DNA of 64,000 nt. It comes from Patescibacteria group bacterium. GTDB taxonomy: Bacteria; Patescibacteriota; UBA1384; XYA2-FULL-43-10; 1-14-0-10-43-13. The position numbers and the translations under genes were made by a program. Of this stretch, positions 1-64,000 are shown in pieces. The notes beneath the pieces were generated by a model, which was given only the letters and a program-made list of their open reading frames with translations, was not told where the DNA came from and did not search any database. Within the stretch, counting starts at the first letter, position 1. Every line of letters starts with the position of its first letter. Where the stretch lies: the NCBI GenBank assembly GCA_041666325.1, contig JBAYHC010000004.1, positions 128,929-192,928 of the forward strand, in the 5' to 3' direction.

Positions 1-266
1 TTCTGTTCTGCTGGGCTGCCAGCCATCTTCACCCAAATCCTTACCCTCTCCAATCTGGCACAATGGCAATATTACGGCTATATTCTTCTCTACATCTTTT
101 TCTTCATGCTAGACGATCTCCTGGTCTTTTTCATCGCCATGACAACTCTTCGAGTGGCCGGTGTTACCACCAAATACACACGATTCTCCCACCTGATCGG
201 TGGGATACTAATGGTCATCATCGGTCTCTTGCTCCTCTTTAAGCCGGAGATATTGATGTTCGGATA
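1..266 (+). CDS. 3' end of a membrane protein. The ORF is truncated by the window edge. The visible part is hydrophobic and ends ...LLLLFKPEILMFG*.
   Basis: The frame starting at base 1 stays open until a TAG at 264-266. The translation consists of hydrophobic helices. No start codon lies inside the window. Confidence 0.4.
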
Positions 267-330
267 GGGCTTTGTCTAGCGCTTCTTGCCCAACCCTTTG
301 TTCTGTCTAAATTGATCTAAATAAAAAAAT

Positions 331-356
331 GCTCCCGCCCGGATGAGGGTGGGAGC
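331..356. terminator. GC-rich hairpin (gctcccgccc-ggatga-gggtgggagc) lying between two convergent genes. It is a candidate bidirectional intrinsic terminator.
   Basis: An inverted repeat was seen directly at 331-340 and 347-356, flanked by an A/T-rich run (aaataaaaaaa). It sits between the 3' ends of the 1..266 (+) and 429..1631 (-) genes. Confidence 0.4.
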
Positions 357-428
357 AAAGTCGTGTCTGCCCGCAAATGGAGCGGGCAGTCCAGGTTACA
401 CAGCCTGGCCTGTTAAATTGCTGGCGGC

Positions 429-1631
429 TTACGCCGCTTCGGTCTGCGTCTCGTCGGGCGCCGGAGTGGCCTTGGCCGCCTTCTTGTGGCGGTTACGGCC
501 GATCGACTGGTTGATGCGGTGCACCATCTCCAGGATGGAGACATTCTTGTTGTGCGCAATGCTCCAGTCGTACGACTCCGCGTGGGCGAGAGCCCTGCGG
601 ATGTTCTCCTGACTGAGGTCTTCGCCGACAATGCTCATGAAGTTTGGCGAAGAGATGATCAGCTGGAGAACGGCGTTGACACCGCGCGCCGTCTCGAGGA
701 TATGGTTCTCGCTGCCCCACGCCTTGGGCCAGACGTCCTTGGCCATCTTGATCATGGCCAGGATGATCTCGGCCCGCCGCTGCGGGGTCAGAGCGCCGAT
801 CGGGCTTGTCCGGCCGATGACCCGCCGGATGGTGGTGTGCAAGCCCTTGCCGTTGATGCCGACCGGGCGGTGGCGCCGCTCGTAGATGCGCGTCTCCTGC
901 TCCTCAAGCAAGATCTTGCCCTTAAGAGGGCTGCAGGTGTCGCTGTTGAGGCGCATGACGACCTCGTAAGCCTCACGATCCAGCGCGCTCGCCCATGTGT
1001 CCAGCTCGTGTTTGATCGCCATGGTCATGCGCGCATCGATCGGCTTGCGTTCGGCCTGCATGGCAAAGACGCGGAGGCGCTGCTTGTAGGACAGGCTCAT
1101 CGTCACCGTCAGGTTGAAGGCAAGGTGCGCCCGCTCTGCCTCATGCAGAACACTGAGAGCCATAACGCGGTGCTGGCCGTCGTCGACCGACACGAAGCAC
1201 TGGCTGGGATCGTACGCGAGCGAGCAGGTGGACTGGTCGTACGTCCACGGACCCTTGAGGTCGCCGAGGATGGCATCCAGCCAGAGGTTCTCCGGCTTCA
1301 GCATCGCCTGGCTGATGTCAAGGGCGTGGTCGTGGTCATACTTGCGGTTGACACCCTCGACGTCCTCGCCGAACCGCTCGATCTTGCACATAGCGACGAC
1401 CTGCTCCGCCGTAAGGCGGAAACTGTAGACGTCTACACCATGCTGCTGGAACCGTACTACTGGACCGACCTGAAACATCAGTTTCTCCGCGGGCGCTGCG
1501 GCCCGTTTCTCGTGGTAGTCATCAAGGGAAGTGGTCAGTGCTGAAAATGAAAGCACTTGCCTTGCGGCAAGTTTTATTTTTGCGTATTCAGCCACAGTCC
1601 AAGTCCAGTGATGCTGAGAGAAATATAGCAA
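429..1631 (-). CDS. DGQHR-domain protein (DndB-like / ParB-fold family), 400 aa. It is encoded in a block of strikingly high GC.
   Basis: The translation contains the diagnostic ...FVSVDDGQHRVMALSV... motif of the DGQHR (DndB) family. GC content across about 343-1631 is far higher than the rest of the window. The overlapping plus-strand ORF 486..1544 is a shadow ORF. Confidence 0.75.
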   Translation of the reverse strand: MLYFSQHHWTWTVAEYAKIKLAARQVLSFSALTTSLDDYHEKRAAAPAEKLMFQVGPVVRFQQHGVDVYSFRLTAEQVVAMCKIERFGEDVEGVNRKYDHDHALDISQAMLKPENLWLDAILGDLKGPWTYDQSTCSLAYDPSQCFVSVDDGQHRVMALSVLHEAERAHLAFNLTVTMSLSYKQRLRVFAMQAERKPIDARMTMAIKHELDTWASALDREAYEVVMRLNSDTCSPLKGKILLEEQETRIYERRHRPVGINGKGLHTTIRRVIGRTSPIGALTPQRRAEIILAMIKMAKDVWPKAWGSENHILETARGVNAVLQLIISSPNFMSIVGEDLSQENIRRALAHAESYDWSIAHNKNVSILEMVHRINQSIGRNRHKKAAKATPAPDETQTEAA

Positions 1632-2213
1632 ATAAACGCTTACTTGTCAATAGCCATAAACATTAACGATGGTAATTCTGCACCATTAGTTGACACATGA
1701 CACAATATGCCTGTGGTAACGATCACATGAATAGTATGTATAAACCAGCAAGCGAGACAAACTAGAGTTATACCAAACTGACATCAATGAAAAACACAGG
1801 CACTTTTACGCTGACAATGATTAATTTAATAGAACTAAAAATAAGTTAATCTTTTTGTCTTGCTCCCTTAAAATTAGATAACAAGAAACTTGATTACACC
1901 AAAAATATTAGAGTTGAGAGAATACTTACACCAAAATAGTATCGGATAAAGAAAGTCTACCAATAAAATAGAGTTTGCTGTCGATCTGTGTCCCCCAAAA
2001 TATTCCCAGGCATAGTCAACATTACAACAAAATTACCTAGTGTACCGAATTCCCGTAACAAAAAACAGATCTTAACGGGGTGCTCCTAAGTTAAGAGGTA
2101 ACTTAGATATTATCAATGTCCCCTCGGCGTTCTCTCAATACAGAACTTTTTCCCTCCGATGCATCTTTATGCTAGCGCCAATTGCAAATAGTTGTCAAGT
2201 AGCCAGTAATAGT

Positions 2214-2939
2214 TTATGCTTCCGACATCTTCCAGAGTGTGTCAAAAACCTTTCTCTGCGTCTCGGCATTGGGCTTGCTCTCAACAATTAGCCCGTGAAT
2301 TGTCTCGCCACAAGAGATTGTGGCAACCTTATCACCGTAAATAATGGTACTGGTTTCAAAATTGAGCTTTTCGGGCAAGAATCGTAGCTCTTTGCCGTGA
2401 GAGTGGTAAAACTCCTTGAACCTCTTTGTGACATCCGACTTTGGCACAAGCTCTCTCATCTCAACTTTCGATTTTAATCTACCATAGATATATTCCGGCA
2501 GGCCCTTGTAGTGCCTCTCCACCACCTCAATGTCACCATAAGCACATATCTCTTTGGCGCCCTCAATATCCCTATAAACCTTCTCCATCTCCTCGGCACC
2601 CTCGAAGAACATGACAGAGGGTTTCTCCTTGTCGGGCTTATGCAGTGCTGATAGCTCTGGCAGTATTGACTCAAAGTCCTTAACATAGCCCTTAATCATC
2701 TCATTGATCTTCTTGGGGTCGGTCGCGGCGTAGTGGCGTCTTCCACCCTTTTCAATGTGGCCCATCAAGTGCTTTTTCTCTAGATCGGTCAGAATATCAT
2801 AACAATAGGTCCGCTTCACACCTGACTTCTTAGAAATTGGTAAAACTGTTGACTCTCCAAGCTCAAGAGAAGCCAAATAGACCTTTATTTCTCTGTCGAG
2901 CAATCCTATTTCATTTAAAATACTCTCGATTTGTCCCAT
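2214..2939 (-). CDS. TrmB-family helix-turn-helix transcriptional regulator
   Basis: The N-terminal winged HTH (IGLLDREIKVYLASLELGESTVLPISKKSGVKRTYCYDILTDLEKKHLM) is typical of TrmB-like regulators. The protein is 241 aa. Confidence 0.65.
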   Translation of the reverse strand: MGQIESILNEIGLLDREIKVYLASLELGESTVLPISKKSGVKRTYCYDILTDLEKKHLMGHIEKGGRRHYAATDPKKINEMIKGYVKDFESILPELSALHKPDKEKPSVMFFEGAEEMEKVYRDIEGAKEICAYGDIEVVERHYKGLPEYIYGRLKSKVEMRELVPKSDVTKRFKEFYHSHGKELRFLPEKLNFETSTIIYGDKVATISCGETIHGLIVESKPNAETQRKVFDTLWKMSEA

Positions 2940-3124
2940 TTCCCTCTCCTTAAAAATATCAGACTGAAACCATTTTAGCGTTGATGTGATATTTTTCCAA
3001 GCCCCAATTGTGCCAACTCGTCGTTATCTTGCGACAGAACTAAGCAATTGATTATCAATTGCGGCCAAAACAAAAACACCCGCGAACTAATCTTGGGTGC
3101 CTTTTGTTGTTAAGCAGTTAACGA

Positions 3125-3484
3125 TTAGGCCTTCTTCTTCCCCTCGTCCAGTGCAACCGCCTTAAGCTCCTCTTTCATCACCTCTTTTGAGCGCAGGCCT
3201 ATGATCTCTTTTGCGATCTCACCATTTTTGAAAACTTTCATGTTTGGAATACTCAGAATCTCATATTTCTCAGCAACCTCCTGATTCTCGGGCGCCTCAA
3301 CATTAAATTTAACGATTTTGACCTTTCCGTCCAAGTCGGAATCTTCTGAGAGCTCATCCAAAATCGGTGCCATAATCAAACACGGCTGGCACCAGCTTGC
3401 CCAAAAATCAACCAGAACAGGTACCTCGGAGTTCAAAACTTCTGATTCAAAGTTTCCAGCGTTTACATCTACGACCTTTGCCAT
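3125..3484 (-). CDS. trxA: Thioredoxin with an atypical CQPC active site (W-C-Q-P-C)
   Basis: The translation contains ...DFWASWCQPCLIMAPILDEL... within a thioredoxin fold of thioredoxin length (119 aa). The canonical motif is WCGPC. Confidence 0.85.
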   Translation of the reverse strand: MAKVVDVNAGNFESEVLNSEVPVLVDFWASWCQPCLIMAPILDELSEDSDLDGKVKIVKFNVEAPENQEVAEKYEILSIPNMKVFKNGEIAKEIIGLRSKEVMKEELKAVALDEGKKKA

Positions 3485-3693
3485 CGCGCTTCCTTTCTCT
3501 TAATCCTTGATTCGAAATATAACATAAAGCCTAATTCCTTTGCCAACTTTTAGCTATAAATTTAATCACAGATTGTGCAGAGTGCACAAGTTCTGACAAA
3601 ACTAGATGGTCGATTTGGTTGATCTGCTTCTAGGAAAAATGAGTCATCCGTCTAGAATATAATGCTTACCTATACAATATTTGGAGTATTAAC

Positions 3694-3846
3694 ATGTGGC
3701 GATACAGAGTTAGCGGCATTTTGGGAATTTTCGTAGCCATAGTTCCCTTTCTCGGCCTCCCCGGCGGCATATTTAGGGCATTACTTTTTTTCATCGGACT
3801 TACCATAGGCGCCCTTGGCCTTGGCAACGCTAGCGAAGATGGCTAG
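3694..3846 (+). CDS. Small hypothetical membrane protein (50 aa) that is absent from the ORF track
   Basis: An ATG at 3694 is preceded by a GGAG ribosome-binding site (ttggagtattaacATG). The product MWRYRVSGILGIFVAIVPFLGLPGGIFRALLFFIGLTIGALGLGNASEDG is a two-helix hydrophobic peptide. A TACAAT -10-like box lies at 3672-3677. Confidence 0.3.
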   Translation: MWRYRVSGILGIFVAIVPFLGLPGGIFRALLFFIGLTIGALGLGNASEDG

Positions 3847-5015
3847 AGGACGATAGTGCCACCACCAAGAACAATCTCTCCGTCGTAAAAAACAGCGGCT
3901 TGACCTGGAGTGATTGCTCGAACGGACTTGTCAAATCGTAGTTCATAGCTCATAGCTCGCCTGCCTGCATCGCCTGGAGCGAAGCGACTGCGGGCAGGTA
4001 GCTCGGGATTCACGCCCAAAATACAAGATTCAACACACGAAATGCGAGCCGGCACTGTCTCACTTCGGTACCTAATCTTTACGCCGATCACAGACGGAAT
4101 CACGGGTTTTTCTCCGATCCAATGAATGTTGCTAACTGTGGCCTGATCAGAAAATAAATCTTTTTCTTCGCCAACATAGACAATATTTTTCTCGATGTTT
4201 TTGGACACGACTAGATATGGCCCACCCCCCAACTTAATGTCCAGTCCATGACGCTGGCCGACCGTATAGTAGTAGACACCGTCATGCTCGCCAAGCTCTC
4301 GACCATCGATATGAATAATCCTTCCCTTCTCAGGCTTAATATAGTCCTTTAAAAAGTTCTTCATTTTGAGGGGACCGATGAAGCAAACACCTTGGCTGTC
4401 CTTCTTGGTCGCAGTTGATAGATCAAACTTCTCAGCCATCTTTCTGACCTCCGGCTTGGTATAGTCACCAACAGGGAAGATGGTCTGCGCCAGATGTCTC
4501 TGCTCCAAAACATACAAGAAGTAACTCTGATCCTTATTCTTGTCAGCCGCTTGCAGCAACTTGTAGCTACTGTTGCGATGCCCTTCCACCTCAGCCTCCT
4601 CGTTTTCCGCCTTGATACGTGCGTAGTGTCCAGTGGCGACAAAATTTGCACCCTCTGCTATCGCCTGGTCAAAAAACATGCCGAACTTAATTTCCTTGTT
4701 GCACATTAAGTCCGGGTTAGGGGTAATTCCACTCTTGTATGCCCCCACCATGTATTCTACGACCTTTTTTTCATACTGTTGGGTAAAGTCCCAGGTAAGT
4801 AGCGGAATTTCTAATTTCGCTGCAACGCGAGCGGCATCAGCCCTCTCCTCTTTCCACAGGCAATAATCAAGGCGGGATTCATCCCGCGAAGCTTCAGCGG
4901 AGCGGGACCAGAACTTCATAAAAACGCCAACAACAGAATAGCCCTGTTCCTTGAGCAATGCTGCTGCAACAGAACTATCAACCCCTCCGCTCATTGCGAC
5001 ATAAACCTTCTTCAT
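3843..5015 (-). CDS. mnmA: tRNA-specific 2-thiouridylase MnmA. It carries an in-frame insertion of a repeat element near the C-terminus.
   Basis: The N-terminal PP-loop is MKKVYVAMSGGVDSSVAA. The conserved C-terminal ...ITPGQAAVFYDGEIVLGGG motif is present. The inserted segment reads ELPARSRFAPGDAGRRAMSY and is encoded by the repeat copy at 3963-3998. Confidence 0.9.
   Translation of the reverse strand: MKKVYVAMSGGVDSSVAAALLKEQGYSVVGVFMKFWSRSAEASRDESRLDYCLWKEERADAARVAAKLEIPLLTWDFTQQYEKKVVEYMVGAYKSGITPNPDLMCNKEIKFGMFFDQAIAEGANFVATGHYARIKAENEEAEVEGHRNSSYKLLQAADKNKDQSYFLYVLEQRHLAQTIFPVGDYTKPEVRKMAEKFDLSTATKKDSQGVCFIGPLKMKNFLKDYIKPEKGRIIHIDGRELGEHDGVYYYTVGQRHGLDIKLGGGPYLVVSKNIEKNIVYVGEEKDLFSDQATVSNIHWIGEKPVIPSVIGVKIRYRSETVPARISCVESCILGVNPELPARSRFAPGDAGRRAMSYELRFDKSVRAITPGQAAVFYDGEIVLGGGTIVL
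3953..4005. repeat. Copy of the 36-bp core repeat GCCTGCATCGCCTGGAGCGAAGCGACTGCGGGCAGG. It lies inside mnmA and is flanked by tagctcg direct repeats.
   Basis: The core at 3963-3998 is identical to the cores at 27071-27106 and, in reverse complement, at 7266-7301 and 7312-7347. The flanking direct repeat is tagctcg...tagctcg. Confidence 0.8.
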
Positions 5016-5089
5016 CCGAAAAATTATACAGAATTTCTAGACTTTTGTCTACCAGGCCAAATACAAAAAAGAAGCCCCGGGAAAGGGGC

Positions 5090-5881
5090 TCAAACGGGTA
5101 AAATCAACGAGGCCAGCAAGAGGCCGATACCGAGATCCATTGCCAGCTTGGTGACAGAAATGGTTTTCGGGTGGCAATCTCTGCTCTCCTGGAGCTGGTG
5201 AATAGCTGGCCAAAACACAATGAACATAAACCAACGATGGCCCCTCAATATCAAGGCACCAAGCACCAACAAGGTTGCCAACCACAGCAGACATATGACA
5301 ATCTTCTTGGTTCGGTCTTCTCCTAGCCACTGAATCAACGTCCACTTGTATCCGGGATCATGTTCCCTATCATCAAAATCCTTAAGAATCTCCCTGGCAT
5401 GTATGGCCAAGAATGTACTAGCAAACAAAATCCACAAACTTGGATCAGTGTGCCCAACAAACACCGGAAGTAGGGCCGGCAGCGCAGCAGCGGTTGCTAC
5501 CGCCAAGTTGGGCAACAAAGGGATTTGCCTTACTGCCGAGTAACAAAGGCCAACCATGATCAAAATAATCATGGGTTGAGAAAAACGGCTTTCTTGCCTT
5601 AAGGCCAGTGCCACAAGCACAAGCGCGATCAACCACATTGCCGTAGCAAAGGCCAAAAAGAGCTGCGAGTGCTCGGAAGCAGTGGTTTTGCCTTTCTTGG
5701 CATCATGGTTGCGATCACAATAATCGTTCCAAACCATCGTCGCAGATGTTATAAGCATTGTTGCCAGAGACGGCAACCAAGTCAAAGACACACTAAGATT
5801 TGAAATCCTAAAGGCGGCAAGCACCAATGCGCCCGCCATGAAACAAACTGGCAATCGTAAGGCCTTGATGATTGGCTTCAT
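5090..5881 (-). CDS. UbiA-family polyprenyltransferase (integral membrane protein)
   Basis: The NDYCDRNHDAKK sequence matches the NDxxDxxxD motif of the UbiA family. The rest of the 263-aa product is multiple hydrophobic helices. Confidence 0.75.
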   Translation of the reverse strand: MKPIIKALRLPVCFMAGALVLAAFRISNLSVSLTWLPSLATMLITSATMVWNDYCDRNHDAKKGKTTASEHSQLFLAFATAMWLIALVLVALALRQESRFSQPMIILIMVGLCYSAVRQIPLLPNLAVATAAALPALLPVFVGHTDPSLWILFASTFLAIHAREILKDFDDREHDPGYKWTLIQWLGEDRTKKIVICLLWLATLLVLGALILRGHRWFMFIVFWPAIHQLQESRDCHPKTISVTKLAMDLGIGLLLASLILPV

Positions 5882-5971
5882 TCAGTGCCCCCTCTCTCTC
5901 CACTTCCACCACGCTAGTGGCGCAATCATATTAGCACAAATATCTCCAGCACACCCACACGCTAGGCAATA

Positions 5972-6000
5972 TTGACAGGACAGCATTATTTAGGTATTTT
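5972..6000 (+). promoter_or_regulatory. Candidate sigma70-type promoter for iscR: TTGACA, 17 bp spacer, TATTTT
   Basis: A TTGACA box at 5972-5977 is followed by a 17-bp spacer and then TATTTT at 5995-6000. This is about 50 bp upstream of the iscR ATG at 6048. Confidence 0.35.
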
Positions 6001-6005
6001 AATTG

Positions 6006-6022
6006 CGGACTATCTTAGTCCG
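6006..6022. promoter_or_regulatory. Perfect palindrome CGGACTA-tct-TAGTCCG. It is a candidate IscR/Rrf2 operator overlapping the iscR promoter.
   Basis: The inverted repeat was seen directly. Its GACT...AGTC half-sites resemble IscR type-1 sites. It lies between the putative -10 box and the iscR start codon. Confidence 0.4.
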
Positions 6023-6047
6023 TAATTTTTAAGAAAGCCGGCCAAGT

Positions 6048-6437
6048 ATGAGATTGTCGACAAAAACCTACTATGGGCTCCGAGCGATGACCAACTTAGC
6101 TCGCAAAGAAGAGGTCTCCCCGATTGCTGATATTTCTTTTGAAGAGGATATTCCTTTTGCTTTTCTTGAAAAGATCTTCCAGCAACTCAAGCGAGCAGGA
6201 TTAGTTAAATCAAAGATAGGATCGATGGGTGGATACGAGCTGGCCAGATCGCCCAAAGAAATAACGGCAGGACAGATCTTCGAAGCATTGGGCGAGGAGG
6301 TTTCGTCTTCGTTTTGCCCAGGCAACTCGAGCTGCCCCAAGTATGGCTCGTGCGGAACAAAGGATTTTTTATCCAAGTTAGAATCATCGATCGGCCAAAC
6401 ACTCGAATCAATTACATTGGAAAGGTTAATCGTCTAA
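6048..6437 (+). CDS. iscR: Rrf2-family transcriptional regulator (IscR-like)
   Basis: The N-terminus MRLSTKTYYGLRAMTNLA is typical of the Rrf2 HTH. A Cys cluster (CPGNSSCPKYGSC) is present. The gene sits immediately upstream of iscS. Confidence 0.8.
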   Translation: MRLSTKTYYGLRAMTNLARKEEVSPIADISFEEDIPFAFLEKIFQQLKRAGLVKSKIGSMGGYELARSPKEITAGQIFEALGEEVSSSFCPGNSSCPKYGSCGTKDFLSKLESSIGQTLESITLERLIV

Positions 6438-6438
6438 T

Positions 6439-7725
6439 ATGAATAAGATTTACCTTGATCACTCAGCCACAACGCCACTCGATCCAGCAGTACTAGCAGC
6501 AATGATGCCATTCTTCAGTGACGACTTTGGCAACCCGGGATCCCTGCACTCTTTTGGCGTCGAAGCCAAGAAAGCAGTCGTCGAAGCGCGCAAGAATATT
6601 GCCTCCTTTTTGGGTTGCGATGAAACTGAAATCACTTTTACCTCCGGCGGAAGTGAAAGTGATAATCTTGCAATAAGGGGAATAGTAGAAAGTAGAAGGG
6701 GGAAAGTAGAAGGGGGAAGCAAGCCGCATGTCGTCACCAGTGCATTCGAGCACAAGGCTGTGTTGGACACTGTCAAAGCACTGGAAAAATCAGGTGATAT
6801 CGAGGCTACTTACGTTCAGCCGGGACCCAATGGTGTCATTCAGAGTGAAGACGTTAAAGCTGAAATTAAAGACAATACCATTCTAATTTCAATCATGTAC
6901 GTCAACAATGAAATCGGCACCATTCAGCCAATCCGCGAGATCGGAAAACTGGTCAAGAAGATCAATGCAAGCAGACACCTTCTATCCTCTACTTTCTACC
7001 CTCTACTTTTTCACACCGATGCTGTACAAGCTGCCGAATTTTGTCCGATGAATGTTAACGACCTCGGTGTTGACCTTCTTACCATGACCGCCCACAAAAT
7101 TTATGGCCCGAAGGCGATTGGCTTGCTTTATGCCCGGAAGGGGACGCCGATCCTGCCGGAAATTACTGGCGGAGGCCAGGAAAGAGGATTTCGCGCAGGA
7201 ACAGAGAACGTTCCCGGCATTGTCGGATTCGCAGCCGCTGTTCAGAAAATACGAGATCCAAGATACCTGCCCGCAGTCGCTTCGCTCCAGGCGATGCAGG
7301 CGGACGAGATACCTGCCCGCAGTCGCTTCGCTCCAGGCGATGCAGGCGGACGAGATACGACGCTGCTGCGCGACAAACTGATCGATGGCATTTTGAATAA
7401 CATTCCAAACTCTATTCTTAACGGCGATCGAACACACCTGGTCCCCCATATTGCCAACATTAGCTTTGTTAATGCCGAAGGTGAAGCAATCCTGCTCAAT
7501 CTTGATTTCTTGGGCATTGCCGTCTCTACCGGTTCGGCTTGCACCTCCCGCACCCTCGAGCCCAGCCATGTCCTCTCCTCGATGGGAGTCAGACCAGAAA
7601 ACGCCCATGGTTCAATTCGCTTCTCACTTGGCCGCGAAACTACAGCAGAGGAGATAGACCAAGTTCTCGAGATATTGCCAGGCATTATCAACAAATTAAG
7701 AGCAATGAGTCCATTCAAGAGCTAA
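6439..7725 (+). CDS. iscS: Cysteine desulfurase IscS/NifS. It carries an in-frame tandem insertion of the 46-bp repeat unit.
   Basis: The PLP-binding lysine is in the HKIYGPKAIG context. The SGSACTS active-site loop and a GNPGSLH motif are present. The inserted peptide reads ...LPAVASLQAMQADEIPARSRFAPGDAGG... and is encoded at 7261-7356. Confidence 0.9.
   Translation: MNKIYLDHSATTPLDPAVLAAMMPFFSDDFGNPGSLHSFGVEAKKAVVEARKNIASFLGCDETEITFTSGGSESDNLAIRGIVESRRGKVEGGSKPHVVTSAFEHKAVLDTVKALEKSGDIEATYVQPGPNGVIQSEDVKAEIKDNTILISIMYVNNEIGTIQPIREIGKLVKKINASRHLLSSTFYPLLFHTDAVQAAEFCPMNVNDLGVDLLTMTAHKIYGPKAIGLLYARKGTPILPEITGGGQERGFRAGTENVPGIVGFAAAVQKIRDPRYLPAVASLQAMQADEIPARSRFAPGDAGGRDTTLLRDKLIDGILNNIPNSILNGDRTHLVPHIANISFVNAEGEAILLNLDFLGIAVSTGSACTSRTLEPSHVLSSMGVRPENAHGSIRFSLGRETTAEEIDQVLEILPGIINKLRAMSPFKS
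7261..7356. repeat. Two tandem copies of a 46-bp unit lying inside iscS. Each unit is the reverse complement of the 36-bp core plus a ggacg linker and an agatac flank. The two copies are read in different frames.
   Basis: The cores at 7266-7301 and 7312-7347 are identical to each other. They are the reverse complement of the cores at 3963-3998 and 27071-27106. Confidence 0.85.
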
Positions 7726-7749
7726 GCCACAATGGGCAATTCGTGGCTT

Positions 7750-7805
7750 GTAGTTCGTATTTCGGAAACACTATGCAGTAGCCATAAACGAAATACGAGA
7801 TACAA
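7750..7805. repeat. Hairpin-forming intergenic element with stems TTCGTATTTCG / CGAAATACGAG
   Basis: The inverted repeat was seen directly between the iscS stop codon and the rubredoxin start codon. It belongs to the TACGAAA motif family. Confidence 0.5.
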
Positions 7806-7848
7806 TACACAAGATTGAACGAACAAAAACAAGGAAGCTGTTATCCCA

Positions 7849-8043
7849 ATGAACAAGACTAACGTAATAAAGAAATATGTCTGTCCACCCTGCGGTTACA
7901 TCTACGATCCGGCGGTTGGGGACCCCGAGATCGGTATTGCACCAGGCACGCCCTTCTCAGATCTTCCCGATGATTGGCTCTGTCCGCTCTGCGGCGTCAC
8001 GAAAGCTGAATTTGTCGAAGAACATGAATTCTATGGAGATTAA
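7849..8043 (+). CDS. Rubredoxin
   Basis: The product has two C-x-x-C-G knuckles (CPPCGY and CPLCGV) with aromatic residues between them. It is 64 aa long. Confidence 0.85.
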
Positions 8044-8057
8044 TCTCTGCATCTCGC

Positions 8058-8103
8058 CTATTTGTAATTTCGTATTTTCGTTTAATTTGTAATTTAGTAG
8101 GAG
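8058..8103. repeat. Intergenic element that is partly homologous to the element arms at 30142-30182 and 15815-15858. The shared core is ttcgtattttcgtt...taatttgtaatttagtaggag.
   Basis: The sequence similarity was seen directly. It ends in a TAGGAG Shine-Dalgarno-like box ahead of iscU. Confidence 0.45.
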
Positions 8104-8113
8104 ATCTGGAAAC

Positions 8114-8593
8114 GTGGAACAAGTACAATACTCACAACAAGTCCTAGACCACTTCTTTAATCCCAGAAACGTGGGTGAGATTTCTAATGCTGACGGCATC
8201 GGCGAGGTTGGCAACCTTCGTTGCGGCGATGTTATGTATGTGTATATCAAAGTAGGCGGAAGGCCCCGACAAAGTCGGGATAAACTCCAGGCGGAAGGCG
8301 AGACGCTTAGCGCCACTGAAGGCCGCGCCAAGCGTGGCGGAAGTGAAGAAGAGTATATTGAAGATATCAAATTCAAAACTTTAGGCTGCGCCGCCGCTAT
8401 CGCCTCAACAAGCATGATGACCGAGCTTGTTAAGGGAAAATCACTTGAGGATGCGATGAAAGTAACGCGCGACGATATCAATGAAGCCCTGGGGATTCTT
8501 CCCAAACAAAAATACCACTGCTCCATATTATCGGCAGACGGTATTCGCAAGGCGGTTGAGAACTATAGGGCAAGCAAAGCGGTAGGGCGGTAA
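8114..8593 (+). CDS. iscU: Fe-S cluster scaffold protein IscU/NifU. It contains a roughly 30-aa in-frame insertion inside its conserved core.
   Basis: The conserved Cys motifs are present: RCGDVM, KTLGCAAAIAS and KYHCSIL. Residues about 48-79 (GGRPRQSRDKLQAEGETLSATEGRAKRGGSEE) interrupt the conserved KV-x-IEDxKFKT segment. Confidence 0.85.
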   Translation: MEQVQYSQQVLDHFFNPRNVGEISNADGIGEVGNLRCGDVMYVYIKVGGRPRQSRDKLQAEGETLSATEGRAKRGGSEEEYIEDIKFKTLGCAAAIASTSMMTELVKGKSLEDAMKVTRDDINEALGILPKQKYHCSILSADGIRKAVENYRASKAVGR

Positions 8594-8638
8594 AGCAGTA
8601 GGGTAATAGTAGGTTTTTTTCTTATAACCTTACTAGCC

Positions 8639-10924
8639 TTATCCTGGCCATTCGGCGATCATGATGGACTCTGAAAGTGATGGATAAACCTCGCGTAGAT
8701 CCTGCCACACCGCCTCTGTCACAAATGGCATGAAGGGATGAAGCATTACCAGCGTTTCCGACAGAACACTCAAGAGAACTCTTCTGGTGTTGTTGTTCAG
8801 CTCGGCCGTAACATCCTCGCCAAGTTGCCCTTTGGATGCCTCGATATAGACATCGGCAAACGTGTGCCAGAAATAGTCATAGAGAAGTTCGCCGGCAAGT
8901 GAAAATTTAAATTTGTTAAGGTGTTCTGTCACCTTTTTCTTTACTTCCTCATGTTGTTTTAGGATGTCCCTGTCAGCGTCAGTCAACAGTCCACCGTTGA
9001 TTTTTAGATCAGAAACAATCGTTTGACCCAATTCGCCACTCTTTAGATCGCCCTCTGACGCTCGCAACATAACATAGCGAGAGGCGTTCCAAATTTTATT
9101 AGAGAAATTACGAAAACCCTTAATTTTGCCCTCGCCCACAGGTATGTCTTGACCGGGAGTAGATCCCACGGTCAGCGCCATACGGATAGCATCAGTGCCA
9201 TATTTCGGAATCAGGTCGAGCGGATCGAGCGCGTTGCCCAACGATTTGCTCATTTTGCGATTATGCTCGTCTCGAACCAATCCGTGAAAATAAACGGTCT
9301 CAAATGGCGCCTTGCCGGTAAACTCAAGGCCGAACATGATCATCCTCGCTACCCAGAAAAAGATAATGTCATAGGCAGTTTCCATCACAGTTGTTGGGTA
9401 AAAGTAATTGTAGTCACATGTGGTCATGCCCGGAGCATAGGGAAGGGGGTATTCGCACTTTTTGCTATCAATATTGTCGGGCCATCCCAGTGTTGAGAAA
9501 GGCCAGAGACCGGATGAGAACCAAGTATCCAAAACATCGGGGTCCTGCACCCAACCGGCGCCATCAGGCGCTTGCATGCCAACAAAAACTTCCTCCTCTC
9601 CCTTTTCATTTTTCTTATACCAAACAGGAATCTGGTGCCCCCACCAGAGTTGGCGCGAGATACACCAGTCACGAATATTGTCCATCCAGTGAAAATATAT
9701 CTTGTCGAAACGCTCAGGAATAATCTTGATTGTGCCATCTTCCACAACCTTCTTGGCCTTCTCGGCCAAAGGCCTCATCTTAACAAACCACTGCTTGGAC
9801 GGCAGCGGCTCAACTGCACCGCCGCAACGATAACAAACGCTTAGATTATTAAGGTATTCATCCTCTTTTTCGAGCAAATTGTTGCAAGAGAGCCAGGCAA
9901 TCAACTTTTCCTTTGCTTCGGTAACCTTTAGGCCAGTATAATTCTCTCCGGCCTCATCAGTCATACGGCCCTCTTCATTGATAACTTTAATAACCGGAAG
10001 ATCATGTTCCTCTGCCATGCGCCAGTCAACCATAGAGTGAGCAGGTGTGACACCAACAGCGCCGGTACCAAACTTGGCGTCAACAGCCCGATCCGCGACA
10101 ACCTTGATCTGTCGCTTGTTTCCGTCTATCTCAACATCAAAACTTTTACCAATATATCTTTGATAGCGTTTATCTGAAGGATTTACGGCCACGGCCGTAT
10201 CGCCAAGCTTCGTCTCCGGTCTGGTTGTTGCGATAGTAATCGGAAAATTCTTGTCGTATTTGAAATAGTATAGCTTGGATTTTTGTTCAACATGCTCAAC
10301 CTCATCATCGGCGATAGCTGTGTGACACCTTGGGCACCAGTTAACAATATATTCACCTCGATAGATGAGGCCTTTGCCATATAAATCGACAAATGCCCTC
10401 CGAACAGCAAGACTTAAGCCATCATCAAGCGTAAACCGCTCTCTCGACCAATCACAGGAGGCACCGAGACGACGTATCTGAGAGGTAATGATGTCGCCAT
10501 ACTTTCCTTTCCACTCCCAAACCTTCTCGACGAACTTCTCACGACCCAAATCGTTCTTATTTATCCCCTCTTTTCGTAGGGCTTTGTCGACAACGGTCTG
10601 AGTTGCTATACCAGCATGATCAGTGCCCGGCAGCCAAAGTGTTGGCTCTCCAAGGAGGCGATGGTAACGAGCCATAATATCCTCAACTGTCACAACCATG
10701 CCATGGCCCATGTGAAGCTTACCCGTAACGTTGGGTGGGGGCATTGATATCACAAAAGGCTTACCGTTGACTTCGCGATCATAGGCTAGCTGGCCGAGAA
10801 CTTTGCCACTATTGCCTTTCATGTTTATCTCTGGTTTAAAATAGCCGGAGCTTTCCCACTTTTGGTAAATCTTCTCCTCAAATTCCTTCGGCTCCCAGGT
10901 TTTTTCGATTGTTTTCTTTGCCAT
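8639..10924 (-). CDS. valS: Valine--tRNA ligase. It is a compact 761-aa form.
   Basis: The HIGH-class motif is PPPNVTGKLHMGHG and the KMSKS motif is NRKMSKSLGN. An editing-domain-like middle region is present. The N-terminal motif matches ValRS rather than IleRS or LeuRS. Confidence 0.8.
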   Translation of the reverse strand: MAKKTIEKTWEPKEFEEKIYQKWESSGYFKPEINMKGNSGKVLGQLAYDREVNGKPFVISMPPPNVTGKLHMGHGMVVTVEDIMARYHRLLGEPTLWLPGTDHAGIATQTVVDKALRKEGINKNDLGREKFVEKVWEWKGKYGDIITSQIRRLGASCDWSRERFTLDDGLSLAVRRAFVDLYGKGLIYRGEYIVNWCPRCHTAIADDEVEHVEQKSKLYYFKYDKNFPITIATTRPETKLGDTAVAVNPSDKRYQRYIGKSFDVEIDGNKRQIKVVADRAVDAKFGTGAVGVTPAHSMVDWRMAEEHDLPVIKVINEEGRMTDEAGENYTGLKVTEAKEKLIAWLSCNNLLEKEDEYLNNLSVCYRCGGAVEPLPSKQWFVKMRPLAEKAKKVVEDGTIKIIPERFDKIYFHWMDNIRDWCISRQLWWGHQIPVWYKKNEKGEEEVFVGMQAPDGAGWVQDPDVLDTWFSSGLWPFSTLGWPDNIDSKKCEYPLPYAPGMTTCDYNYFYPTTVMETAYDIIFFWVARMIMFGLEFTGKAPFETVYFHGLVRDEHNRKMSKSLGNALDPLDLIPKYGTDAIRMALTVGSTPGQDIPVGEGKIKGFRNFSNKIWNASRYVMLRASEGDLKSGELGQTIVSDLKINGGLLTDADRDILKQHEEVKKKVTEHLNKFKFSLAGELLYDYFWHTFADVYIEASKGQLGEDVTAELNNNTRRVLLSVLSETLVMLHPFMPFVTEAVWQDLREVYPSLSESIMIAEWPG

Positions 10925-11109
10925 AATTAAGCCTTATTTTTGTTAGTGCTATCTGTCCTTGATAATCAAAACTTAGCACAATTACGATCGAATTCCTAGT
11001 ACCACCCCATCATAATGATTGTGTATATTTCGCAGTACTAGTGCCGTGAGAATTCAGGGAAAGCGCAGTGGTGTTGACGGCGCGAAGCCTTGCGAAGAGC
11101 GAAGTAGCA

Positions 11110-11529
11110 CTAGGCATCGACCATATTATTACGAACAAATTTTTTGACAGCAGAGAGTGTCTCGTCCTTGAATTGAGCAGGAGAGGCTGCCACCCAGACA
11201 GCAAACTCATATAGCTCCTCGTTTTCGACCTGTATCCATTTCCCGTTTTTGGCCAAGAAGTGGAAGAGGGTCGTGATAGCAATACGCTTGTTTCCATTCT
11301 GAAAGGGGTGGTTTTTGATCATCAAATAAAAAAGGATGGAGGATTGATCGATAATGCCTCGATAAAGCGCACGCTTATTGAAGGTCTGAAAAGGGGCAGC
11401 AAGACAGCTCTCTAAAACATTAGGAAAACGAGAGGTAAAGTCGGGGATTGGCTCATCCCAAGCAAGCAACTTCTTGGCAAGACGATAGGAAATCATCTCA
11501 ACCTCTTGTAAAGAAACCATGAAGATCAT
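11110..11529 (-). CDS. Doc/Fic-family toxin. It carries an HPFQNGNKR motif.
   Basis: The ...KNHPFQNGNKRIAITTLF... sequence matches the Doc H-x-F-x-(D/N)-G-N-K-R active-site motif. The gene overlaps the upstream small HTH gene by 4 bp. Confidence 0.65.
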   Translation of the reverse strand: MIFMVSLQEVEMISYRLAKKLLAWDEPIPDFTSRFPNVLESCLAAPFQTFNKRALYRGIIDQSSILFYLMIKNHPFQNGNKRIAITTLFHFLAKNGKWIQVENEELYEFAVWVAASPAQFKDETLSAVKKFVRNNMVDA

Positions 11530-11780
11530 TCTCGCCCCAGTCTCTTTAGTGCCTCACCGTATTGATCAAAAAGCCGATCAACCGTACGGTTAACAACTTC
11601 TTTTTCAATATGGCTTAAGAATTCATTGGGTACTCCAAGGTCATGAATATTTATAAGGAAACCATGGCCCTTGCGTTTCGCCGGAATCGTGCCATTCTTA
11701 ACCAAGCGAAAGACCTGTGTTCGGTGAAGGCCAAGAATTTGACCGGCTTCTGTTGTGGATACGTATTTTTCTCTCTTCAT
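11526..11780 (-). CDS. Small HTH DNA-binding protein (excisionase/MerR-like helix-turn-helix). It is the putative antitoxin partner of the Doc toxin.
   Basis: The HTH reads TTEAGQILGLHRTQVFRLVKNGTIPAKR. The protein is 84 aa. It is translationally coupled to the Doc gene through an ATGA overlap. Confidence 0.5.
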   Translation of the reverse strand: MKREKYVSTTEAGQILGLHRTQVFRLVKNGTIPAKRKGHGFLINIHDLGVPNEFLSHIEKEVVNRTVDRLFDQYGEALKRLGRE

Positions 11781-12001
11781 AGTAAAATCACTATATCAAA
11801 AGTTGAACGATTAGAGCAATGCAACATGTACAAATGAGGCGGAGAAAGAGCATGATTAATGATTGTGCCAAATTGCGTACATGCGTTGGGTAAGCGCAAT
11901 GATGCAGCAAAACTTAGGAAAACAGGCTCATTTGAGCGTAAGCGAGTCAGACAGGAGAAATCACAAGTATTTAATATAATTGGGCACTATTCGGCTTGGG
12001 A

Positions 12002-13204
12002 TCACAAGGCCATATTTGAGTCGATTGTGACTTGATTCCAGGACTTTACGTCACCTTTGACCGCATGATAATAGCCTGCTAGAGCTATCATGGCGGCATT
12101 GTCGCCGCATAGGTGAATTGGAGGGACGTAGAGATCAGGCTTAATCTCCAGGCTATTTACGGCGTTTGCTAGGCTGTGGCGGAGATGCGTGTTTGCCGCT
12201 ACTCCGCCTGCAAGGATAATAGTTATTGGCTCGTATTTCTGCACGGCTTTCATCGTTTTAGCGACCAAAACATCAACTGCGGCATCCTCAAAGGCAGCTG
12301 CAATGCTAGCCTTGAGGTCAGCACTTAAGTGGCTTTTTTCCCTCACTTCCCGCAACACTGCCGTCTTTAAGCCGGAGAAAGAGAAATTAAATGTTCCATC
12401 ATTAAGCAGTGGCCGCGGAAAACTAACCGCATTCCTGGCCGCGGCTTGGCTAGTCCTGTATTTGCCGGCCAATTTCGAAACTGCGGGCCCTCCGGGGTAA
12501 CCTATACCTAATAGTTTTGCCACTTTATCGAAGGCTTCGCCAGCAGCGTCGTCGAGGGTTTGACCAATAATTTCGTATTTCCCGTGATCTCTCATCAATA
12601 TCAGGGATGTATGGCCACCCGAAACCACCAGCGCAAGGGCAGGGAAGCTGATTTCACGTAGCAGGTAGCATGTATCATGTATCGTGCCTTGTTTGTTTTG
12701 CTCTTTTCGGTTTTGGGCTGTTGGATCCTTACTTTGGATTTTCGATTTCGGATTTTGGATTTCCTCTGCGGCAGCAGAGTATATATGGCCCTCAATGTGA
12801 TGAATTGGAACTATGGGCAAATCGCAGGCATAGGCAAGTGACTTTGCCGCATTAAAGCCAACCAGGAGCGAGCCAATCAATCCTGGGCCAGAAGTAACGG
12901 CAATATGGCTAATTTTGTGGTGCAAAGAATTGATCGCTCCTTGAATATCTGGGTGATCACTGAAACCAGCCTGCAAAAGTGCCTCGGCTACAACCGGCAC
13001 AATTGCTTCCATGTGCGCTCTAGAGGCAACCTCCGGCACGATACCGCCGGTTTTTGCATGCAGGTCAACCTGAGAAGAAACAATGTTCGACAAAATGACA
13101 GGCGGGTTAACGCCATCGCCCGTCACTACTGCGGCTGCGGTCTCGTCGCAAGATGACTCAATTCCCAAAATGATATATTTTTTCTCTGTGTCTATGTGTG
13201 TCAT
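12002..13204 (-). CDS. tsaD: tRNA N6-adenosine threonylcarbamoyltransferase TsaD (Kae1/Gcp). It carries a roughly 35-aa low-complexity in-frame insertion.
   Basis: Conserved TsaD motifs are present: GIESSCDET, HHIEGH, VVSGGHT and DDAAGEAFDK. The insertion QNPKSKIQSKDPTAQNRKEQNKQGTIHDTCYLLRE is encoded by (gattttc)-type repeats at 12652-12760. Confidence 0.9.
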   Translation of the reverse strand: MTHIDTEKKYIILGIESSCDETAAAVVTGDGVNPPVILSNIVSSQVDLHAKTGGIVPEVASRAHMEAIVPVVAEALLQAGFSDHPDIQGAINSLHHKISHIAVTSGPGLIGSLLVGFNAAKSLAYACDLPIVPIHHIEGHIYSAAAEEIQNPKSKIQSKDPTAQNRKEQNKQGTIHDTCYLLREISFPALALVVSGGHTSLILMRDHGKYEIIGQTLDDAAGEAFDKVAKLLGIGYPGGPAVSKLAGKYRTSQAAARNAVSFPRPLLNDGTFNFSFSGLKTAVLREVREKSHLSADLKASIAAAFEDAAVDVLVAKTMKAVQKYEPITIILAGGVAANTHLRHSLANAVNSLEIKPDLYVPPIHLCGDNAAMIALAGYYHAVKGDVKSWNQVTIDSNMAL

Positions 13205-13403
13205 AACTTTATGAATTTCATCATGATAGCACCTTTCCCTGTCCGTCTCAAGACGAGACCCGGATTGACAACTTGTCTTGACACGAAACAGAGATCATTT
13301 CCGATAAAGACTGGGTTGCGCGAGCGTCCTGGCAACGATTATTTACACATCGATCCACATCCACGGTTGTTGAATACGCTCTCAAGTGGTAACATATTAA
13401 AAG

Positions 13404-14345
13404 ATGAATAACTCAATCTTCCAAACCGAATCGTGGGCAGAATTTAAACTTTCCACCGGTTACTCGGACAAATACCGGCTGGATGATGTTTTGGTTTTGG
13501 ACAAGAAATTACCACTACTCCGGTCGATGCTTTACTCGCCGATGGTAAGCGCAAGTCAGGAATCGAGGCTTCTAAACCAGGAGTTTATCAGTAGCATCAG
13601 GTCGCTGGCAACAAAAACAAATGCAATCTTTTATCGCCTAGAACTGGGCGTCCCCATCGACGAGATACGAGATACGAGATACGAGATACGAAAGCTCGGC
13701 TTTCGCAAGTCTTTCGAGGAGATGCAGCCCGAGCACACTCTCGTCCTCGACATAAATAATACCGAGGAAGATATTCTTGCCCAGATGAAGCCAAAGGGCA
13801 GATACAATATCAAGATTGCCAGCAAAAACCAAATCGAGATTATGGTCTCAGACAAACCGGGCCAAGAGCTGGACCACTTCTATGAGCTTTACGAAACAAT
13901 GGCAAGGCGCCAAAATATCTCCCGCAGAAACAAAGCATACTTCGAGGCTCTACTTGAAATCATGTCTAGATTGGGGTATATTAGAGTATACAACGCCGTG
14001 GCCACAGTTGAGAACAAGAAGCATGTTTTGGCAGCTGCGATCATTTGCTTCTATGGCGAGCGAGCAACGTATCTCTTCGGCGGTTCAAGCAATGAACACC
14101 GAAATCTCATGGCTCCATATCTTCTCCATTGGCAGATAATCAAAGACGCCAAGCAGATTGGATGTAGCGAATACGACCTTTTCGGTGTTGCGCCGAATGA
14201 CGACGAAAAGCACCCATGGGCTGGTGTAACACGCTTCAAAAACCAATTTGGCGGCAAACGAGTTGATCTTGTCGGCAGTTGGGATCTAGTGTTCAAGCCA
14301 ACTGAATACGAGATATTTAAATTTGTCGAAAAAATTAGACGCTAG
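13404..14345 (+). CDS. FemAB-family peptidyltransferase (peptidoglycan interpeptide bridge formation). It contains an in-frame (GAGATAC)4 heptamer run.
   Basis: The C-terminal motif ...GGSSNEHRNLMAPYLLHWQIIKDAKQIGCSEYDLFGV... is typical of the FemAB/FemX family. The heptamer repeat at 13662-13689 encodes ...DEIRDTRYEIRK... Confidence 0.75.
   Translation: MNNSIFQTESWAEFKLSTGYSDKYRLDDVLVLDKKLPLLRSMLYSPMVSASQESRLLNQEFISSIRSLATKTNAIFYRLELGVPIDEIRDTRYEIRKLGFRKSFEEMQPEHTLVLDINNTEEDILAQMKPKGRYNIKIASKNQIEIMVSDKPGQELDHFYELYETMARRQNISRRNKAYFEALLEIMSRLGYIRVYNAVATVENKKHVLAAAIICFYGERATYLFGGSSNEHRNLMAPYLLHWQIIKDAKQIGCSEYDLFGVAPNDDEKHPWAGVTRFKNQFGGKRVDLVGSWDLVFKPTEYEIFKFVEKIRR
13662..13689. repeat. Tandem heptanucleotide repeat (GAGATAC)x4 lying inside the femAB-like gene
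   Basis: The sequence cgagatacgagatacgagatacgagatacgaaa was seen directly. Confidence 0.9.
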
Positions 14346-15747
14346 ATATGACGAACAGAGACCGGAGCCGAAGATCACTCGCGTCCAACCGCTAGAAATT
14401 AATTGTCAATCCCGAATTATGAAAAGATTTATATCAAAAATTGTCCCACAGTTGACTAAGAACAGGTACCACAAGCTTCAAGCTAATTACGCCCGGTTCC
14501 GCTATGGCAACCCAAGCCGCAAACTTGTTGTCATCGGCGTAACGGGAACAAAGGGAAAAACAACCGTCTGTAACATGATCGCCTCAATTCTTGATGCCAG
14601 CGGCAAGCCTAATGCCATGGAGACAACCATCAACACCAAAATCCTCGACAAGATCACTCCTCATACAACAAAGGCTCGCTGGGTTACTACTCCGCCACCA
14701 TCAGTTGTTCAACAATTCTTGCGCGATGCAAAAAAGGCCGGTTGCGAATACGCCATCCTCGAAGTCACCTCCCAAGCTATCGATCAGTACCGAATCTGGG
14801 GGATTGAGTTCGACGTGCTGGTCTATACCAATCTTTCGCACGATCACCTTGATTATCATCTGACAAAGGAAAAATATCTCGAAGCTAAACTCAAGGTATT
14901 CAGAGATAATCCCAAGGCTAAATTTGTCATCAACCATGATGACAGTTACTGGAATCGCTTTTACTCGCTACCAGCAACAGAGCGGTTCCTGTATTCAATC
15001 AAGCAACCCATGGAACACGGAGCGGTTGCTCGAAAAATCTTGCCGGGCTCAAGCGACATCACCTTTACCGTTGCCCACGACGACGGCCAGATCACAATCA
15101 ACCTGAATCTTCCCGGCCAATTCAATGTCCTAAACTCGCTAGCAGCGTTCTGTGTGGGTCTAGCACTCGAACTGGAACCAGAGAAGATTAAGAAGGGATT
15201 AGAGGACATTAAGCAAATTACGGGCAGGATGGAACCGATCAGAACATCCTCGAAGCAAGACTTCACCGTCATCGTTGATTACGCTCATAACCCAGACTCC
15301 CTCAAGAACGTTTATGAAACGACTCGCGAAAGCATGAAAAAGGCCGGAGGAAGACTTATCGCAGTCCTCGGAGCAACCGGCAGAAGAGACAAGACAAAAA
15401 GACCATTGATGGGCGCACTTGCCGGGCGGTATGCAGACCTAGTTATTTTTACCAACGAAGACCCGTACGACGAAGACCCAAACACAATTATCGAAGAGGT
15501 TGCTGCCGGCATTCACAGGGGAGCACTCAAGAAACACCAGTGGCATCTGGGGCGCAACTACTGGAAGGTGATCGATAGGGCCCAAGCCATTCATCAAGCA
15601 ATCAAAGAAGCACACAAGGGCGATGTCGTCATCATCACCGGGAAGGGTGCCGAAGAGGTCATGGCAGTCGGCCTAGATGAATTTATTCCATTTTCTGACC
15701 GAAGCATCGCCAAGCAAGAGCTCTTGCGACGCTTCCGGGAAGACTAA
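14323..15747 (+). CDS. murE: Mur ligase family protein, MurE-like (UDP-MurNAc-dipeptide: diamino-acid ligase). It has a TTG start at 14323, or alternatively an ATG at 14419.
   Basis: The P-loop is VIGVTGTKGKTT. DYAHNPDSL and GRRDKTKRPLMG motifs typical of MurE are present. The gene overlaps the end of femAB. Confidence 0.7.
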   Translation: MSKKLDARYDEQRPEPKITRVQPLEINCQSRIMKRFISKIVPQLTKNRYHKLQANYARFRYGNPSRKLVVIGVTGTKGKTTVCNMIASILDASGKPNAMETTINTKILDKITPHTTKARWVTTPPPSVVQQFLRDAKKAGCEYAILEVTSQAIDQYRIWGIEFDVLVYTNLSHDHLDYHLTKEKYLEAKLKVFRDNPKAKFVINHDDSYWNRFYSLPATERFLYSIKQPMEHGAVARKILPGSSDITFTVAHDDGQITINLNLPGQFNVLNSLAAFCVGLALELEPEKIKKGLEDIKQITGRMEPIRTSSKQDFTVIVDYAHNPDSLKNVYETTRESMKKAGGRLIAVLGATGRRDKTKRPLMGALAGRYADLVIFTNEDPYDEDPNTIIEEVAAGIHRGALKKHQWHLGRNYWKVIDRAQAIHQAIKEAHKGDVVIITGKGAEEVMAVGLDEFIPFSDRSIAKQELLRRFRED

Positions 15748-15780
15748 ACGCCGCCCCTACAAACTTACGAATCACTCGAA

Positions 15781-15858
15781 ATTACCAAATTACGAAACTA
15801 CCAATAACGGTATTTGTATTTTCGTATTTTCGTTTGAATTCGTACTTTGGTAGGGGAT
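15781..15858. repeat. Palindromic intergenic element. Its arms are taccaaattacgaaact... and ...gaattcgtactttggtagg. It is related to the elements at 30051-30182 and 8058-8103.
   Basis: The inverted repeat and the similarity to the other copies were seen directly. Confidence 0.5.
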
Positions 15859-15872
15859 TTGGCCACGCGGTC

Positions 15873-15901
15873 TTGACAACAGGCGCCTTTTTTGTTACAA
15901 T
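15873..15901 (+). promoter_or_regulatory. Near-consensus sigma70 promoter: TTGACA, 17 bp spacer, TACAAT
   Basis: TTGACA lies at 15873-15878 and TACAAT at 15896-15901, with an exact 17-bp spacer. It is about 90 bp upstream of the small ORF at 15990. Confidence 0.45.
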
Positions 15902-15989
15902 GACATAATTTGCCAATCTGGAATCAAAGGTAAATCGATGCTGGCGACCATACCAGACCATAAATGTCAAGTAACAACCTAGGAGGGAA

Positions 15990-16166
15990 ATGTCAAAAAT
16001 CAAAGTTAAAAAAATAGAGGATCCGAATACTGAGGTCCCGATTCATAGCGCCTTCGACCGCATAGAGGCGATCAAGGCCGAGATCTCCGGCTTTACAACA
16101 GCGCCGCACCTTGCCGAGGTAGAGGTCTTTGATATGTGGGGGGACAGCTCAGCAGAGACAAGCTAG
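15990..16166 (+). CDS. Small hypothetical protein (58 aa, acidic) that is absent from the ORF track. It has a strong ribosome-binding site and a strong promoter.
   Basis: An AGGAGGG site lies 6 nt upstream of the ATG at 15990. The product is MSKIKVKKIEDPNTEVPIHSAFDRIEAIKAEISGFTTAPHLAEVEVFDMWGDSSAETS. I do not recognise its family. Confidence 0.35.
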   Translation: MSKIKVKKIEDPNTEVPIHSAFDRIEAIKAEISGFTTAPHLAEVEVFDMWGDSSAETS

Positions 16167-16217
16167 CCCACACGAGAGGGCTAGAAACAAAAAACCAACC
16201 CAATGACTAATCTTGCG

Positions 16218-17228
16218 TTATTGATTATCATTCTCGTGTCTGGGTTCTGGGCTAGGAACCTGAAGGTCAACACCAACAGGTTTTTTTGTTTGCAAGGTTT
16301 TGCCATGAAAAGCTTGATGGACTTCGCGCAGGTGCTGATCGGTCACATGGGTATAAACCTGGGTTGTCGTGATTGAAGAGTGACCGAGCAGTGATTGAAC
16401 ACTGCGGATATCAGCACCAGCCATCAAAAGGTCCGTAGCGAATGAGTGACGTAGCGTATGGGGCGAGACATGCTTCAATACTCCAGCCTTTTTAGCACAG
16501 CGCTCAACTATGCGCTGAACTGTTCTGACTGAGATGCGATCATTCTTGGGTGAAATAAAGAGTGGTTCGCTTGTCTTACCGGAGAGTGAACCCTCCTCAG
16601 GTTTCGTGAATCCTCGATTCTTAATGTATTGCTCCAACCACTGTTTGGCCTCGCCCGAGAGGAAAACTACACGCAGCTTTCGACCCTTGCCCAGCACAGC
16701 TATTTCACCACTTTCGAGATTTATATCATCAAGGTCCAAACTTACTAACTCCGATACTCGCATTCCAGTCGAGAAGAGAACCGCCAGGATTGCCCGGTCG
16801 CGCAAGCCCACCAACTTGCTTGTATCGAGTGAATTAAAGATCGAAGAAACTTCTCCTCCCTGTAAAAAATTTATCTCTCGGTCACCAATCTTGGCGAGAG
16901 AAACCTTTTCTGGAGAAAGAGAATTTACGCCTCGAAAAGCGAGGTAGCGCAAAAAAGCACGGAGAGAAATTACGTGATAATTCTGAGTCACTTTCTTTAG
17001 ACCGTGACCGGCGGGCTCCTTGAGCCGATTTACGTACAGCTTGTACTGTCTGACTATCTCCTGGTCAATCATCGACGGCACTAATTGCTCGCCCGACCTC
17101 TGAGTCTTGAGCCACTCGAGAAAACGACCGAGATATCGATCATAATTTTCGATAGTCAGAGCAGACTGGCCTTTGTCTAATTCGCAGTACTCGAGGAACT
17201 CTCTTTTTAGATCGAATAAATCCTTCAT
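16218..17228 (-). CDS. xerC: Tyrosine site-specific recombinase (XerC/XerD family). The likely start is the internal ATG at 17228. The track start at 17303 would read through 15-bp tandem repeats.
   Basis: The C-terminal catalytic region is ...HTLRHSFATDLLMAGADIRSVQSLLGHSSITTTQVYTHV. The N-terminal core-binding domain is present. In the long form the N-terminus would read GHLVLSRLVLSHLVLSHLVLSH, which is encoded by repeats. Confidence 0.8.
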   Translation of the reverse strand: MKDLFDLKREFLEYCELDKGQSALTIENYDRYLGRFLEWLKTQRSGEQLVPSMIDQEIVRQYKLYVNRLKEPAGHGLKKVTQNYHVISLRAFLRYLAFRGVNSLSPEKVSLAKIGDREINFLQGGEVSSIFNSLDTSKLVGLRDRAILAVLFSTGMRVSELVSLDLDDINLESGEIAVLGKGRKLRVVFLSGEAKQWLEQYIKNRGFTKPEEGSLSGKTSEPLFISPKNDRISVRTVQRIVERCAKKAGVLKHVSPHTLRHSFATDLLMAGADIRSVQSLLGHSSITTTQVYTHVTDQHLREVHQAFHGKTLQTKKPVGVDLQVPSPEPRHENDNQ

Positions 17229-17303
17229 AAAAAAGTGCGAAAGTACTAAGTGTGAAAGTACTAAGTGTGAAAGCACCAAGCGTGAAAGTACTAAGTGCCC
17301 CAC
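17229..17303. repeat. About four tandem copies of a 15-16 bp unit (GTGAAAGTACTAAGT) immediately 5' of the recombinase ATG
   Basis: The sequence gtgcgaaagtactaagtgtgaaagtactaagtgtgaaagcaccaagcgtgaaagtactaagtg was seen directly. Related motifs occur at 49320-49465. Confidence 0.8.
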
Positions 17304-17386
17304 CCGGGGCCCCTTTGCGGGGTGAAAGGAATCGCATCATTGCGACGCCACTTAGTGCTTAGAACCTTCACACCTTCATGCTATAT

Positions 17387-17950
17387 TTATGCTTCATATT
17401 TCCAGTATTTTTCGTATGTATGAACAAACCGATAGGCGGCCACACCAGAGAGAATGCCAAGTATGGCGCCAGCAATAGTGTCAGAGGGGTAGTGCAAACC
17501 GGTACCAACTCGCCCGAGAGCAACAAAGATTGCCAATACTAACAAAAAAGCACCCAGCTTCTTGTGGCCATACAAAAAAACACTTGTGGCTATAGCAAAA
17601 ACTATATAAGTGTGGCTAGAAGGAAAGGAGCTAATGCGGCCTTCGGCCAGCTCCCGAACGACGGGATTAATTATTGTCTCGTGCGTTATAAAAGGCCTCG
17701 GACGACGCCAAAACATAAAGATCAAGAGATCGATAAATCCACCCAGGGCCATCGCCGTAAAGGAACAAAGGAATGCGTTGATCCGGCGCATCCAGATGAG
17801 ATAGGTAAAAGAGACCAGAAAAAAGACAATTCCATACTGGGCAAAGAAATAATAGAACTTAAGCCACGCCGCAGACTCCACGCCTCTCTGATACAGAGCT
17901 TCGTAGATGGTGTAGTCATAATATCTGATAATATCAAGATATTTTTCCAT
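17387..17950 (-). CDS. PAP2-superfamily phosphatase (BcrC/PgpB-like undecaprenyl-diphosphate phosphatase)
   Basis: The three PAP2 motifs are present: FWRRPRPF (KxxxxxxRP), FPSSHT (PSGH) and GRVGTGLHYPSDTIAG (SRxxxxxHxxxD). The protein has multiple TM helices. Confidence 0.75.
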   Translation of the reverse strand: MEKYLDIIRYYDYTIYEALYQRGVESAAWLKFYYFFAQYGIVFFLVSFTYLIWMRRINAFLCSFTAMALGGFIDLLIFMFWRRPRPFITHETIINPVVRELAEGRISSFPSSHTYIVFAIATSVFLYGHKKLGAFLLVLAIFVALGRVGTGLHYPSDTIAGAILGILSGVAAYRFVHTYEKYWKYEA

Positions 17951-18174
17951 AGGATAATTTTAGCACAAAAAAAGTAGAAGTACTAAGGACACTATCTCAG
18001 CTGCTCGCACCCTTCTGTCACCCCGTATCAAGCACGGGATCGATTAAACTCAAAACACTAATTATCTGGATGCTGAATCAAGTTCAGCATGACACAATTT
18101 AAGGATACGAGCGAAAGCAGCAACACGCTGTTTGTCCATTTGAACTTTATCGGCCAACAACATATAATGGTTGC

Positions 18175-19023
18175 ATGATCGAAATCGGAAGGTCTTTTAT
18201 TATTGGGGCGATTCAGGGCATTGCTGAATTTTTGCCGATCTCCTCTTCTGGTCACCTTGTGCTTCTTCCCTATATTTTCAAGTGGGATTATCAGGGCCTG
18301 GCTTTTGATGTTGCCCTCCACTTTGGCACAGTGGTAGCACTGGTTGCCTACTTCTGGCGCGATTGGCTTGCGCTTTTCTTTAGCGCGGTAAGAATACGAA
18401 ATACAAAATATAAAATACGGGAATACCCAGACAACCTGCTCTGGCAAATTATTGTCGCCTCAATCCCCGCAGCAATGGTTGGCCTACTAATCAATGGCTA
18501 TGTCGAAAAATACCTGCACTCTCCTGCACTCCTGGCCTTCAATCTGATTTTCTTCGGTTGGCTGCTCTGGTTCGTAGACAAGAGGGCCAAGGCAAAATAC
18601 GATCTTCAACAAGCTCAGGTCGGCCTGAGTGGCAATAGACCGCCCGAAATACGAAATACGAGATACTCGCATTTGTTCCTCATGGGCATCGCCCAGTCTG
18701 TCGCCTTGGTCCCTGGCGTTTCTCGCTCCGGTATCACAATGACCGCCGGACGATCTCTGGGCTTAAGCAGAGAAAATTCAGCTAGGCTTTCCTTTTTGTT
18801 GGGCACCCCTGCGATGATCGGCGCGTTTATTGTCGAGTTTAAAGATATCGATAAGGGAGGCCTAAGCGCAGCATTCTTGATCGGCGTTATCTCAGCAGCT
18901 GTTTTTGGTTTTATCGCTATTAAATATTTGCTACAATACTTAAAGAAAAGCGACTTCTCAATTTTTTTGTGGTATAGGATCGCTCTGGCCATAATGGTTC
19001 TGGCCCTATATTTCACAAGATAA
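18175..19023 (+). CDS. uppP: Undecaprenyl-diphosphatase UppP (BacA). It carries two in-frame inserts encoded by RAAATAC heptamer runs.
   Basis: The UppP signature is ...EFLPISSSGHL.... The inserts ...VRIRNTKYKIREYPDN... (18391-18428) and ...PPEIRNTRYSHL... (18646-18666) coincide with the heptamer repeats. Confidence 0.85.
   Translation: MIEIGRSFIIGAIQGIAEFLPISSSGHLVLLPYIFKWDYQGLAFDVALHFGTVVALVAYFWRDWLALFFSAVRIRNTKYKIREYPDNLLWQIIVASIPAAMVGLLINGYVEKYLHSPALLAFNLIFFGWLLWFVDKRAKAKYDLQQAQVGLSGNRPPEIRNTRYSHLFLMGIAQSVALVPGVSRSGITMTAGRSLGLSRENSARLSFLLGTPAMIGAFIVEFKDIDKGGLSAAFLIGVISAAVFGFIAIKYLLQYLKKSDFSIFLWYRIALAIMVLALYFTR
18391..18428. repeat. Heptamer-like run (gaatac gaaatac aaaatat aaaatac gggaatac) lying inside uppP
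   Basis: Seen directly in the sequence. Confidence 0.75.
18646..18666. repeat. Heptamer run GAAATAC GAAATAC GAGATAC lying inside uppP
   Basis: Seen directly in the sequence. Confidence 0.85.
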
Positions 19024-19135
19024 TAAAACAGCACATAAGCTAGTAAGTAATTTTAGAGCAAATTGTGGTTCAGTTAAGTTTTCACTCGCTCACCAGCCTA
19101 TTAGCCCGCTAACTTACCGGCCAGCAAAGGAGGGT

Positions 19136-19795
19136 ATGAATTCGGTGACAGACCAAGCAAAAGTTAGCCAGACATCAGATCGGCCAATAATCTACTGGCT
19201 GGTTTTTAAGTGGCTGCTAGTTATTGCCGTCCTCGTAGCCGTCCTTTACCTTGGCACGCTCCCTGCCCGAAGCAAGCTATCCACACAACATCTCTACCGA
19301 GGCGACAAACTGCTCGAGGAGAGAAAATATCTTTCTGCCCGATTGGAATACAGAAAGGCCCTTGTTCTCGACAAAAACAACACCAAAGCCGCAGAGCACG
19401 AATTCCTTGCTAATGAAGCGTCCAGCGATATTACGAAATTAGAGAAATTTTTGCGTGACAGAGGAGCGGACAACCAATTAAACACAATGAAGGAAGCCAA
19501 GGCTGTTCCGGACAATGAGGTTGCAGCCGCACAGACATCAAGGGAACTGCTCGAGGCGGGCGAGTATCAGCTCGCAATCATCCCGGCGAAAACAGCCGTC
19601 CAGATGGACAAATCTTACCGCGATGGTTGGCTGTATCTTAGCATTGCTAGCCTCGAGTCCTCTCGACAACTGGAGATAGCGCAAGAAACCCGACAAGAAT
19701 ATCTGGACCAGGCTAGGCTCGCCCTTGAAAAAGCTGCGATTGCCGATCCGTCATATGAACCGATCAAACAAATAGAAAAAGAACTAAACTCTTAG
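19136..19795 (+). CDS. Membrane-anchored hypothetical protein with TPR-like helical repeats
   Basis: An N-terminal TM helix (WLVFKWLLVIAVLVAVLYL) is followed by a helical repeat region. No catalytic motifs were recognised. Confidence 0.4.
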   Translation: MNSVTDQAKVSQTSDRPIIYWLVFKWLLVIAVLVAVLYLGTLPARSKLSTQHLYRGDKLLEERKYLSARLEYRKALVLDKNNTKAAEHEFLANEASSDITKLEKFLRDRGADNQLNTMKEAKAVPDNEVAAAQTSRELLEAGEYQLAIIPAKTAVQMDKSYRDGWLYLSIASLESSRQLEIAQETRQEYLDQARLALEKAAIADPSYEPIKQIEKELNS

Positions 19796-19810
19796 TACGA
19801 GCGAGGGAAG

Positions 19811-21805
19811 ATGAGGGGATCAAGACGAATACATAACAGTGAAGCCGTGGACCAGTGTCTATCGACCAAGGTTATGGCTGCGCTATTGACCTTGGGTGTG
19901 ATAATTTTACCAATGGCCCCCTTCGGCAAAGCTTTGGCCGCAAACGAATACACAGAGCTTGCACCCTGCAGTCTGGCATTTAACTCAACCAGCAATCTTC
20001 TCAAAAATGAAGCGGGGGAAAGTTCGGGCAACAGACAATACATTTTTTCCGCCAGTGACTTTGGAGAAAGATTCCAGATCGCGGGTAGCGGCCTGGGTAT
20101 GTCGTTTGATTCTTCGCACCAAAAAATAAATCTGAATTTTAAGCATCGTTGGCGAAGCGATAACGGAATTAGAGATGTTTCTCTAGAATTTACTTTCTCC
20201 AGTAAAAGCGGGACCAACTATTCGTACCGAAACACAAAGGTTACAACAGTATACCGGGGCAGCACCACCACAACGACAGGTAATTCAGACAATCCAGTAC
20301 TAACTATTTTGAAGGCACCAAAACAAATCGACTTTAATGCGTCAGGGCACGTAGACTTCTTTCTCGCACTAGGCGATACAACTAACTCTCCGAATGATAA
20401 TGTCTACTATCTCAACTGCACGGCTGCTCCAGATGGCGAAGCAGAGCCACCACCCCTGCCTGACCCAGACGATGGCGGTGGTGCTGGCGGCACACCCACG
20501 AGCGGCAGCACGGCAGCCCCGACAGCACCGTCAGCTCCGTCCGTTCCAGATCTTTGGCTCGATATGCAAAACTGCCGCAATCCAGAGAGTGCGGTCAATG
20601 GACCGAATGGGTTTGTGGTAACAAAAATAGGTTTCAACACCAATTCGCCCGATGATCCCAATAATGGCAAAACAATGACTGTCCTAGCAACCAAAACCGT
20701 GAATGGCGCCACGGAAACCATTAACACGCCGTTCGTCTATGACGAAACCCCCGGCAAAAACTCTGCCACCAGCACCAAGCTCTACTACGGTATTAACAAC
20801 GTGGCGGTCAACAAAATTTATGCTGTTATAGATCTGACCAGCGCCGCCAAGCTCTCCATTATCAAGGAAGCCACGACACCGGCATCGGCATGGAAGCCAT
20901 GGATGGATGACCTGACGCAGATGAACATGCGCCTAAATTGCAAGTACCCGATCAGCGCCGACTTATCGGCCGAATCGATGGACAACAGTGGTCCCGATGG
21001 AAAGCCGAGAATAACTGTCGCCGGCGACCCAACTCTCGGCCGCCCAGACATGAGATTTGAGCTCGGACGACTCGTCGTAACAGGCGGCGCCGCAACAACA
21101 GACAACAACTCCTTTTACTTTCTCTACAATAAATCCCTTGGAGCTATTGGTAGCAGCGACGTGTTTGAAAACAGATACAAGCACATGGCGATCAGACTGG
21201 ACATGAGTCCAGGACCGAAGCTGGTTCAAGTTTTCTATGGCGATATCAGAAATCCGGGTGATGACTCCAAGGAGGGTATCGCCGGATATGGCGGAGGCTG
21301 GTCCGCCAACGTCTTCTATGGCTGGGGATTCAGGGTCGGAAATGAGCTCATCGGCAAATCCGTCGCCGACTATGTCTATCGCAAGAAGGATCCGAACGAT
21401 AACAGCAAGTGCAGTGATACAGTGGTGGGACCGGAAACAAACCCGACAACAGCAGCACCAGACTGGGACAGCCTTGACGGAGGTTCAACCCCGCCAAGAG
21501 AATGTTTAATCCTAAATGGCATCAACATCGGCGATAATGCTAGCAAAACGCCCATTGGCTGGCTAAAACACTGGGGCATTCCGACAACCAAATCATCGAT
21601 CACTGATGCGCTCGGCGAGACTGAAGATATCGGGCCCTGCCAGGTTATCAAGGTAGGAACACTGACAGCCTTCAGTCCCAGAGGACTGGTCACACTCCTA
21701 AACCGCTCGCTTTGCGAGGTTGCTTACTTCGTCTATAGTGTCGGCCAGGGTTTGGCCGCCAAAGGAAAGGAAATTCTGGAGCAATCACTGAGTCTGCACT
21801 CTTAG
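19811..21805 (+). CDS. Secreted hypothetical protein (664 aa) with a signal peptide and a Thr/Pro/Gly-rich linker. It is the first gene of the T4SS-like cluster.
   Basis: The signal peptide is MAALLTLGVIILPMAPFGKALAA. Low-complexity linkers include TTTTGNSD and PPPLPDPDDGGGAGGTPTSGSTAAPTAPSAPSVP. The true start may be the internal Met at about 19874. Confidence 0.45.
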   Translation: MRGSRRIHNSEAVDQCLSTKVMAALLTLGVIILPMAPFGKALAANEYTELAPCSLAFNSTSNLLKNEAGESSGNRQYIFSASDFGERFQIAGSGLGMSFDSSHQKINLNFKHRWRSDNGIRDVSLEFTFSSKSGTNYSYRNTKVTTVYRGSTTTTTGNSDNPVLTILKAPKQIDFNASGHVDFFLALGDTTNSPNDNVYYLNCTAAPDGEAEPPPLPDPDDGGGAGGTPTSGSTAAPTAPSAPSVPDLWLDMQNCRNPESAVNGPNGFVVTKIGFNTNSPDDPNNGKTMTVLATKTVNGATETINTPFVYDETPGKNSATSTKLYYGINNVAVNKIYAVIDLTSAAKLSIIKEATTPASAWKPWMDDLTQMNMRLNCKYPISADLSAESMDNSGPDGKPRITVAGDPTLGRPDMRFELGRLVVTGGAATTDNNSFYFLYNKSLGAIGSSDVFENRYKHMAIRLDMSPGPKLVQVFYGDIRNPGDDSKEGIAGYGGGWSANVFYGWGFRVGNELIGKSVADYVYRKKDPNDNSKCSDTVVGPETNPTTAAPDWDSLDGGSTPPRECLILNGINIGDNASKTPIGWLKHWGIPTTKSSITDALGETEDIGPCQVIKVGTLTAFSPRGLVTLLNRSLCEVAYFVYSVGQGLAAKGKEILEQSLSLHS

Positions 21806-21817
21806 CGTCACCTTACG

Positions 21818-24694
21818 ATGAAAATAATTACAAAAGAAAAATCATTCGCTTTTCTACTGCCGGGCTTTATCGTTGGTGTTTTGCTGGCCGTGTTCTTGTT
21901 GCCGAGCGAAAGGGCATATGCCGTGGCAATGGAGCCAATCTACAAGGTTCTCCAACAAAACGACGACATCAAGGGCATCTGGCGCAACATCACCGACCTG
22001 ATCAACTACCTGATAGTGGCGGTCCTGATCTTTGTCGCCTTTGCTCAGATCCTGCGCATCAACCTTAACACCTATGGCGTCAAGAAAATTATTCCGAGTT
22101 TAATATTCGCTATCGTAGCCACTAATTTTAGCTATCTTTTCTGCCGGTTTCTAGTTGATATAGCCAATGTTCTACTCTCGCTTTTTGTTAGCCCCAATTC
22201 AGCGGTGATTACCAACCAATTCACAAACATTATCTTTGACCCCAGACCGTCAAGTGATGGCCGCACAATCACCAATCTTTTTGAGTTGGCTCTGGATATC
22301 GTCTTCATCTATGCCTCCGGAATCCTCATGTTTATCTTGGGCTACCTTTATCTGATCAGAAACTGGGTTATTTATTTCCTGGTCGCCATCTCTCCGATCG
22401 CCTTTATGTCGATGGTTTTACCGCAAACAAAGAGCGTCTTCAACCAGTGGTGGAGCAACTTTGTCAAATGGACATTCATGCCCGTCGTCTCCATCTTCTG
22501 GATCTGGCTCGGAACTGCCTGGTTTACCAAAATACCCGACTCCTCAAATAAGACAATGCTCTTTGTCTTTGCCTTAGTTTGTCTCTATATGGCCATCAAG
22601 ACGCCGTTTAGCATGGGCGGCCAAGTTATGCAACAGTGGGGCAACCTCGGCAAAAAGGTTTGGAACCGAACGGGCGGCGATCTCGGCAAAGCGGCCTGGC
22701 GCAACACCGGCGGCAAGGGTGTGGGCTGGGCCAAAAATCAATACGACACAGCCAAAGCGGACCTTGGCAACGCAGTAGTTTTGGCTGGGCGCAACGCTTG
22801 GAGTCGAGGCACCGGATTTACTAAAAGGCAAACTCTCGGACGTCTTCCTGGAGGCAGAAACGCCCAAGGTCAAAGGCAATCTGCCAACGACTGGCTCAAC
22901 ACACGAGTTCAAGGCGCTAGACAGGGTAGAATCTCAGCCATAGAAAGAAGGAAACTACAAATGGAGGGACCAGAGCTCGTAAGAAAGAAGATGGTCGAAG
23001 ATGCTAGAACCGATGCTGCGGAAAGACTGGTTAGAGATAGAGGAATCCCTGCCGATCAAAAATCTCGATTTAGATCCATGTTGCGATCATGGGTGCGCAG
23101 CAACAGTGATGCCTATATGGACAACGACCTGGATGACAACATTGCGTACCTACGCCGTAACGAGCTTCGTGATGCTCAAGGAAATGTTGTTGGTAGAGGA
23201 AATTACACTTCAGGCGATGGCCTCGGAGAGGTCATGTCACATGTTGTTGCGCTAAAACGTCGCAGAAGACAAACCGGTCATGCCCAAGAATGGGCTCAAA
23301 TTGATGCTTTTTTGAATACTCTGCCCCTAGGAACTGTTAACAGAACAAGTGGGCAGGTTAACCGCGTTACCGGGCCGGCCATCATGAACACCGATGAATC
23401 TGGCATAGTCGGAATATCCGCCGGCGATAATGCAGCGAGTGCTCAAGACGGACAAGCTTCAGGCGCTAGCAGTCAACCGCCCACATCCCAGGATGAGACA
23501 TTGCTGCAGCAAGAACAATTTGGCAAGGGCGCAAAATATCAACGATTAGCTGGGGCCCTGAGCATTCACCAGGCCGAGTCCATGAGAAGAGTGTTCCTGC
23601 AGGGGGAGAGGGTTGAGGATTTGCCGGAAACAACCCGTGCCGATATTCAGAAAGGTGGCCTCGAGGAAGATGTTGAGGCATATCGCAAAGACCTAATCAG
23701 TTTACGCGAAAAAACGGCACACGACATTCTCCAGGTTAAAGTTGCCGAGAATGACGGCCCGCTGGAGGAGAGCGCCGCAGACTTTCAGTCTGGCCTTGGC
23801 CATATGGCCAGAGCAATAAGCCACGATGGCAAGAGCTTGCCCGACCTAATGTCCGAGCTTGAGTCAATTAAGAAAAACTTGCGCAGCGAAGCACCGGATG
23901 TCAAGAAAGGTGCGGTCGAGGACCTGTTTAGGATGACGGATGAACCTATGGTAGAAAATCTTGAGGTCAAGGGCCGACTCGACCTTGCGGCAGGGAGAGC
24001 CCAGAAAATAGTTGACTCCATGCTTGTTGCAGGAGAAGCTGCGCCGATGGATCATTATGCCTCCGTGAGAGGGGACAGATCGCCAGAACAGGCGATCGTC
24101 GAGGAGAGTGCTAAGGGACAACAGAATGGATTTATCCAAACGCTCAAGGACAACTCCACGCCAAGTCTAGATGAAGCGCGTGGAGAAGCCGTCACACAGC
24201 TGGTTCAGGCAGCACAAAGCAAACCCCAGCCGCAAACGCAAGAAACAAGTCAGCCATCGTCAGCGGTGGACGAAACAGGAGAAAAGGTTGCGTCCTCAAT
24301 CGACGCTGCTCTATCAAGGCTATTTCAGGGCGGAGAACATGGCGATCTTTCTCACCTGTCGATGGGGGGAATGCTAAACCATGAAGAACTTGCGGCTCAA
24401 ATAGCTGGGGCGCTCAAAGATGAGATGGGTAGATTCGTCGGAGTCACAACAGGCATTGGAAATGTCGGCACGATGACAGTAGGAGAATTCCAGCGCGTCA
24501 TGAAGCAGGCCTACATTGAGGCTCTCCAGACCAACCAACAGCTCAACAAGTCGACTGTAGGCGATGCCTTTTTGGATGAAAAGTTTCGCCGGATATTCTT
24601 CCAGCAACTCTCTCTGGCCACTGAACGCGGTGTAAAAAAGGGCACACCCAAGCCACCAACGATCCCGACTCCGCCGTCACCACCAGCAGCCTAA
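21818..24694 (+). CDS. Large polytopic membrane protein (958 aa), VirB6/TrbL-like. It has about 6-7 N-terminal TM helices and a long hydrophilic Arg/Gly-rich C-terminal tail.
   Basis: The hydrophobicity pattern of the first roughly 300 aa fits VirB6/TrbL. The gene neighbours PrgI-like and VirB4 genes. There is a 13-bp gap to the upstream gene. Confidence 0.4.
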   Translation: MKIITKEKSFAFLLPGFIVGVLLAVFLLPSERAYAVAMEPIYKVLQQNDDIKGIWRNITDLINYLIVAVLIFVAFAQILRINLNTYGVKKIIPSLIFAIVATNFSYLFCRFLVDIANVLLSLFVSPNSAVITNQFTNIIFDPRPSSDGRTITNLFELALDIVFIYASGILMFILGYLYLIRNWVIYFLVAISPIAFMSMVLPQTKSVFNQWWSNFVKWTFMPVVSIFWIWLGTAWFTKIPDSSNKTMLFVFALVCLYMAIKTPFSMGGQVMQQWGNLGKKVWNRTGGDLGKAAWRNTGGKGVGWAKNQYDTAKADLGNAVVLAGRNAWSRGTGFTKRQTLGRLPGGRNAQGQRQSANDWLNTRVQGARQGRISAIERRKLQMEGPELVRKKMVEDARTDAAERLVRDRGIPADQKSRFRSMLRSWVRSNSDAYMDNDLDDNIAYLRRNELRDAQGNVVGRGNYTSGDGLGEVMSHVVALKRRRRQTGHAQEWAQIDAFLNTLPLGTVNRTSGQVNRVTGPAIMNTDESGIVGISAGDNAASAQDGQASGASSQPPTSQDETLLQQEQFGKGAKYQRLAGALSIHQAESMRRVFLQGERVEDLPETTRADIQKGGLEEDVEAYRKDLISLREKTAHDILQVKVAENDGPLEESAADFQSGLGHMARAISHDGKSLPDLMSELESIKKNLRSEAPDVKKGAVEDLFRMTDEPMVENLEVKGRLDLAAGRAQKIVDSMLVAGEAAPMDHYASVRGDRSPEQAIVEESAKGQQNGFIQTLKDNSTPSLDEARGEAVTQLVQAAQSKPQPQTQETSQPSSAVDETGEKVASSIDAALSRLFQGGEHGDLSHLSMGGMLNHEELAAQIAGALKDEMGRFVGVTTGIGNVGTMTVGEFQRVMKQAYIEALQTNQQLNKSTVGDAFLDEKFRRIFFQQLSLATERGVKKGTPKPPTIPTPPSPPAA

Positions 24695-24729
24695 ATTCGT
24701 CAAAAATCGAATAAACACGGAGACGTTTT

Positions 24730-26367
24730 ATGACAGACGCAGCAGCAGAACAACCCGTCCCACCCCCGGTAACACCAGAGGCAGGAAGCGAAGGACAAGA
24801 AGCGGCAAAAGCGGCTGAGTTTTATTATCTTTCGGAGGAGGAGATTGCTCAAGCCATCGCCGAAGCCAAGAACCGCCCCATTCCGCCGGAGAAAGCACAA
24901 AGAATCAGTCGAGACCTGGACGCTGTTGAAAAAATTCGACAGGATATTATCGGATTGGAAGCGCTATCACCGGAAGAAAGAGATAAAACCCTTAGAACCA
25001 TGTCCGGCGCGCCGAATGTCCGCCCCGTCTTTGATGTTCTTCTCGGAAAACCAAGCCAACAGCCGGCTGAGGTCGTCTCCACCGAACAACATCCGCGACA
25101 ACGGCTAATAGAAGACCTGAGAACGCGATTTGCCGGACAAGAAATAGGCGCTGACACATGGGAAGAGGTCGAGGAGTTCGTTGCAGAGAACACCGAGCTA
25201 TTCGACACGCTAGAAGCCAAAATACAAGAGCTGAGCAGAAAACCTGAATACAGTCGAATAGAAGTCAAGAAGAAGACCATCGAGATTTGCCTCCTGCAAT
25301 CTGTTGTCAACGGACATCTCACGAAGGAAGATTTGAAAACTGTCCTCGAGGGCGGAGTCCGCATCTTGTCCAATGAGGAGATCTCGCAGCTTGCCAAAAC
25401 CGAGCAAAGCTACGAGGGCATCATGTATTATGATCTGGGTAACCGGGCGCTCATTATTTCGGAGAGCGCTTTGGTTGACGAGTACCGCATGAAGAATGCG
25501 GAAACCGGACAAGAGCGAATAATTGAGATCGACATAGAACACTCCATAAACCACGAAATTGCCCACGGCATAGTTGAGAGGGGATTACTAACCTCCGGCG
25601 AGAAAAGAGCTCGCAAGGAGCTGCGTGAGGGCAAAGAGGGGGTAGAAATTCCACCCGGCCTGCTCTCCCTCGCCATGTCAGTCATTGCTGCGGCCGGCGA
25701 GGTGAAAGAATACATGGTTTACCATTCAAGAAATGTCTTGAATGGCCTAGAAAAGCTAGGAGACATTCCGGCAAAGGACAGACAAAACGCTCAGGTTAAC
25801 GCAGCCATAGAGATAATTACTGACTATACAGCCATCTTTATGCAATCTGATGGCAAGGAAGAGAATTTTGTCGCCAAGTGTCTCGCCAAAACAGACACCG
25901 ACTTGCTTGTGAATCATCTTGCCAGGCGCTTCGGAATCAATGAAACTGACCCCGCGATAGTCAGGCAAAGGATCGGAGAAAAGATTAATGCGTTTAACGA
26001 GACGGACGAGAATGAGAAGAAGAGCATTCTCGCGCAGTACCCGGAGCTAGCCAAGGTCAACACTATGTTTCGAAAATTCTACGGGCTACTATATCAAGGA
26101 CGCGATGAGCTGGATAGAACCGAGGAAAAAATTGGCAAACGACAAGGCAAGCTCAAGGCGATGGGCAAGATCGGAACAGCAGCTGATGATAACGATGAGC
26201 GTACACTATTGCCGGATGAGGCAGCGTCTTTCCCGCAACAGAAAAACGAACAAAATGGTCAGCAAGAGGGCGGCGCTGTGAAGGAAGGTCTTGCAAGTGT
26301 TTTCCAATTTGTCCAGGCCTTTGCCGAAGAAGTAGGCGGGGGAGTAAATCAGGCCGTGTCACAATAG
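24730..26367 (+). CDS. Hypothetical soluble protein (545 aa) containing an HExxH motif (IEHSINHEIAHG). It may be a metallopeptidase-like protein.
   Basis: No confident family match was found. The HEIAH motif was seen in the translation. The N-terminus is Pro/Glu-rich. Confidence 0.35.
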   Translation: MTDAAAEQPVPPPVTPEAGSEGQEAAKAAEFYYLSEEEIAQAIAEAKNRPIPPEKAQRISRDLDAVEKIRQDIIGLEALSPEERDKTLRTMSGAPNVRPVFDVLLGKPSQQPAEVVSTEQHPRQRLIEDLRTRFAGQEIGADTWEEVEEFVAENTELFDTLEAKIQELSRKPEYSRIEVKKKTIEICLLQSVVNGHLTKEDLKTVLEGGVRILSNEEISQLAKTEQSYEGIMYYDLGNRALIISESALVDEYRMKNAETGQERIIEIDIEHSINHEIAHGIVERGLLTSGEKRARKELREGKEGVEIPPGLLSLAMSVIAAAGEVKEYMVYHSRNVLNGLEKLGDIPAKDRQNAQVNAAIEIITDYTAIFMQSDGKEENFVAKCLAKTDTDLLVNHLARRFGINETDPAIVRQRIGEKINAFNETDENEKKSILAQYPELAKVNTMFRKFYGLLYQGRDELDRTEEKIGKRQGKLKAMGKIGTAADDNDERTLLPDEAASFPQQKNEQNGQQEGGAVKEGLASVFQFVQAFAEEVGGGVNQAVSQ

Positions 26368-26432
26368 CATCTCAGGTCACAAAGCAAGTAGGCATGTAGG
26401 CTAGTAGGCAGAGTTGCACCACTGAAGAGTTA

Positions 26433-26493
26433 TTACTAGCTTACTAGCTTACTAGCTTACTAGCTTACTAGCTTACTAGCTTACTAGCTTATT
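26433..26493. repeat. Microsatellite (TTACTAGC)x7 with a partial eighth unit
   Basis: Seen directly in the sequence. The unit is related to the pervasive GCTTAC / CTAGTAAG intergenic motif family. Confidence 0.9.
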
Positions 26494-26587
26494 TTCTTTA
26501 TTGCTCTCATTACAGAACATTGTTATAATAGTTTCGAATCGTTAACTTCCTTATATTGGAAGTGGTTTTGGAAACTCGCGAGGGGAA

Positions 26588-26986
26588 ATGCGCTACAAGG
26601 TGCCACAAAATATCGACATGCAAGACAGAATCATTGGCCCACTGACGATGATTCAGTTTATCTATGCAATTGTTGGGACAGGCGCTGCCTACTCACTCTA
26701 TATGACCCTGCCAAAGCCACTCAATCTAATCGCGGCTGTTCCCGTTCTAATTTTTACAATTTGTATTGTCTTTATCAAAATTAACGAGAGACCCTTCCTA
26801 AATTTCTTCTTAGCCATGATAGAGTTTCTCTCCGCCCCCAAAAAACGCGTCTGGCATCACGGCAGTGTCGACAACCTTAAGGTTATTATTTACAGCAACA
26901 AAGACAACAGCAAACAGAAAGCTGCCGTCAAACATGTTTCCGAGGATGAAATCAAAAAACTAGCAAAAAAATTAGACGAGAATTAA
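26588..26986 (+). CDS. PrgI / VirB3-like small T4SS membrane protein (132 aa, two TM helices)
   Basis: The N-terminus ...YKVPQNIDMQDRIIGPLTMIQFIY... is followed by two hydrophobic helices. It sits upstream of the VirB4 homologue, as PrgI and TcpD do in Gram-positive T4SS loci. Confidence 0.5.
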   Translation: MRYKVPQNIDMQDRIIGPLTMIQFIYAIVGTGAAYSLYMTLPKPLNLIAAVPVLIFTICIVFIKINERPFLNFFLAMIEFLSAPKKRVWHHGSVDNLKVIIYSNKDNSKQKAAVKHVSEDEIKKLAKKLDEN

Positions 26987-27060
26987 TAGGCGTAAGCAAT
27001 CAGGCGCAAGGCGAAAGACCTTGACTCAGTTACATTAATTGCAATTGACTTACGACTGAC

Positions 27061-27116
27061 GCCTCTCGCCCGCCTGCATCGCCTGGAGCGAAGCGACTGC
27101 GGGCAGGCCTCTCACA
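27061..27116. repeat. Intergenic copy of the 36-bp core repeat (27071-27106), flanked by cctctc direct repeats
   Basis: The core is identical to the one at 3963-3998. The flanks are cctctc...cctctc. The spurious minus-strand ORF 27050..27373 reads through it. Confidence 0.8.
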
Positions 27117-27125
27117 CTATCAATT

Positions 27126-28184
27126 ATGACCCAAGACGCAACCCAACAAGTTATCGACATCGCAGGCATTAAAGACGGCATCATCATTCTAAAAGATGGC
27201 GGATACCGTATTGTTGTCTCGGTTTCGACCGTAAACTTTGCCCTCAAAAGCGAACAAGAACAAAATTCGATAATTTTCCAATACCAAAGCTTCCTTAACT
27301 CCCTGCACTTTCCAGTAGAGATCATCATGCGCTCGCGTCGACTCGACCTCACACCATACCTCAACAAGATCAAGGGACTTGCAGGGAAGCAGGAGAACGA
27401 ACTTCTTCGTATTCAAACAGAGGATTATATAGACTTTGTGGCGAAGCTGATCGATCTGGCCAACATCATGAAAAAGACCTTCTTTGTGGCGATTCCGTTC
27501 CAACCTCTGACAATCAAAAGTGGATCGTTCCTGAGCAACATCCTGAATCGCAACAAGGAAAAGACAGTGACCGAATTGCGTATTCCAGAGGAGGAGTTCA
27601 AGCGCAATGCAGATGAGGCGAGACAGCGCGCTCAAATTGTTGCGTCGGGCCTTGGATCAATTGGGCTTCACTGTGTCCAGCTAACAACAGAGGAACTGAT
27701 CGAAACATTTTATCAGATCTATAACCCCGAAATTGCCGGCAAGGAGCGATTCAGCGATGCTGACAACCTATCTGCGCCGATCATCGAGCACAGCAGTGAG
27801 AAAAGAGGGCTTCCCAAAGAGGATAAGGCAGGAGATAAGTCAGAGACGAGGATAGATAATTCCGCCGAGGTGATTGCTGTTCAGAAAGAAAAAAGCGCTT
27901 TAAGGCAGCAAGAAATGCTAAAGGACGGAGAGAGACAGATTGGCACATCGCCACACCAGCCTGCTTCCCCGGCCCAAAACCAGAAAGAACCGCCAAAACA
28001 AGAAACGGCCGGAACAACCGAAAGGGAAGAGAAGATCGGCCAACCGCAAACAGTTCAAGCGGGTGTCCCCCAAGCGGGCCAAACAGAGCAAGGGAGCAAC
28101 ACTACGAACGGTAGCACTGGGACCCAAACCAGCATCGCATATAACGTCCAGACACCAAGCACAGAACAAGAAGTTCAGAAGTAA
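27126..28184 (+). CDS. T4SS protein resembling the extreme N-terminal region of Gram-positive VirB4/TraE ATPases, followed by a Gln/Pro/Thr-rich low-complexity tail. It may be the detached N-terminal part of VirB4.
   Basis: The segment ...IDIAGIKDGIIILKDGGYRIVVSVSTVNFALKSEQEQNSIIFQYQSFLNSLHFPVEII... matches a pattern I associate with VirB4 N-termini from Firmicutes ICEs. The gene lies immediately upstream of the ATPase. Confidence 0.4.
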   Translation: MTQDATQQVIDIAGIKDGIIILKDGGYRIVVSVSTVNFALKSEQEQNSIIFQYQSFLNSLHFPVEIIMRSRRLDLTPYLNKIKGLAGKQENELLRIQTEDYIDFVAKLIDLANIMKKTFFVAIPFQPLTIKSGSFLSNILNRNKEKTVTELRIPEEEFKRNADEARQRAQIVASGLGSIGLHCVQLTTEELIETFYQIYNPEIAGKERFSDADNLSAPIIEHSSEKRGLPKEDKAGDKSETRIDNSAEVIAVQKEKSALRQQEMLKDGERQIGTSPHQPASPAQNQKEPPKQETAGTTEREEKIGQPQTVQAGVPQAGQTEQGSNTTNGSTGTQTSIAYNVQTPSTEQEVQK

Positions 28185-28201
28185 TCCAACAATAGGAATA
28201 C

Positions 28202-30043
28202 ATGCCAGAAGAAACCCAACAACAAGTTACAGCAGGGCAATCTGCCGACCCCAGAGTTCAAGCACAGGAAAACATCCGCCAGCGTGAGCAGAAGTCTCTT
28301 GGTGCCCTTAATGGCCTGGGCGACAGAAGTCGTGCCAGCATTGAAAGTGGCGAGATATCAATCAGGGATGTTGTCGCCCCTGCTGCCTTCATGGTGACAC
28401 CAAATTATGTTCAGATTGGACCATTGCTCGCCAAGACGCTCTTCGTGTTCACTTATCCGCGCTATCTTGAAACCAATTGGTTGTCCCCGATAATCAATTA
28501 CGACCTAACGCTCGACATGTCCATGTATGTTCACCCACTCGAATCCAAAGATGTCATGAATCAATTAAAGAACCAGGTGGGCAAACTTGAATCAACGCTG
28601 ATGATTGATGAGGAGAAGGGTTCGCCTCGCGATCCAGAACTAGAAACCGCACTCGGAGACATTGAGTCACTAAGAGATGTTTTGCAGAGGGGCGAGGTAA
28701 GATTATTCCAGTGCGGCCTGTACTTCACAGTTTATGCTGAAACATTTGAAGAGTTAAAAACTGTTACCGATCAGTTAGAGTCAACGTTGGGCGGGTTGCT
28801 CATCTACACCAAAGAATCGCTCTTTCAGATGGAGCAAGGGTTTAACACAACGTTGCCACTGATGAATGACAAACTCAATGTTCTGCGCAACCTGGACACG
28901 GGCTCACTTTCATCAACCTTCCCCTTTACCTCCAACGAATTAACTCAGGATGATGGTATTTTGTATGGTATCAATCGCCACAATAACTCGCTTATCATCT
29001 TTGATCGATTCAAGCTGGAGAACGCCAACAGTATAGTCTTCGCTAAATCTGGTTCTGGTAAATCATACTTCGTTAAGCTTGAGTGCTTGCGATATCTTAT
29101 GCTTGGAACAGATGTGATCATCATTGACCCAGAGAATGAGTACAAGATGCTGTGTGATGCAGTTGGAGGCAACTATCTTAACATATCACTGAACTCTGAC
29201 CAGCGGATCAACCCCTTTGATCTGCCTCTCAACCCGAATGAAAAAGGAGAGGATATACTTCGCTCAAATGTAGCCTCGCTCCATGGCCTGATCAACTTGA
29301 TGGCTGGTGGACTCTCACCAGAAGAGGATTCAATTATTGATAAAGCGATTTACGAAACATACGCACTTAAAGACATTACAGCAGACGCAGAGAGTCAGAA
29401 AAATGAGCCACCGATACTGCAAGACTTTTACAATATTCTCTCAAACATGCAGGGGACAGAGTCATTGCGGGCAAGGCTTACAAAATATGTTGAAGGCTCC
29501 TTTGCATCGCTCTATAACCAGAGGACTAACTTCCAGCTAAACTCCGGATTTGTTGTATTTTCCGTACGAGATTTGGAGGAGCAACTGAGACCTCTCTCCA
29601 TGTATACGATTCTCAACTTTATCTGGACTCAGGTCCGCATGACAATGAAGCGACGCCTCCTTGTCGTTGATGAGGCCTGGTGGATGATGCAATACGAAGA
29701 TTCAGCCAAGTTTCTTCACGGTCTCGCCAAGCGCGGCCGCAAATATTACCTTGGGCTCACCATTATCAGCCAAGACGTAGAAGACTTCTTGAGCAGCCGC
29801 TACGGAAAGGCTGTTGTTGCCAACTCATCGATGCAATTCTTGATGAAACAGTCCACTGCCTCTGTTGATGTTATCGCCGATGTCTTTAACCTTACCGAGG
29901 GAGAAAAGTACCTGCTGCTTGAATCCGACGTTGGTGAAGGCCTCTTCTTCGCTGGCCTCAATCATGTCGCCATTAAGGTTGTAGCATCCTATGCAGAGGA
30001 TCAGATAATTACGACGGATCCGAAACAACTGCTGGGAGAATGA
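28202..30043 (+). CDS. virB4: VirB4/TrbE/CagE-family T4SS ATPase
   Basis: The N-terminal motif is ...VAPAAFMVTPNYVQIGPLLAKTLFVFTYPRYLETNWL.... The Walker A motif is FAKSGSGKSY and the Walker B motif is LLVVDEAWWMM. Confidence 0.8.
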   Translation: MPEETQQQVTAGQSADPRVQAQENIRQREQKSLGALNGLGDRSRASIESGEISIRDVVAPAAFMVTPNYVQIGPLLAKTLFVFTYPRYLETNWLSPIINYDLTLDMSMYVHPLESKDVMNQLKNQVGKLESTLMIDEEKGSPRDPELETALGDIESLRDVLQRGEVRLFQCGLYFTVYAETFEELKTVTDQLESTLGGLLIYTKESLFQMEQGFNTTLPLMNDKLNVLRNLDTGSLSSTFPFTSNELTQDDGILYGINRHNNSLIIFDRFKLENANSIVFAKSGSGKSYFVKLECLRYLMLGTDVIIIDPENEYKMLCDAVGGNYLNISLNSDQRINPFDLPLNPNEKGEDILRSNVASLHGLINLMAGGLSPEEDSIIDKAIYETYALKDITADAESQKNEPPILQDFYNILSNMQGTESLRARLTKYVEGSFASLYNQRTNFQLNSGFVVFSVRDLEEQLRPLSMYTILNFIWTQVRMTMKRRLLVVDEAWWMMQYEDSAKFLHGLAKRGRKYYLGLTIISQDVEDFLSSRYGKAVVANSSMQFLMKQSTASVDVIADVFNLTEGEKYLLLESDVGEGLFFAGLNHVAIKVVASYAEDQIITTDPKQLLGE

Positions 30044-30050
30044 ACAAGTC

Positions 30051-30182
30051 CCTACAAAATTACGAATAGACGCACGAAAATACGAAAGTACGAATGGTTC
30101 TCCCCCTAGGACAGGAGGAGACAAAGGGAAAGCACGAAGAATTGTAGTTTCGTAATTTCGTTGGATTCGTAATTTTGTAGGA
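30051..30182. repeat. Palindromic MITE-like intergenic element. It has roughly 45-bp inverted arms (CCTACAAAATTACGAA...) around a 40-bp centre, and ends in a TAGGAG ribosome-binding site.
   Basis: The left arm at 30051-30100 matches the reverse complement of the right arm at 30142-30182. It lies between the virB4 stop codon and the next gene. Confidence 0.55.
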
Positions 30183-30206
30183 GCTTTGGAAATTGGAGGG
30201 AAATAG

Positions 30207-31475
30207 TTGCCAACATTGACGCAAATACCTGGAGTAGCCTCTGTGGGTGCCAGCAGAACAGGTGCGACAGCATCAACAGAAAAAAAGACAATCAAGGTTG
30301 TGGTAGCCATCTTGTTGTTTTTTATTTTGTTGATGCTTGGGATTGCGGTCACTGTCGGTGGACTCATGAGCATCAAAAACGCAGAGAAGGTCCCCGGCAC
30401 AACGGGCGAAGCAAGCCAATTAAACTCGTCATCAAGCAACTTTAGCTACCCGAGTAATGTCGACCCAGCGTCGTTAACTCAATGCCTAAACGATGCTCTT
30501 CAGGAATTACAGGCAGACTCACCCCTAAACGGGAGAGGAAACCGCTTTGCAGTCGCCGGCGTTGAACCAAATATCAATCCCGCCCTCTCAATCGCTATGG
30601 GTATGGCAGAGACCACACTTGGAACGGCCGGACACGGAGCCAGAGATAATCACCACAATCCGTTTGGGCTCACAACAAACCCATCACGAGCCGACGAAGA
30701 CTTGGCTGAGTATACAAACGCCGGCGATAGATACTACACCATTAATGGGGGTGACGGCATTACCCGACACTTCATTAAGTTCAAATCATGGGAAGCAGCC
30801 ATAGACTATCATCCCGCCTACATACAGAGAAGGTATATTAGTCAGGGCTATACGACCTTGCCACGAATATACAGCCTCTACGTGAGAGGATCGGAGCGCC
30901 TGGTTCCGGGAGCGGAAAACTCTGACTGGGTAAGGAATGTTACTGCCACCTATAACAAGGTGTTGCGTCATTGCCCTCAGCTATTTTCACCAGCAGGGAC
31001 AACTTCAGCACAGAAAATTGTCAGCACTGCCCGGGACGCACACGCCCGCTTTTCTGCGAATGAAAGTGAGTTTGTCGAAGAGCAGAATTGGCATAATCGC
31101 GCATGGTGTGCCGAATTCGCCACCTGGGTTTATCGGCAAGCGGGAGCTGACGTTCCACTCATCGGGCCGGCCATTAGCGTCGCAGATACCTTTGCCGCAG
31201 ATCCGACTAAATATGTCTGGATATCCGCCAATAAGCTAGAAACACCATCAATTAAGGCAGATCTCATAAAGCCAGGAGACATATTTGTCATGAAGGCAAA
31301 ACGGCGAAATCAACAAGGCTGGGGATATCACGCAGGCATAATTGAAGATGTCGACAGTGACAACATCTACACAATTGAGGGCAACACTCATGACGATGGG
31401 TCCAGAGGCCAACTCGGCAAGAACACACGAAGACTCTCTGAAACAGATTTTGTCGGTGTCGGCCGCATGAGATAG
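30207..31475 (+). CDS. Secreted or membrane-anchored cell-wall hydrolase with an N-terminal glucosaminidase/lysozyme-like domain and a C-terminal CHAP domain. It resembles PrgK/TraG and is a VirB1 analogue.
   Basis: An N-terminal TM or signal sequence is present. The N-terminal domain contains ...IAMGMAETTLGTAGHGARDNHHNPFGL.... The CHAP Cys is in ...NRAWCAEFATWVYRQAG... and the CHAP His is in ...GWGYHAGIIEDV.... Confidence 0.6.
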   Translation: MPTLTQIPGVASVGASRTGATASTEKKTIKVVVAILLFFILLMLGIAVTVGGLMSIKNAEKVPGTTGEASQLNSSSSNFSYPSNVDPASLTQCLNDALQELQADSPLNGRGNRFAVAGVEPNINPALSIAMGMAETTLGTAGHGARDNHHNPFGLTTNPSRADEDLAEYTNAGDRYYTINGGDGITRHFIKFKSWEAAIDYHPAYIQRRYISQGYTTLPRIYSLYVRGSERLVPGAENSDWVRNVTATYNKVLRHCPQLFSPAGTTSAQKIVSTARDAHARFSANESEFVEEQNWHNRAWCAEFATWVYRQAGADVPLIGPAISVADTFAADPTKYVWISANKLETPSIKADLIKPGDIFVMKAKRRNQQGWGYHAGIIEDVDSDNIYTIEGNTHDDGSRGQLGKNTRRLSETDFVGVGRMR

Positions 31476-31534
31476 CAACTCTTAAGGTATTATCAAAGTC
31501 AATTGAGACTGCACGTTAAACAAGAAGAGAAGGA

Positions 31535-32869
31535 GTGAAAATGAGCGCTCTAAAAGGACACTATCACCGCGTCAAGCACTCAATAAAGAGTAAAAAAATC
31601 CCAGTCCCATATGCTGATTTCGATCGCTCTTTTTACCTTGCCGTAATTATCTTTCTGGTGGCAGCACTCGGGTTCTACTGGTTCATAACTCATTCAACAC
31701 TAACAATCACAACTAGCCCGCAGGATGCCATTGTTACTATCAATAATGCTCCGCAAAGGTCAAATGGGGTCGGCAAAGTACGCAAGATATTAACCCCTGG
31801 AAATTATTCTCTTCGCATCGAGGCAGACGGGTATATTGCACACATTGAAACAGTAACCCTAAAGAGAGCTCAACAGAAAAAAATCAATGTCCCCCTTAAG
31901 GAAATTCCTGAACCCTTTGCTATTGCTAAGGACGGCAAGTTTTTATCATCTGGAAACGATTTTAATACCGTAATTTATCTTGGAAACGAGGGAAAAACCC
32001 TCTATCAAGCAAAGCTGGCTCTCGGGAACGATGGAAATATTGAACTCAAAAACCATGCTCCAATTACCGACGCAAAACTTTCTGGCATAGAAGAGGTGGT
32101 ACTGTCACCGAAAAAAGACCTTGCGCTCTTTCGGAAAAAAGACGGTATTTATCTTTTCGACTTCAAGAGGTATGATTTTATTAATCAGACAGAAACTCCT
32201 TGGGGAAAAAATATCGGAAGCGTTGCTTGGGCTCCCGACAACTCCAAGATTGCGTATTATTACGAACCGGGCGACGGAGAGCAATCACTTATATTCGCAC
32301 CCCTAGACAACTCTAATATTACTCGTGTTGCGAACTTTGCCGAGCTTAACATCAAAAATCCGATCCTTCGCTGGTCTCCAGACTCCGAATGGCTCCTGGT
32401 TATTCCAAGAAATACCACCGATTATGACAGTAATAAGGTTTACGTTTTTAATGCGTACAACAGAACAATTAAGGAACTGACGGAGATAGGCAGCCAGATT
32501 GACTCTATCTTTTCCCCGGATGCGTCAAAGATACTTTACGCCACATATTCAAAAGATTTGCGAAACCCTGTTCGCTCGCTTCTCTCTGTCATGAATAAGG
32601 ACGGAACAGAGAAAAGGCTGCTTGAGCTCAGGGCAGAGCCGAAAAAAATCTTCTGGAGAACGGACGGCAAAAACATCGTTGTGGCCAGCTTCGACGAAGA
32701 AAAGCAACGAGAGTCGTTTTTCAACTTCAACCTAGAGACTAAGGCAAAAGACGGTTTTGCAATCAACGCATTAAATCAGGGTTACGTCAACGCCTTAATG
32801 CTTTCTGAGGATGAAAAAATCATTATCTACGAAGCGCAGGGCGGGATATACGCGCTAAAGATAGAGTGA
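31535..32869 (+). CDS. Membrane-anchored protein with a PEGA-like domain and a TolB-like (PD40 beta-propeller) domain
   Basis: A TM helix (FYLAVIIFLVAALGFYWFI) is followed by a PEGA-like segment (TITTSPQDAIVTINNAP...GYIAHIETVTL). Repeated W/F-x-PD motifs follow (LRWSPDSEWL and FSPDASKIL). Confidence 0.5.
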   Translation: MKMSALKGHYHRVKHSIKSKKIPVPYADFDRSFYLAVIIFLVAALGFYWFITHSTLTITTSPQDAIVTINNAPQRSNGVGKVRKILTPGNYSLRIEADGYIAHIETVTLKRAQQKKINVPLKEIPEPFAIAKDGKFLSSGNDFNTVIYLGNEGKTLYQAKLALGNDGNIELKNHAPITDAKLSGIEEVVLSPKKDLALFRKKDGIYLFDFKRYDFINQTETPWGKNIGSVAWAPDNSKIAYYYEPGDGEQSLIFAPLDNSNITRVANFAELNIKNPILRWSPDSEWLLVIPRNTTDYDSNKVYVFNAYNRTIKELTEIGSQIDSIFSPDASKILYATYSKDLRNPVRSLLSVMNKDGTEKRLLELRAEPKKIFWRTDGKNIVVASFDEEKQRESFFNFNLETKAKDGFAINALNQGYVNALMLSEDEKIIIYEAQGGIYALKIE

Positions 32870-32957
32870 ATGAGGCTAGTAAGCTGGTAGGCAAGTAGGC
32901 ATTTAGGTAATAGTGATTCGCTGTGCTGTTGCTTCAGCCTACCAACGTACCTGCCTA

Positions 32958-32974
32958 CCCCGCCTTCGGCGGGG
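32958..32974 (+). terminator. Perfect GC hairpin CCCCGCC-ttcg-GCGGGG embedded in a longer GCTAGTAAG / CTTACTAGC inverted repeat
   Basis: Seen directly in the sequence. It lies about 90 bp downstream of the 31535..32869 gene. Confidence 0.4.
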
Positions 32975-32999
32975 CCTACTAGCTTAATCTTTGTGACTA

Positions 33000-34715
33000 T
33001 TGGAGGGGTTTTTGGACAATTCGGGCATTGGCCAGCTAGATCAGCTAAAGAGAAATTTAATCGATGCCCTGGGTAGCAATAGCCCAGAGGATTCTTTTTC
33101 TATTGCGCGAAAAATTAGGCAGTTGGCACGACAACTGAAGGTCAAGAGCAGCGACCCAACTTTTGATAACATTGTCAACAACTTGGCAAGCGGATCAACT
33201 GAATCAATAAAATCAGCCCAAAGCTATTTCGGGCTCAAGGTTGCTGCCAAAAAAGAAACAATGCTTGGCAGGTTTGCAGACCGATATCTGCCAAAGGTTG
33301 CCAAGCCAAAGAACAAACTGAAGGATGGTAGCGGAACCATCGAAGAAACAGATGGGGACGCAGACGAAACATTCGGCCAACCCATTGGGCCAACCAACGA
33401 GTCACCCGGAAAAACAGATAGCGAAGAATCAGGCGCAGACAGATATGTTCGCCAGGCAAGCGGCGGTGTCATCCGCAGAGAAGGACCTGAGCACGATAAG
33501 TTTCTGCACGACATAAGTGGTGGAATTGCCAGGAAGACCGGGCCCGAGCATGACGAACTATTGCGTCAGATAAGCGGTGGTACCGTGCGGATGGCCAAGA
33601 CAGGTGCCGCACAACCAGAAAAAACTCAGAAGGAAAAGAAACCAAAAGAAAAGCTGGCTGTAAGAATGGCCAAGAAATACCAAGACGCTGTCAAAAAGTT
33701 TCGGGTTGCCATGAAGGCCGCACAGCTAATCGCCAAACTTGTCCCCATCCTTCTCAATCCTGTTACGTGGGCGATTATCGGGGGCGTGATTGTCCTGGTT
33801 ATTTTGCTCGGACTAGGCCTTTCCTACTTTGGGGCTGGTAGTGCTGGCGTCGGTGGAAGCACACAGCAACAAAACGCGAACCTCATTAACGACAATAACG
33901 TTATCACTAAGGTGCTTCTACTAAACGGCGACGAGGACATCAAAGCCGTGATGACCAATGACTTCTTCAATAAACTAAGGCGAGAGTTGACCGACTATAG
34001 GGCGGCAACAACATCCTCAGAGAAGCAAACCAAGATCGACGAAATCATCAATGAGATTGGCCTTTACTTGAACGACCCAACTCTGGAACAGGGTAAAAAG
34101 GTTATTAGTCTCTGCCAAGAGGTCTTGCGCTACCAGGGCATACCGGTCATCGCCGGCGTGAGAACAAAAAAACCGCTAGACACCATTGTTGGATACAATA
34201 GCGCATTGCACGGAGGAGAGATTATTAATGGTAAAAGCGCCGGCTACCACAGTCTCTATGCCGTCGGAAACACGCGTGACGTAGGCAGTGGAGGTATCTG
34301 TGATGCAGTTGACCTTTACTCCGGCGAGGTCGGAGTGGCAGTTTATCCATTCTTTGACGGCAATGTCGTAAAGGTCTTCGACGACCACCCGGGACCAAAC
34401 CGTGAAGAACAAAAGGTCGTTGTCATAGAGAGCGGGCGCTACAGGGCTTACCTGGCTCATCTGCGCGATGTCAGTAAGAGGGCCGGGGACACAGTCAACA
34501 TTGATGAATCAATCGGTAAAACCGGAAAAATCGGAGGAAGCAGACCACAAGTTCACCTCGAATTACTCTACAAGCAAAACGATGGAAATTACAGGTGCGC
34601 CACAACAACGGATGTAGATAAAATCGAGGCAAAACAGACTAGCAAGCCAAAAGGATTTTTCCTGTGGCGCACAATGGCAAATATACTTAACATTAATTTA
34701 GGCAGTCAAGTCTAG
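33000..34715 (+). CDS. Membrane-anchored M23-family (LytM-type) metallopeptidase. It carries an internal triple repeat (ISGG-x-x-R-x-x-GPEHD).
   Basis: The M23 motifs are ...YHSLYAVGNT..D.. and ...SRPQVHLEL... (HxH). A TM helix (WAIIGGVIVLVILLGLGL) is present. The tandem peptide repeats are encoded at about 33450-33600. Confidence 0.6.
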   Translation: MEGFLDNSGIGQLDQLKRNLIDALGSNSPEDSFSIARKIRQLARQLKVKSSDPTFDNIVNNLASGSTESIKSAQSYFGLKVAAKKETMLGRFADRYLPKVAKPKNKLKDGSGTIEETDGDADETFGQPIGPTNESPGKTDSEESGADRYVRQASGGVIRREGPEHDKFLHDISGGIARKTGPEHDELLRQISGGTVRMAKTGAAQPEKTQKEKKPKEKLAVRMAKKYQDAVKKFRVAMKAAQLIAKLVPILLNPVTWAIIGGVIVLVILLGLGLSYFGAGSAGVGGSTQQQNANLINDNNVITKVLLLNGDEDIKAVMTNDFFNKLRRELTDYRAATTSSEKQTKIDEIINEIGLYLNDPTLEQGKKVISLCQEVLRYQGIPVIAGVRTKKPLDTIVGYNSALHGGEIINGKSAGYHSLYAVGNTRDVGSGGICDAVDLYSGEVGVAVYPFFDGNVVKVFDDHPGPNREEQKVVVIESGRYRAYLAHLRDVSKRAGDTVNIDESIGKTGKIGGSRPQVHLELLYKQNDGNYRCATTTDVDKIEAKQTSKPKGFFLWRTMANILNINLGSQV

Positions 34716-37700
34716 ATGAGATCAGTATTCCGAAAAACATTGCTCTGGCTAATCACAATCTCGATCACACTCGAACCAGTTTTCGTATTGCTGCCGCAAA
34801 ACGTCTCAGCCCAAGACGCTGCACCGGAGTCGCTCCAAGATTCTAACCCATATGACGAGAGTGATATCAGAAGCAATGCTGATAGCGACGACCTTGGAGA
34901 TGAAGAGAACTACAGACTTGAGCCGGGTCAACTGGAGAATATTGAGGACGTCAAAACCAAAGAGGCATTAGATCCTGTCATGGATGCCATAAGCAGAGAA
35001 AGCGATATTACTGTAGTTGGCGACTCTGCAGAAGAGCGGTCTGCCGCAAGAAGACTGGCTGCCATACTCGAGGAATACACCCCATACAGAAACTTAGTCA
35101 CATACGACGACTTCCTGGCTGGTCAGCAAGAGGCAAAGATTGTTCTCTCGGCAGGCGATCTCGAAGTACTGCGTGCCATGCACTACATATCAAAGGTTGC
35201 ACCAGATTTCAGTGAAGATTCTGTCGCCATGTTTAACAGCCTCAACCCCTCAACGACAGAGGCGGGCGAAAGGCTTCTGAGCAGAGACGATATTCGAAGT
35301 AGTGATGGTGTCGGCATTGTTGATGAAGCCACGATGCAGACGATACACAACAAGTGGCAGTCGGAAATAACGATTGATAGCGACAATGCAGTAGAACGAG
35401 GAGACAATGAAGATTTTGCAAACGCCATCCGATCATATTTTGTCAGCTTGAAACAAGGCGGGGCACTGGAGACCAATCAGAACAAGAAGATAGTAAACAA
35501 GGAACTCTTCCACGACTTCGTCCAACAGGCAAGACGAGACTTTGCCGAGTCATGGAGCATAGACAATGTTACGTCAGGTACTCTAGCAAACCTCAACAAA
35601 AACGACTTAATGGCAATTTCCGGATACAGCGAGTCAGAGATTGACCGCATCTTGCAGGACAAACCATCTGATTCACAACCACAAGGTGGTGATAGGTGGA
35701 GATACTTTGCGGAAAGCATTCTAGATATCGTAAAAAACTCCCAGATCGACATTCGCGTCCTTAAGACCCTAGTTTACCTTGTAACCCCGAAGAGTGAGGG
35801 CGGAGCAGGACACTGGCGAATCAGGGCAAGAAAAATCGTCCAAACCAACTCAAAATTATCGCATGAATCTGATAGCGTTCGAGATGCCACTTGCAGCGGC
35901 GACGGCACGCAATCAGCGGCTTCCTGCGGTGAATCGATAAACAATGAAGGAACACCAATAAGCGGTGCAAGTGCGGACATCCAGGACTCAAGCGGCAATG
36001 TTACCGGCCAAGCTGTCATCACAGATGAACCGGAGGAAATTCTCTCAGCCCATGGCGACGGCCAAGCAGTTGATATTTCGGAGATAGACGACATTAGATG
36101 CACCGTAATCAAATACCGCCACATTGGTCATTCCTTTAAAGAAAAACGACCAGCGACTCCCGTAAAGCTCGCCTGGCAAACAACAGAGGGGTATGCGAGT
36201 TCGGGCGGCAACAATCCGATCGATATCATGGGAATGATCCGAAGCTCAGCCACAGAAAGCCTACAAAACTTTGCTAATGACCTCGGCGCAGATGCAATAA
36301 CCGATTTTGAGGGTGACTTGTCGCAGTCAGGATTTTCCGATATCGTCGGTCTCTTCGGCAAGTCTATGATGGCCAGTGCCGTCAACTCTGCCAGTTTGGA
36401 TTTCTTTGGCGATAATGTCGAGGAAACACTTCGAAACCTCGGGTCCGTCTATTTTGCAGACTATCTCGGAATTCCACGAAATTTATTTGTCGGTACAGAA
36501 CAGGAGAAATTAGCATCGCTAGACTATGTCTCCCGTGTTATCGGACAGGCTGCAATCGAAAAACGACTCAATATACCCTTTGGATCCCTATCAACAGAGG
36601 TTAAGTTGTCGACCGCCGATGCAAGCACTGGCGACTCTTCGCAACCGACTATTTACTCTGGACTAGAGGCCATGATGCTAAATACGGGACTCCGCAAATT
36701 GGAGTGGGAGATGATACTTGATCCGGGCGATCTTGACAACATGTTTTGGAGTGATCCGAATAAACAGATACCGATTCAAACTCTTCACCATCGAATTGGA
36801 TCGCGAATCATCGAGAAAAAATTTAATCTGGACAAAGGTATGCTTGATTCAGTCGTGGCTGGAAAAGATTTGGCCTACCTCAAGACCCGGTTTGGCGAGA
36901 GAGCGAGGCTATTGTTTATCGACCCAACATACTTCGACAACATATTGAGTCTTAATGCCGGCACGACAAAATTACTTTTTGATGGGCAAACGTCTCCAAG
37001 CGACTACATCGCTACCGTGGGCAGAAGGAGATATCTCAATACTGTTAGGGGCCTTAGACACTTATCATCTACCAGTTCAGCATATGCGGTACCGCCGACA
37101 ACACCTGTCACAACGACAATCTACAGCCCTGATAATATTGCTCTAAATGATTGTCTCTCTAACCCACAAACGTGCCGAACTTTTACTAATCCTGATGGCA
37201 TAACTGTGCTGCAAAAAACCGAAAACATTGATACGTGGAATAGCGCCATATTGGGCCGCAAGGAGGCCATAGAAAATATTGGAACATTTACTGTAGCCAG
37301 ATTACTGGCGCATCCGCAAGATTACACACCAGAGGAGGCTAATAGGATCAATCAGGTAGGCCTTGAGCATCAACAACTTGACGACGGTGTTTCGATGACA
37401 ATTGATCCAAAAGATAAAGGCGTTGGTGCCTTGCATCAATGGATAATCGCCAACCAACAAAAATATGCTTTTGATCACAATGATGGATTTAACGGCCGAA
37501 CAGTAACATCCTGGGACAAGAAAAATGCGGAGATACCAAATTCCAGTACAGAAACCTGCCGAAATGGTATTGCCTGTGTAAGAGTAAGGGTCAATTCGGT
37601 CTTCATGGGAGAATCCAGCACACCAACAGAAACAGATACCATTGGCGCACCAGTGAACGTGAATGTACACACTCCTGTTTACAATGTTTATCCGGCAGGC

Positions 37701-40700
37701 GAGGCTGATGCATATATCTCAGAGGAACCAGGGCGAAAGCTTGACCTAAATCACGGCGACTTATACAGACTCTTTGGTTATGCCGAAGCTAATGGGGAGG
37801 CAGTCTTTAGACGTATTGGACAAAAGTTACTGTTTTATATGATCGCGAACAAAGCTCTAGCAGCGAAAGGACAAAGCTCTTCGGTTAAGCTTAATCTTAG
37901 TGAAACCAACCCCAGGCTTATTCCTGGTAGCGACACAGCGATCTTTTACTTCTCGCGTTTTGACCGCGCCCTGCAACTAGCAAGAACGATCAAGGGCGAC
38001 TGGGAAAATGAACGAGAGCCTGGTTTCGATCGAATCATAGGCCTGATGAATGAACTTGACCGCGAGTTTCAGGTTGGTAGTCAGGCGCTCCTGACTCTGA
38101 ACCTTCTCGAAATAGCGAACACCGTTAGAGCCAACATATACCTCATAGATCAGCTTACAATTGCTCTTGAGGAGAAGCGCCTCTACGCGACCCACATGAT
38201 CGAGAAGATCAACAAGACCATAAGAGATGTAAATGAGCTTATCAAGGTGACATCGGAGTTCCTGTCCGGACAAGAGATACCTTCAGCCGAGCTCTTAACT
38301 GTCGACCAAATTCGAACAGACGCATTTGCAAAGCCGCTCAGGGGCAGACCAAGAGCACAGCGAAAGATAAATCCGCTTGTGATCCTGGACTTCCTGGCGG
38401 GCAGAATCACCCCGTTAGACTTCTTTGTTCTGCTTGGTGCGAACCAACTTGAAGCTCGCCTTGGCTTACCACAAAACACCCTTGTTTACTACATACAGAA
38501 TTCTGAAACAATGGGAATCGCTAATCTCGATACATTTTATGTTGCGCTTGGTCAGGCCAGGATAGAGGAAGAATACGAGCTGCCCAGATACTACTTCCAG
38601 GGCTATGTTGTACCGGGCGACCGCAAGGTACCGGACTTCAGGCGAGACTGGACAGCACTAAAGCGACTTCTCGTTAACCGGCAGGATTCGGCCAAATACA
38701 GGCAAGAGGTGGGATGGACCGGGATATATCCGGCACTATTCCCACTAGCCAAGACGGATTCGTACTCCTTTGACGAACGCTTAATAAGTGATTTTGACAA
38801 CAGGATGAAGGCGATACGTGAAAGCGAGGAGAAAAAGAGAGTTACAAACAAACCATATACCGACCTGATCAAGGATGCTGAAAAGCTATGGCAAGACGAC
38901 CGAAAGCACGAAAGGGAAGAGCGATATAGTGACGAGGGCGCAGAACGCGGTAGGTTCGGAGACATCGACCTGGGCGATCTGCTCAAAAACCTAACAGACC
39001 GAAACTATGCCTCTACTGAGCCTTCAGCCCAGTCAAATCTGATGTTCAGTCTCAGAATGCCTGGCAATTATACTGCACTAACGCAAGGTTCGACAATCGC
39101 CTGGGAGACTAGCGGAGCAAAGGCAAGAGCTGCAGCGATCGATAAACAATTCGGCCTTGCCGCAAACACAACTCACAACTTATTCACCGGCGACACAGTC
39201 TTGGCGCCAAGCGGGACAAAGATACTGTCACAATCAGAGAAGGACCTCGCTAATTATTTTGGCGGGATGAGCATCGGAGCCGTTGAAACCTACCTTCAGG
39301 TTCTAAACAACGAGCTTCCCTTCGCAGACCTGCAAAAACTGGGCCTTGTTTCCGACTACAACTTCCAAAATCGCTATGCACTACAAGAGGACGCGCCAAG
39401 CGACAACGAGTGTCCGGTTCTTTATGCTCAGGTGGAGCCAGGAAAGCCATCAGGCAAAGGAAAATTCTCTGTTAACTACACTACTATCGAGCCTGATACT
39501 TATAGTTATTACGACAAAAGAGGACGCCACACCTTCAAGAGCAGGAGGGAGGCAGAACGATACTCCAACGAGCATGTCGATGACAGAATTGATGTTGTTG
39601 GTCATATGGCCAAACAATTAAAGACTCTTTACGGACCAATACTTGGAAGAACAGCGGGCGGCCAACTGGGATCAGGTGACAAGTGGCGAGTACCAAGTAT
39701 AGATTTCAATAATGAGTCTGAAATCGCCGATAACCTAAGACTGTTGTTGATGAAAAATATCGGCGGTCTGTTTACGCTTGCTGATATCAGGGCAATCAAC
39801 GAAGCCACCGATGCCAATGATTTAGATGGCGATGGCGACCGATCTGAACAGTCAATAATTACAGTCAGTATCACTCTTGAGAACGGGGAAACCAAAGACT
39901 ACACTCTTAGCCCCAACACATTGGCCGGATCACCATACGACCCAGGTGTACTAGAGAAACTTTTCATGCGAAAGAAGACACAGAAACCGCTACAGGAATT
40001 CAAGAAGGCAGTCGGCCAGGTAGAAGCAGAAAAGGCAGTCAGCTGGAAACTGTTCTCAGAGTTAGTTGGAGTCAAGATCAGGCCAGAGTTCTTCGGGCCA
40101 GATGACCTATATAGCATCTTGCACGGCGACATGAGACCGATTTATAGAATTGGCTCCTATCTTATCGAGAAAGAAATGCACCTGCCTCAGCACTCTATAG
40201 CTCTGCTGATGTCAGCACTGAGTGGCAAGGCGAAGGAGTGCCAACTATCCCAAATTGGAGCCAATGTCTTGGGGGGTCTTGTTGGCCTCAAGTATTTGCC
40301 GTTGAATTTTAATGTTGCCAGCCCCAACGACATGGCTCAAGCCATCGGACAAGCCAAGATAGAGGAAACGCTTGGATTACCAAGAAAAACATTCAGTGGT
40401 GATTCTCTGTTGGATATCATCAACAGGATTGGTCCGATCACATTTGCCCTTGTCTTCAACATCCCAGTCGGGAAATCGGTCATCAGTAACCAGAACACAA
40501 TATTTAGCGATTCTGTTGGCAACAATGTTTCTCGCTTGGATGCTATCCTTGGGAATGAAGCCAATCAGGTTAGAAACACTAGCGGTAGATACAAACTCAA
40601 AAAGATTCATGATTTCCTTATCTCAAATCATGTTATCAACGACTTGGCCGGAGCGGGGGTCGAGAGCCTTGAGAATGAGCTAATTCAACAAACCATACAC

Positions 40701-43700
40701 TTTGTCCAAAACTATGCCACCTATGCCGGGCAGCAATTACCAGATAGAGCGTCATCAACAGAGATTGAATTTGCCGAAGAGGTTAAAAACTTTACCTCGC
40801 AAGTGAATAGTATTGACTCCCTGCTCAAAATCGACCGCAATTCTACGCTATATCTCCTAAGCACACTCTATGCCGGCGATAATCAGTCAGAACACGGTCC
40901 AAATAAGTTCAGGGAAAAGGTTGGCTGGGCTCACGTTCAAAAACTGATTACTCTTAGACTTGCGGAATTATTGAATATCGACACCGAAAGAGAACAGGCC
41001 GCCGCAGATATCATCACTGGCATTGCCAGCTACTTCCACTGCAGCGAGGATGACACCAACCAAGTTACCGGGCAGTGCGAAAACAGCAATTATGGCAATG
41101 TAGCTTGGCTCTTTAGTAAACTCTCGACTGTCTTTGTTCTTCGCTTAGACGAAAGAGCCGGTTTTCCGACCGGAACATTTGACCAGATGATCAAAGACCC
41201 GGTCAACGCCCCTATGACACTGCTTAAGATCGGGGCAAACAAACTTGATGCGAAGCTACAAAGGGACCCCAGCCGAATTTTTTCCTTCACAGGTTCATAT
41301 CGCTTCATTAACCAGGAATACCAGCAATCTCTTAGTGACGGTTCTCTTGGTTTTATTTCTGATTACCGTGACCAAAACATTGCGGATCAGCAATGTCACG
41401 CCCAGTACTATCCCAACGGCCTAGATATGCGGTTAGACAGTCAATACAAGGCAGTCTTGGCCGTTTACAACGAGCCAGCCCCAAGCAGAACCGAACACCC
41501 AGAAGAATATCAAGCTTGGTATGACCGACATGCTGATGCTTCTGACCAGCTCTACTCTGGTCGCAGTGGTACAATCGGACGAACGATATCTGATCTCAAT
41601 ACACAATACAATAATTGTGTAGAGAGCAAGCGCGAGAGAGAGACCGTTGCAAAATGCGTCGGAGAAACACCAGCACCAGGCGGAACATGCACCACGGGAG
41701 GAGGAAGTGGAAACAATATCTTCCGCGACCTCATCCATCATATCAAGCTCGGCATAGCTGAGGAGATCGTGTATGCAATCAGACACGTCGCAGATGTAAA
41801 TGGAGTTCCCGTGGGCGTTGAAATGCCCAAAGAAGACATGTATGAGTTGCTATTCAGAGGCGATATTCGCTTCCTCTACATCGCTGCCACCGCCTTCACT
41901 GTCAACTTCATCACAGCTATTGTCGAGGGTGATGAAAGTCGACAACCGTGGCCGCCGGCACTCCGCATTACTTATGGGGAGATCCGGCTAGTCTATATCG
42001 GCGACCCGAGATCAGACCAGGCCGCCAGAGATGCCGCTACAATTGCTTTTGCCAACACATACACCCCAGGTGACATCAATGTTACAAGTGGCGACATAAA
42101 CGCGAGTCTTCCGGGTAGTCCACATGCCCCTCCTGTACCCAATGGTGAAGTCTGTCCCCCTAACGCACCAACAGGATCTCAATGTATTCCCTCCGACTCT
42201 TATCGCAACGGAACAGCCACCGGCACTGGCCTGGATCCAAGATCAAACGCTACCCAAATGGGTAATGTCTATGGTGTAAACACAAATGACCCAACCCTGC
42301 ACGCAAGAGCAGAGGCCTACACAACATCAGTACTGGGAAATGTTGGAAGTGCCTGGAGCAACCTACAAACAGCATACGGCGAAGAACCTCAAAGAGGTGC
42401 TTACCGCAATGATGCGGAATACCAGAGCGCACATAGCACATGGGAGGAAAGAATCGGCGAGTACCCAAGTGCAGACAATCCCCAGGGCTCTGGTTTGCGC
42501 GGACAACTCGCTGCGGCAGGCGATAGAAGAGATGAACTCAACAGGCGAAGAGACGAGGCAGAGGGCAAATCTCGCGCCATTTATCGCAACAATTTGATAT
42601 ACAAAACCTTTGATGCCGCCCTGTGGAAAGTAGACAAAAACATTTTCCCTGGCTTTACCCGTGCACTGATGGCCGGTAGTCTAAGAGAGAAACAGCTAGC
42701 GCTACTCACATATCTTGAAAACGGCCTCAAAAACGGCAACCTATTCTTTGGTGTTCTTAGATTTGATGCCATCCCTGCAGAACTCGTCGGAGTCATTGAT
42801 GACTTTGTCCATATCTTCCTGTTAAAGGATAGGGACTGGAACAGCTTCCTTACAGGAAGTGGCGCTAAGGTTCTAGCAGGTTTTGTCTCCAACAATTCCA
42901 GGAAATGGTTTAACGGTCTCTATATTCCGCCCGATATGATCATTGGTCTAATGGTGGGAATCACTACTGGTGAATGGGGCTTTGATTTCTCATCTCGCGG
43001 CGACACTATCACCCCAACCGCCACAGTTAATGGCGTCAAATTGCCAACACTGGGCAGTGCTCTCATGAGTATCGTTGAAACGAGAATATTCTCCTGGGCC
43101 GACACAAAGCTGGGTCTCCCGCCAGGAACAGTATCAACCGCGTTCAAGATGGTGGTAAAAATATACAAGGCGACAATGCTGTACTTCGAGCTACAGCACG
43201 CAATCGGAATATACAGCCAAATAACGAACCTACAGGGGATATATGATGCCGCTGAAGCAGCAGGAGCGGGCGCTGACGTACTGGGTGATATCTCAGGCGA
43301 GATTAGCGCCTTAGAGGGCAAGATTGACCCCAGCACCCTCGATGCCCTAGATGCCAACCAGGCGGGCAATGGCGAGATGCTTGACGGCAAGATTCTCGAC
43401 ATCAGAAAATTAATTGCGGCAGCCATAGCTGAGTTGATTACCTTTGCGATCATGCAAGCAATTCAGAAACTATTTGGCGAAGAAATTGGACGGTTTGAGG
43501 AAAGTATGGGACTGGTGCCAGGATCAACGATGGTTTTGATTAATTTCGTAGTAGGGGAGCTGGTTGTGATGGCTGTAAACGCAGTTGCTGGATCTGCTTT
43601 GCTTCCAGCCGCTGGCCCGATCGGTTTTGGAATCGCTGTGATTTTATTCATTGCCATTAATCTCTGGGGCATACATAAAATTGAGATAAAATGTAATGCT

Positions 43701-44237
43701 GACGGTCAGTACGTTAACTGGAGCGAGGAAAAGGGGACCTATACAACCGGTCCAGATGGCCAACCCTTGACTAGTCAGACATTAGCAGACTATGATGTTA
43801 CCCCTATTGGTTGGTGGGAAAAACGGGTTACGAGCAGCTCTAGCTTCCAGACAGAGTTTAGTGAATTAATGAAACAAAAAACAATTCTCACTGCTAGGTA
43901 TAAGGCCAACAGGTTAATTAAAGATATGCTAGAGATGCAAAATAGCTCAAGATTCAGAGATGAAACAGGCAAGGGCATAGTTCCAACGCAAATAATGATC
44001 GGCAGGGCAGAAGACGCAAAGAACGTTGAGCAGAACGGCGATATGATCTCTAGAAAGATGTGTCAACAAAGACTGGGCAAAGACTCTGTTGCTGTTGAAA
44101 CCAGAAGCAGCGAGACAGGAGAGCTGCTCGGATATGTTTGCGGTGACAGGGATACTAAACCAGGGGGGACCCCTCCGACAAAGATAGGTATCTGGAAAAA
44201 CCTCCAAACAACAGCTTGGTCACATATAGGGTTCTAA
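34716..44237 (+). CDS. Giant secreted or surface protein (3173 aa). It has an N-terminal signal peptide and C-terminal hydrophobic anchor helices. It is translationally coupled to the M23 peptidase gene.
   Basis: A single uninterrupted 9.5-kb ORF was found. The signal peptide is MRSVFRKTLLWLITISITLEPVFVLLPQNVSAQDA. C-terminal TM segments include ...VVGELVVMAVNAVAGSALLPAAGPIGFGIAVILFIAINLWGI.... The ATG at 34716 abuts the TAG at 34713-34715. Confidence 0.6.
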   Translation: MRSVFRKTLLWLITISITLEPVFVLLPQNVSAQDAAPESLQDSNPYDESDIRSNADSDDLGDEENYRLEPGQLENIEDVKTKEALDPVMDAISRESDITVVGDSAEERSAARRLAAILEEYTPYRNLVTYDDFLAGQQEAKIVLSAGDLEVLRAMHYISKVAPDFSEDSVAMFNSLNPSTTEAGERLLSRDDIRSSDGVGIVDEATMQTIHNKWQSEITIDSDNAVERGDNEDFANAIRSYFVSLKQGGALETNQNKKIVNKELFHDFVQQARRDFAESWSIDNVTSGTLANLNKNDLMAISGYSESEIDRILQDKPSDSQPQGGDRWRYFAESILDIVKNSQIDIRVLKTLVYLVTPKSEGGAGHWRIRARKIVQTNSKLSHESDSVRDATCSGDGTQSAASCGESINNEGTPISGASADIQDSSGNVTGQAVITDEPEEILSAHGDGQAVDISEIDDIRCTVIKYRHIGHSFKEKRPATPVKLAWQTTEGYASSGGNNPIDIMGMIRSSATESLQNFANDLGADAITDFEGDLSQSGFSDIVGLFGKSMMASAVNSASLDFFGDNVEETLRNLGSVYFADYLGIPRNLFVGTEQEKLASLDYVSRVIGQAAIEKRLNIPFGSLSTEVKLSTADASTGDSSQPTIYSGLEAMMLNTGLRKLEWEMILDPGDLDNMFWSDPNKQIPIQTLHHRIGSRIIEKKFNLDKGMLDSVVAGKDLAYLKTRFGERARLLFIDPTYFDNILSLNAGTTKLLFDGQTSPSDYIATVGRRRYLNTVRGLRHLSSTSSAYAVPPTTPVTTTIYSPDNIALNDCLSNPQTCRTFTNPDGITVLQKTENIDTWNSAILGRKEAIENIGTFTVARLLAHPQDYTPEEANRINQVGLEHQQLDDGVSMTIDPKDKGVGALHQWIIANQQKYAFDHNDGFNGRTVTSWDKKNAEIPNSSTETCRNGIACVRVRVNSVFMGESSTPTETDTIGAPVNVNVHTPVYNVYPAGEADAYISEEPGRKLDLNHGDLYRLFGYAEANGEAVFRRIGQKLLFYMIANKALAAKGQSSSVKLNLSETNPRLIPGSDTAIFYFSRFDRALQLARTIKGDWENEREPGFDRIIGLMNELDREFQVGSQALLTLNLLEIANTVRANIYLIDQLTIALEEKRLYATHMIEKINKTIRDVNELIKVTSEFLSGQEIPSAELLTVDQIRTDAFAKPLRGRPRAQRKINPLVILDFLAGRITPLDFFVLLGANQLEARLGLPQNTLVYYIQNSETMGIANLDTFYVALGQARIEEEYELPRYYFQGYVVPGDRKVPDFRRDWTALKRLLVNRQDSAKYRQEVGWTGIYPALFPLAKTDSYSFDERLISDFDNRMKAIRESEEKKRVTNKPYTDLIKDAEKLWQDDRKHEREERYSDEGAERGRFGDIDLGDLLKNLTDRNYASTEPSAQSNLMFSLRMPGNYTALTQGSTIAWETSGAKARAAAIDKQFGLAANTTHNLFTGDTVLAPSGTKILSQSEKDLANYFGGMSIGAVETYLQVLNNELPFADLQKLGLVSDYNFQNRYALQEDAPSDNECPVLYAQVEPGKPSGKGKFSVNYTTIEPDTYSYYDKRGRHTFKSRREAERYSNEHVDDRIDVVGHMAKQLKTLYGPILGRTAGGQLGSGDKWRVPSIDFNNESEIADNLRLLLMKNIGGLFTLADIRAINEATDANDLDGDGDRSEQSIITVSITLENGETKDYTLSPNTLAGSPYDPGVLEKLFMRKKTQKPLQEFKKAVGQVEAEKAVSWKLFSELVGVKIRPEFFGPDDLYSILHGDMRPIYRIGSYLIEKEMHLPQHSIALLMSALSGKAKECQLSQIGANVLGGLVGLKYLPLNFNVASPNDMAQAIGQAKIEETLGLPRKTFSGDSLLDIINRIGPITFALVFNIPVGKSVISNQNTIFSDSVGNNVSRLDAILGNEANQVRNTSGRYKLKKIHDFLISNHVINDLAGAGVESLENELIQQTIHFVQNYATYAGQQLPDRASSTEIEFAEEVKNFTSQVNSIDSLLKIDRNSTLYLLSTLYAGDNQSEHGPNKFREKVGWAHVQKLITLRLAELLNIDTEREQAAADIITGIASYFHCSEDDTNQVTGQCENSNYGNVAWLFSKLSTVFVLRLDERAGFPTGTFDQMIKDPVNAPMTLLKIGANKLDAKLQRDPSRIFSFTGSYRFINQEYQQSLSDGSLGFISDYRDQNIADQQCHAQYYPNGLDMRLDSQYKAVLAVYNEPAPSRTEHPEEYQAWYDRHADASDQLYSGRSGTIGRTISDLNTQYNNCVESKRERETVAKCVGETPAPGGTCTTGGGSGNNIFRDLIHHIKLGIAEEIVYAIRHVADVNGVPVGVEMPKEDMYELLFRGDIRFLYIAATAFTVNFITAIVEGDESRQPWPPALRITYGEIRLVYIGDPRSDQAARDAATIAFANTYTPGDINVTSGDINASLPGSPHAPPVPNGEVCPPNAPTGSQCIPSDSYRNGTATGTGLDPRSNATQMGNVYGVNTNDPTLHARAEAYTTSVLGNVGSAWSNLQTAYGEEPQRGAYRNDAEYQSAHSTWEERIGEYPSADNPQGSGLRGQLAAAGDRRDELNRRRDEAEGKSRAIYRNNLIYKTFDAALWKVDKNIFPGFTRALMAGSLREKQLALLTYLENGLKNGNLFFGVLRFDAIPAELVGVIDDFVHIFLLKDRDWNSFLTGSGAKVLAGFVSNNSRKWFNGLYIPPDMIIGLMVGITTGEWGFDFSSRGDTITPTATVNGVKLPTLGSALMSIVETRIFSWADTKLGLPPGTVSTAFKMVVKIYKATMLYFELQHAIGIYSQITNLQGIYDAAEAAGAGADVLGDISGEISALEGKIDPSTLDALDANQAGNGEMLDGKILDIRKLIAAAIAELITFAIMQAIQKLFGEEIGRFEESMGLVPGSTMVLINFVVGELVVMAVNAVAGSALLPAAGPIGFGIAVILFIAINLWGIHKIEIKCNADGQYVNWSEEKGTYTTGPDGQPLTSQTLADYDVTPIGWWEKRVTSSSSFQTEFSELMKQKTILTARYKANRLIKDMLEMQNSSRFRDETGKGIVPTQIMIGRAEDAKNVEQNGDMISRKMCQQRLGKDSVAVETRSSETGELLGYVCGDRDTKPGGTPPTKIGIWKNLQTTAWSHIGF

Positions 44238-44284
44238 ATTAGCTAGCAAGAATTAAGCTAGCAAGCAAAAGGCTTATAAAGAAT

Positions 44285-44641
44285 ATGAAAATTAACTCCT
44301 TTCAAGATATTGTGGTTTAGCAAAGGGCTCACAAATTAGTGCTAGAAACATACAAGATTTCGGATGGTTTTCCCAAATGTGAAATGTTTGGCCTAACAAG
44401 TCAGATCCGCTGAGCAACTGTTTCGGTCGCATCAAATATTGCCGAGGGCTTTAAACGCAACTCAAAAAAAGATTCTCTGCACTTCTACAACATAGCTGAA
44501 AGCTCTCCTGAGGAGTCAAAATACCAGTTAATTCTTGCTAAAGACCTTGGGTATGTTGACCAAGCGGGTTACACTGAGCTCATAAAATTAGCCGAAGAGG
44601 CTGGTAGAATGTTGTGTGGGTGGCGCAAGTCACAGAGCTAG
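44285..44641 (+). pseudogene. Four-helix-bundle protein gene (the '23S rRNA-intervening-sequence protein' family) that has been inactivated by two in-frame stop codons. An intact paralogue lies at 60154..60513.
   Basis: The translation MKINSFQDIVV*QRAHKLVLETYKISDGFPKCEMFGLTSQIR*ATVSVASNIAEGFKRNSKKDSLHFYNIAESSPEESKYQLILAKDLGYVDQAGYTELIKLAEEAGRMLCGWRKSQS aligns along its whole length with the 60154 product. A TAG replaces the conserved Trp, and a TGA replaces an Arg. Confidence 0.6.
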
Positions 44642-44668
44642 CTTGTTAGCTTAATTCTTACTAACTTA

Positions 44669-44941
44669 CTAGCTATTATTAACTATTCTCACTCCCTTTA
44701 CGATCTTCCTGCCAATCTTTTTATTGAGGTATTCTATGATTTCTTCCTCTTTCATCTGAAGCTCTTGGGCTGCCGAAGAAGAGGTCACAGAAACCTTCAA
44801 AATCCCCCTAGAAAAGGATACTGACCGAAAAGGATACTTGCCCCAACTCTCTGCATAAAAACAAATCTGGGCACCTACCGTCTCCTTGATGAGGCCTTTC
44901 TTGGCCATCGAAGAGAAGATAAACTCGCCAATTTTTTTCAT
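44669..44941 (-). CDS. DUF721 / DciA-like small protein lying downstream of recF
   Basis: The protein is 90 aa. It sits after recF, as DUF721 genes do in the dnaA-dnaN-recF-DUF721 synteny of many bacteria. I did not see a strong motif-level match. Confidence 0.45.
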   Translation of the reverse strand: MKKIGEFIFSSMAKKGLIKETVGAQICFYAESWGKYPFRSVSFSRGILKVSVTSSSAAQELQMKEEEIIEYLNKKIGRKIVKGVRIVNNS

Positions 44942-44977
44942 AAAGCTCCAAAACCTAAGTGGCTTAAGTAACTCAGG

Positions 44978-46093
44978 TTACTTAAACCTGATAACCTTGG
45001 CCTTTTTGACTAGCTCCGGATCAAGCAGACTCTCCTCGGCCGTCGTAATAATGGATTGATATTTGCTAATTAGCCCGGTTAGCTGCCGCCTTCTACTAGC
45101 ATCAAATTCAGAAAAAACATCATCTAGTAGAAGCATCGGTTCCTTCTTCTCTCTTGCTGTCGAATACTTGTCCTGGTGCAACTCAAGATACTGCAACTCA
45201 ACAATCTTTAGAGCAAGAACAGCAGATTTCATCTCTCCTCTGGAGGAAAACTTTGACATCTCTCTTTGGTTGAGACTGGTCAACAGATCATCTCTATGGG
45301 GACCATGCGTTGTTCTTTCTATCGCAATGTCCTGATTCCTGGCACTCTCCAGGTCTTCCAAAAAATTGGAGTAGTTTTTTTGATAGGTAATACTAATCTC
45401 AGCCCCTTCCTGCTCAGAGATTAGACGATAAATTGCAACAATCCGATTGTTAATAAAACTAATTGCATCATCGCGCTTGATAGCTATTAGCGCCCCCTGA
45501 GACACCAGCTCTTTGTTCCAATAAGACAGCTCCGAGATACTGCCCTCACCCCTCTTTAATCGTTTAAGTAGATGGTTTCTCTGTTTTTTAACCTTATCAT
45601 AATCAACCAGAGCCCTTAGGTATTCTTTATCAACCTGGCTTATCATAATATCCAGAAATCGCCGTCTATCTCCCGGTGAGCCAGAGAGAATAGATAGCGT
45701 TTCCGGAGAAAAGACAACAACAGGGGTATGGCCAATAAAGTCAGACAAACGGCATGATGTACCCTTCGATTTTGCTTTCATAAAAAAGCGTGGGAGACGC
45801 GATAGAAAAATCTCTTGATCATCACCACTGACTCGAGCAAACTGACTCGAAAAATTAATCAAATCTTGTTTGTTTATTTCACGGAACGGTCGACAAAAAG
45901 AAAGCACTGAAACTGCTTCAATAATATTGCTTTTACCCGCACCATTCTTTCCGACCAGGATCGTGATCGGTTCAAGGGTTAGTTCAAGATGCTGATGATT
46001 GCGAAAGTTCTCAAGTTTTAGATGTTTTAACATAAAGAAGTAAGCTAGTAAGAAGTAAGCAGGTAAGCTAGATAATATTTTTTCACTTATCAC
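44978..46093 (-). CDS. recF: DNA replication and repair protein RecF
   Basis: The N-terminal Walker A is ...LKLENFRNHQHLELTLEPITILVGKNGAGKSNIIEAV... A C-terminal SMC-like signature is present. The gene is downstream of dnaN. Confidence 0.9.
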   Translation of the reverse strand: MISEKILSSLPAYFLLAYFFMLKHLKLENFRNHQHLELTLEPITILVGKNGAGKSNIIEAVSVLSFCRPFREINKQDLINFSSQFARVSGDDQEIFLSRLPRFFMKAKSKGTSCRLSDFIGHTPVVVFSPETLSILSGSPGDRRRFLDIMISQVDKEYLRALVDYDKVKKQRNHLLKRLKRGEGSISELSYWNKELVSQGALIAIKRDDAISFINNRIVAIYRLISEQEGAEISITYQKNYSNFLEDLESARNQDIAIERTTHGPHRDDLLTSLNQREMSKFSSRGEMKSAVLALKIVELQYLELHQDKYSTAREKKEPMLLLDDVFSEFDASRRRQLTGLISKYQSIITTAEESLLDPELVKKAKVIRFK

Positions 46094-46121
46094 TCACAAT
46101 CTTACTTGCTTGCATGCTGGT

Positions 46122-47222
46122 TTACTCTATCTTTAGCGGCATAACGATATATAGGTAATCTTTGTCGTCACCAAATTCCAGCATACCGGCTGAATTTCCA
46201 TCATTCAGCTTTATCGTCACCGGAGCAGGGGAAACAACCTGAAGCGCGTCAAGAAGATACTTCGCATTGAAGGATATTTCAATACCCTCTCCTGAAACCT
46301 TGGCGGGCATTTGAGATGTGGCATTGCCAGACTCGACCAAAGCAGAGGAGGCAACAAGTTTGTCGCCATCAACTTTCATCTTGATATTGTTGGCTGCATC
46401 TTTGGCAAACAAAGCCGTCATCTTAATTGCCGAGACAAGTTCTTTGTGATCAACTGTAGCACTTACTTTGAATGAACCAGGTATAATTTGTGAATAGTTG
46501 GGAAATGAACCCTCAATAACTCGTGAGACCAGCCAACTCTCACCAAAAATAAAGAAGACCTGATTTTCCGTAACAGCAATCTCAATATCCTCTTTGCCCT
46601 CAGAACCAGCCAGGCGCAACACCTCTGCCATTGTTCTTGATGGAATAATAATCTTCGTCTCAGGCACGTCTTTGTCAAGCGCGATTTTCTTCTCGGCCAA
46701 CCGATAAGAATCAGTTGCGGCAAGAGTTAAGCTTTTACCACTAAATTGAAAATAGATACCCGCAATTGTCGGTCGTGTTTCATCATGTGCTGGAGCAATA
46801 ATAATTTTTTTGACTGTATCAACAAACACATCTCGTCCAAACGAGCAGAGTGAATCTTTTGGCTTCGAAGGAATAGTTGGAAACTCCTCCGCGCTAATAC
46901 CGGCTATTTTCGCATTATAGCGGGCAGATGACGCCTTCAACGTCGTTTCATCTGACTCAATAGTAATCGTGTCGTCGCTATTATTGGAGATAAAATCACT
47001 GATCAATCGAGCAGGAACAGTAACATCTCCCTCCTCCTCAATCTTGCCAGTTACAGTAGTGGTTACCCCAACTTCAAGATCGGTTGCAGAGAAAGATATC
47101 CTGCCTTTTTTCGCAGAAATAAGGATGTTGCCAAGCACTGGCAGTGTGGTGCGGGTACCGACTATTCTGTAAACCTGATTTAGCCCCTTTGCAAAGTGAC
47201 TTTGAAGTATCGTTGCTTTCAT
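46122..47222 (-). CDS. dnaN: DNA polymerase III beta sliding clamp. The preferred start is the ATG at 47222, which has an AAGGA ribosome-binding site. The track's GTG start is at 47258.
   Basis: The N-terminus reads MKATILQSHFAKGLNQVYRIVGTRTTLPVLGNILI.... The three-domain length fits a clamp. The gene sits between dnaA and recF. Confidence 0.9.
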   Translation of the reverse strand: MKATILQSHFAKGLNQVYRIVGTRTTLPVLGNILISAKKGRISFSATDLEVGVTTTVTGKIEEEGDVTVPARLISDFISNNSDDTITIESDETTLKASSARYNAKIAGISAEEFPTIPSKPKDSLCSFGRDVFVDTVKKIIIAPAHDETRPTIAGIYFQFSGKSLTLAATDSYRLAEKKIALDKDVPETKIIIPSRTMAEVLRLAGSEGKEDIEIAVTENQVFFIFGESWLVSRVIEGSFPNYSQIIPGSFKVSATVDHKELVSAIKMTALFAKDAANNIKMKVDGDKLVASSALVESGNATSQMPAKVSGEGIEISFNAKYLLDALQVVSPAPVTIKLNDGNSAGMLEFGDDKDYLYIVMPLKIE

Positions 47223-47258
47223 AGAATCCTTTCTAAATACAACACACCGATTTATCAC

Positions 47259-47829
47259 GATGTATTGTCATCCCAACCCCCGCACTTGAGTGCGGGGCAA
47301 GCTCCACGGAGGGATCTCTTGTTTCAAAACAACCATTCAATTTATTCTAAGATTTCTCGACTCAGCCCATAAGTCGACTTCGCTCGAAATGACGAAGCAG
47401 GCGGTTATCAACACGAACAGGGAAACTTGTTGATAACGTTCTAAAAATTTTTCTTTGTGCGAGCGGTAATTCGCCCCAATGAGAAATTTTTGTGGAAAAG
47501 GGCAATTTTGCTCCGAAATCCTGTCAACAACCTGATGATAAGTTAGTATTTTTGCCCTTAACCGGTTTGACGATTAATTTAATCCACAGATTTAGTATAC
47601 TTTTGAACAGCTTATCCCAAGTTTTTTAAACAGATTATCACCAGTCTTATTTCCATTTTTTTCTCTCAGGGATGATATTTTTTGGCTTTTCCCCATCTTC
47701 CACAGCCCTTACTATTACTATTACTGTATTAATAACCTTTTTATTACAAGATCTAACTGTGTATAAAGTGTGACAAAACGTAACAAAGGAACGATTCAAA
47801 CTTATCTCAGAAAACTCGTGGGTGAAACA
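47259..47829. promoter_or_regulatory. Candidate replication origin (oriC) in the dnaA-dnaN spacer. It contains about 5-6 DnaA boxes and an AT-rich tract.
   Basis: The boxes are: TTATCAACA at about 47405 and again in inverse orientation at about 47432 (tgttgataa); TTTTCCACA in inverse orientation at about 47490; TAATCCACA at about 47580; TTATCACCA at about 47632. An AT-rich stretch at about 47640-47760 contains tactattactattactg. Confidence 0.5.
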
Positions 47830-49218
47830 TTAGTGGATCAGGGAATAAATCTTTTCCTTAATTGCAGAGATGTCGTCTTTTATTCTCTTGTTATGAGCAA
47901 CATCGGCCTCTATCTTGTTGCATCCATGAATAATTGTCGAATGATCTTTTCCACCCATTTCTCGACCAATCTCAGGATAAGATAATCCAGCCTCATGTCT
48001 CAATAAATACATCGTTATTTGGCGCGGAACAACAATTTCCTTGTTCCTTTTTTTACCCAACAAATCCTCTATCGAGAGATGATAATATTTGTGAGCTTCT
48101 CTGATAATTAGCTCTGAAGTTATTACCTGTTTTCGCTCACTGATCATCCCACTCATTATTTCAGAGACTTTTTCGATCGTTACTGGGACATTGGTCAATT
48201 CGCAAGTAGCAACAATCTTGGTTAGCGCTCCTTCCAGCTCACGTATTGAGGATTGGATGTTCTCAGCAATGTAGCGAATAATGTCATTGTCAATATTTTT
48301 TTGTTGCTCTTTGGCCTTGTGGCGCAGGATCGCCTCTCTGGTTTCTAGATCTGGTTGACTAATATCTGTAACCATACCTCCCTCAAAACGAGTTTGAAGT
48401 CGTGACTCAAGTCCCTTGATTGACTTTGGAGGGCAGTCAGCGGTCAGGACGACCTGTTTTTTGTGCTGATGAAGGTGATTAAATGTGTGGAAAAACTCTT
48501 CTTGAGTTGATTCTTTGCGGGAGAGGAATTGGATATCATCAATCAGCAAGAGATCAACATTTCGATACCTTTCCTTAAAGTCCTTGGCTTTACCAAAGCC
48601 TGATTCAACAGCATTGATGAATTCGTTGATAAAAGTTTCTGTGGATACGTACAAAACCCGTTTTTCAGGTTGCTTATCCAAAAAGGAGTGACCAATAGCT
48701 TGCATCAAGTGAGTTTTACCCAGGCCAGAGTCACCATAGATGAATAGGGGATTGTAGAGCTCGCCCGGCTTGTTTGATACAGCCTGAGCAGCAGCGTGGG
48801 CTAGTTGGTTGGATGATCCAACAATAAAGTTTTCAAATCTATATTTATCGTTAAGGGTGGTGTTTGTCGGCAGGGATTGCATTGGGTGGTAATGAGGTGA
48901 GATGACTGGTTTGTCCACAGGGGTGTTGATAACACGAGTATTTTCGATTAGGTTTGCTTGGCCTTCTGGGGGCGTGGCTATCTTGAACTTAACAGCAACA
49001 ACCTCTTCATCTACCTGCTTTTGCAGGGCTCTTTGTATCTCCTTTAAATACTTTTTCTTAAGCCAGTCTTCAGCAAAGAAATTTGGCACTCCTATTGTAA
49101 AAATTCCCTTTTTAAACTCTAGTATGAATGTTCCTTTGAACCAGGTTTGGAAGTTGGCTTTGGAGAGTGTTACCTCTAGTTCGCCTAAGACATTTCGCCA
49201 AATTTCAGCAACATTCAT
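47830..49218 (-). CDS. dnaA: Chromosomal replication initiator DnaA. The preferred start is the ATG at 49218, which has a GGAG ribosome-binding site. The track's GTG start is at 49251.
   Basis: The AAA+ Walker A is NPLFIYGDSGLGKTHLM. The C-terminal DNA-binding domain is present. The synteny is dnaA-dnaN-recF. Confidence 0.9.
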   Translation of the reverse strand: MNVAEIWRNVLGELEVTLSKANFQTWFKGTFILEFKKGIFTIGVPNFFAEDWLKKKYLKEIQRALQKQVDEEVVAVKFKIATPPEGQANLIENTRVINTPVDKPVISPHYHPMQSLPTNTTLNDKYRFENFIVGSSNQLAHAAAQAVSNKPGELYNPLFIYGDSGLGKTHLMQAIGHSFLDKQPEKRVLYVSTETFINEFINAVESGFGKAKDFKERYRNVDLLLIDDIQFLSRKESTQEEFFHTFNHLHQHKKQVVLTADCPPKSIKGLESRLQTRFEGGMVTDISQPDLETREAILRHKAKEQQKNIDNDIIRYIAENIQSSIRELEGALTKIVATCELTNVPVTIEKVSEIMSGMISERKQVITSELIIREAHKYYHLSIEDLLGKKRNKEIVVPRQITMYLLRHEAGLSYPEIGREMGGKDHSTIIHGCNKIEADVAHNKRIKDDISAIKEKIYSLIH

Positions 49219-49262
49219 GGTGGTTTTTACTCCTAAAAATAATCTATACACACTATAACAAG

Positions 49263-49271
49263 TTATCCACA
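49263..49271 (+). promoter_or_regulatory. Perfect consensus DnaA box TTATCCACA lying just upstream of dnaA
   Basis: Seen directly in the sequence (acaagTTATCCACAggtt). Confidence 0.6.
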
Positions 49272-49303
49272 GGTTAAGTCAATACCGCTCATGCCAAGGC
49301 ATA

Positions 49304-49467
49304 CGAGAGTGTGAAGGTTGGAGAGTACGAAAGTATTAAGTACTAAGCAACATGTGACAAGTCTCACCTTTGGTGAACATGGAATAGCTTCGCCTCCTTG
49401 AAAAGGAGAGGGTTAGAGCGTGGGTGGCAATACTTACAACTTAGCACTTAGCACTTTCACACTCTCG
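49304..49467. repeat. Long imperfect inverted repeat (cgagagtgtgaagg...agtattaagtactaagc // gcttagcacttagcactttcacactctcg) enclosing about 100 bp. It lies between dnaA and rpmH.
   Basis: The arms were seen directly. They contain the same GAAAGTACTAAGT-type units as the repeats at 17229-17303. Confidence 0.45.
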
Positions 49468-49520
49468 CCTCTGGCGAGATATTTGACTTTGAGGCTAAAA
49501 TAGGTTATTCTAACTCTATT

Positions 49521-49655
49521 ATGAAGCGAACATTTCAACCAAACAAGCGTAAACGAGCCAAAAGACATGGTTTTTTGCATCGCATGTCCTCATTAGCTGG
49601 CCGTCTCGTTCTCAAGCGTCGCCGTTTCAAAGGGCGCAAAGTTATCTCGGCTTAA
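49521..49655 (+). CDS. rpmH: 50S ribosomal protein L34
   Basis: The product is [44 protein letters not shown] (44 aa). It is absent from the ORF track because it is shorter than 60 aa. Confidence 0.9.
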
Positions 49656-49656
49656 C

Positions 49657-49853
49657 TTTAAAAGCCTGTTTAATAACTACATCCGATAGCCATAAGTGGC
49701 ATCTTTCGGCTGCAAAACAAGATTTGTTCGTCACAATAGCTTTGGCTATTCCTCCTCACAAGATCTTGTTTTTCGCCCCACAGAGGAGCCCTTTGGTGGG
49801 ACTTGAAATCTGCTCACTTCTGTCTTATGGAGCAGTTATTAAACAGGCTTTAA
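49657..49853. repeat. MITE-like element of about 197 bp with roughly 22-bp terminal inverted repeats (TAAAAGCCTGTTTAATAACTAC ... reverse complement). It lies between rpmH and rnpA.
   Basis: The left terminal repeat at 49657-49680 matches the reverse complement of the right one at 49832-49853. The element contains nested hairpins, including the 26-nt near-palindrome at 49776-49802. Confidence 0.45.
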
Positions 49854-49978
49854 GTGAGCTATTTTGGTCATTTCTTGGATCAATTTTTTGATACTTGAGT
49901 GAGAAACTGTGGTCGCGGTTAGGGGGTCTCTTTGGTGGTGGATATCGGATTAGTGTGGTACTATAACTATAGTCAAGT

Positions 49979-50359
49979 TTGATGCTTAAAAAAGAAAATC
50001 GATTAAAAAAAGAATCCAGCTTCCAGTGGGTGTTTAGGCGTTCAAAGCCAGTTTTTTTTGATAACCTGGTTTTTCGTGTTGTACCAGCAAAAAAAACGGC
50101 AACAGGTCCAGTGTCAGATTTGTCGCGTTTTGGTCTTGTTATTAGTGCGAAGACTGAAAAGAGTGCTGTTCGACGCAATGCAATCAGGCGCTATCTCTAT
50201 AGTTTGATTAAAGAGTTTTTACCATCAATCAGAGAGGGAATAGACGTCGTGGTTGTGATTAAAAAAAGTTTTACTCTTCCACTTAATTCAGATGAGATCA
50301 GGCGGCGCTTTAGGCGAGGAGGAGAGTTGGCTGGAATATTTAGGACCACAAGGCAATAG
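49979..50359 (+). CDS. rnpA: Ribonuclease P protein component
   Basis: The basic protein ...RLKKESSFQWVFRRSKP...FGLVISAKTEKSAVRRNAIRRYL... matches RnpA. The gene is downstream of rpmH. Confidence 0.85.
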   Translation: MMLKKENRLKKESSFQWVFRRSKPVFFDNLVFRVVPAKKTATGPVSDLSRFGLVISAKTEKSAVRRNAIRRYLYSLIKEFLPSIREGIDVVVVIKKSFTLPLNSDEIRRRFRRGGELAGIFRTTRQ

Positions 50360-50374
50360 TGTTGCAAGCCAAGC

Positions 50375-50472
50375 AAAGCAGTAAAGCTGGTAAAGCCAGT
50401 AAAGCGGTAAGGTCACAAGGAGAAAAAGTTTATTATTACCTTACTGCTCTACTGCCTTATTGCCTCATTCTC
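50375..50472. terminator. Long imperfect hairpin built from (AGTAAAGC)n and (GCTTTACT)n-type repeats (aagcagtaaagctggtaaagccagtaaagcggtaagg ... ccttactgctctactgccttattgcc). It lies downstream of rnpA.
   Basis: The inverted repeat was seen directly. The loop is AT-rich. Confidence 0.35.
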
Positions 50473-50481
50473 ATATAAGAC

Positions 50482-50718
50482 ATGTTAAAAAGATTAATAA
50501 TTAGCTTAATCAAGCTATACCAGCGTACATTGTCTCTGGATACGGGATGGTTTAGACACAATCATCCTGGGGGTTATTGTAGGTTTGCCCCGCATTGTTC
50601 GCAGTATGGCATTGAGGCGATTGAAAAATATGGTGTTGTGGTTGGTGGGGCCAAAACAGCTTGGCGTATTGTGCGCTGCAACCCCTGGAGTAAGGGCGGG
50701 GAAGATCCGGTAAGATAA
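50482..50718 (+). CDS. yidD: Membrane protein insertion efficiency factor YidD
   Basis: The diagnostic Cys motifs CRFAPHCSQY and RCNPW are present. The protein is 78 aa and sits upstream of yidC. Confidence 0.85.
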   Translation: MLKRLIISLIKLYQRTLSLDTGWFRHNHPGGYCRFAPHCSQYGIEAIEKYGVVVGGAKTAWRIVRCNPWSKGGEDPVR

Positions 50719-50887
50719 GCCAATAAGCTAGTAAGAATTAAGTTCAGCCACAATTTGATTTTTCAGCCATTTATTTTCTTTCCGGCTTACGTACCTATTT
50801 GTCAACCATTAGCTTACATGCCCATTAACTTATTAGCTTAATTCTTACCAACCTACTAGCTTACATGCTAATACTCGAAAGGTAATC

Positions 50888-51766
50888 ATGGGTGGAATAA
50901 TCAGAACTTTGCTTTACCAACCTCTTTATAATGTTTTAGTTTTTTTGGCTTGGCTAATACCAGGCCATTCGATTGGTTGGTCGATTATTATTTTGACCAT
51001 ATTAGTGAGATTACTCTTGCTGCCTACTTCTCTTAAGGCTGCTAAGGCACAGGCCCACATTCAGGTGCTGCAGCCCAAGATCAATGAGATTCGGAAGAAG
51101 TACAAAAGCACAACAGAGCAAAGCAAGGCTCTGGTTGATCTTTACAAGGAAGAGGGGGTATCTCAGTTTGGTGCCTGCTTGCCTCTCTTGGCCCAATTTC
51201 CTCTCCTGATCGTTCTCTATATAGTGTTTCAAAACATAGTCAAGAGTGGCGTTGATCTTTCCCTTCTCTATAGTTTTACTCCTCATCCAGATACACTTAG
51301 TCATTTTTGGTTTGGCCTGGATGTGACTAAACCAAATTTGTGGGTTTTGCCAATCTTGGCTGGGGTAACACAGTTTGTTCTATCAAGAATGACAACTCCT
51401 CCAATAACCCACGAGAATACCGAAGGAGTGCCTGACCCAACAAAGGTTATTCAGCAAATGAGCTATGTTTTTCCGGTAGTGACAATTATCTTTGCCCGAC
51501 AGTTTCCTGCTGCAATCAGCTTGTATTGGGTTATATCGACTCTAATCGGAATCGCTCAGCAGTGGTATGTTAACAAGCACATCAAGACCAAAATCAGAGT
51601 TTCGTCTGGCGCTGTGAACAAGAGCGTCTCAACTGGTAGCAAGACAGGGGTTCTGGTTGAAAAGGAAAACAAGAAGAAAAATTTGTTGTCCAAGGTTATT
51701 GATCAGAGATTATCCAAAGCCGAGAAAAAAAGTGGAGTAAGTGTTACAATTCGAAAAAAGAATTAG
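50888..51766 (+). CDS. yidC: Membrane protein insertase YidC/Oxa1 (short Gram-positive-type form)
   Basis: The ...ILTILVRLLLLPTSLKAAKAQAHIQVLQPKINEIRKKYK... helix and the overall 5-TM arrangement fit YidC. It is syntenic with rnpA and yidD. Confidence 0.85.
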   Translation: MGGIIRTLLYQPLYNVLVFLAWLIPGHSIGWSIIILTILVRLLLLPTSLKAAKAQAHIQVLQPKINEIRKKYKSTTEQSKALVDLYKEEGVSQFGACLPLLAQFPLLIVLYIVFQNIVKSGVDLSLLYSFTPHPDTLSHFWFGLDVTKPNLWVLPILAGVTQFVLSRMTTPPITHENTEGVPDPTKVIQQMSYVFPVVTIIFARQFPAAISLYWVISTLIGIAQQWYVNKHIKTKIRVSSGAVNKSVSTGSKTGVLVEKENKKKNLLSKVIDQRLSKAEKKSGVSVTIRKKN

Positions 51767-51778
51767 GCTAGCAGTGAA

Positions 51779-52270
51779 TTGGGGAAAGTGGAAACGCACC
51801 TAAAAGTGAAAATTATCTTTCTGGTTGGTCTAATGTTTTTGATTTATTCAAGCGTCCAGCTAGTCGGTGCCGACCTTAAAAAGATAAACAATATCGTGAA
51901 CAATGGTGCTGTCGCCATGGTGAAGATTGGACGTTCAGAGATCAGGGCCGAAATGGCCACAACAGATCCGGAGCGTGAAAAGGGGTTATCAAACAGAGGC
52001 AGCCTTGAATCTGATGCTGGTATGGTGTTTATTTACGACAAGCCCCTGCAACCATCTTTTTGGATGAAGGGAGTTCTGTTTCCAATTGATATTATTTGGG
52101 TTTACAACAGCAAGGTGGTGGAAACAACTACCAACATTCCGGTTGCCGGCAGTAGCACACAGTTGCCAACTTATTCGCCTAGGGTTAATGTGGACACGGT
52201 TATAGAAGTTAATGCCGGTTGGGTAGATAATAATGGGATTCGGGTGGGGGACAGAGTAAAGATAGATTAG
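51779..52270 (+). CDS. DUF192-domain protein (COG1430-like), secreted or membrane-anchored
   Basis: A signal or anchor helix is present. The core ...AGMVFIYDKPLQPSFWMKGVLFPIDIIWV... is typical of DUF192. Confidence 0.55.
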   Translation: MGKVETHLKVKIIFLVGLMFLIYSSVQLVGADLKKINNIVNNGAVAMVKIGRSEIRAEMATTDPEREKGLSNRGSLESDAGMVFIYDKPLQPSFWMKGVLFPIDIIWVYNSKVVETTTNIPVAGSSTQLPTYSPRVNVDTVIEVNAGWVDNNGIRVGDRVKID

Positions 52271-52274
52271 TTCG

Positions 52275-52365
52275 GGTGGGATGTCTGAGTGGTTGAAAGA
52301 GCTGGTCTCGAAAACCAGTAGTCGCCCTAGGTGACTCGTGGGTTCAAATCCCACTCCCACCGCCA
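52275..52365 (+). tRNA. tRNA-Ser (anticodon CGA) with a long variable arm and an encoded CCA
   Basis: The acceptor stem is GGTGGGA / TCCCACC. The anticodon loop is cuCGAaa. The T-arm is GTGGGTTCAAATCCCAC. The long extra arm indicates a type II tRNA. Confidence 0.8.
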
Positions 52366-52449
52366 GTTAACAAGTGCATAAAAGTCGGCTTGCAGGCTAG
52401 TGAGTAATTAGCTACTGAAATTGGTTGTGGTGTACTTAATTCTTACCAG

Positions 52450-52475
52450 CCCCACAGAGGGGCCCCTTGGTGGGG
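52450..52475. repeat. 26-nt near-perfect palindrome CCCCACAGAGGGGCCCCTTGGTGGGG. A variant copy lies at 49776-49802.
   Basis: Seen directly. The inner 10-mer AGGGGCCCCT is a perfect palindrome. Confidence 0.6.
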
Positions 52476-52509
52476 CTTACACGCCTACTAGCTAAAACGG
52501 AGTGGGTTT

Positions 52510-54159
52510 ATGGTAGACATCTCAAAAAAAATATCTGGCTTCAATCGTGAGTTAGAGGAGAGGCATACCTCTGAACTTGCCCAAAGATTGGGTCTTCCAT
52601 ACATCGATTTACACAACTATCCTCTCACCAAAGAGGTCTTGGAGACGATTCCAATAGAGTTGGTTTCCCGTTATCAGATCGTGCCATACTTAAAGATTGG
52701 TCGGTCAGTAAAACTGGGAACAGTTCATCCGAGCGATCCGGCCGTAAAAGAGTTCGTCGACCAGCTCTCCAAAACAAGCGGACTCCAGTTCAGTATCTGT
52801 GTGATTTCGGGTAGTAGTTTTGCCTATGGCGTGAACTCATACAAAGAGGCAAAACAAGAAGTTGAGGACAAGGTTCAGAAGGAAGTCAAGGAGAAGGAAG
52901 AGGTCTATGAGTCAGAGCTAGGGGATATCAACTCAATCAGCGAGGTTGTTAAAAAGGTTAGCACTACTCGCTTACTCGATGTAGTTATCTTCGGCGCCGT
53001 AAAACTCAAAGCCTCTGATGTCCACATGGAGCCGGAGGAGAAGGATGTCCTTATCCGCTATCGCGTTGATGGTGTCCTGCAGGATGTCTCTCATGTCTCA
53101 GCCTCTCATTATCATCAGCTGCTATCTCGGATAAAGTTTCTGTGCCAGATAAGAATGGACTCGACCAATCAGCCCCAAGACGGACGGTTCTCAATTAAGA
53201 CTCCCACTGGCGGTAATATTGATTTGCGCGTTTCGATTATGCCATCTACCTTCGGCGAGGCCGTAGTTATTCGAATTCTTGGCCAAGAGACTTCTATTTT
53301 GCGTCTAGATAAATTGGGTTTTAGATCCGAAGCACTCGTTGCTGTCAGGCAATCCATCTCGAAGCCAAATGGCATGATTCTAACCTCCGGTCCGACCGGT
53401 AGTGGCAAATCATCAACTTTGTATGCGGTTTTGATGGAGCTCAAGAAGCCTGACGTGAAGATCATTACACTGGAGGATCCGGTAGAATATCGCATTGAGG
53501 GGATAGAGCAGAGCCAGATTAAATCAGAGGAGGGATACACATTTGCACAGGCGCTCCGGGCCTCTCTGCGCCAAGATCCCGACATTTTAATGGTCGGTGA
53601 GATACGTGATGGGGAAACGGCCGAAATCGCTGTCCAGGCTGCTTTGACGGGCCACCTGCTTATATCAACAATTCATGCCAATTCCGCTCCGGCCGTCTTT
53701 GTCCGACTCTTGGAGATGGGGGTTAAGCCGTTCCTCCTTTCTGGCTCAATGAACTTGGTTATGGCTCAGCGGCTTATCCGCAAAATTTGTGCCAACTGCC
53801 GCGAACAATACACACCTCGCCCAGAGGTTTGGCAGGAGGTCAGGGACACTCTCATGCCCATCAAGGACAGGATCGAACCATCGCTTCAGCAGTTTCTGCT
53901 TTCACCGCAAGTCTCTCTTGTGAGAGGTAAGGGCTGCGACAAGTGCGGCAAGAGCGGCTATCTCGGAAGGCAGGTCGTTATCGAGGTTTTGGTGCCGGAC
54001 AGTACGATCGAGGGTTTGGTTGCAAAGGGTGCGTCTATCTCGGAGTTCGAAAGGGCAGCCAAGACCCAGGGAATGGTCTCCATGGAACAAGACGGCTTAA
54101 TCAAGGTTCTCAAGGGAGAGACAACAATCGAAGAGGTTTGGAGAGTAACGAAGGATTAG
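52510..54159 (+). CDS. pilB: Type IV pilus assembly / type II secretion ATPase (PilB/GspE family)
   Basis: The N-terminal T2SSE_N-like domain is present. The Walker A is LTSGPTGSGKSSTL. The Asp and His boxes are DPDILMVGEIRD and TGHLLISTIHAN. A tetracysteine motif (CANC...CDKCGKSGYLGR) is present. Confidence 0.85.
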   Translation: MVDISKKISGFNRELEERHTSELAQRLGLPYIDLHNYPLTKEVLETIPIELVSRYQIVPYLKIGRSVKLGTVHPSDPAVKEFVDQLSKTSGLQFSICVISGSSFAYGVNSYKEAKQEVEDKVQKEVKEKEEVYESELGDINSISEVVKKVSTTRLLDVVIFGAVKLKASDVHMEPEEKDVLIRYRVDGVLQDVSHVSASHYHQLLSRIKFLCQIRMDSTNQPQDGRFSIKTPTGGNIDLRVSIMPSTFGEAVVIRILGQETSILRLDKLGFRSEALVAVRQSISKPNGMILTSGPTGSGKSSTLYAVLMELKKPDVKIITLEDPVEYRIEGIEQSQIKSEEGYTFAQALRASLRQDPDILMVGEIRDGETAEIAVQAALTGHLLISTIHANSAPAVFVRLLEMGVKPFLLSGSMNLVMAQRLIRKICANCREQYTPRPEVWQEVRDTLMPIKDRIEPSLQQFLLSPQVSLVRGKGCDKCGKSGYLGRQVVIEVLVPDSTIEGLVAKGASISEFERAAKTQGMVSMEQDGLIKVLKGETTIEEVWRVTKD

Positions 54160-54249
54160 CTGCCACTTATAACTCAACTTTATCTTCTGATTATAGCTAA
54201 CAGAATATTGCGCCAACGGGTCTAGTTAATTTAGAGGATTGTTATTTTT

Positions 54250-55734
54250 ATGCCTAAAAAATATGTTCTAGAGATTAGTATTTTTGTCAGTGGCGCGGTC
54301 GTAATGATTCTGGAGTTGTTGGGATCAAGGATGTTTGCGCCCTTTTTTGGAAACTCATTGATTGTCTGGACCAACCTGATTGGTATTGTAATGGCCAGCT
54401 TAAGCATTGGCTATTGGTTTGGTGGTCGCATTGCCGACAAAGAGCCAACCTACAAAAAATATTCGGTTATACTTTTTGTTGTGGGCTTGCTTATCTTTTT
54501 GGTTTATCTCTTGCAGCTTCCGGTTTTGGTTTTGCTGCAAAACAATATAGTTGATATTCGGTATGGATCCATTTTGGCTGGTGTGATATTGCTGGCTCCA
54601 GCCAGTGCTTTTCTGGGCATGGTTTCGCCCTATGCTGTGCGATTAAAAATGAAAGACATCAAGGCATCTGGTGCAACAGTCGGGCGGTTATACGCTATTT
54701 CTACTTTTGGCAGTATTGCCGGTACCTTTTTGGCAGGCTTCTGGCTTATAGCACGCCTTGGAACATCCCAGAGTATTGTTTTACTATCTTTGGTTGCGAT
54801 TGCTTTGTCTGTTGTTGTTTGGACAGATGTCAAGTTTCTTATTATAAGATTGGTGGCTATCACGATTATCGCAATAGGCGCTCTCTCTTTCAGAGTGCAG
54901 TTATCCGGTGTTGTTGCTGATATTGACACCCAATATAGTCGCGCCTTGATATACGACTCTGTTGAGGAGATTTCCAGCAGGAATGTTAGAACTATTGCCT
55001 TTGTGCCCGGAGAAGCCGAATCGGCTATGTATGAAGATAATCCAGATGAGTTAGTTTCTGATTACACAAAGTTTTTTCGCATTGCCGGTTTTCTTAAGCC
55101 GGATCAAAAGCGCACACTGCTAATTGGCGGCGGAACGTATATGTATCCACGAGATTACTTGAAGCAATTTCCTGAGTCTGAGATGGATGTAGTTGAGATT
55201 GATCCGGAGATGACCGACATTGCCAAAAAGTATTTTTCCTTTAAGGAAGACCCTCGTCTCAACATCTATCATGAAGATGGCAGGACTTTTATAAACCGGA
55301 GCAAGGCATCATACGATGCGATTTTCCTAGACGCTTTCAAATCCTACAATTCAGTGCCATTCTATCTAGCTACGCGAGAATCTCTCGAGAGGATTAGGGG
55401 ATTACTCAGTGAGAATGGTGTTGTGGTCACGAATATTGTTTCTGCACTTGAGGGAGAGAATGCAAGGTTTTTCGAAGCCGAATATGTCACATTGAAATCA
55501 GTCTTTCCATCAGTTTCCATATTCAGAGTATCTTCAGGTTCTAGCAATCAAGACATACAAAACATTATCTTGGTGGCCGCAAGGGCATCCGTCGATCTTG
55601 GTCAAGCCGTGAAATATTCCCCGACCTATGCTGACAAGATCGTAGACAAAGATGCCATTAAGAGTGGTGCGCTCGTTCTGACTGACAACTTTGCTCCTGT
55701 CGATCAATATCTTTTTTCGCTCAATCTTAAATAA
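54250..55734 (+). CDS. Membrane-anchored spermidine-synthase-like aminopropyltransferase. It has an N-terminal multi-TM domain and a C-terminal SpeE-like domain.
   Basis: The first roughly 200 aa form about 7 TM helices. The C-terminal ...LLIGGGTYMYPRDYLKQFPESEMDVVEIDPEMTDIAKKYF...YDAIFLDAF... is a SpeE fold. Confidence 0.6.
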   Translation: MPKKYVLEISIFVSGAVVMILELLGSRMFAPFFGNSLIVWTNLIGIVMASLSIGYWFGGRIADKEPTYKKYSVILFVVGLLIFLVYLLQLPVLVLLQNNIVDIRYGSILAGVILLAPASAFLGMVSPYAVRLKMKDIKASGATVGRLYAISTFGSIAGTFLAGFWLIARLGTSQSIVLLSLVAIALSVVVWTDVKFLIIRLVAITIIAIGALSFRVQLSGVVADIDTQYSRALIYDSVEEISSRNVRTIAFVPGEAESAMYEDNPDELVSDYTKFFRIAGFLKPDQKRTLLIGGGTYMYPRDYLKQFPESEMDVVEIDPEMTDIAKKYFSFKEDPRLNIYHEDGRTFINRSKASYDAIFLDAFKSYNSVPFYLATRESLERIRGLLSENGVVVTNIVSALEGENARFFEAEYVTLKSVFPSVSIFRVSSGSSNQDIQNIILVAARASVDLGQAVKYSPTYADKIVDKDAIKSGALVLTDNFAPVDQYLFSLNLK

Positions 55735-55824
55735 TCATCAAAAAATGGGTTTTAAACCCATTTTTTGATGATCTAGGCCGCACCAAGCACCGTTTGGATG
55801 GGCGACTTGTCAGTGAAGACAGTA

Positions 55825-56172
55825 CTATAAATCTTTAAGAGCGCCACCCTCTGTAGCGGAGCCGAAGCCCTTTGAGACAGCTGAGACAATTGTGTAGGCC
55901 AGGATAATAATGATGATACCGATAACAGCATTGATGATACCTTGCTGTGCTTTTTTAGTTTGTTCGGCGTTTCCACCTGCTGTCAAATAGAGAATGCCGG
56001 AATAAACTAGATAGAAGAAGGCTAGAACGCCGGCAATAACTCCAATCCAGCCTGCGATTTGAACAACTAGCTCATCAAGAGTGGTTGAAGAGCCTGTCAG
56101 GTTGAGTTTTAGACCAGCGGTGCCTGTCTCTGCTGCTGAGGCATCAGCAGCAACGCGATTGATTAAGTTCAT
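55825..56172 (-). CDS. Pilin-like small membrane protein, paralogue 1 (putative T4SS pilin / VirB2-like)
   Basis: Two hydrophobic helices flank the conserved ...YSGILYLTAGGNAEQTKKAQQGIINAVIGIIIIILAY... motif, which is shared by five proteins in this cluster. Confidence 0.45.
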   Translation of the reverse strand: MNLINRVAADASAAETGTAGLKLNLTGSSTTLDELVVQIAGWIGVIAGVLAFFYLVYSGILYLTAGGNAEQTKKAQQGIINAVIGIIIIILAYTIVSAVSKGFGSATEGGALKDL

Positions 56173-56352
56173 TTATCCTCCTTAGAATTTTACTTCACAA
56201 CCGTGTTTGAAGTGTTGAGAAGATGATGTTAATGATATCGGCGTGCCTAATGATCGACCATTTGGGGATAATTGTCCCCGCCACAGGACCGATAGATATT
56301 TACTAATACATATTATATAGATGTTCCCAACCGCGTCAAGGGTGTCTGGTTT

Positions 56353-56652
56353 TTACTTAACAACATCCTTGACGGCAGTGACAATGACATAGGCAAGAAT
56401 AATGACAATCATACCTATAATAGCACTCACTATGCCCTGGGTTGCCTTCTTGGTTTGCTCTGAGTTGCCGCCCGATGTCAGATAGAGAAAGCCCGAGTAA
56501 AGCAAGAATATAAAAGCAGCGACTCCGGCAACGACTCCGACAACAGAAATAATTTTTGCCACCAGTGAATCGAGGCTGTCTATTCCCACCGGCGCCACAG
56601 CAAGGTCCGAGCTAGCGGCAGCCAGGGCTCTTGAGGTTATCAATTGTTTCAC
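56353..56652 (-). CDS. Pilin-like small membrane protein, paralogue 2
   Basis: The motif ...YSGFLYLTSGGNSEQTKKATQGIVSAIIGMIVIILAY... was seen. Confidence 0.45.
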   Translation of the reverse strand: MKQLITSRALAAASSDLAVAPVGIDSLDSLVAKIISVVGVVAGVAAFIFLLYSGFLYLTSGGNSEQTKKATQGIVSAIIGMIVIILAYVIVTAVKDVVK

Positions 56653-56756
56653 AACCGTCCTCCTTTACAAGAAGTCATCGATCTATTACAAGATATGATA
56701 ATACCCGACTCGGCGATGCCGAAGGTGAGACGGGGATCCTTTGGGGTCAATACCTT

Positions 56757-57071
56757 TTATTTCAGCGCATTCACAAATATACCGACCAGTGCTTTGGCAA
56801 CTGCGACAACAACAACGCCGATTATGGCCCAATAGAGGGTCTTTTTGCCGTTTTCGGCTTTGCTGTCATCGCCATATGCGGTCACGTACATGAATGAACC
56901 ATATAGTATATAACCAAAGGCCACTACGCCGGCGAGATCAAGAGCAGTGTCGACCACGCGATCAACAAAAATCTTGATCGTATTAAGGTTATTTGCTGAT
57001 CCTGTCGTATCTTGATTAAGCAGTTCGGATAGCTTCATCGCCGCTTTAGTTTTTTGAACCAGTGTTATCAT
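56757..57071 (-). CDS. Pilin-like small membrane protein, paralogue 3 (more divergent)
   Basis: The sequence ...GYILYGSFMYVTAYGDDSKAENGKKTLYWAIIGVVVVAVAKA... has the same architecture. Confidence 0.4.
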   Translation of the reverse strand: MITLVQKTKAAMKLSELLNQDTTGSANNLNTIKIFVDRVVDTALDLAGVVAFGYILYGSFMYVTAYGDDSKAENGKKTLYWAIIGVVVVAVAKALVGIFVNALK

Positions 57072-58306
57072 TAGCCCCTCATTATTCCGAGTATGAAATT
57101 AACTAGTTGTATGATGGCGTAAGAGAAGGTGGCCAGGACAAAGCCGGTAATGGAGTACATTATACTCTTTTTGCCCTTTTCTCGTTGGGTTGAGTTGCCG
57201 GCAGATGACAACATCTGGAAGCCGCCGACAATGACACCAATAAATGATAGTATGCCGATCAGTTCAAGGGCAAATCGAATGATTTTTCCAAGAACAGAGG
57301 CATCAGCACCACGAACATCTGGGCTTGATAGATCCACGACCGTGCTGCCGTCTCCTGCGTTGAATTCAGGCGGTCGCAGAATCGGTAATGGGGTAGATCG
57401 GTCTGCAGTATCTCCAGATGTGTCGCGTGGCATTTGTCCATTGGTAACATCAATAGCCAGTTCGCTTATTGCCATCAGATATGTACCTTCTTTGATTTCC
57501 AGGCTTGCTCTGTGGTTGCCGGATATGGTGCCGCTGGTTCCGGCAGTTGTTTGCCAAAAACAGGCGTCGATGGGAGGAGTTCTGTCGTTTCTGATATCTC
57601 CGGCGCACTTCTCAACGTCTGGTTCTCCTCCGGCTTGAGATGAGACCTTAAGAGAATATCTGTATGTATGTGTTGAGGAATTGTCCCAATATGCTAGATT
57701 GAAAGTTACTTTTTCTCCGGCGATGACACCCTGTGTCTTGTCGGCTGATAAATATGCGAGACAGCCCGAACCATCAGAGCAAGCAGTGGTGCCACCGCTC
57801 TCGATGATAAGCCGGAAGAGGTCGCTTTCAAATACCGGTGTCTCATAATTTCCGGTCGCTGCTTTGTATTGATAAATAATTACCTTGTAACCGTACCTCT
57901 CTCCGTCCCGTGAGCCGGGGATTGACCAGGACCTAGAGAAACCGGAACTAATTTGCGGACCCTCGATGAGTTGGGGGCTGCCCAGGCGCTGAACATCGCC
58001 GCTAACACTTGTTGGCTGCGGTGTAACATAGACAGAGGCACTCCAGATGGGGATCTCGGGGGTGGCTGGATTGCTGTCGTGGTCAAAGACGAAGCTTGCT
58101 CCCTGAAGAGACAATTCAACCCTAAGTGTTGTGCTGCCGCCGGGTCTTATTTGTCCCGGATCCGCTGTAATAGTAGGAGTAAGAGTGCTGGCAAAAGCGT
58201 GGGCGGGCAAGATGACTTGGATCAGCGTGCTTAGTCCGCCCAATATCATAATATGCGCCACTAGTGCCAGTCCGTATCTTTTTTTCCAAATTTTGAATCT
58301 TGTCAT
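57071..58306 (-). CDS. Secreted protein of 411 aa. It has an N-terminal signal peptide, a large extracellular domain and a C-terminal pilin-like module. It is a candidate pilus tip or adhesin subunit.
   Basis: The signal is ...ILGGLSTLIQVILPAHAFAST. The C-terminus ...ILSFIGVIVGGFQMLSSAGNSTQREKGKKSIMYSITGFVLATFSYAI... matches the paralogue motif. The start overlaps the upstream gene's stop codon at 57071. Confidence 0.45.
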   Translation of the reverse strand: MTRFKIWKKRYGLALVAHIMILGGLSTLIQVILPAHAFASTLTPTITADPGQIRPGGSTTLRVELSLQGASFVFDHDSNPATPEIPIWSASVYVTPQPTSVSGDVQRLGSPQLIEGPQISSGFSRSWSIPGSRDGERYGYKVIIYQYKAATGNYETPVFESDLFRLIIESGGTTACSDGSGCLAYLSADKTQGVIAGEKVTFNLAYWDNSSTHTYRYSLKVSSQAGGEPDVEKCAGDIRNDRTPPIDACFWQTTAGTSGTISGNHRASLEIKEGTYLMAISELAIDVTNGQMPRDTSGDTADRSTPLPILRPPEFNAGDGSTVVDLSSPDVRGADASVLGKIIRFALELIGILSFIGVIVGGFQMLSSAGNSTQREKGKKSIMYSITGFVLATFSYAIIQLVNFILGIMRG

Positions 58307-58325
58307 TAGTCGATCCGTATCACAA

Positions 58326-58679
58326 TTATAGAATCTTAACTTCGTCTAAGCCGATGAAGTTAAGGATAAACTTAATCAGTATAAGTACGGCGAGCCCCAA
58401 GAGAGCCCCTGTAGCAATTTCCTTGGCGTCGCCAATCGCTGATTGATTTCCTGCTGATGTCAGGTATTTGTAGCCGGCATAGACAATCATAAGTGTTGCC
58501 AGAGAAGTGCCGAGACCGATTGAAAAGTTATAAATAGCCTCAACATATTCCTTGTAGGTGTAGCTTGTTCTGCCACTGCTCGGTGGCAAGCCAACTTCGA
58601 CCGCGCTGCGGCCCAGCTGGGGCGCAGCAGCAAGTGTTTTTGTTGCCGGCCAATATGTAATTGTCTCGCTTTCTACCAT
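58326..58679 (-). CDS. Pilin-like small membrane protein, paralogue 4
   Basis: The motif ...AGYKYLTSAGNQSAIGDAKEIATGALLGLAVLILIKF... was seen. Confidence 0.4.
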   Translation of the reverse strand: MVESETITYWPATKTLAAAPQLGRSAVEVGLPPSSGRTSYTYKEYVEAIYNFSIGLGTSLATLMIVYAGYKYLTSAGNQSAIGDAKEIATGALLGLAVLILIKFILNFIGLDEVKIL

Positions 58680-60091
58680 GTTTCTTTTCGCAGGAGGTTA
58701 TTGATATCGTTGGCTGCCAGATCTATGGCCGCCTTGGAGTCTTGGCGACCACTGTTCACTGAGTCGATAGAGTTTTTTATAATAGCATCAAATTCTGCCG
58801 GAAAACGTCCTTTGACCAGTGAATTTGCTGTCACCAAGGAAATTCGCTCTGGGTTGCCTGGAGTGCGCGCCTTCAATGAAACATCAGTATCAGTTGATTT
58901 TTGGCTGCTGTACAGGCGGTTTACGGAGTTGAGAGAACTGCTGCTTGCTGTGGCAACCAAATAATTTAGCCTCCAGGTCATGACGGTAGCTTTTGAGAAC
59001 CTATTAACTCCAAAGGCCATAAACTTTGCGTAGTCCGTGAGTTTGTCAGTTTGTTCGCTAAGCTGGGGAGCAGGCGCTTTTTTGTAACTAATTTTCGAGG
59101 AGGGATACTTTTGCAAAATGTAGTTCTGGAAATCGCTGTAACCGAAGATCATGGCCACTTTTCCATTTACGAAGGCATCGACTTCGTCTCCAAGAGAGTC
59201 ATTCCATGTGTAATTAGAGGAGCCCGGGTTAGAGAATGAGGTGTAAAACTCCAACGCTCTCTTGCCGGGGTAATCATCTTTGCCGGACGAGGTTTGAGTT
59301 GGTAAATTAAAGGTCGAAAGCTTGAGGTCGTCGGAGAGTATTTTGGTCTCATTCTGCATCATGAGTAGATAGAGGATGTCCTGGGAGCTTCTGAGACTGC
59401 TTGTTCCTATAGCTAGTCCAGATATATCAATATTGTTGCCATTTTTTTCTGTTAGTAGATTTGCTAGCTCGCTTAGGCCAGTCCATGATGTGGGGAAATT
59501 TCGTGATAATTCTTGTGCTCTTTGTCTTGTTTTTTGATCAATCTTGGAGTCTTGGGCAATTTTGGCCAGATTTGAGTCAAGCATTCCCTGGTTGTAATAG
59601 ATCATGAGCGGTTCCGCAGAGGGAGCCAAGGCGTAAATTCTGTCGTTAAACATGACTGATTGCTTGACTGACTTTGCAAATGTGCTATTCATGGTGAAGC
59701 CTTGCTTGCCCACGGCCTCGCCAAGTTTATCTTCACCTGCGCTGGCAAGCTTATCCTTGTGTCGGTAAACCCAATCACTTGGCATTGCCCATAAATCGGG
59801 CTTTGTTGTTGAGAGGATTGAGTTCAAAACTCTACCCTCGTATCCATCATCAAGAATTTGCTTTTCGTATTTGAGCGTATATCCCTTGTAGGTTGATGCA
59901 AATGTTTTGGCGATTGGCTTCCAGGCGTCTTCGTCCTCAAAGCTCCAGACCACAATTGTGGACGCGTCCGGGTCGGCTGTTGTTGCGGCTTTTTTGCTCC
60001 AAGGGAGAGTACATCCTGAGAGGGCGATAGAGAAAATAACTGCAAAAGTAGAGAATTTTGCAATTCGGCCAATTTTCTTAATTGAGCTCAT
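58673..60091 (-). CDS. Extracellular solute-binding lipoprotein (family-1 SBP-like). The likely start is the ATG at 60091. The track's longer start is at 60148.
   Basis: The lipobox-like sequence is ...FSIALSGCTLPW.... The overall length and composition fit a periplasmic-type binding protein. No adjacent permease or ATPase genes were seen. Confidence 0.45.
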   Translation of the reverse strand: MSSIKKIGRIAKFSTFAVIFSIALSGCTLPWSKKAATTADPDASTIVVWSFEDEDAWKPIAKTFASTYKGYTLKYEKQILDDGYEGRVLNSILSTTKPDLWAMPSDWVYRHKDKLASAGEDKLGEAVGKQGFTMNSTFAKSVKQSVMFNDRIYALAPSAEPLMIYYNQGMLDSNLAKIAQDSKIDQKTRQRAQELSRNFPTSWTGLSELANLLTEKNGNNIDISGLAIGTSSLRSSQDILYLLMMQNETKILSDDLKLSTFNLPTQTSSGKDDYPGKRALEFYTSFSNPGSSNYTWNDSLGDEVDAFVNGKVAMIFGYSDFQNYILQKYPSSKISYKKAPAPQLSEQTDKLTDYAKFMAFGVNRFSKATVMTWRLNYLVATASSSSLNSVNRLYSSQKSTDTDVSLKARTPGNPERISLVTANSLVKGRFPAEFDAIIKNSIDSVNSGRQDSKAAIDLAANDINNLLRKETW

Positions 60092-60153
60092 GGGTTCCCT
60101 CCGTGTGACAAGGCTAATTGGATAGTAGGCAAGTAAGCAGGTAGGCAAGTAGG

Positions 60154-60513
60154 TTAGTAGTGTTGAGATTTTTTCCAGTTATTTAGTAATCCACCGACTG
60201 ATTCACACTCACGGAATATTTTATCAAATTCCTCCGTGCTAATATATTCTAAGTCTTTGGAAAGAATTAGTTGGTATTTTAGCTCTTCCAGTGATCCTTC
60301 GGCGATATTGTAGAAACGGATACTGTCTTTCAGTCCTTTTCTTTTAAAACCTTCTGCGATATTTGATGGTATTGAAGATGAAGATCGGCGCATTTGGCTT
60401 GCCAGGCCATACTCTTCATGCTTTGGAAATTTTGAAACGAGCCTGTATGTGAGAAGTGTTAACTGATGCGCTTTTTGCCAAACTAGTAGATCTTGAAACG
60501 ATGTTATTGCCAT
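60154..60513 (-). CDS. Four-helix-bundle protein (TIGR02436-like), intact copy
   Basis: The product ...LLVWQKAHQLTLLTYRLVSKFPKHEEYGLASQMRRSSSSIPSNIAEGFKRKGLKDSIRFYNIAEGSLEELKYQLILSKDL... belongs to a family I recognise as the 23S rRNA-intervening-sequence protein family. Confidence 0.65.
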   Translation of the reverse strand: MAITSFQDLLVWQKAHQLTLLTYRLVSKFPKHEEYGLASQMRRSSSSIPSNIAEGFKRKGLKDSIRFYNIAEGSLEELKYQLILSKDLEYISTEEFDKIFRECESVGGLLNNWKKSQHY

Positions 60514-60576
60514 ATTGACCTACTTGCCTACTAGCTTACATGCTTACCGCTCTACCGCCTTACTGCTTTACCGCTT

Positions 60577-61458
60577 CTATAATCTGTCTGCTGTTTCTTT
60601 GATAAACTGGGCAAATTCACCGTTGATATCTGGCCGCTTTAGCGCCATCTCAACATTGGTCTTAAGGTACTCTGTGATATTGCCACAATCGTAATATCTG
60701 CCACCCTTAATTTCAACAGCATATGCGTCGCGTCCTTCAGCTAGAAGAGTGTTGACTCCGTCGACCCAAACTAACTCGTTTCCTGGCTCAGGTTTAAAAC
60801 TTTCGAGAGCGCTAAATATTTCCGGAGTAAAGACGAAACCGGAAACAACAGCCAGATTCGAAGGAGCATTGGCTGGGCCGGGTTTCTCGACCAATTGTTC
60901 AACCTTTATAAAGCCAGGCTCAACTTCTTGACCCTTGGCATATCCGTATCTCTTTGTGTCTTCGGGCTTGTCTGTCCTGACAGCACCCAGGATAGTCGTG
61001 CCATATTTGTTATATGCATCGATTAGCTGGCGAGCCCTAGAAGGCTCAGCTACAATGAAATCATCACTCCACATAACCAGAAATGGCTCATCTCCAATGA
61101 TATTTTTGGCTGTAAGGATAGCGTCGCCATTGCCCTTTGCTTCTCTTTGGCGAACATAGATGAATTCCGCCATATTGGAGAGCTTGCGAATGGCTTCAAG
61201 CTGCTCTGTTTTTCCGGCTGCTTCTAATCTTTGCTCGAGCTCTGCGTGTCTGTCAAAATGGTCCTCAATCGCTCTTTTGTGCCAACCTGTAATAAATGTT
61301 ATTTGTTCAATTCCGGCCTCAGCCAACTCTTCTACGACGTACTGGATAACTGGTTTGTCAACGATTGGCAGCATTTGCTTAGGGATGGCTTTTGCGGCAG
61401 GCATGAATCTTGTAGCAAACCCAGCTGCCGGAACAACAGCTTTTCTAACTTTAGCCAT
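60577..61458 (-). CDS. galU: UTP--glucose-1-phosphate uridylyltransferase
   Basis: The N-terminus is ...KAVVPAAGFATRFMPAAKAIPKQMLPIVDKPVIQYVVEE... and a VEKP motif is present. Confidence 0.85.
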   Translation of the reverse strand: MAKVRKAVVPAAGFATRFMPAAKAIPKQMLPIVDKPVIQYVVEELAEAGIEQITFITGWHKRAIEDHFDRHAELEQRLEAAGKTEQLEAIRKLSNMAEFIYVRQREAKGNGDAILTAKNIIGDEPFLVMWSDDFIVAEPSRARQLIDAYNKYGTTILGAVRTDKPEDTKRYGYAKGQEVEPGFIKVEQLVEKPGPANAPSNLAVVSGFVFTPEIFSALESFKPEPGNELVWVDGVNTLLAEGRDAYAVEIKGGRYYDCGNITEYLKTNVEMALKRPDINGEFAQFIKETADRL

Positions 61459-61557
61459 ATTTTTCCTTAATTTAAAAGTTTGTGGGCTGGTAGGCGATTA
61501 GGTACAAAAACATGCTGGTATTAGCTTGTTTGCATATTTACTTACTAGCCTACAAAC

Positions 61558-61989
61558 TTACCTGCTTATCTGTCTCTTTGTTCTTGAACTTTCGTAATCG
61601 CCCTCATTGATAGCGATTATCTTGGTTTTGACTTTGGCGTCTTTGGGAATCTCGACTTTCAAGAGTCCGTCTTTAAGTGTTGCCTTTGCGCTTTCTGAGT
61701 TAACGGCCATTGGCAGGACATAGGAGCGAGAGAAGGGTCCCCAGTAGCATTCCTGGGTGAAAAAGTGGTCTTCGTTGGGAGTGGTATCGTTTAGTTTGCG
61801 TTCACCACGAATTGTAACCACCTCGTCGGTGATGGAAACATCAAGATCGCTGGATTTGACACCAGCAACCGGAGCAACAATATAAATAGTGTGCTCGTCT
61901 TGATATACGTCAATAGCCAGCTCCCCGTCTACATGCTCGGTTAGCCAGTCGTCGTGCGGATTCTCTCCCTGCACATTCCCTCCTGTCAA
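61558..61989 (-). CDS. Hsp20 / alpha-crystallin small heat-shock protein
   Basis: The alpha-crystallin-domain pattern is ...AIDVYQDEHTIYIVAPVAGVKSSDLDVSITDEVVTIRGERK...FSRSYVLP...LKDGLLKVEIPK. Confidence 0.85.
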   Translation of the reverse strand: MTGGNVQGENPHDDWLTEHVDGELAIDVYQDEHTIYIVAPVAGVKSSDLDVSITDEVVTIRGERKLNDTTPNEDHFFTQECYWGPFSRSYVLPMAVNSESAKATLKDGLLKVEIPKDAKVKTKIIAINEGDYESSRTKRQISR

Positions 61990-62153
61990 TCAACCGTTAA
62001 GTATTGATTGATTAACTAGATTATAGTCATATAGTAAAAAGGAGTCAACTGGTCCGGTGGAGCACAAGCGATAAAGAGGTAAGGTAATAAAGCAGTAAGG
62101 CGATAGGGCAGTAGAGCCGCACTGCTTTAATTTTACATAAAATATTTTATAGT

Positions 62154-62852
62154 ATGAACAAAATATTTTCTTTTTTGAGCGACATATTCCTCGATATCTT
62201 TTTCCCAAAGCGCTGTGTTAACTGTGGAAAATATGGGGATCTGCTTTGTTTTGGTTGTGTCGGCGAGATAGAGGCAATCAAAACGGATACCTGTCCGGAG
62301 TGTGGCAGGATATCTAAGCACGGACGATTTTGTACGAATTGCAAGCGTAAACTTGGGATGGAATTGACGGGGTTGCTTGTTGCTGCTCATTATAGGGGAC
62401 CAATAAAGAAGATGATTCATCAGTATAAATATGCCGGAATAAGGGATTTATCAGTGTTGTTGGGCGAGATTTTGTTTCAGCGTCTCCATGATCATACTCT
62501 GCCAGGCCTAATTGTTGTTCCTGTGCCGTTACATCGCAAGAGAGAGGCAGGGAGAGGGTTTAATCAATCTGAACTCATGGCAAGATACATTTCTAAAAAA
62601 TTGAATCTTGCGGGAGGTATGGCTTTGGCTAGGGTAAAAAATACTGAGCCACAGGCCAGGCTTGCCAAAGCCAAGAGATTGACAAACCTGACAGGTGCTT
62701 TCGCTGTTGTTGACAAGGATCTTGTCTCGGGTAGGGACGTTCTGCTGGTGGATGATGTGGCCACAACTCTGGCTACACTCAATGAATGTGCTAAGGTTTT
62801 GCGGCAAAGTGGCGCGAGGCGGGTCTGGGGGAGTGTCGTGGCGCGAGGATAA
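62154..62852 (+). CDS. comF: ComF-family protein (phosphoribosyltransferase domain, competence-associated)
   Basis: The N-terminal Zn-finger-like cysteines are CVNCGKY...CFGC...CPECGR. The C-terminal PRTase motif is VLLVDDVATTLATL. Confidence 0.75.
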   Translation: MNKIFSFLSDIFLDIFFPKRCVNCGKYGDLLCFGCVGEIEAIKTDTCPECGRISKHGRFCTNCKRKLGMELTGLLVAAHYRGPIKKMIHQYKYAGIRDLSVLLGEILFQRLHDHTLPGLIVVPVPLHRKREAGRGFNQSELMARYISKKLNLAGGMALARVKNTEPQARLAKAKRLTNLTGAFAVVDKDLVSGRDVLLVDDVATTLATLNECAKVLRQSGARRVWGSVVARG

Positions 62853-62974
62853 TATTCTTGCGCTTGTTCGGCGCTAGCCAACAAAAAACCAGCAACTAAG
62901 TGCCGGTGTTCTTTGGCTCGTCTGACTGCGTCAGATGACACCACATTCTGGTTGGAAGCCATGAGCTTGTTGAG

Positions 62975-63064
62975 TGGCGGAGAGGGTGGGATTTGAACCC
63001 ACGAGGAGCTTGCACCCCTGGCTGTTTTCAAGACAGCTGCACTAGACCACTATGCGACCTCTCC
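62975..63064 (-). tRNA. tRNA-Ser (anticodon UGA) with a long variable arm and an encoded CCA
   Basis: The reverse complement reads GGAGAGG...gctgt-cuUGAaa-acagc...GTGGGTTCAAATCCCAC-CCTCTCC-G-CCA. Confidence 0.8.
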
Positions 63065-63082
63065 AATGTTATTCAAGAAACA

Positions 63083-63157
63083 AAGCCCTACTTTAGAGGG
63101 CAACCTCCTTGGTATCAATTTACGATGCGAAGCCCTACTTTAGAGGGCGACCTCTCC
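63083..63157. repeat. Two direct repeats of about 26 bp (AAGCCCTACTTTAGAGGGCRACCTC[TCC]) lying 5' of the tRNA-Ser(UGA). They reiterate the first 11 nt of the tRNA (GGAGAGGTCGC) fused to a small hairpin.
   Basis: Copies were seen at 63083-63108 and 63130-63157. The second copy ends GCGACCTCTCC, which is identical to the tRNA 5' end on the other strand. Confidence 0.5.
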
Positions 63158-63368
63158 GATGTTATTTTAAATGTGGAGTCCCGACGACTGTCGGGTCGAT
63201 CTCTTCCGAATGAGAAAATTATACTATATTTGAAGCTGTTTTGCAATGCAGTGTGGGAAATATTTTGGCTGATTCTTTTTGATAGCCGTCTATCCTAATA
63301 TTATCGTTAATATTGTTAGCAGTTAGGGATAGTGGTAAGCTAATATGTCAAAGTAAATTGGAGATACT

Positions 63369-63980
63369 ATGGAAAATGAGATTATGGTTGATGATCCGTG
63401 TGATTGTTTGCCCGAACCAATGATCGGCAAGAAATTGCCTGATATTGGTCTAAAAGCTTACCATGAGGGTGGTGAAAAGAGCATAAAATTGGCTGATTAC
63501 CGAGGCAAGTGGATGGTTTTAATTTTTTATCCCGCAGACTTTACATTTATTTGCCCGACAGAGCTGGAAGAAGCAGCAGAATATTATGACCAGTTTCAGA
63601 AAGAGGGGGCCGAGGTTTTTTCTATCAGCACCGACACAGTTTATGTGCACAAAGCCTGGCATGATCAGTCTCCCTCAATCAAAAAAATTAAGTTTCCCAT
63701 GTTGGCAGATCCTGCCGGTAAACTGTCCCGCTTGCTTGGGGTGTATCTGGAGGATGAGGGCTTGGCCTTGCGTGGGAGCTTTATCGTTGATCCGGAAGGT
63801 GTTATCAAGGCAATAGAAGTTCATGATAACAGCATTGGCAGGAGTGCTGCCGAGCTGCTAAGAAAGCTTCAGGCGGCAAAGCTTGTATATGACAATGACG
63901 GCGCTATTGTTTGCCCTGCCAATTGGCACAAAGGTGGCAAGACATTGAAGCCGGGGATGGACCTGGTCGGGAAGATATAA
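63369..63980 (+). CDS. Peroxiredoxin (AhpC/TSA family, typical 2-Cys type)
   Basis: The peroxidatic Cys is in ...FYPADFTFICPTELEE.... The resolving Cys is near ...GAIVCPANW.... The protein is 203 aa. Confidence 0.85.
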   Translation: MENEIMVDDPCDCLPEPMIGKKLPDIGLKAYHEGGEKSIKLADYRGKWMVLIFYPADFTFICPTELEEAAEYYDQFQKEGAEVFSISTDTVYVHKAWHDQSPSIKKIKFPMLADPAGKLSRLLGVYLEDEGLALRGSFIVDPEGVIKAIEVHDNSIGRSAAELLRKLQAAKLVYDNDGAIVCPANWHKGGKTLKPGMDLVGKI

Positions 63981-64000
63981 ATTAGCTAGTAAGCTAGTAA

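Follow-up and report, generated by a model that had tools for sequence, protein, structure and literature searches.

Patescibacteria (CPR) are known to carry a T4SS of their own, the first for which the owner's growth was shown to depend on the system. A survey of these systems described them as MPF_FATA-related machines with a TrsD protein and VirB2 arrays, mostly lacking a relaxase and often located near dnaA (Quinonero-Coronel 2025, PMC12102498); arrays of VirB2 pilins have been described as characteristic of this T4SS, in which no adhesin was detected (PMC12102498). In Southlakia epibionticum ML1 (Saccharimonadia), the locus SEML1_0004-0019 is likewise chromosomal and lies next to dnaA-dnaN-recF, in the order recF, PEGA, a multi-domain wall hydrolase, a large peptidase-like protein, a 613-aa VirB4, a TrsD-like protein of about 300 aa, PrgI and a VirB6-like protein of about 1000 aa (PMC10633639). 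Most genes of SEML1_0003-0022 are essential by Tn-seq, including that of the PEGA protein SEML1_0005 in this locus (PMC10633639), and the locus orthologous to the one reported here is essential for epibiotic growth of S. epibionticum (Wang 2023, PMC10633639).

Here we examined a window of 64 kb from a 193-kb contig of one Patescibacteria MAG. Compared by gene order and description, it parallels SEML1_0003-0022 (recF, PEGA, hydrolase, peptidase, VirB4, TrsD-like, PrgI, VirB6-like), and together with a VirB4 that scores above its curated cut-off this supports the original prediction of a T4SS-like machine. Because the gene order matches both the T4SS of S. epibionticum and the survey of Patescibacteria T4SSs, the core finding is already published, and the locus adds nothing to the core picture. 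Its sole undescribed part is a giant protein, conserved, unannotated and membrane-anchored, that is encoded at the end of the operon. We are confident, short of certainty, that the block is a vertically inherited chromosomal T4SS of Patescibacteria (CPR), which derives from monoderm MPF_FATA conjugation machinery and has become uncoupled from DNA mobilisation. The source lineage is probably Berkelbacteria-related; the nearest VirB4 loci are labelled Berkelbacteria or Patescibacteria.

The block consists of 11 co-oriented genes on the + strand (19136-44237). Ten of these ORFs had been predicted, and all ten are present on that strand at the predicted positions, with gaps of 0-220 nt; the predicted start was one gene too late. 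The additional, first gene (19136-19795, +) encodes a 219-aa protein recognised by hydrophobicity, Pfam and position, with a TM segment at aa 16-46 and a helical, weakly TPR-like region (TPR_2, E=0.01). Eleven related loci have a homologue in the corresponding place, and in the window 15 nt separate this gene from the next, which encodes a secreted or anchored protein of 664 aa (19811-21805, +) with a hydrophobic N-terminal segment at aa 15-44. For the latter, searches of Pfam, NCBIfam and PHROG gave no match, an iterative search detected one homologue among 80 loci, and two of the loci (L003 and L064) have an ORF of 600-700 aa at its position; it is a fast-evolving protein of unknown fold. 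Sequence searches of the window for a VirB8-like (NTF2-fold) bitopic component likewise gave no match; the 219-aa and 664-aa proteins are the candidates for it. Scans for promoters and terminators gave counts not above those in shuffled sequence and are therefore uninformative. The upstream neighbours of the block are genes for peptidoglycan precursors (FemAB, Mur ligase, PAP2 and BacA). Toward its other end, dnaA, dnaN and recF and a cluster of DnaA-box-like sequences lie 0.7-5 kb from the block, with dnaA/oriC 3-5 kb downstream.

At the centre of the block is a 613-aa VirB4 ATPase of MPF_FATA type (28202-30043, +), identified with NCBIfam, Pfam and a PDB profile. It matches conju_CD1110 with 372 bits against a cut-off of 325 (NCBIfam), over positions 180-733 of the 752 in that profile, as well as P-loop_TraG (101 bits), AAA_10 and DUF87 in Pfam and the VirB4 structure 4ag5 in the PDB (E=3e-47). 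The predicted Walker motifs are readable as GSGKS at aa 284 (Walker A) and DEAW at aa 494 (Walker B), and the protein is 70-82% identical to many Patescibacteria VirB4 proteins. The 352-aa protein encoded just upstream (27126-28184, +) had been taken for an N-terminal piece of VirB4. Domain-level NCBIfam matches bear out the equivalence to the N-terminal domain of a full-length Gram-positive VirB4, but the literature name for such a protein is TrsD homologue. It matches conju_CD1110 at profile positions 2-73, VirB4_plasma at 103-231 and TrsD at 16-97, all below the whole-protein cut-offs, as expected for a fragment; it also has a precomputed match to the TraC-like family PF26593 and a tail rich in Gln, Glu and Thr. 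Together the two ORFs tile one full-length Gram-positive VirB4 profile (2-73 and 180-733 of 752). A separate TrsD-like gene is found in 72 of 73 loci, which agrees with the predicted split, and by this distribution the split is ancestral.

The other membrane components lie upstream of this pair. The small PrgI/VirB3-like protein (132 aa; 26588-26986, +) was called correctly, as it matches Pfam PrgI with 45.8 bits against a cut-off of 27, and its gene precedes TrsD-VirB4 in nearly all 80 loci. For the 958-aa VirB6/TrbL-like polytopic protein (21818-24694, +), assigned by a weak TrbL profile and hydrophobic segments, the predicted identity is compatible with the topology, with 5-6 hydrophobic segments within aa 1-270, and with a precomputed TrbL_3 match, but Pfam TrbL scores 21.8 bits, below the cut-off of 25.9. 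Its homologues are found upstream of prgI across the compared loci. With the TrsD-like protein and VirB4, the PrgI/VirB3 and VirB6-like proteins make up a cytoplasmic-membrane translocon. The long hydrophilic tail is real (about 690 aa), but the Arg/Gly enrichment that had been ascribed to some 650 aa is confined to its first ~130 aa (aa 271-400: 15% Gly, 11.5% Arg).

Between the VirB6-like and PrgI genes lies the gene of a 545-aa protein of cytoplasmic type (24730-26367, +), in which a search for a TM or signal segment found none. A word-indexed search for homologues of this protein returned only itself, and its relatives come from positional ORFs in the compared loci. Among 12 such homologues encoded directly upstream of prgI, H275, E276 and H279 of the HExxH motif are the sole invariant columns and E361 is near-invariant. 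The family has no Pfam match, its profile gave no meaningful match in the PDB, and the gene is absent from the closest relatives. The protein is a putative zinc metallopeptidase and a candidate T4SS substrate or processing factor.

An array of five VirB2-like T4SS pilin genes (55825-58679, -), absent from the original prediction, lies about 11 kb from the core operon on the far side of oriC. Its members, all on the - strand, are at 55825-56172, 56353-56652, 56757-57071, 57071-58306 (411 aa, with an extended N-terminal domain) and 58326-58679. Four match PF18895 T4SS_pilin with 48.1, 45.5, 29.4 and 31.2 bits against a cut-off of 26.6, and the fifth was recognised by paralogy, being 65% identical to the 115-aa pilin. 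These five genes belong to the T4SS of this locus. Upstream of the array and overlapping it is the gene of a 491-aa lipoprotein-like protein (58673-60148, -) with a readable lipobox-like ALSGC, for which Pfam and PHROG gave no match and whose membership in the T4SS is uncertain. A ComFC-like gene (62154-62852) adjoins the pilin array.

We propose that VirB4 and the TrsD-like protein would power the building of a VirB2-type filament or channel that crosses the epibiont's own wall, and that the apparatus may mediate contact-dependent exchange with a host bacterium, either by exporting proteins such as the HExxH protein or by importing host material. The same machine might instead be an import device for ComB-like uptake of DNA or nucleotides from the host rather than an exporter of effectors. 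The absence of a T4CP and a relaxase near the locus, as in ComB of H. pylori, would suit such a device, as would the inability of Patescibacteria to make nucleotides and the position of the ComFC-like gene next to the pilins; the literature also considers import, since S. epibionticum can do without comEC but not without the T4SS. However, the operon yielded no recognisable DNA-binding or nuclease component, and the VirB2 pilins and the cytoplasmic HExxH protein fit export equally well, so that we regard a dedicated import function as unlikely.

Downstream of virB4 the block continues with three genes that form a cell-wall module, and then with the giant gene. The first encodes a VirB1/PrgK-like membrane-anchored peptidoglycan hydrolase of 422 aa (30207-31475, +) with a TM segment at aa 24-58, and had been predicted to combine a glucosaminidase with a CHAP domain. 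The CHAP domain stands at 37.3 bits, above its cut-off, with its Cys and His motifs readable in the sequence and matches to endolysin PHROGs; the glucosaminidase-like domain, at 25.4 bits, falls below the cut-off of 30.2. Relatives have other hydrolase types at this position, such as Peptidase_M74 in L003. The second is a membrane-anchored protein of 444 aa (31535-32869, +; TM at aa 29-56) that combines PEGA with a beta-propeller (TolB/PD40-like), in accordance with the predicted call: PEGA scores 34.3 bits against a cut-off of 20.8, and the PD40 and beta-propeller matches are weak. The PEGA gene lies downstream of virB4 in most loci with a VirB4 identity of at least 63%.

The third is a bitopic protein of 571 aa (33000-34715, +; TM at aa 246-284), whose gene is found just upstream of the giant gene in related loci as well. 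It had been predicted to be an M23 peptidase, and its C-terminal domain does match Peptidase_M23 with 35.9 bits against a cut-off of 28.7, but the catalytic motifs are degenerate. Three of the four canonical histidines are missing (CDAVD in place of HxxxD, QVHLE in place of HxH, and Ser in place of the catalytic His), and four homologues show the same degenerate pattern. Read from its motifs, this is a degenerate LytM-type domain that does not match the canonical active-site motifs. An apparent match of the N-terminal half of its profile to the shorter core-domain proteins (L033, L036 and L039) is not read here as a gene fusion, since the region is of low complexity and contains a TM segment, and the M23 domain was unmatched.

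It may be that the CHAP/glucosaminidase enzyme opens the epibiont's own wall locally, and that the degenerate LytM protein and a LAS-like core in the giant protein bind peptidoglycan or regulate its cleavage rather than act as classic M23 enzymes. The genes at 30207-44237 could also form the cell's own wall-remodelling or division module, placed beside the T4SS by operon history. The peptidoglycan-precursor genes upstream of the block mean that the hydrolases could serve the cell's own wall turnover; degenerate LytM proteins such as EnvC and NlpD classically regulate division amidases, and the M23-like domain of this locus is of the degenerate kind; in the giant protein no domain related to T4SSs is present. 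T4SSs do, however, normally include a dedicated VirB1-type hydrolase, and in many species the genes at 30207-44237 keep their place directly after virB4, without the FemAB and Mur genes travelling along. The spacing, with a gap of 163 nt after virB4 and then gaps of 0-130 nt, is compatible with one transcription unit, and the essential T4SS cluster of S. epibionticum is taken to include the corresponding PEGA, lysozyme-like and peptidase genes. A separate wall module thus seems distinctly improbable to us, and we continue to treat these genes as part of the T4SS.

The giant protein (3173 aa; 34716-44237, +), lineage-specific and membrane-anchored, is defined by its ORF, its hydrophobicity and the alignment of its homologues, and its ATG comes immediately after the stop codon (TAG) of the M23-like gene. 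The predicted signal peptide and C-terminal anchors are borne out by a signal-like N-terminal segment and hydrophobic segments at aa 2898-2991. Further features are a core region at aa ~340-490, conserved and bearing a LAS/M15-like SxHxxGxAxD motif, an IGxxxIExxLgLPxGS motif that recurs strictly at least five times, and an alpha/beta domain at the C-terminus that is likewise conserved. Full-length alignments were obtained with 26 homologues. In 26 loci the gene is linked to the operon, and in six more its place is taken by shorter relatives, so that a full-size homologue or a shorter relative follows virB4 in every adequately covered locus with a VirB4 identity of at least 60%. The family comprises about 170 representative clusters of 840-3280 aa, nearly all of them 1400-3280 aa.

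The core domain of the giant family carries a nearly invariant His446 (at least 90% of aligned sequences) and an invariant Asp453. Against PDB profiles its best matches are hedgehog N-domains, aligned exactly on the zinc motif but below significance, and Pfam gives faint, sub-threshold matches to VanY, Extensin-like_C and Peptidase_M15_2 at the same place. All these matches to the LAS clan are below significance (E 0.03-1), and every weak match falls in this one clan. A third zinc-ligand His is not evident in the family, in which AWQT is conserved at the place expected to hold WH or HxH, and hhalign found no relationship between the core and the Peptidase_M74 protein of L003. Elsewhere the searches were negative: Pfam gave no match for the giant protein or for seven distant family members, and a profile of its 550-aa conserved region had no meaningful match to PDB sequences. 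Neither of two structure models matched a known fold; the N-terminal one (an AF2 model of aa 300-1320 from the 26-sequence alignment) is of low confidence (mean pLDDT 59, core domain below 50), and Foldseek with this model against the PDB returned nothing at an E of 0.001 or better.

The original prediction had labelled the giant protein an adhesin, and this label is not borne out, as the protein has neither an LPXTG motif nor adhesin domains, Ig-like or otherwise, and matches no known fold. A classical adhesin of PrgB type was specifically considered and rejected after a sortase signal and adhesin or Ig-like repeats had been looked for and not found. Going by the position of its gene, the protein would most likely extend the machine across the wall or serve it as an extracellular scaffold, and a classical adhesin would be less likely. 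A tentative suggestion, to which we give well under even chances, is that the giant family has gone unrecognised as a substrate or structural part of the T4SS in a Berkelbacteria-related lineage of Patescibacteria. Its members would combine a LAS-like core with many helical modules (HTH-like, LGLPxGS), a membrane anchor at the C-terminus and a terminal domain that is conserved. With its degenerate-LytM partner, the giant protein could possibly form an extension that spans the wall or breaches that of the host, in place of the VirB8/adhesin layer known from monoderm T4SSs and missing here.

On the evidence of this window and of related loci, the block is not an ICE. No relaxase family match was obtained in any window ORF scanned (64 kb of the 193-kb contig), no VirD4/TcpA-type coupling protein was found among window ORFs of at least 400 aa, and no att-like direct repeats longer than 32 nt flank the block; among these ORFs and in the flanks, none of the relaxase, VirD4 and att sites that would make it an ordinary element was found. 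T4CP homologues lie far from virB4 in many Patescibacteria (PMC12102498), and one may lie elsewhere in this genome. The tyrosine recombinase near the block is Xer-like (XerD/XerC, 249-251 bits, NCBIfam), and the Xer-PAP2-BacA flank is kept in relatives at 50-58% protein identity. Synteny had been named as a check in the original prediction, and the whole block with this flank is conserved in a relative with 79% VirB4 identity and in other species. An integrated conjugative element or its decaying remnant near the origin, transferring DNA with a relaxase, T4CP and oriT that lie outside the window or have been lost, could appeal to a VirB4 of the conjugative family conju_CD1110, a tyrosine recombinase 2.5 kb upstream, a view limited to part of the contig and the minority of Patescibacteria that carry relaxases (PMC12102498), but is very improbable given that the recombinase is Xer-like and with PAP2 and BacA holds the same position in several species, that the flanks have no direct repeats longer than 32 nt, that G+C shows no sharp step at the upstream edge (0.46-0.51 in the block, somewhat above the 0.41-0.42 of the dnaA/oriC side), that dozens of species, with VirB4 identities of 60-82%, have the block at this locus, that no relaxase or T4CP occurs among the window ORFs, and that the survey concludes likewise for the Patescibacteria clade (PMC12102498).

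The T4SS described here resembles several known systems in part. With the T4SS of the survey it shares an MPF_FATA VirB4, a TrsD homologue beside VirB4, PrgI/VirB3 and VirB6 proteins with weak profiles, pilin arrays, the lack of a relaxase and proximity to dnaA/dnaN. In searches of the survey text, neither Berkelbacteria nor large proteins came up (PMC12102498), and to that extent it does not cover the giant family, its degenerate M23 partner or the HExxH protein. The comparative handle that this locus offers is that, in one large uncultivated lineage, the operon always ends in a fast-expanding, domain-less giant envelope protein, which is paired with a degenerate LytM protein, and many members of the lineage also carry the conserved cytoplasmic HExxH protein; these three are candidates for the machine's missing outer parts and secreted effector, and the giant family is a target for structure-based annotation.

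In both S. epibionticum and the window a VirB2-like pilin array is followed by Hsp20, ComFC and tRNA-Ser, and neither cluster has a relaxase or T4CP. Here, however, the pilin array is split from the core operon by dnaA/oriC, yidC, a PilB-like ATPase and other genes; between PEGA and recF lie the M23-like and 3173-aa genes, while in S. epibionticum a gene for a 1114-aa peptidase-like protein sits between those of the hydrolase and VirB4; a single VirB6-like gene is present, against two in S. epibionticum; and the HExxH protein and the 664-aa secreted protein are present. In the LAS peptidases (Hedgehog/DD-peptidase; M15/VanY, M74), the resemblance concerns the core of the giant protein only (S-x-H-x-x-G-x-A-x-D) and is sub-threshold. 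Unlike the monoderm conjugative T4SSs, the machine in the window is chromosomal and kept across species rather than mobile; the window has no relaxase, T4CP or oriT, and neither a PrgB-type LPXTG adhesin nor a VirB8-like protein was recognised in it; it does have VirB2-like pilins, which Gram-positive systems lack. Yet it shares with monoderm MPF_FATA systems (pCF10 Prg/Pcf, pGO1 Trs and the CD1110 family of C. difficile CTn2) the VirB4, PrgI, PrgK-like bifunctional hydrolase and VirB6-like proteins, and with pGO1 also the TrsD-like protein.

Eleven co-oriented ORFs (219, 664, 958, 545, 132, 352, 613, 422, 444, 571 and 3173 aa) occupy window positions 19136-44237 on the + strand, separated by gaps of 0-220 nt. 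The ten ORFs listed in the original prediction are all present, but the block begins one gene earlier, at 19136 instead of 19811; this first gene (19136-19795, +), which encodes a helical protein with a TM segment and ends 15 nt before the next gene, has positional homologues in 11 related loci. The VirB4 assignment, which profile searches could have overturned, held: the 613-aa protein scored 372 bits against NCBIfam conju_CD1110 (curated cut-off 325) and matched the VirB4 structure 4ag5 in the PDB with E=3e-47. P-loop_TraG (101 bits), AAA_10 and DUF87 were hit as well, and the GSGKS and DEAW motifs sit at aa 284 and 494, respectively. The assignment is secure. The 613-aa protein corresponds to positions 180-733 of the 752-position CD1110 profile; the 352-aa protein aligns with positions 2-73 of that profile, with positions 103-231 of another full-length VirB4 profile and with the TrsD family. 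The two genes therefore tile one ancestral VirB4, as the proposed split implied. This division is no lesion: of the 73 related loci inspected, 72 encode the parts as separate genes, and the shorter piece, a TrsD homologue, has been reported as the commonest T4SS component beside virB4 in Patescibacteria (Quinonero-Coronel 2025, PMC12102498).

Profile searches also bore out the predicted PrgI (45.8 bits, cut-off 27), CHAP (37 bits) and PEGA (34 bits) domains; the Glucosaminidase score was 25.4, below the cut-off of 30.2. The VirB6-like protein scored 21.8 for TrbL, below the 25.9 cut-off, but the call is strengthened by a precomputed TrbL_3 match and by 5-6 hydrophobic segments within its first 270 aa. 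Its tail, described as Arg/Gly-rich, is so over its first ~130 residues but not over the remainder. Absent from the original list was an array of five VirB2-like pilin genes (55825-58679, -): four scored higher than the PF18895 cut-off, the fifth is 65% identical to a neighbour, and one encodes a 411-aa protein with a long N-terminal extension. The start of the array is overlapped by 7 nt by a 491-aa lipoprotein-like ORF (58673-60148, -) that matched no family and may be a component of the pilus not recognised so far, or one associated with it. Adjoining the pilin locus is a gene for a 23S-rRNA-intervening-sequence or Avd-like four-helix-bundle protein (60154-60513, -), a paralogue of which lies beside xer in the relative L003 (L003:429-809). 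Hsp20 (61558-61989), a ComFC-like gene (62154-62852) and tRNA-Ser (62975-63064) likewise lie on the side of oriC opposite the block. A PilB/T2SSE-type ATPase (396 bits; 52510-54159) and a polytopic spermidine-synthase-like protein (54250-55734) are encoded between oriC and the pilin array, which places genes for the type IV pilus alongside those for the T4SS.

The block encodes an MPF_FATA-type membrane translocon with its ATPase and a wall-hydrolase module, and the window encodes VirB2-type pilins. By analogy with established T4SS biology and the data on Southlakia epibionticum, a cultured epibiont, PrgI would dock VirB4/TrsD to the VirB6-like channel, VirB4/TrsD would power the assembly of a filament or conduit of VirB2 across the wall, and the CHAP/glucosaminidase enzyme would open the wall for it. 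The extracellular part may be formed or decorated by the PEGA/beta-propeller, degenerate LytM and giant proteins, and the whole machine may serve contact-dependent exchange with a host bacterium. It seems unlikely that the system works in ComB-like import instead of export, which would be a functional variant of the same identity. That the hydrolases and the giant protein serve the cell's own wall and are merely adjacent to the T4SS appears improbable.

The 571-aa protein scored 35.9 bits for Peptidase_M23 (cut-off 28.7), which upholds the family assignment, but its motif residues are degenerate: HxxxD has become CDAVD, HxH has become QVHLE and the catalytic His is replaced by Ser, with identical substitutions in the four alignable homologues. 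Because these residues are substituted, a LytM-type role in binding or regulation is likelier for the domain than endopeptidase activity. Directly downstream, the 3173-aa giant protein (34716-44237, +) contains no LPXTG motif, and no Pfam domain was found in it, whole or as five overlapping segments, nor in any of seven distant family members. It aligns from end to end with 26 homologues of 2300-3160 aa, with strong conservation at the extreme C-terminus. When aa 330-800 were searched exhaustively against 1.84 billion representatives, only 170 clusters were returned at E <= 0.001, nearly all of 1400-3280 aa and with the matched region always 200-700 residues from the N-terminus. At least five strict copies of the motif 'IGxxxIExxLgLPxGS' occur in the giant and about a dozen looser copies in the family consensus; one family member gave a weak HTH_68 match at this motif.

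Among loci retrieved through VirB4 similarity, a full-size giant homologue follows virB4 in 26, with VirB4 60-82% identical. Six further loci gave no strong match to the long giant profile; in each of them a core-only profile recovered a shorter relative, of 836-1479 aa, at the corresponding position, the complete Berkelbacteria genome CP011213 being one of the six (L039:13575-16082; others at L033:15508-18069, L036:15779-19516, L040:15138-19574 and L042:12883-17142). These shorter proteins display a clearer VanY-like pattern, 'SGYKD ... SAHKDGLASDV'. No giant relative was found within 10 kb in loci with VirB4 below 60% identity, and the giant family is therefore a lineage-specific yet constant final gene of the operon, with a roughly four-fold range in length. 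Its core sequence (D-x-R-V-L...GGAGH...S-A-H-x-x-G-Q-A-V-D-I-S-E-I-D...P-I-K-L-A-W-Q-T) is similar to the zinc motif found in enzymes of the LAS group (Hedgehog/DD-peptidase, M15/VanY). When a 28-sequence core profile was compared with the PDB, 17 of the 18 best matches were hedgehog N-domains aligned exactly at the zinc-like motif, with non-significant E of ~0.6-1, and seven family members gave faint, non-significant Pfam matches (E 0.03-0.16) to VanY, Extensin-like_C and Peptidase_M15_2 at the same residues; all these weak matches belong to one clan. The third canonical LAS histidine is not apparent in the core, and a model of aa 300-1320 (mean pLDDT 59, core <50) gave no Foldseek match. The core likely has a LAS-type fold, though not necessarily a catalytically competent one.

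The block is preceded by genes for LeuRS, TsaD, FemAB, a Mur ligase, an Xer-like recombinase, PAP2 and BacA, and followed by those for DciA, RecF, DnaN, DnaA, YidC and a PilB-type ATPase. A cluster of DnaA-box-like sites (47259-49271) and the cumulative GC-skew minimum (~46-48 kb) place oriC just to its right; 11 of the window's 21 such sites, including the sole perfect box, fall within 47405-49271, so that the block ends ~3-5 kb from oriC. The 25-kb operon is therefore transcribed toward the origin, head-on to the leftward fork. An ICE remnant is most improbable: searches among the window's scanned ORFs found no relaxase family and no VirD4/TcpA coupling protein (as the original prediction had maintained), no direct repeats longer than 32 nt flank the block, and the upstream recombinase scores as Xer (~250 bits for XerD/XerC) within a flank that recurs elsewhere. 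There is no sharp step in G+C at the upstream edge, although the block (0.46-0.51) is somewhat richer than the dnaA/oriC side (0.41-0.42). A relative with a 79% identical VirB4 repeats the whole arrangement (Xer-PAP2-BacA, 214-aa, 692-aa, VirB6-like, small protein, PrgI, TrsD, VirB4, hydrolase, beta-propeller, M23, 2806-aa giant) while its flank proteins are only 50-58% identical; this is inheritance by vertical descent and not mobile insertion. The chromosomal linkage of the T4SS genes is conserved, and the locus is chromosomal, not an ICE. Elsewhere upstream, a Fic/DOC-domain gene follows a small HTH_17 gene in a toxin-antitoxin-like pair between LeuRS and TsaD (11110-11780, -), and a 400-aa ORF (429-1631, -) with a weak, below-cut-off DndB-like match (22.9 bits) sits in the window's only stretch with G+C of 0.53. 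Perfect or near-perfect tandem repeats lie in the class-V aminotransferase gene (7261-7358, 46 nt x 2.1), the FemAB-like gene (13660-13691, 7 nt x 4.6) and the 5' end of the xer-like gene (17233-17297, 15 nt x 4.3).

The HExxH motif proved genuine: when 12 positional homologues encoded directly upstream of prgI were aligned, no columns other than H275, E276 and H279 were invariant, and a Glu ~85 residues past the motif was nearly so. The protein lacks both signal and TM segments, no relative was found in Pfam or the PDB, and it is missing from the closest relatives; its gene position makes it a candidate T4SS substrate or processing factor. In the 220-nt gap between its gene and prgI an octanucleotide is perfectly repeated in tandem, (TTACTAGC) x 7.4 (26433-26491), shortly before an extended -10-like site, TGtTATAAT (~26521-26529). 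Found in none of the 83 other loci, this repeat might act as a promoter element of a phase-variable or UP-like kind; degenerate octamer-like copies occur at 19074-19121, before the block's first gene, and at 50433-50464.

Our literature search found no account of the giant family's constant presence in the T4SS operon of this lineage, of its degenerate-LytM partner or of the conserved HExxH protein upstream of prgI; these proteins, whose roles we infer, are worth structural and experimental attention. The closest species-representative VirB4 loci are labelled as Berkelbacteria, Patescibacteria or (generic) Saccharibacteria. A survey of 2,474 virB4 genes described an MPF_FATA-related Patescibacteria clade with TrsD, PrgI, a weakly detectable VirB6, VirB2 arrays and rare relaxases, near dnaA (Quinonero-Coronel 2025, PMC12102498), and a 2025 review restates these points. 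Tn-seq showed that S. epibionticum cannot grow as an epibiont without an apparent T4SS (SEML1_0006-0019); this system is Gram-positive-conjugative-like, with an essential pilin array and without recognisable coupling or relaxase proteins (Wang 2023, PMC10633639). Its locus runs dnaA, dnaN, recF, SEML1_0004, PEGA, a lysozyme/glucosaminidase/Cys-protease hydrolase and a 1114-aa peptidase-like protein with a Hedgehog/DD-peptidase domain, then a 613-aa VirB4, a 294-aa protein, PrgI, VirB6-like and, further on, six pilins, Hsp20, ComFC and tRNA-Ser (PMC10633639 and its supplement). The window, read leftwards from recF, shares this order and the same convergent arrangement with recF. The interpretation as a Patescibacteria epibiont T4SS was therefore right, yet the block is a published system re-identified in a new genome. 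Pilins, Hsp20, ComFC and tRNA-Ser are common to both, but in the window they lie across oriC.

Follow-up and report, generated by a model that had tools for sequence, protein, structure and literature searches.

Tandem arrays of VirB2-like pilin genes are common in Patescibacteria. In one description of them, 441 arrays of 2–11 genes were catalogued, with a mean identity between members of ~25% and a maximum of ~54%, an array being a tandem run of PF18895/PF04956 genes in a genome that also encodes VirB4 (Quiñonero-Coronel et al., 2025, PMC12102498). In Southlakia epibionticum ML1, six pilins of this kind, SEML1_0014-0019, were individually scored as essential (Wang et al., 2023, PMC10633639). 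No T4SS pilus has been demonstrated in Patescibacteria so far (PMC12857230), and cryo-ET of the saccharibacterium Mycosynbacter revealed a tube of unassigned composition, ~9 nm wide, 60–70 nm long and tipped by a 'barb' (PMC11880426). Few functions have been shown to be essential to Patescibacteria living as epibionts, and the T4SS with its pilin array belongs to these.

The stretch of DNA analysed here (the window; 64,000 nucleotides) belongs to a Patescibacteria MAG related to Saccharibacteria and carries five consecutive pilin-like genes, p1 to p5. An initial annotation made from the sequence had read their products as VirB2/TrbC-type rather than type IV pilins; this was correct but not new, since such arrays had already been published (PMC12102498, PMC10633639, PMC12857230). 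We consider it reasonably probable that the locus is a chromosomal VirB2-like pilin operon ('T4SS_pilin', PF18895) of Saccharibacteria-related Patescibacteria, in which five genes encoding one hairpin domain, in a window that also encodes a T4SS, would provide several types of subunit for a short pilus. If only the plain reading holds, the locus is a further example of a type of array catalogued in hundreds of genomes.

Gene content and chromosomal setting of the array

All five minus-strand ORFs were present at exactly the coordinates and lengths first given for them (Table 1), and no sixth copy was found when an HMM of p1–p5 was run against all six-frame, stop-to-stop ORFs of the window that reach 50 aa (515 in total). 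With five tandem genes, pairwise identities of 17–55% and VirB4 in the genome, the locus is an array in the published sense.

Table 1. Features of the T4SS block and of the pilin operon, numbered from the first nucleotide of the window.
Feature	Coordinates	Strand	Description
VirB6/TrbL-like polytopic protein	21818-24694	+	958 aa; PF04610 E 1.7e-4, 21.8 bits, below cut-off
PrgI (VirB3-like)	26588-26986	+	PF12666 45.8 bits
VirB4-type ATPase	28202-30043	+	PF19044 TraG P-loop 101 bits; also AAA_10
Cell-wall hydrolase, VirB1-like role	30207-31475	+	Glucosaminidase and CHAP
Inverted repeat	55734-55772	.	Perfect, 19-nt, flanked by A/T runs; between convergent p5 and 494-aa gene
p5	55825-56172	-	115 aa, class D; PF18895 48.1 bits; candidate major subunit
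Candidate sigma-70-like promoter	56312-56339	-	TTGACG, 16 nt, TATAAT; 11/12; consensus match only
p4	56353-56652	-	99 aa, class D; PF18895 39.5 bits
p3	56757-57071	-	104 aa, class C; PF18895 45.5 bits, PF04956 21.7 bits
p2	57071-58306	-	411 aa, class B; PF18895 29.4 bits, residues 342-400
p2 pilin helical hairpin	57080-57295	-	Residues 338-409; AF2 helices 338-366 and 372-409; PF18895 match
p2 linker	57296-57433	-	Residues 292-337; P/D/S/T-rich, predicted disordered; pLDDT <50 at 292-341
p2 extracellular head	57443-58186	-	Residues 41-288; two tandem Ig/FnIII-like beta-sandwich domains (41-168, 183-288), predicted (AF2)
p2 putative Sec-type signal peptide	58190-58306	-	Residues 1-39; basic n-region, hydrophobic core, AHA|FAS; sequence and hydropathy
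p1	58326-58679	-	117 aa, class A; PF18895 31.2 bits
SBP_bac_1-like lipoprotein gene	58673-60091	-	First in operon; lipobox LSGC; probable ATG 60091, 472 aa

The operon is headed by a gene for an SBP-like lipoprotein. Called mechanically, its ORF starts within an octamer repeat, at TTG 60148; the JGI product is of 472 aa. The protein is 47% identical over 467 aa to its orthologue in one related genome (L007), for which the precomputed Pfam assignment is PF01547 (SBP_bac_1); it gives weak PDB matches to sugar-binding proteins. In 22 related metagenome loci the gene immediately preceding the array is a homologue, and in the comparison with related loci an SBP-like lipoprotein gene always came first in the operon. 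The last 7 nt of the gene overlap p1, and the spacings between it, p1, p2 and p3 (-7, +19 and -1 nt, the start codon of p3 overlapping the stop of p2) indicate tight coupling. A gap of 180 nt before p5 contains a match to the sigma-70 consensus from which we infer a possible promoter; p5 itself has a strong Shine-Dalgarno sequence, AAGGAGG, 6 nt before its ATG. Beyond p5, the inverted repeat is probably a bidirectional terminator.

The window also encodes a monoderm-type T4SS (VirB6-like, PrgI/VirB3, VirB4 and wall hydrolases), which lies across dnaA and the replication origin from the array, with dnaA, dnaN and recF between the two. The array had been placed 20 kb from this block; the measured distance is 21 kb from an M23 peptidase (ending at 34715), the last recognisable gene of the block, and 25.8 kb from virB4. 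It had also been placed 1.7 kb downstream of pilB; measured to the 3' end of pilB, the distance is 1.67 kb, and array and pilB are convergent, with a 494-aa membrane/spermidine-synthase-like gene between them. No relaxase was seen within the window, nor was a VirB5 homologue detected.

Judged by its flanking genes, the array is at the position of the essential array of Southlakia: SEML1_0014-0019 are followed by Hsp20, a DZR_2/PRTase gene and tRNA-Ser, and the array in the window is flanked by Hsp20, a DZR_2/ComF-like (DZR_2/PRTase) gene and tRNA-Ser. As in the Southlakia array and the 441 catalogued ones, the genes are tandem, chromosomal, close to dnaA and of low mutual identity; VirB4, VirB6-like and PrgI genes of a monoderm-type T4SS are also present in Southlakia, where again the second gene of the array is the longest. 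The Southlakia array, however, adjoins its T4SS genes (virB4 is 5.7 kb from the array in the Southlakia-type locus L066), whereas that of the window is 21–26 kb away; moreover, the latter has five genes and not six and, unlike that of Southlakia, follows an SBP-like lipoprotein gene.

The shared pilin domain and a leader-like motif

By alignment and hydropathy, p1–p5 have in common a C-terminal module of ~75–95 aa comprising a hydrophobic helix, a short polar loop and a second hydrophobic helix. The Pfam search that the initial annotation had proposed as a check assigned all five to T4SS_pilin (PF18895; 29.4–48.1 bits, E 1e-12 to 9e-7). Each exceeds the gathering cut-off of this family (26.6 bits) and the resemblance is therefore not due to chance; public proteins identical to p1–p5 likewise carry PF18895 in their precomputed annotation, as do all 82 homologues of p5. 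A long consensus motif put forward for all five is complete in p4 and has one mismatch in p5, but p1–p3 have only a degenerate version of it; identity to p5 is 17–28% for p1, p2 and p3 and 52–55% for p4.

None of the five reaches the cut-off of PF04956 (TrbC/VirB2; 27.9 bits), for which p3 (E 2.4e-4) and p5 (13.3 bits) give sub-threshold matches and p1, p2 and p4 no match. With a profile of class-C orthologues (the class of p3), both PF18895 and PF04956 were found in 13 of 120 relatives among the matches listed, and SEML1_0018 and SEML1_0019 of Southlakia also match both families. On these profile matches class C is the class of the array closest to TrbC/VirB2. The family profile did not find a solved T4SS pilin among PDB sequences, and hhalign against six alphaproteobacterial VirB2/TrbC proteins gave probabilities of 1–4%, which are not significant, with a co-linear aligned segment. 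An AF2 model of p5 (pLDDT 80 from a 55-sequence alignment; helices 3–15, 32–64 and 69–108) matched only generic hairpins in a Foldseek search of the PDB, all non-significant (E at least 2), a two-helix hairpin being too simple to discriminate.

The initial annotation had also remarked on the lack of a type IV prepilin motif, and we found neither a class III prepilin leader nor a G|F-T-L-I-E motif at the N-termini of p1–p5 or of any of the 82 homologues. VirB2/TrbC-type over type IV pilins is supported by this finding, by the PF18895 scores, by the PF04956 matches of p3, p5 and class-C relatives, by the VirB6-like, PrgI and VirB4 genes in the window and by the flank in common with the Southlakia array. 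Hydropathy gave no hydrophobic N-terminal signal peptide for the small pilins, which begin with a conserved motif of ~10 residues, M-x-L-I-E-K-A-Y-A (matched, as a loose pattern, by 62 of 82 homologues); its terminal Ala is invariant across the 55-sequence alignment and is often followed by Gln. VirB2 is cut at Ala|Gln, and known propilin leaders are of 36–51 residues; the leader-like motif of the small pilins is shorter than these and has no hydrophobic core, unlike VirB2, TrbC and TraA propilins. Among homologues the next ~20–30 residues are S/T/N/G-rich and hypervariable in sequence. The N-tails are acidic; between the two helices, the loop of classes C and D contains K-K. The long pilins have Sec-like leaders that end in small-x-small sites (A-x-A, V-F-A, T-Q-A).

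The proteins resemble TrbC/VirB2/TraA of diderm systems (F, RP4, Ti) in several respects: they are small, with two hydrophobic helices, a short basic loop and a presumed topology in which both ends are outside; a conserved Ala, often with Gln next, ends a leader-like N-terminal segment; and the genome encodes homologues of VirB3, VirB4 and VirB6. They differ from them in remaining under the PF04956 cut-off, in matching no solved pilin significantly by profile or by fold, in belonging to a monoderm without a detected VirB5, in the fusion of one paralogue to an Ig-like head and in comprising several specialised paralogues, where known conjugative pili have one pilin.

Position-specific classes and a head-bearing pilin

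Comparison with about 30 related loci, with position-matched identities from seven genomes, indicates that the array members are four old, position-specific orthologous classes in the fixed order A, B (head-bearing), C and D/D. Position-matched identity across the seven genomes is 36–77% for class A, where the best match of p1 in each genome is the position-1 pilin, and 31–60% for class C, whose members are position-3 orthologues; between classes within one genome it is at most 26–30%. The order A, long, C, D is repeated in ~25 further metagenome loci. No DNA repeats or cassettes common to the paralogues were found. Because each position has its own orthologue elsewhere and the paralogues have no DNA repeats in common, they are old, specialised classes; p4 and p5 alone look like a recent duplicate pair. 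We did not find an earlier description in the literature of four conserved classes of which one has a large exported Ig-like head, the arrays themselves being already published; neither position-specific classes nor head-bearing pilins are described in the available excerpts of PMC12102498 and PMC10633639.

The class-B protein p2 is predicted to begin with a signal peptide, to continue with two beta-sandwich domains and a disordered linker and to end in a pilin hairpin. That its head is secreted, as initially proposed, is reasonable because the N-terminus resembles a signal peptide, ending in AHA|FAS. The head model has a pLDDT of 59 from a 4-sequence alignment (block means mostly 54–86, and 38 at residues 71–80), and its Foldseek matches in the PDB are generic tandem Ig/FnIII proteins (PECAM-1, RbmA; E 2e-7 to 1e-5, TM 0.2–0.3); we assign two Ig/FnIII-like sandwiches to it with modest confidence. 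Cys176 and Cys182 of the head occupy invariant alignment columns. Only three relatives of the head were found in 1.84 billion (1.84e9) representative proteins, all of head-plus-pilin architecture.

The position-2 protein is of 389–1044 aa in six related genomes (L004, L005, L007, L008, L009 and L010) and reaches 400 aa or more in 18 of another 29 loci, with the pilin domain always at the extreme C-terminus and a hydrophobic N-terminus. Heads at this position are usually present in the relatives, are predicted to be Sec-exported and differ greatly between genomes in sequence and in size, from 100 to ~950 aa; the head of the window has ~300 aa, compared with an extension of ~110 aa in Southlakia, where the pilin in question is the longest at 185 aa in total. 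The suggestion that p2 is a tip adhesin is plausible. Its proposed role, adhesion at the far tip of such a pilus, would be that of VirB5-type tip adhesins of T4SSs, but unlike VirB5 the adhesin would itself be a pilin fusion.

A possible multi-pilin pilus and competing explanations

If the operon specifies a pilus, its pilins would be membrane-inserted hairpins whose two ends face outwards while the basic loop faces the cytoplasm; this orientation would be fixed by the class-B protein, in which a Sec-exported head precedes the hairpin at its N-terminus. The VirB4/VirB6/VirB3 machine would extract them from the membrane; class D, which is duplicated, last in the operon and has a promoter-like site before p5, would form the polymeric shaft of a short tube, and classes A, B and C would be 'minor' pilins of low copy number that initiate assembly and come to lie distally. 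The two Ig/FnIII-like domains of p2, on a flexible 45-residue linker, could then contact the envelope of the host cell, and the structure would serve attachment to, or exchange with, the bacterium on which the cell lives. We infer the 'major', 'minor' and 'tip' roles from gene order, promoter-like sites and analogy. The minor pilins and pseudopilins of type IV pili and type II secretion systems (FimU-PilVWXE, GspHIJK) would be functional analogues, with their operons of low-identity paralogues in conserved order, one much larger paralogue with a globular domain and a separately promoted major subunit; fold and leader are unrelated, however, and the assembly ATPase is of another family.

In its most developed form, which we regard as possible rather than probable, this would be a VirB2 T4SS pilus of several pilin types in a monoderm, with A, B and C priming and capping a class-D shaft and with class B as a pilin-adhesin fusion whose fast-changing Ig-like head sets the host that can be attached. 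That head could be the 'barb' of Mycosynbacter, on a lance or conduit of ~9 nm, and the ~10-residue leader of the small pilins, with its invariant Ala end, would be previously undescribed. A width of ~9 nm is the size of a conjugative pilus. Among the observations that run against a pilus of this operon, the array in this lineage is SBP-linked and next to pilB, at a distance from virB4, and the small pilins are without a hydrophobic signal peptide, unlike the propilins of VirB2, TrbC and TraA. Were a fixed four-class set with a fast-changing exported head confirmed, the head-bearing pilin would be a candidate determinant of host specificity and a handle for antibodies, pull-downs and cryo-ET labelling, and the head could help to predict the hosts of uncultured CPR bacteria from their genomes; the structure would also, to our knowledge, be the first conjugative-type pilus with minor pilins.

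The hairpins might instead stay in the membrane, as small T4SS channel subunits or membrane anchors, with p2 a hairpin-anchored surface adhesin that would have the SBP-like lipoprotein as partner on the membrane. Comparable small proteins with two TM segments occur in monoderm conjugation systems (TcpD/TcpE, ConC), in which pili are normally absent, and none has been seen for Patescibacteria T4SSs; the fold evidence does not separate a pilin hairpin from other two-helix membrane hairpins, the operon is linked to a lipoprotein gene and not to virB4, and RbmA, among the fold matches of the p2 head, recalls an unrelated CPR pilus system that is tethered by an RbmA-like, tandem-FnIII, membrane-anchored protein. 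We nevertheless think this unlikely, given the family link to TrbC/VirB2 through PF18895 and PF04956, a number of paralogues (four to eight) beyond the expected need for a channel subunit, the duplication of the presumed major class with its own promoter-like site and the ~9 nm tube, albeit unassigned, of a related organism.

Somewhat less likely again is that the five are major pilins that can replace one another and whose alternate or joint expression varies the surface or widens the host range, as proposed for the VirB2 paralogues of Bartonella and Anaplasma and, in PMC12102498, for Patescibacteria arrays. The low identity within the array, which matches the published mean and maximum, would suit this explanation, as would the hypervariable residues behind the leader, the divergence of position-2 heads between genomes and the p4/p5 duplication. 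The initial annotation had similarly taken divergent paralogues as a sign of a surface or antigenic structure, a poor fit to classes that are each represented by a position-matched orthologue in all genomes compared, with higher identity within than between them, in an order kept across the further loci and with no common repeats or cassettes that could drive gene conversion. The six Southlakia pilins, in addition, were all individually scored as essential and are therefore not redundant. Tandem VirB2 paralogues are likewise found in Bartonella and Anaplasma (cited in PMC12102498), but those of the window are ancient orthologous classes and not lineage-specific variants. Loci L001–L003 are 100% identical to the window and represent a single sequence version of the locus of this strain.

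It is highly improbable that the array encodes subunits related to type IV pili, with assembly by PilB, the ATPase encoded nearby, and not by the T4SS. In 18 related metagenome loci, as here, array and pilB are convergent neighbours, but no member has a class III leader or G|F-x-x-x-E motif, each has two helices and not one N-terminal helix with a globular domain, and Pfam assigns every one to T4SS_pilin; pilB, encoded on the other strand, is part of a conserved synteny block near the origin that includes yidC, rnpA and dnaA, and arrays of the Southlakia type adjoin T4SS genes and Hsp20, not pilB.

The pilin array and its hairpin domain

The array consists of five ORFs, p1–p5 in order of transcription, and alignment and hydropathy profiles confirmed that all five end in the same C-terminal module, in which a short polar loop joins two hydrophobic helices, as the initial annotation had observed. 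The long consensus motif that it ascribed to them holds for p4 and p5, which are 52–55% identical; p1–p3 carry it in degenerate form only. An HMM built from p1–p5 detected no sixth pilin copy among the ORFs of the window, those of the T4SS block included. The proteins belong to Pfam family PF18895 (T4SS_pilin), and a protein identical to the 411-aa p2 appears in public records as 'MAG: pilin [Patescibacteria group bacterium]'. Family membership and the presence of a T4SS in the same genome support the reading of these proteins as VirB2/TrbC-type (T4SS) pilins. Another mode of pilin-domain elaboration is seen in P0002, a PF18895 protein of 314 aa from a metagenome outside the window, in which a Cys-rich N-terminal domain precedes two tandem pilin hairpins.

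Arrays of this kind are already published and the five-gene array as such is not new. According to Quiñonero-Coronel et al. (2025; PMC12102498), a search of 3,035 Patescibacteria genomes for PF18895 and PF04956 yielded 441 arrays of 2–11 pilin genes each (identity: mean 25%, maximum 54%); these are frequent in Saccharimonadia, and T4SS genes lie near dnaA. The supplementary tables of Wang et al. (PMC10633639) list six PF18895 proteins of 132, 185, 103, 126, 127 and 138 aa in Ca. Southlakia epibionticum (SEML1_0014–0019), all six scored essential. Next after these six genes come Hsp20, a DZR_2/PRTase gene and tRNA-Ser; the window array shares this flank and, because the flank is identical, we regard it as being at the equivalent position. 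More distant arrays (7 or 8 pilins, 95–197 aa) resemble the Southlakia type and have Hsp20 immediately downstream; in one of these, L066, virB4 lies 5.7 kb upstream. A 2025 review (PMC12857230) states that a pilus has not yet been observed for these T4SS systems.

The AF2 model of p5 (55 homologues, pLDDT 80) starts with a short N-terminal helix (residues 3–15), continues through a variable stretch of low confidence and ends in a two-helix hairpin (32–64 and 69–108). A Sec-like leader ending at a small-x-small site (e.g. A-x-A) is present in p2 and every long relative; these leaders imply that the hairpin's N-terminus is extracellular, which would place the inter-helix loop in the cytoplasm. 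Both the acidic N-tails and the K-K loop found in classes C and D (p3, and p4 with p5; see below) are consistent with this topology. VirB2 and TraA have the same orientation, with the N-terminus outside and the inter-helix loop cytoplasmic.

Neither the family sequence profile, compared with PDB chains, nor a Foldseek search of the PDB with the p5 model gave a significant tie to solved pilins; tblastn of p3 against 72,556 plasmids revealed no tie to known VirB2/TrbC pilins, and hhalign, in which the alignments of classes C and D were compared with one built from six plasmid VirB2/TrbC genes, was negative or non-significant. A less likely alternative, compatible with the negative or uninformative outcome of all these comparisons of sequence and fold, is that the hairpin proteins stay in the membrane as T4SS subunits or anchors and do not polymerise.

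Position-specific classes and the head-bearing pilin

Syntenic loci came from look-ups of identical proteins, from a genome scan anchored on PilB and from a metagenome scan anchored on class A. When the pilins of seven genomes were compared, the best match of each in any other genome nearly always occupied the corresponding position: p1 was 36–77% identical to its position-1 counterparts and p3 31–60% to its position-3 counterparts; p2 was mostly best matched to p2, and p4 and p5 formed a single class. Identity between classes within one genome was at most about 30%. With these classes designated A (p1), B (p2), C (p3) and D (p4 and p5), class-specific HMMs found the order A, long pilin, C, D(/D) again in about 25 further metagenome loci. 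No DNA repeats of >16 nt common to the paralogues, which could serve as gene-conversion substrates, were found. Together, the same-position matches, the recurring order and the lack of shared repeats argue for old, specialised subunits, not recent or switchable variants, and speak against the initial suggestion that divergent paralogues here mark an antigenic structure. The explanation that the paralogues are interchangeable variant pilins is likewise disfavoured, given position-specific classes in fixed order and the essentiality of every Southlakia pilin. Loci L001–L003, being 100% identical to the window at the DNA level, may be the same population and are uninformative on strain-level variation.

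The position-2 gene encodes 389–1044 aa in the first set of loci; among 29 further loci, which were not de-duplicated, its product has at least 400 aa in 18, 189–262 aa in seven and at most 117 aa in four. These position-2 proteins invariably have a hydrophobic N-terminus and carry the pilin domain at their far C-terminal end; in p2 the region between the two comprises the predicted exported head. In some loci (L005, L010) it is the class-C pilin that bears a head or a second head, as is likewise the case in three-gene arrays with a pilin of ~750 aa. An exhaustive phmmer search with p2 residues 40–335 against 1.84 billion representatives returned only three relatives (376–389 aa), all sharing the head-plus-pilin architecture, and one additional weak repeat match. 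Heads are related weakly at best across genomes, those of L008 and L009 being unrelated; compared with L004, the window is 77% identical in p1, 60% in p3, 53% in the hairpin of p2 and 35% in its head. The AF2 model of the 411-aa protein, from an alignment of four sequences only (pLDDT 59), comprises a signal-peptide helix, beta-sandwich domains (41–168 and 183–288), a disordered P/D/S/T-rich linker (292–337) and the hairpin (338–409). Foldseek matched it only to generic tandem Ig/FnIII proteins (PECAM-1, RbmA, macroglobulin domains; TM 0.2–0.3), and for this reason we name no specific adhesin family for the head.

N-terminal motif, expression signals and proposed assembly

By hydropathy, a hydrophobic signal sequence is lacking from the small pilins, and their stop-to-stop ORFs have no space for one. 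At their N-termini stands a conserved ~10-residue motif, typically M-N-(x)-L-I-E-K-A-Y-A, which lacks a hydrophobic core and is followed by a hypervariable S/T/N/G-rich stretch. With a loose pattern the motif was found in 62 of 82 class-D homologues, and it also occurs in class C and some class A proteins; its last Ala is invariant across the 55-sequence alignment, conserved like the domain core. Class A proteins with a true signal peptide have an Ala in the same place, before a conserved V-x-V-G motif. With small residues at -3 and -1 the motif looks like a candidate processing site; it would be unusual for a leader to lack a hydrophobic core, and the motif could represent an undescribed type of processing or recognition site. 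In the portions of the literature on these systems that were consulted we found no description of the class structure, the head-bearing position-2 pilin, this mini-leader or the SBP-like partner encoded at the head of the operon.

The SBP-like gene, p1, p2 and p3 are tightly packed (spacings of -7, +19 and -1 nt), whereas p4 is preceded by a gap of 104 nt and p5 by one of 180 nt. By consensus matching only, the gap upstream of p5 contains a sigma-70-like promoter (11/12) and a strong Shine-Dalgarno sequence, and a perfect 19-nt inverted repeat lies 3' of p5. These signals and gaps would suit an abundant subunit, namely p5 and perhaps also p4.

We propose that the VirB4/VirB6/VirB3 machine would pull pilins out of the membrane and that the shaft of a short tube would be built from class D; classes A to C, as low-copy subunits, would be added first and hence be distal, and the class-B head, on its flexible linker, would contact the host envelope by binding. 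PMC11880426 describes, by cryo-ET of the saccharibacterium Mycosynbacter, a tube or 'lance' ~9 nm wide and 60–70 nm long with a barb at its tip; that this tube is made of PF18895 pilins is speculation. A role as type IV pilus subunits driven by the nearby PilB is rejected: p1–p5 contain no class III prepilin motif, as originally stated, and have the wrong architecture. The 'Pam' CPR pilus, newly described in bioRxiv 10.64898/2026.03.03.709456, is a different system, with Ig-fold donor-strand pilins and genes beside ATP synthase genes.

Genomic surroundings and repeats

Coordinates of the features discussed
Feature	Position	Strand	Remarks
Repeat AGATACCTGCCCGCAGTCGCTTCGCTCCAGGCGATGCAGGCGGACG	3950-4005, 7261-7352, 27064-27113	both orientations	GC-rich, 46-56 nt, >90% identity; two tandem copies at 7261-7352
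VirB6/TrbL-like	21818-24694		T4SS block
Octamer arrays	26388-26411, 26437-26484, 32879-32910, 60125-60156, 60516-60547, 61538-61561	+, -, +, +, -, -	six intergenic sites
PrgI/VirB3-like	26588-26986		T4SS block
VirB4	28202-30043		T4SS block
Glucosaminidase+CHAP hydrolase, then M23 peptidase			T4SS block, after VirB4
3173-aa ORF	34716-44237	+	directly after T4SS block; no Pfam match at E 0.1 or below
recF, dnaN, dnaA, then yidC			origin region
pilB	52510-54159		followed by the 494-aa gene
494-aa polytopic membrane protein	54250-55734	+	C-terminal spermidine-synthase-like domain; between pilB and array
Pilin ORFs p1-p5	55825-58679	-	117, 411, 104, 99, 115 aa
Leader-like motif, p5	56143-56172	-
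Leader-like motif, p4	56623-56652	-
Leader-like motif, p3	57042-57071	-
SBP-like lipoprotein gene	58673-60091	-	lipobox LSGC; probable start 60091; overlaps p1 by 7 nt
Inverted repeat, 35 nt	60125-60159, 60513-60547		flanks Avd-like gene
Avd/23S-rRNA-IVS/bAvd-like four-helix protein gene	60154-60513	-	between nucleotidyl-transferase gene and SBP-pilin operon
Nucleotidyl-transferase gene, Hsp20, DZR_2/PRTase gene, tRNA-Ser			beyond SBP-like and Avd-like genes

The T4SS block is of the monoderm type, and the best named relative of PilB is from an uncultured Candidatus Saccharibacteria MAG (67% identity). Comparison of the p2 head with the 3173-aa ORF revealed no similarity. In the related locus L008, a 2816-aa ORF is found on the opposite side of recF to the pilin array, and P0088, a protein of 3282 aa, gave a weak eight-fold repeat match to residues 100–165 of the head query (residues 139–204 of the 411-aa protein).

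The pilin operon is convergent with pilB and the 494-aa gene, the latter being missing from the corresponding position in L005, L007 and L008. pilB is the convergent downstream neighbour of the array in 18 loci, and an SBP-like homologue lies directly upstream of it in 22; orthologues of the SBP-like gene, which consistently opens the operon, match SBP_bac_1. The SBP-like protein may act as a chaperone, as a partner spanning the wall or as a receptor for nutrients.

The Avd-like gene, also missing in syntenic L005, L007 and L008, is flanked by an inverted repeat composed of octamer arrays. A diversity-generating retroelement, which this gene had brought to mind, was rejected, with no reverse transcriptase in the scanned ORFs and no template/variable repeat pair. 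The octamer arrays comprise 3–6 units of GTARGYNN, e.g. GTAGGCAA or GTAAGCTA; two are inside the T4SS block, ahead of prgI and ahead of the M23 gene, and three are around, or just upstream of, the SBP-pilin operon. None occurred in shuffled sequence or in the 11 related loci scanned, including syntenic L005 and L007–L010, and they are a possible strain-specific regulatory or repeat element common to both operons, T4SS and pilin. One of them contains the mechanical TTG start (60148) of the SBP ORF. Two sites of the GC-rich repeat are within long ORFs, one in an MnmA-like gene, where it separates the Pfam M and C domains, and another in a class-V aminotransferase gene right after its Pfam match; the repeat recalls palindromic elements known to insert into coding sequence.
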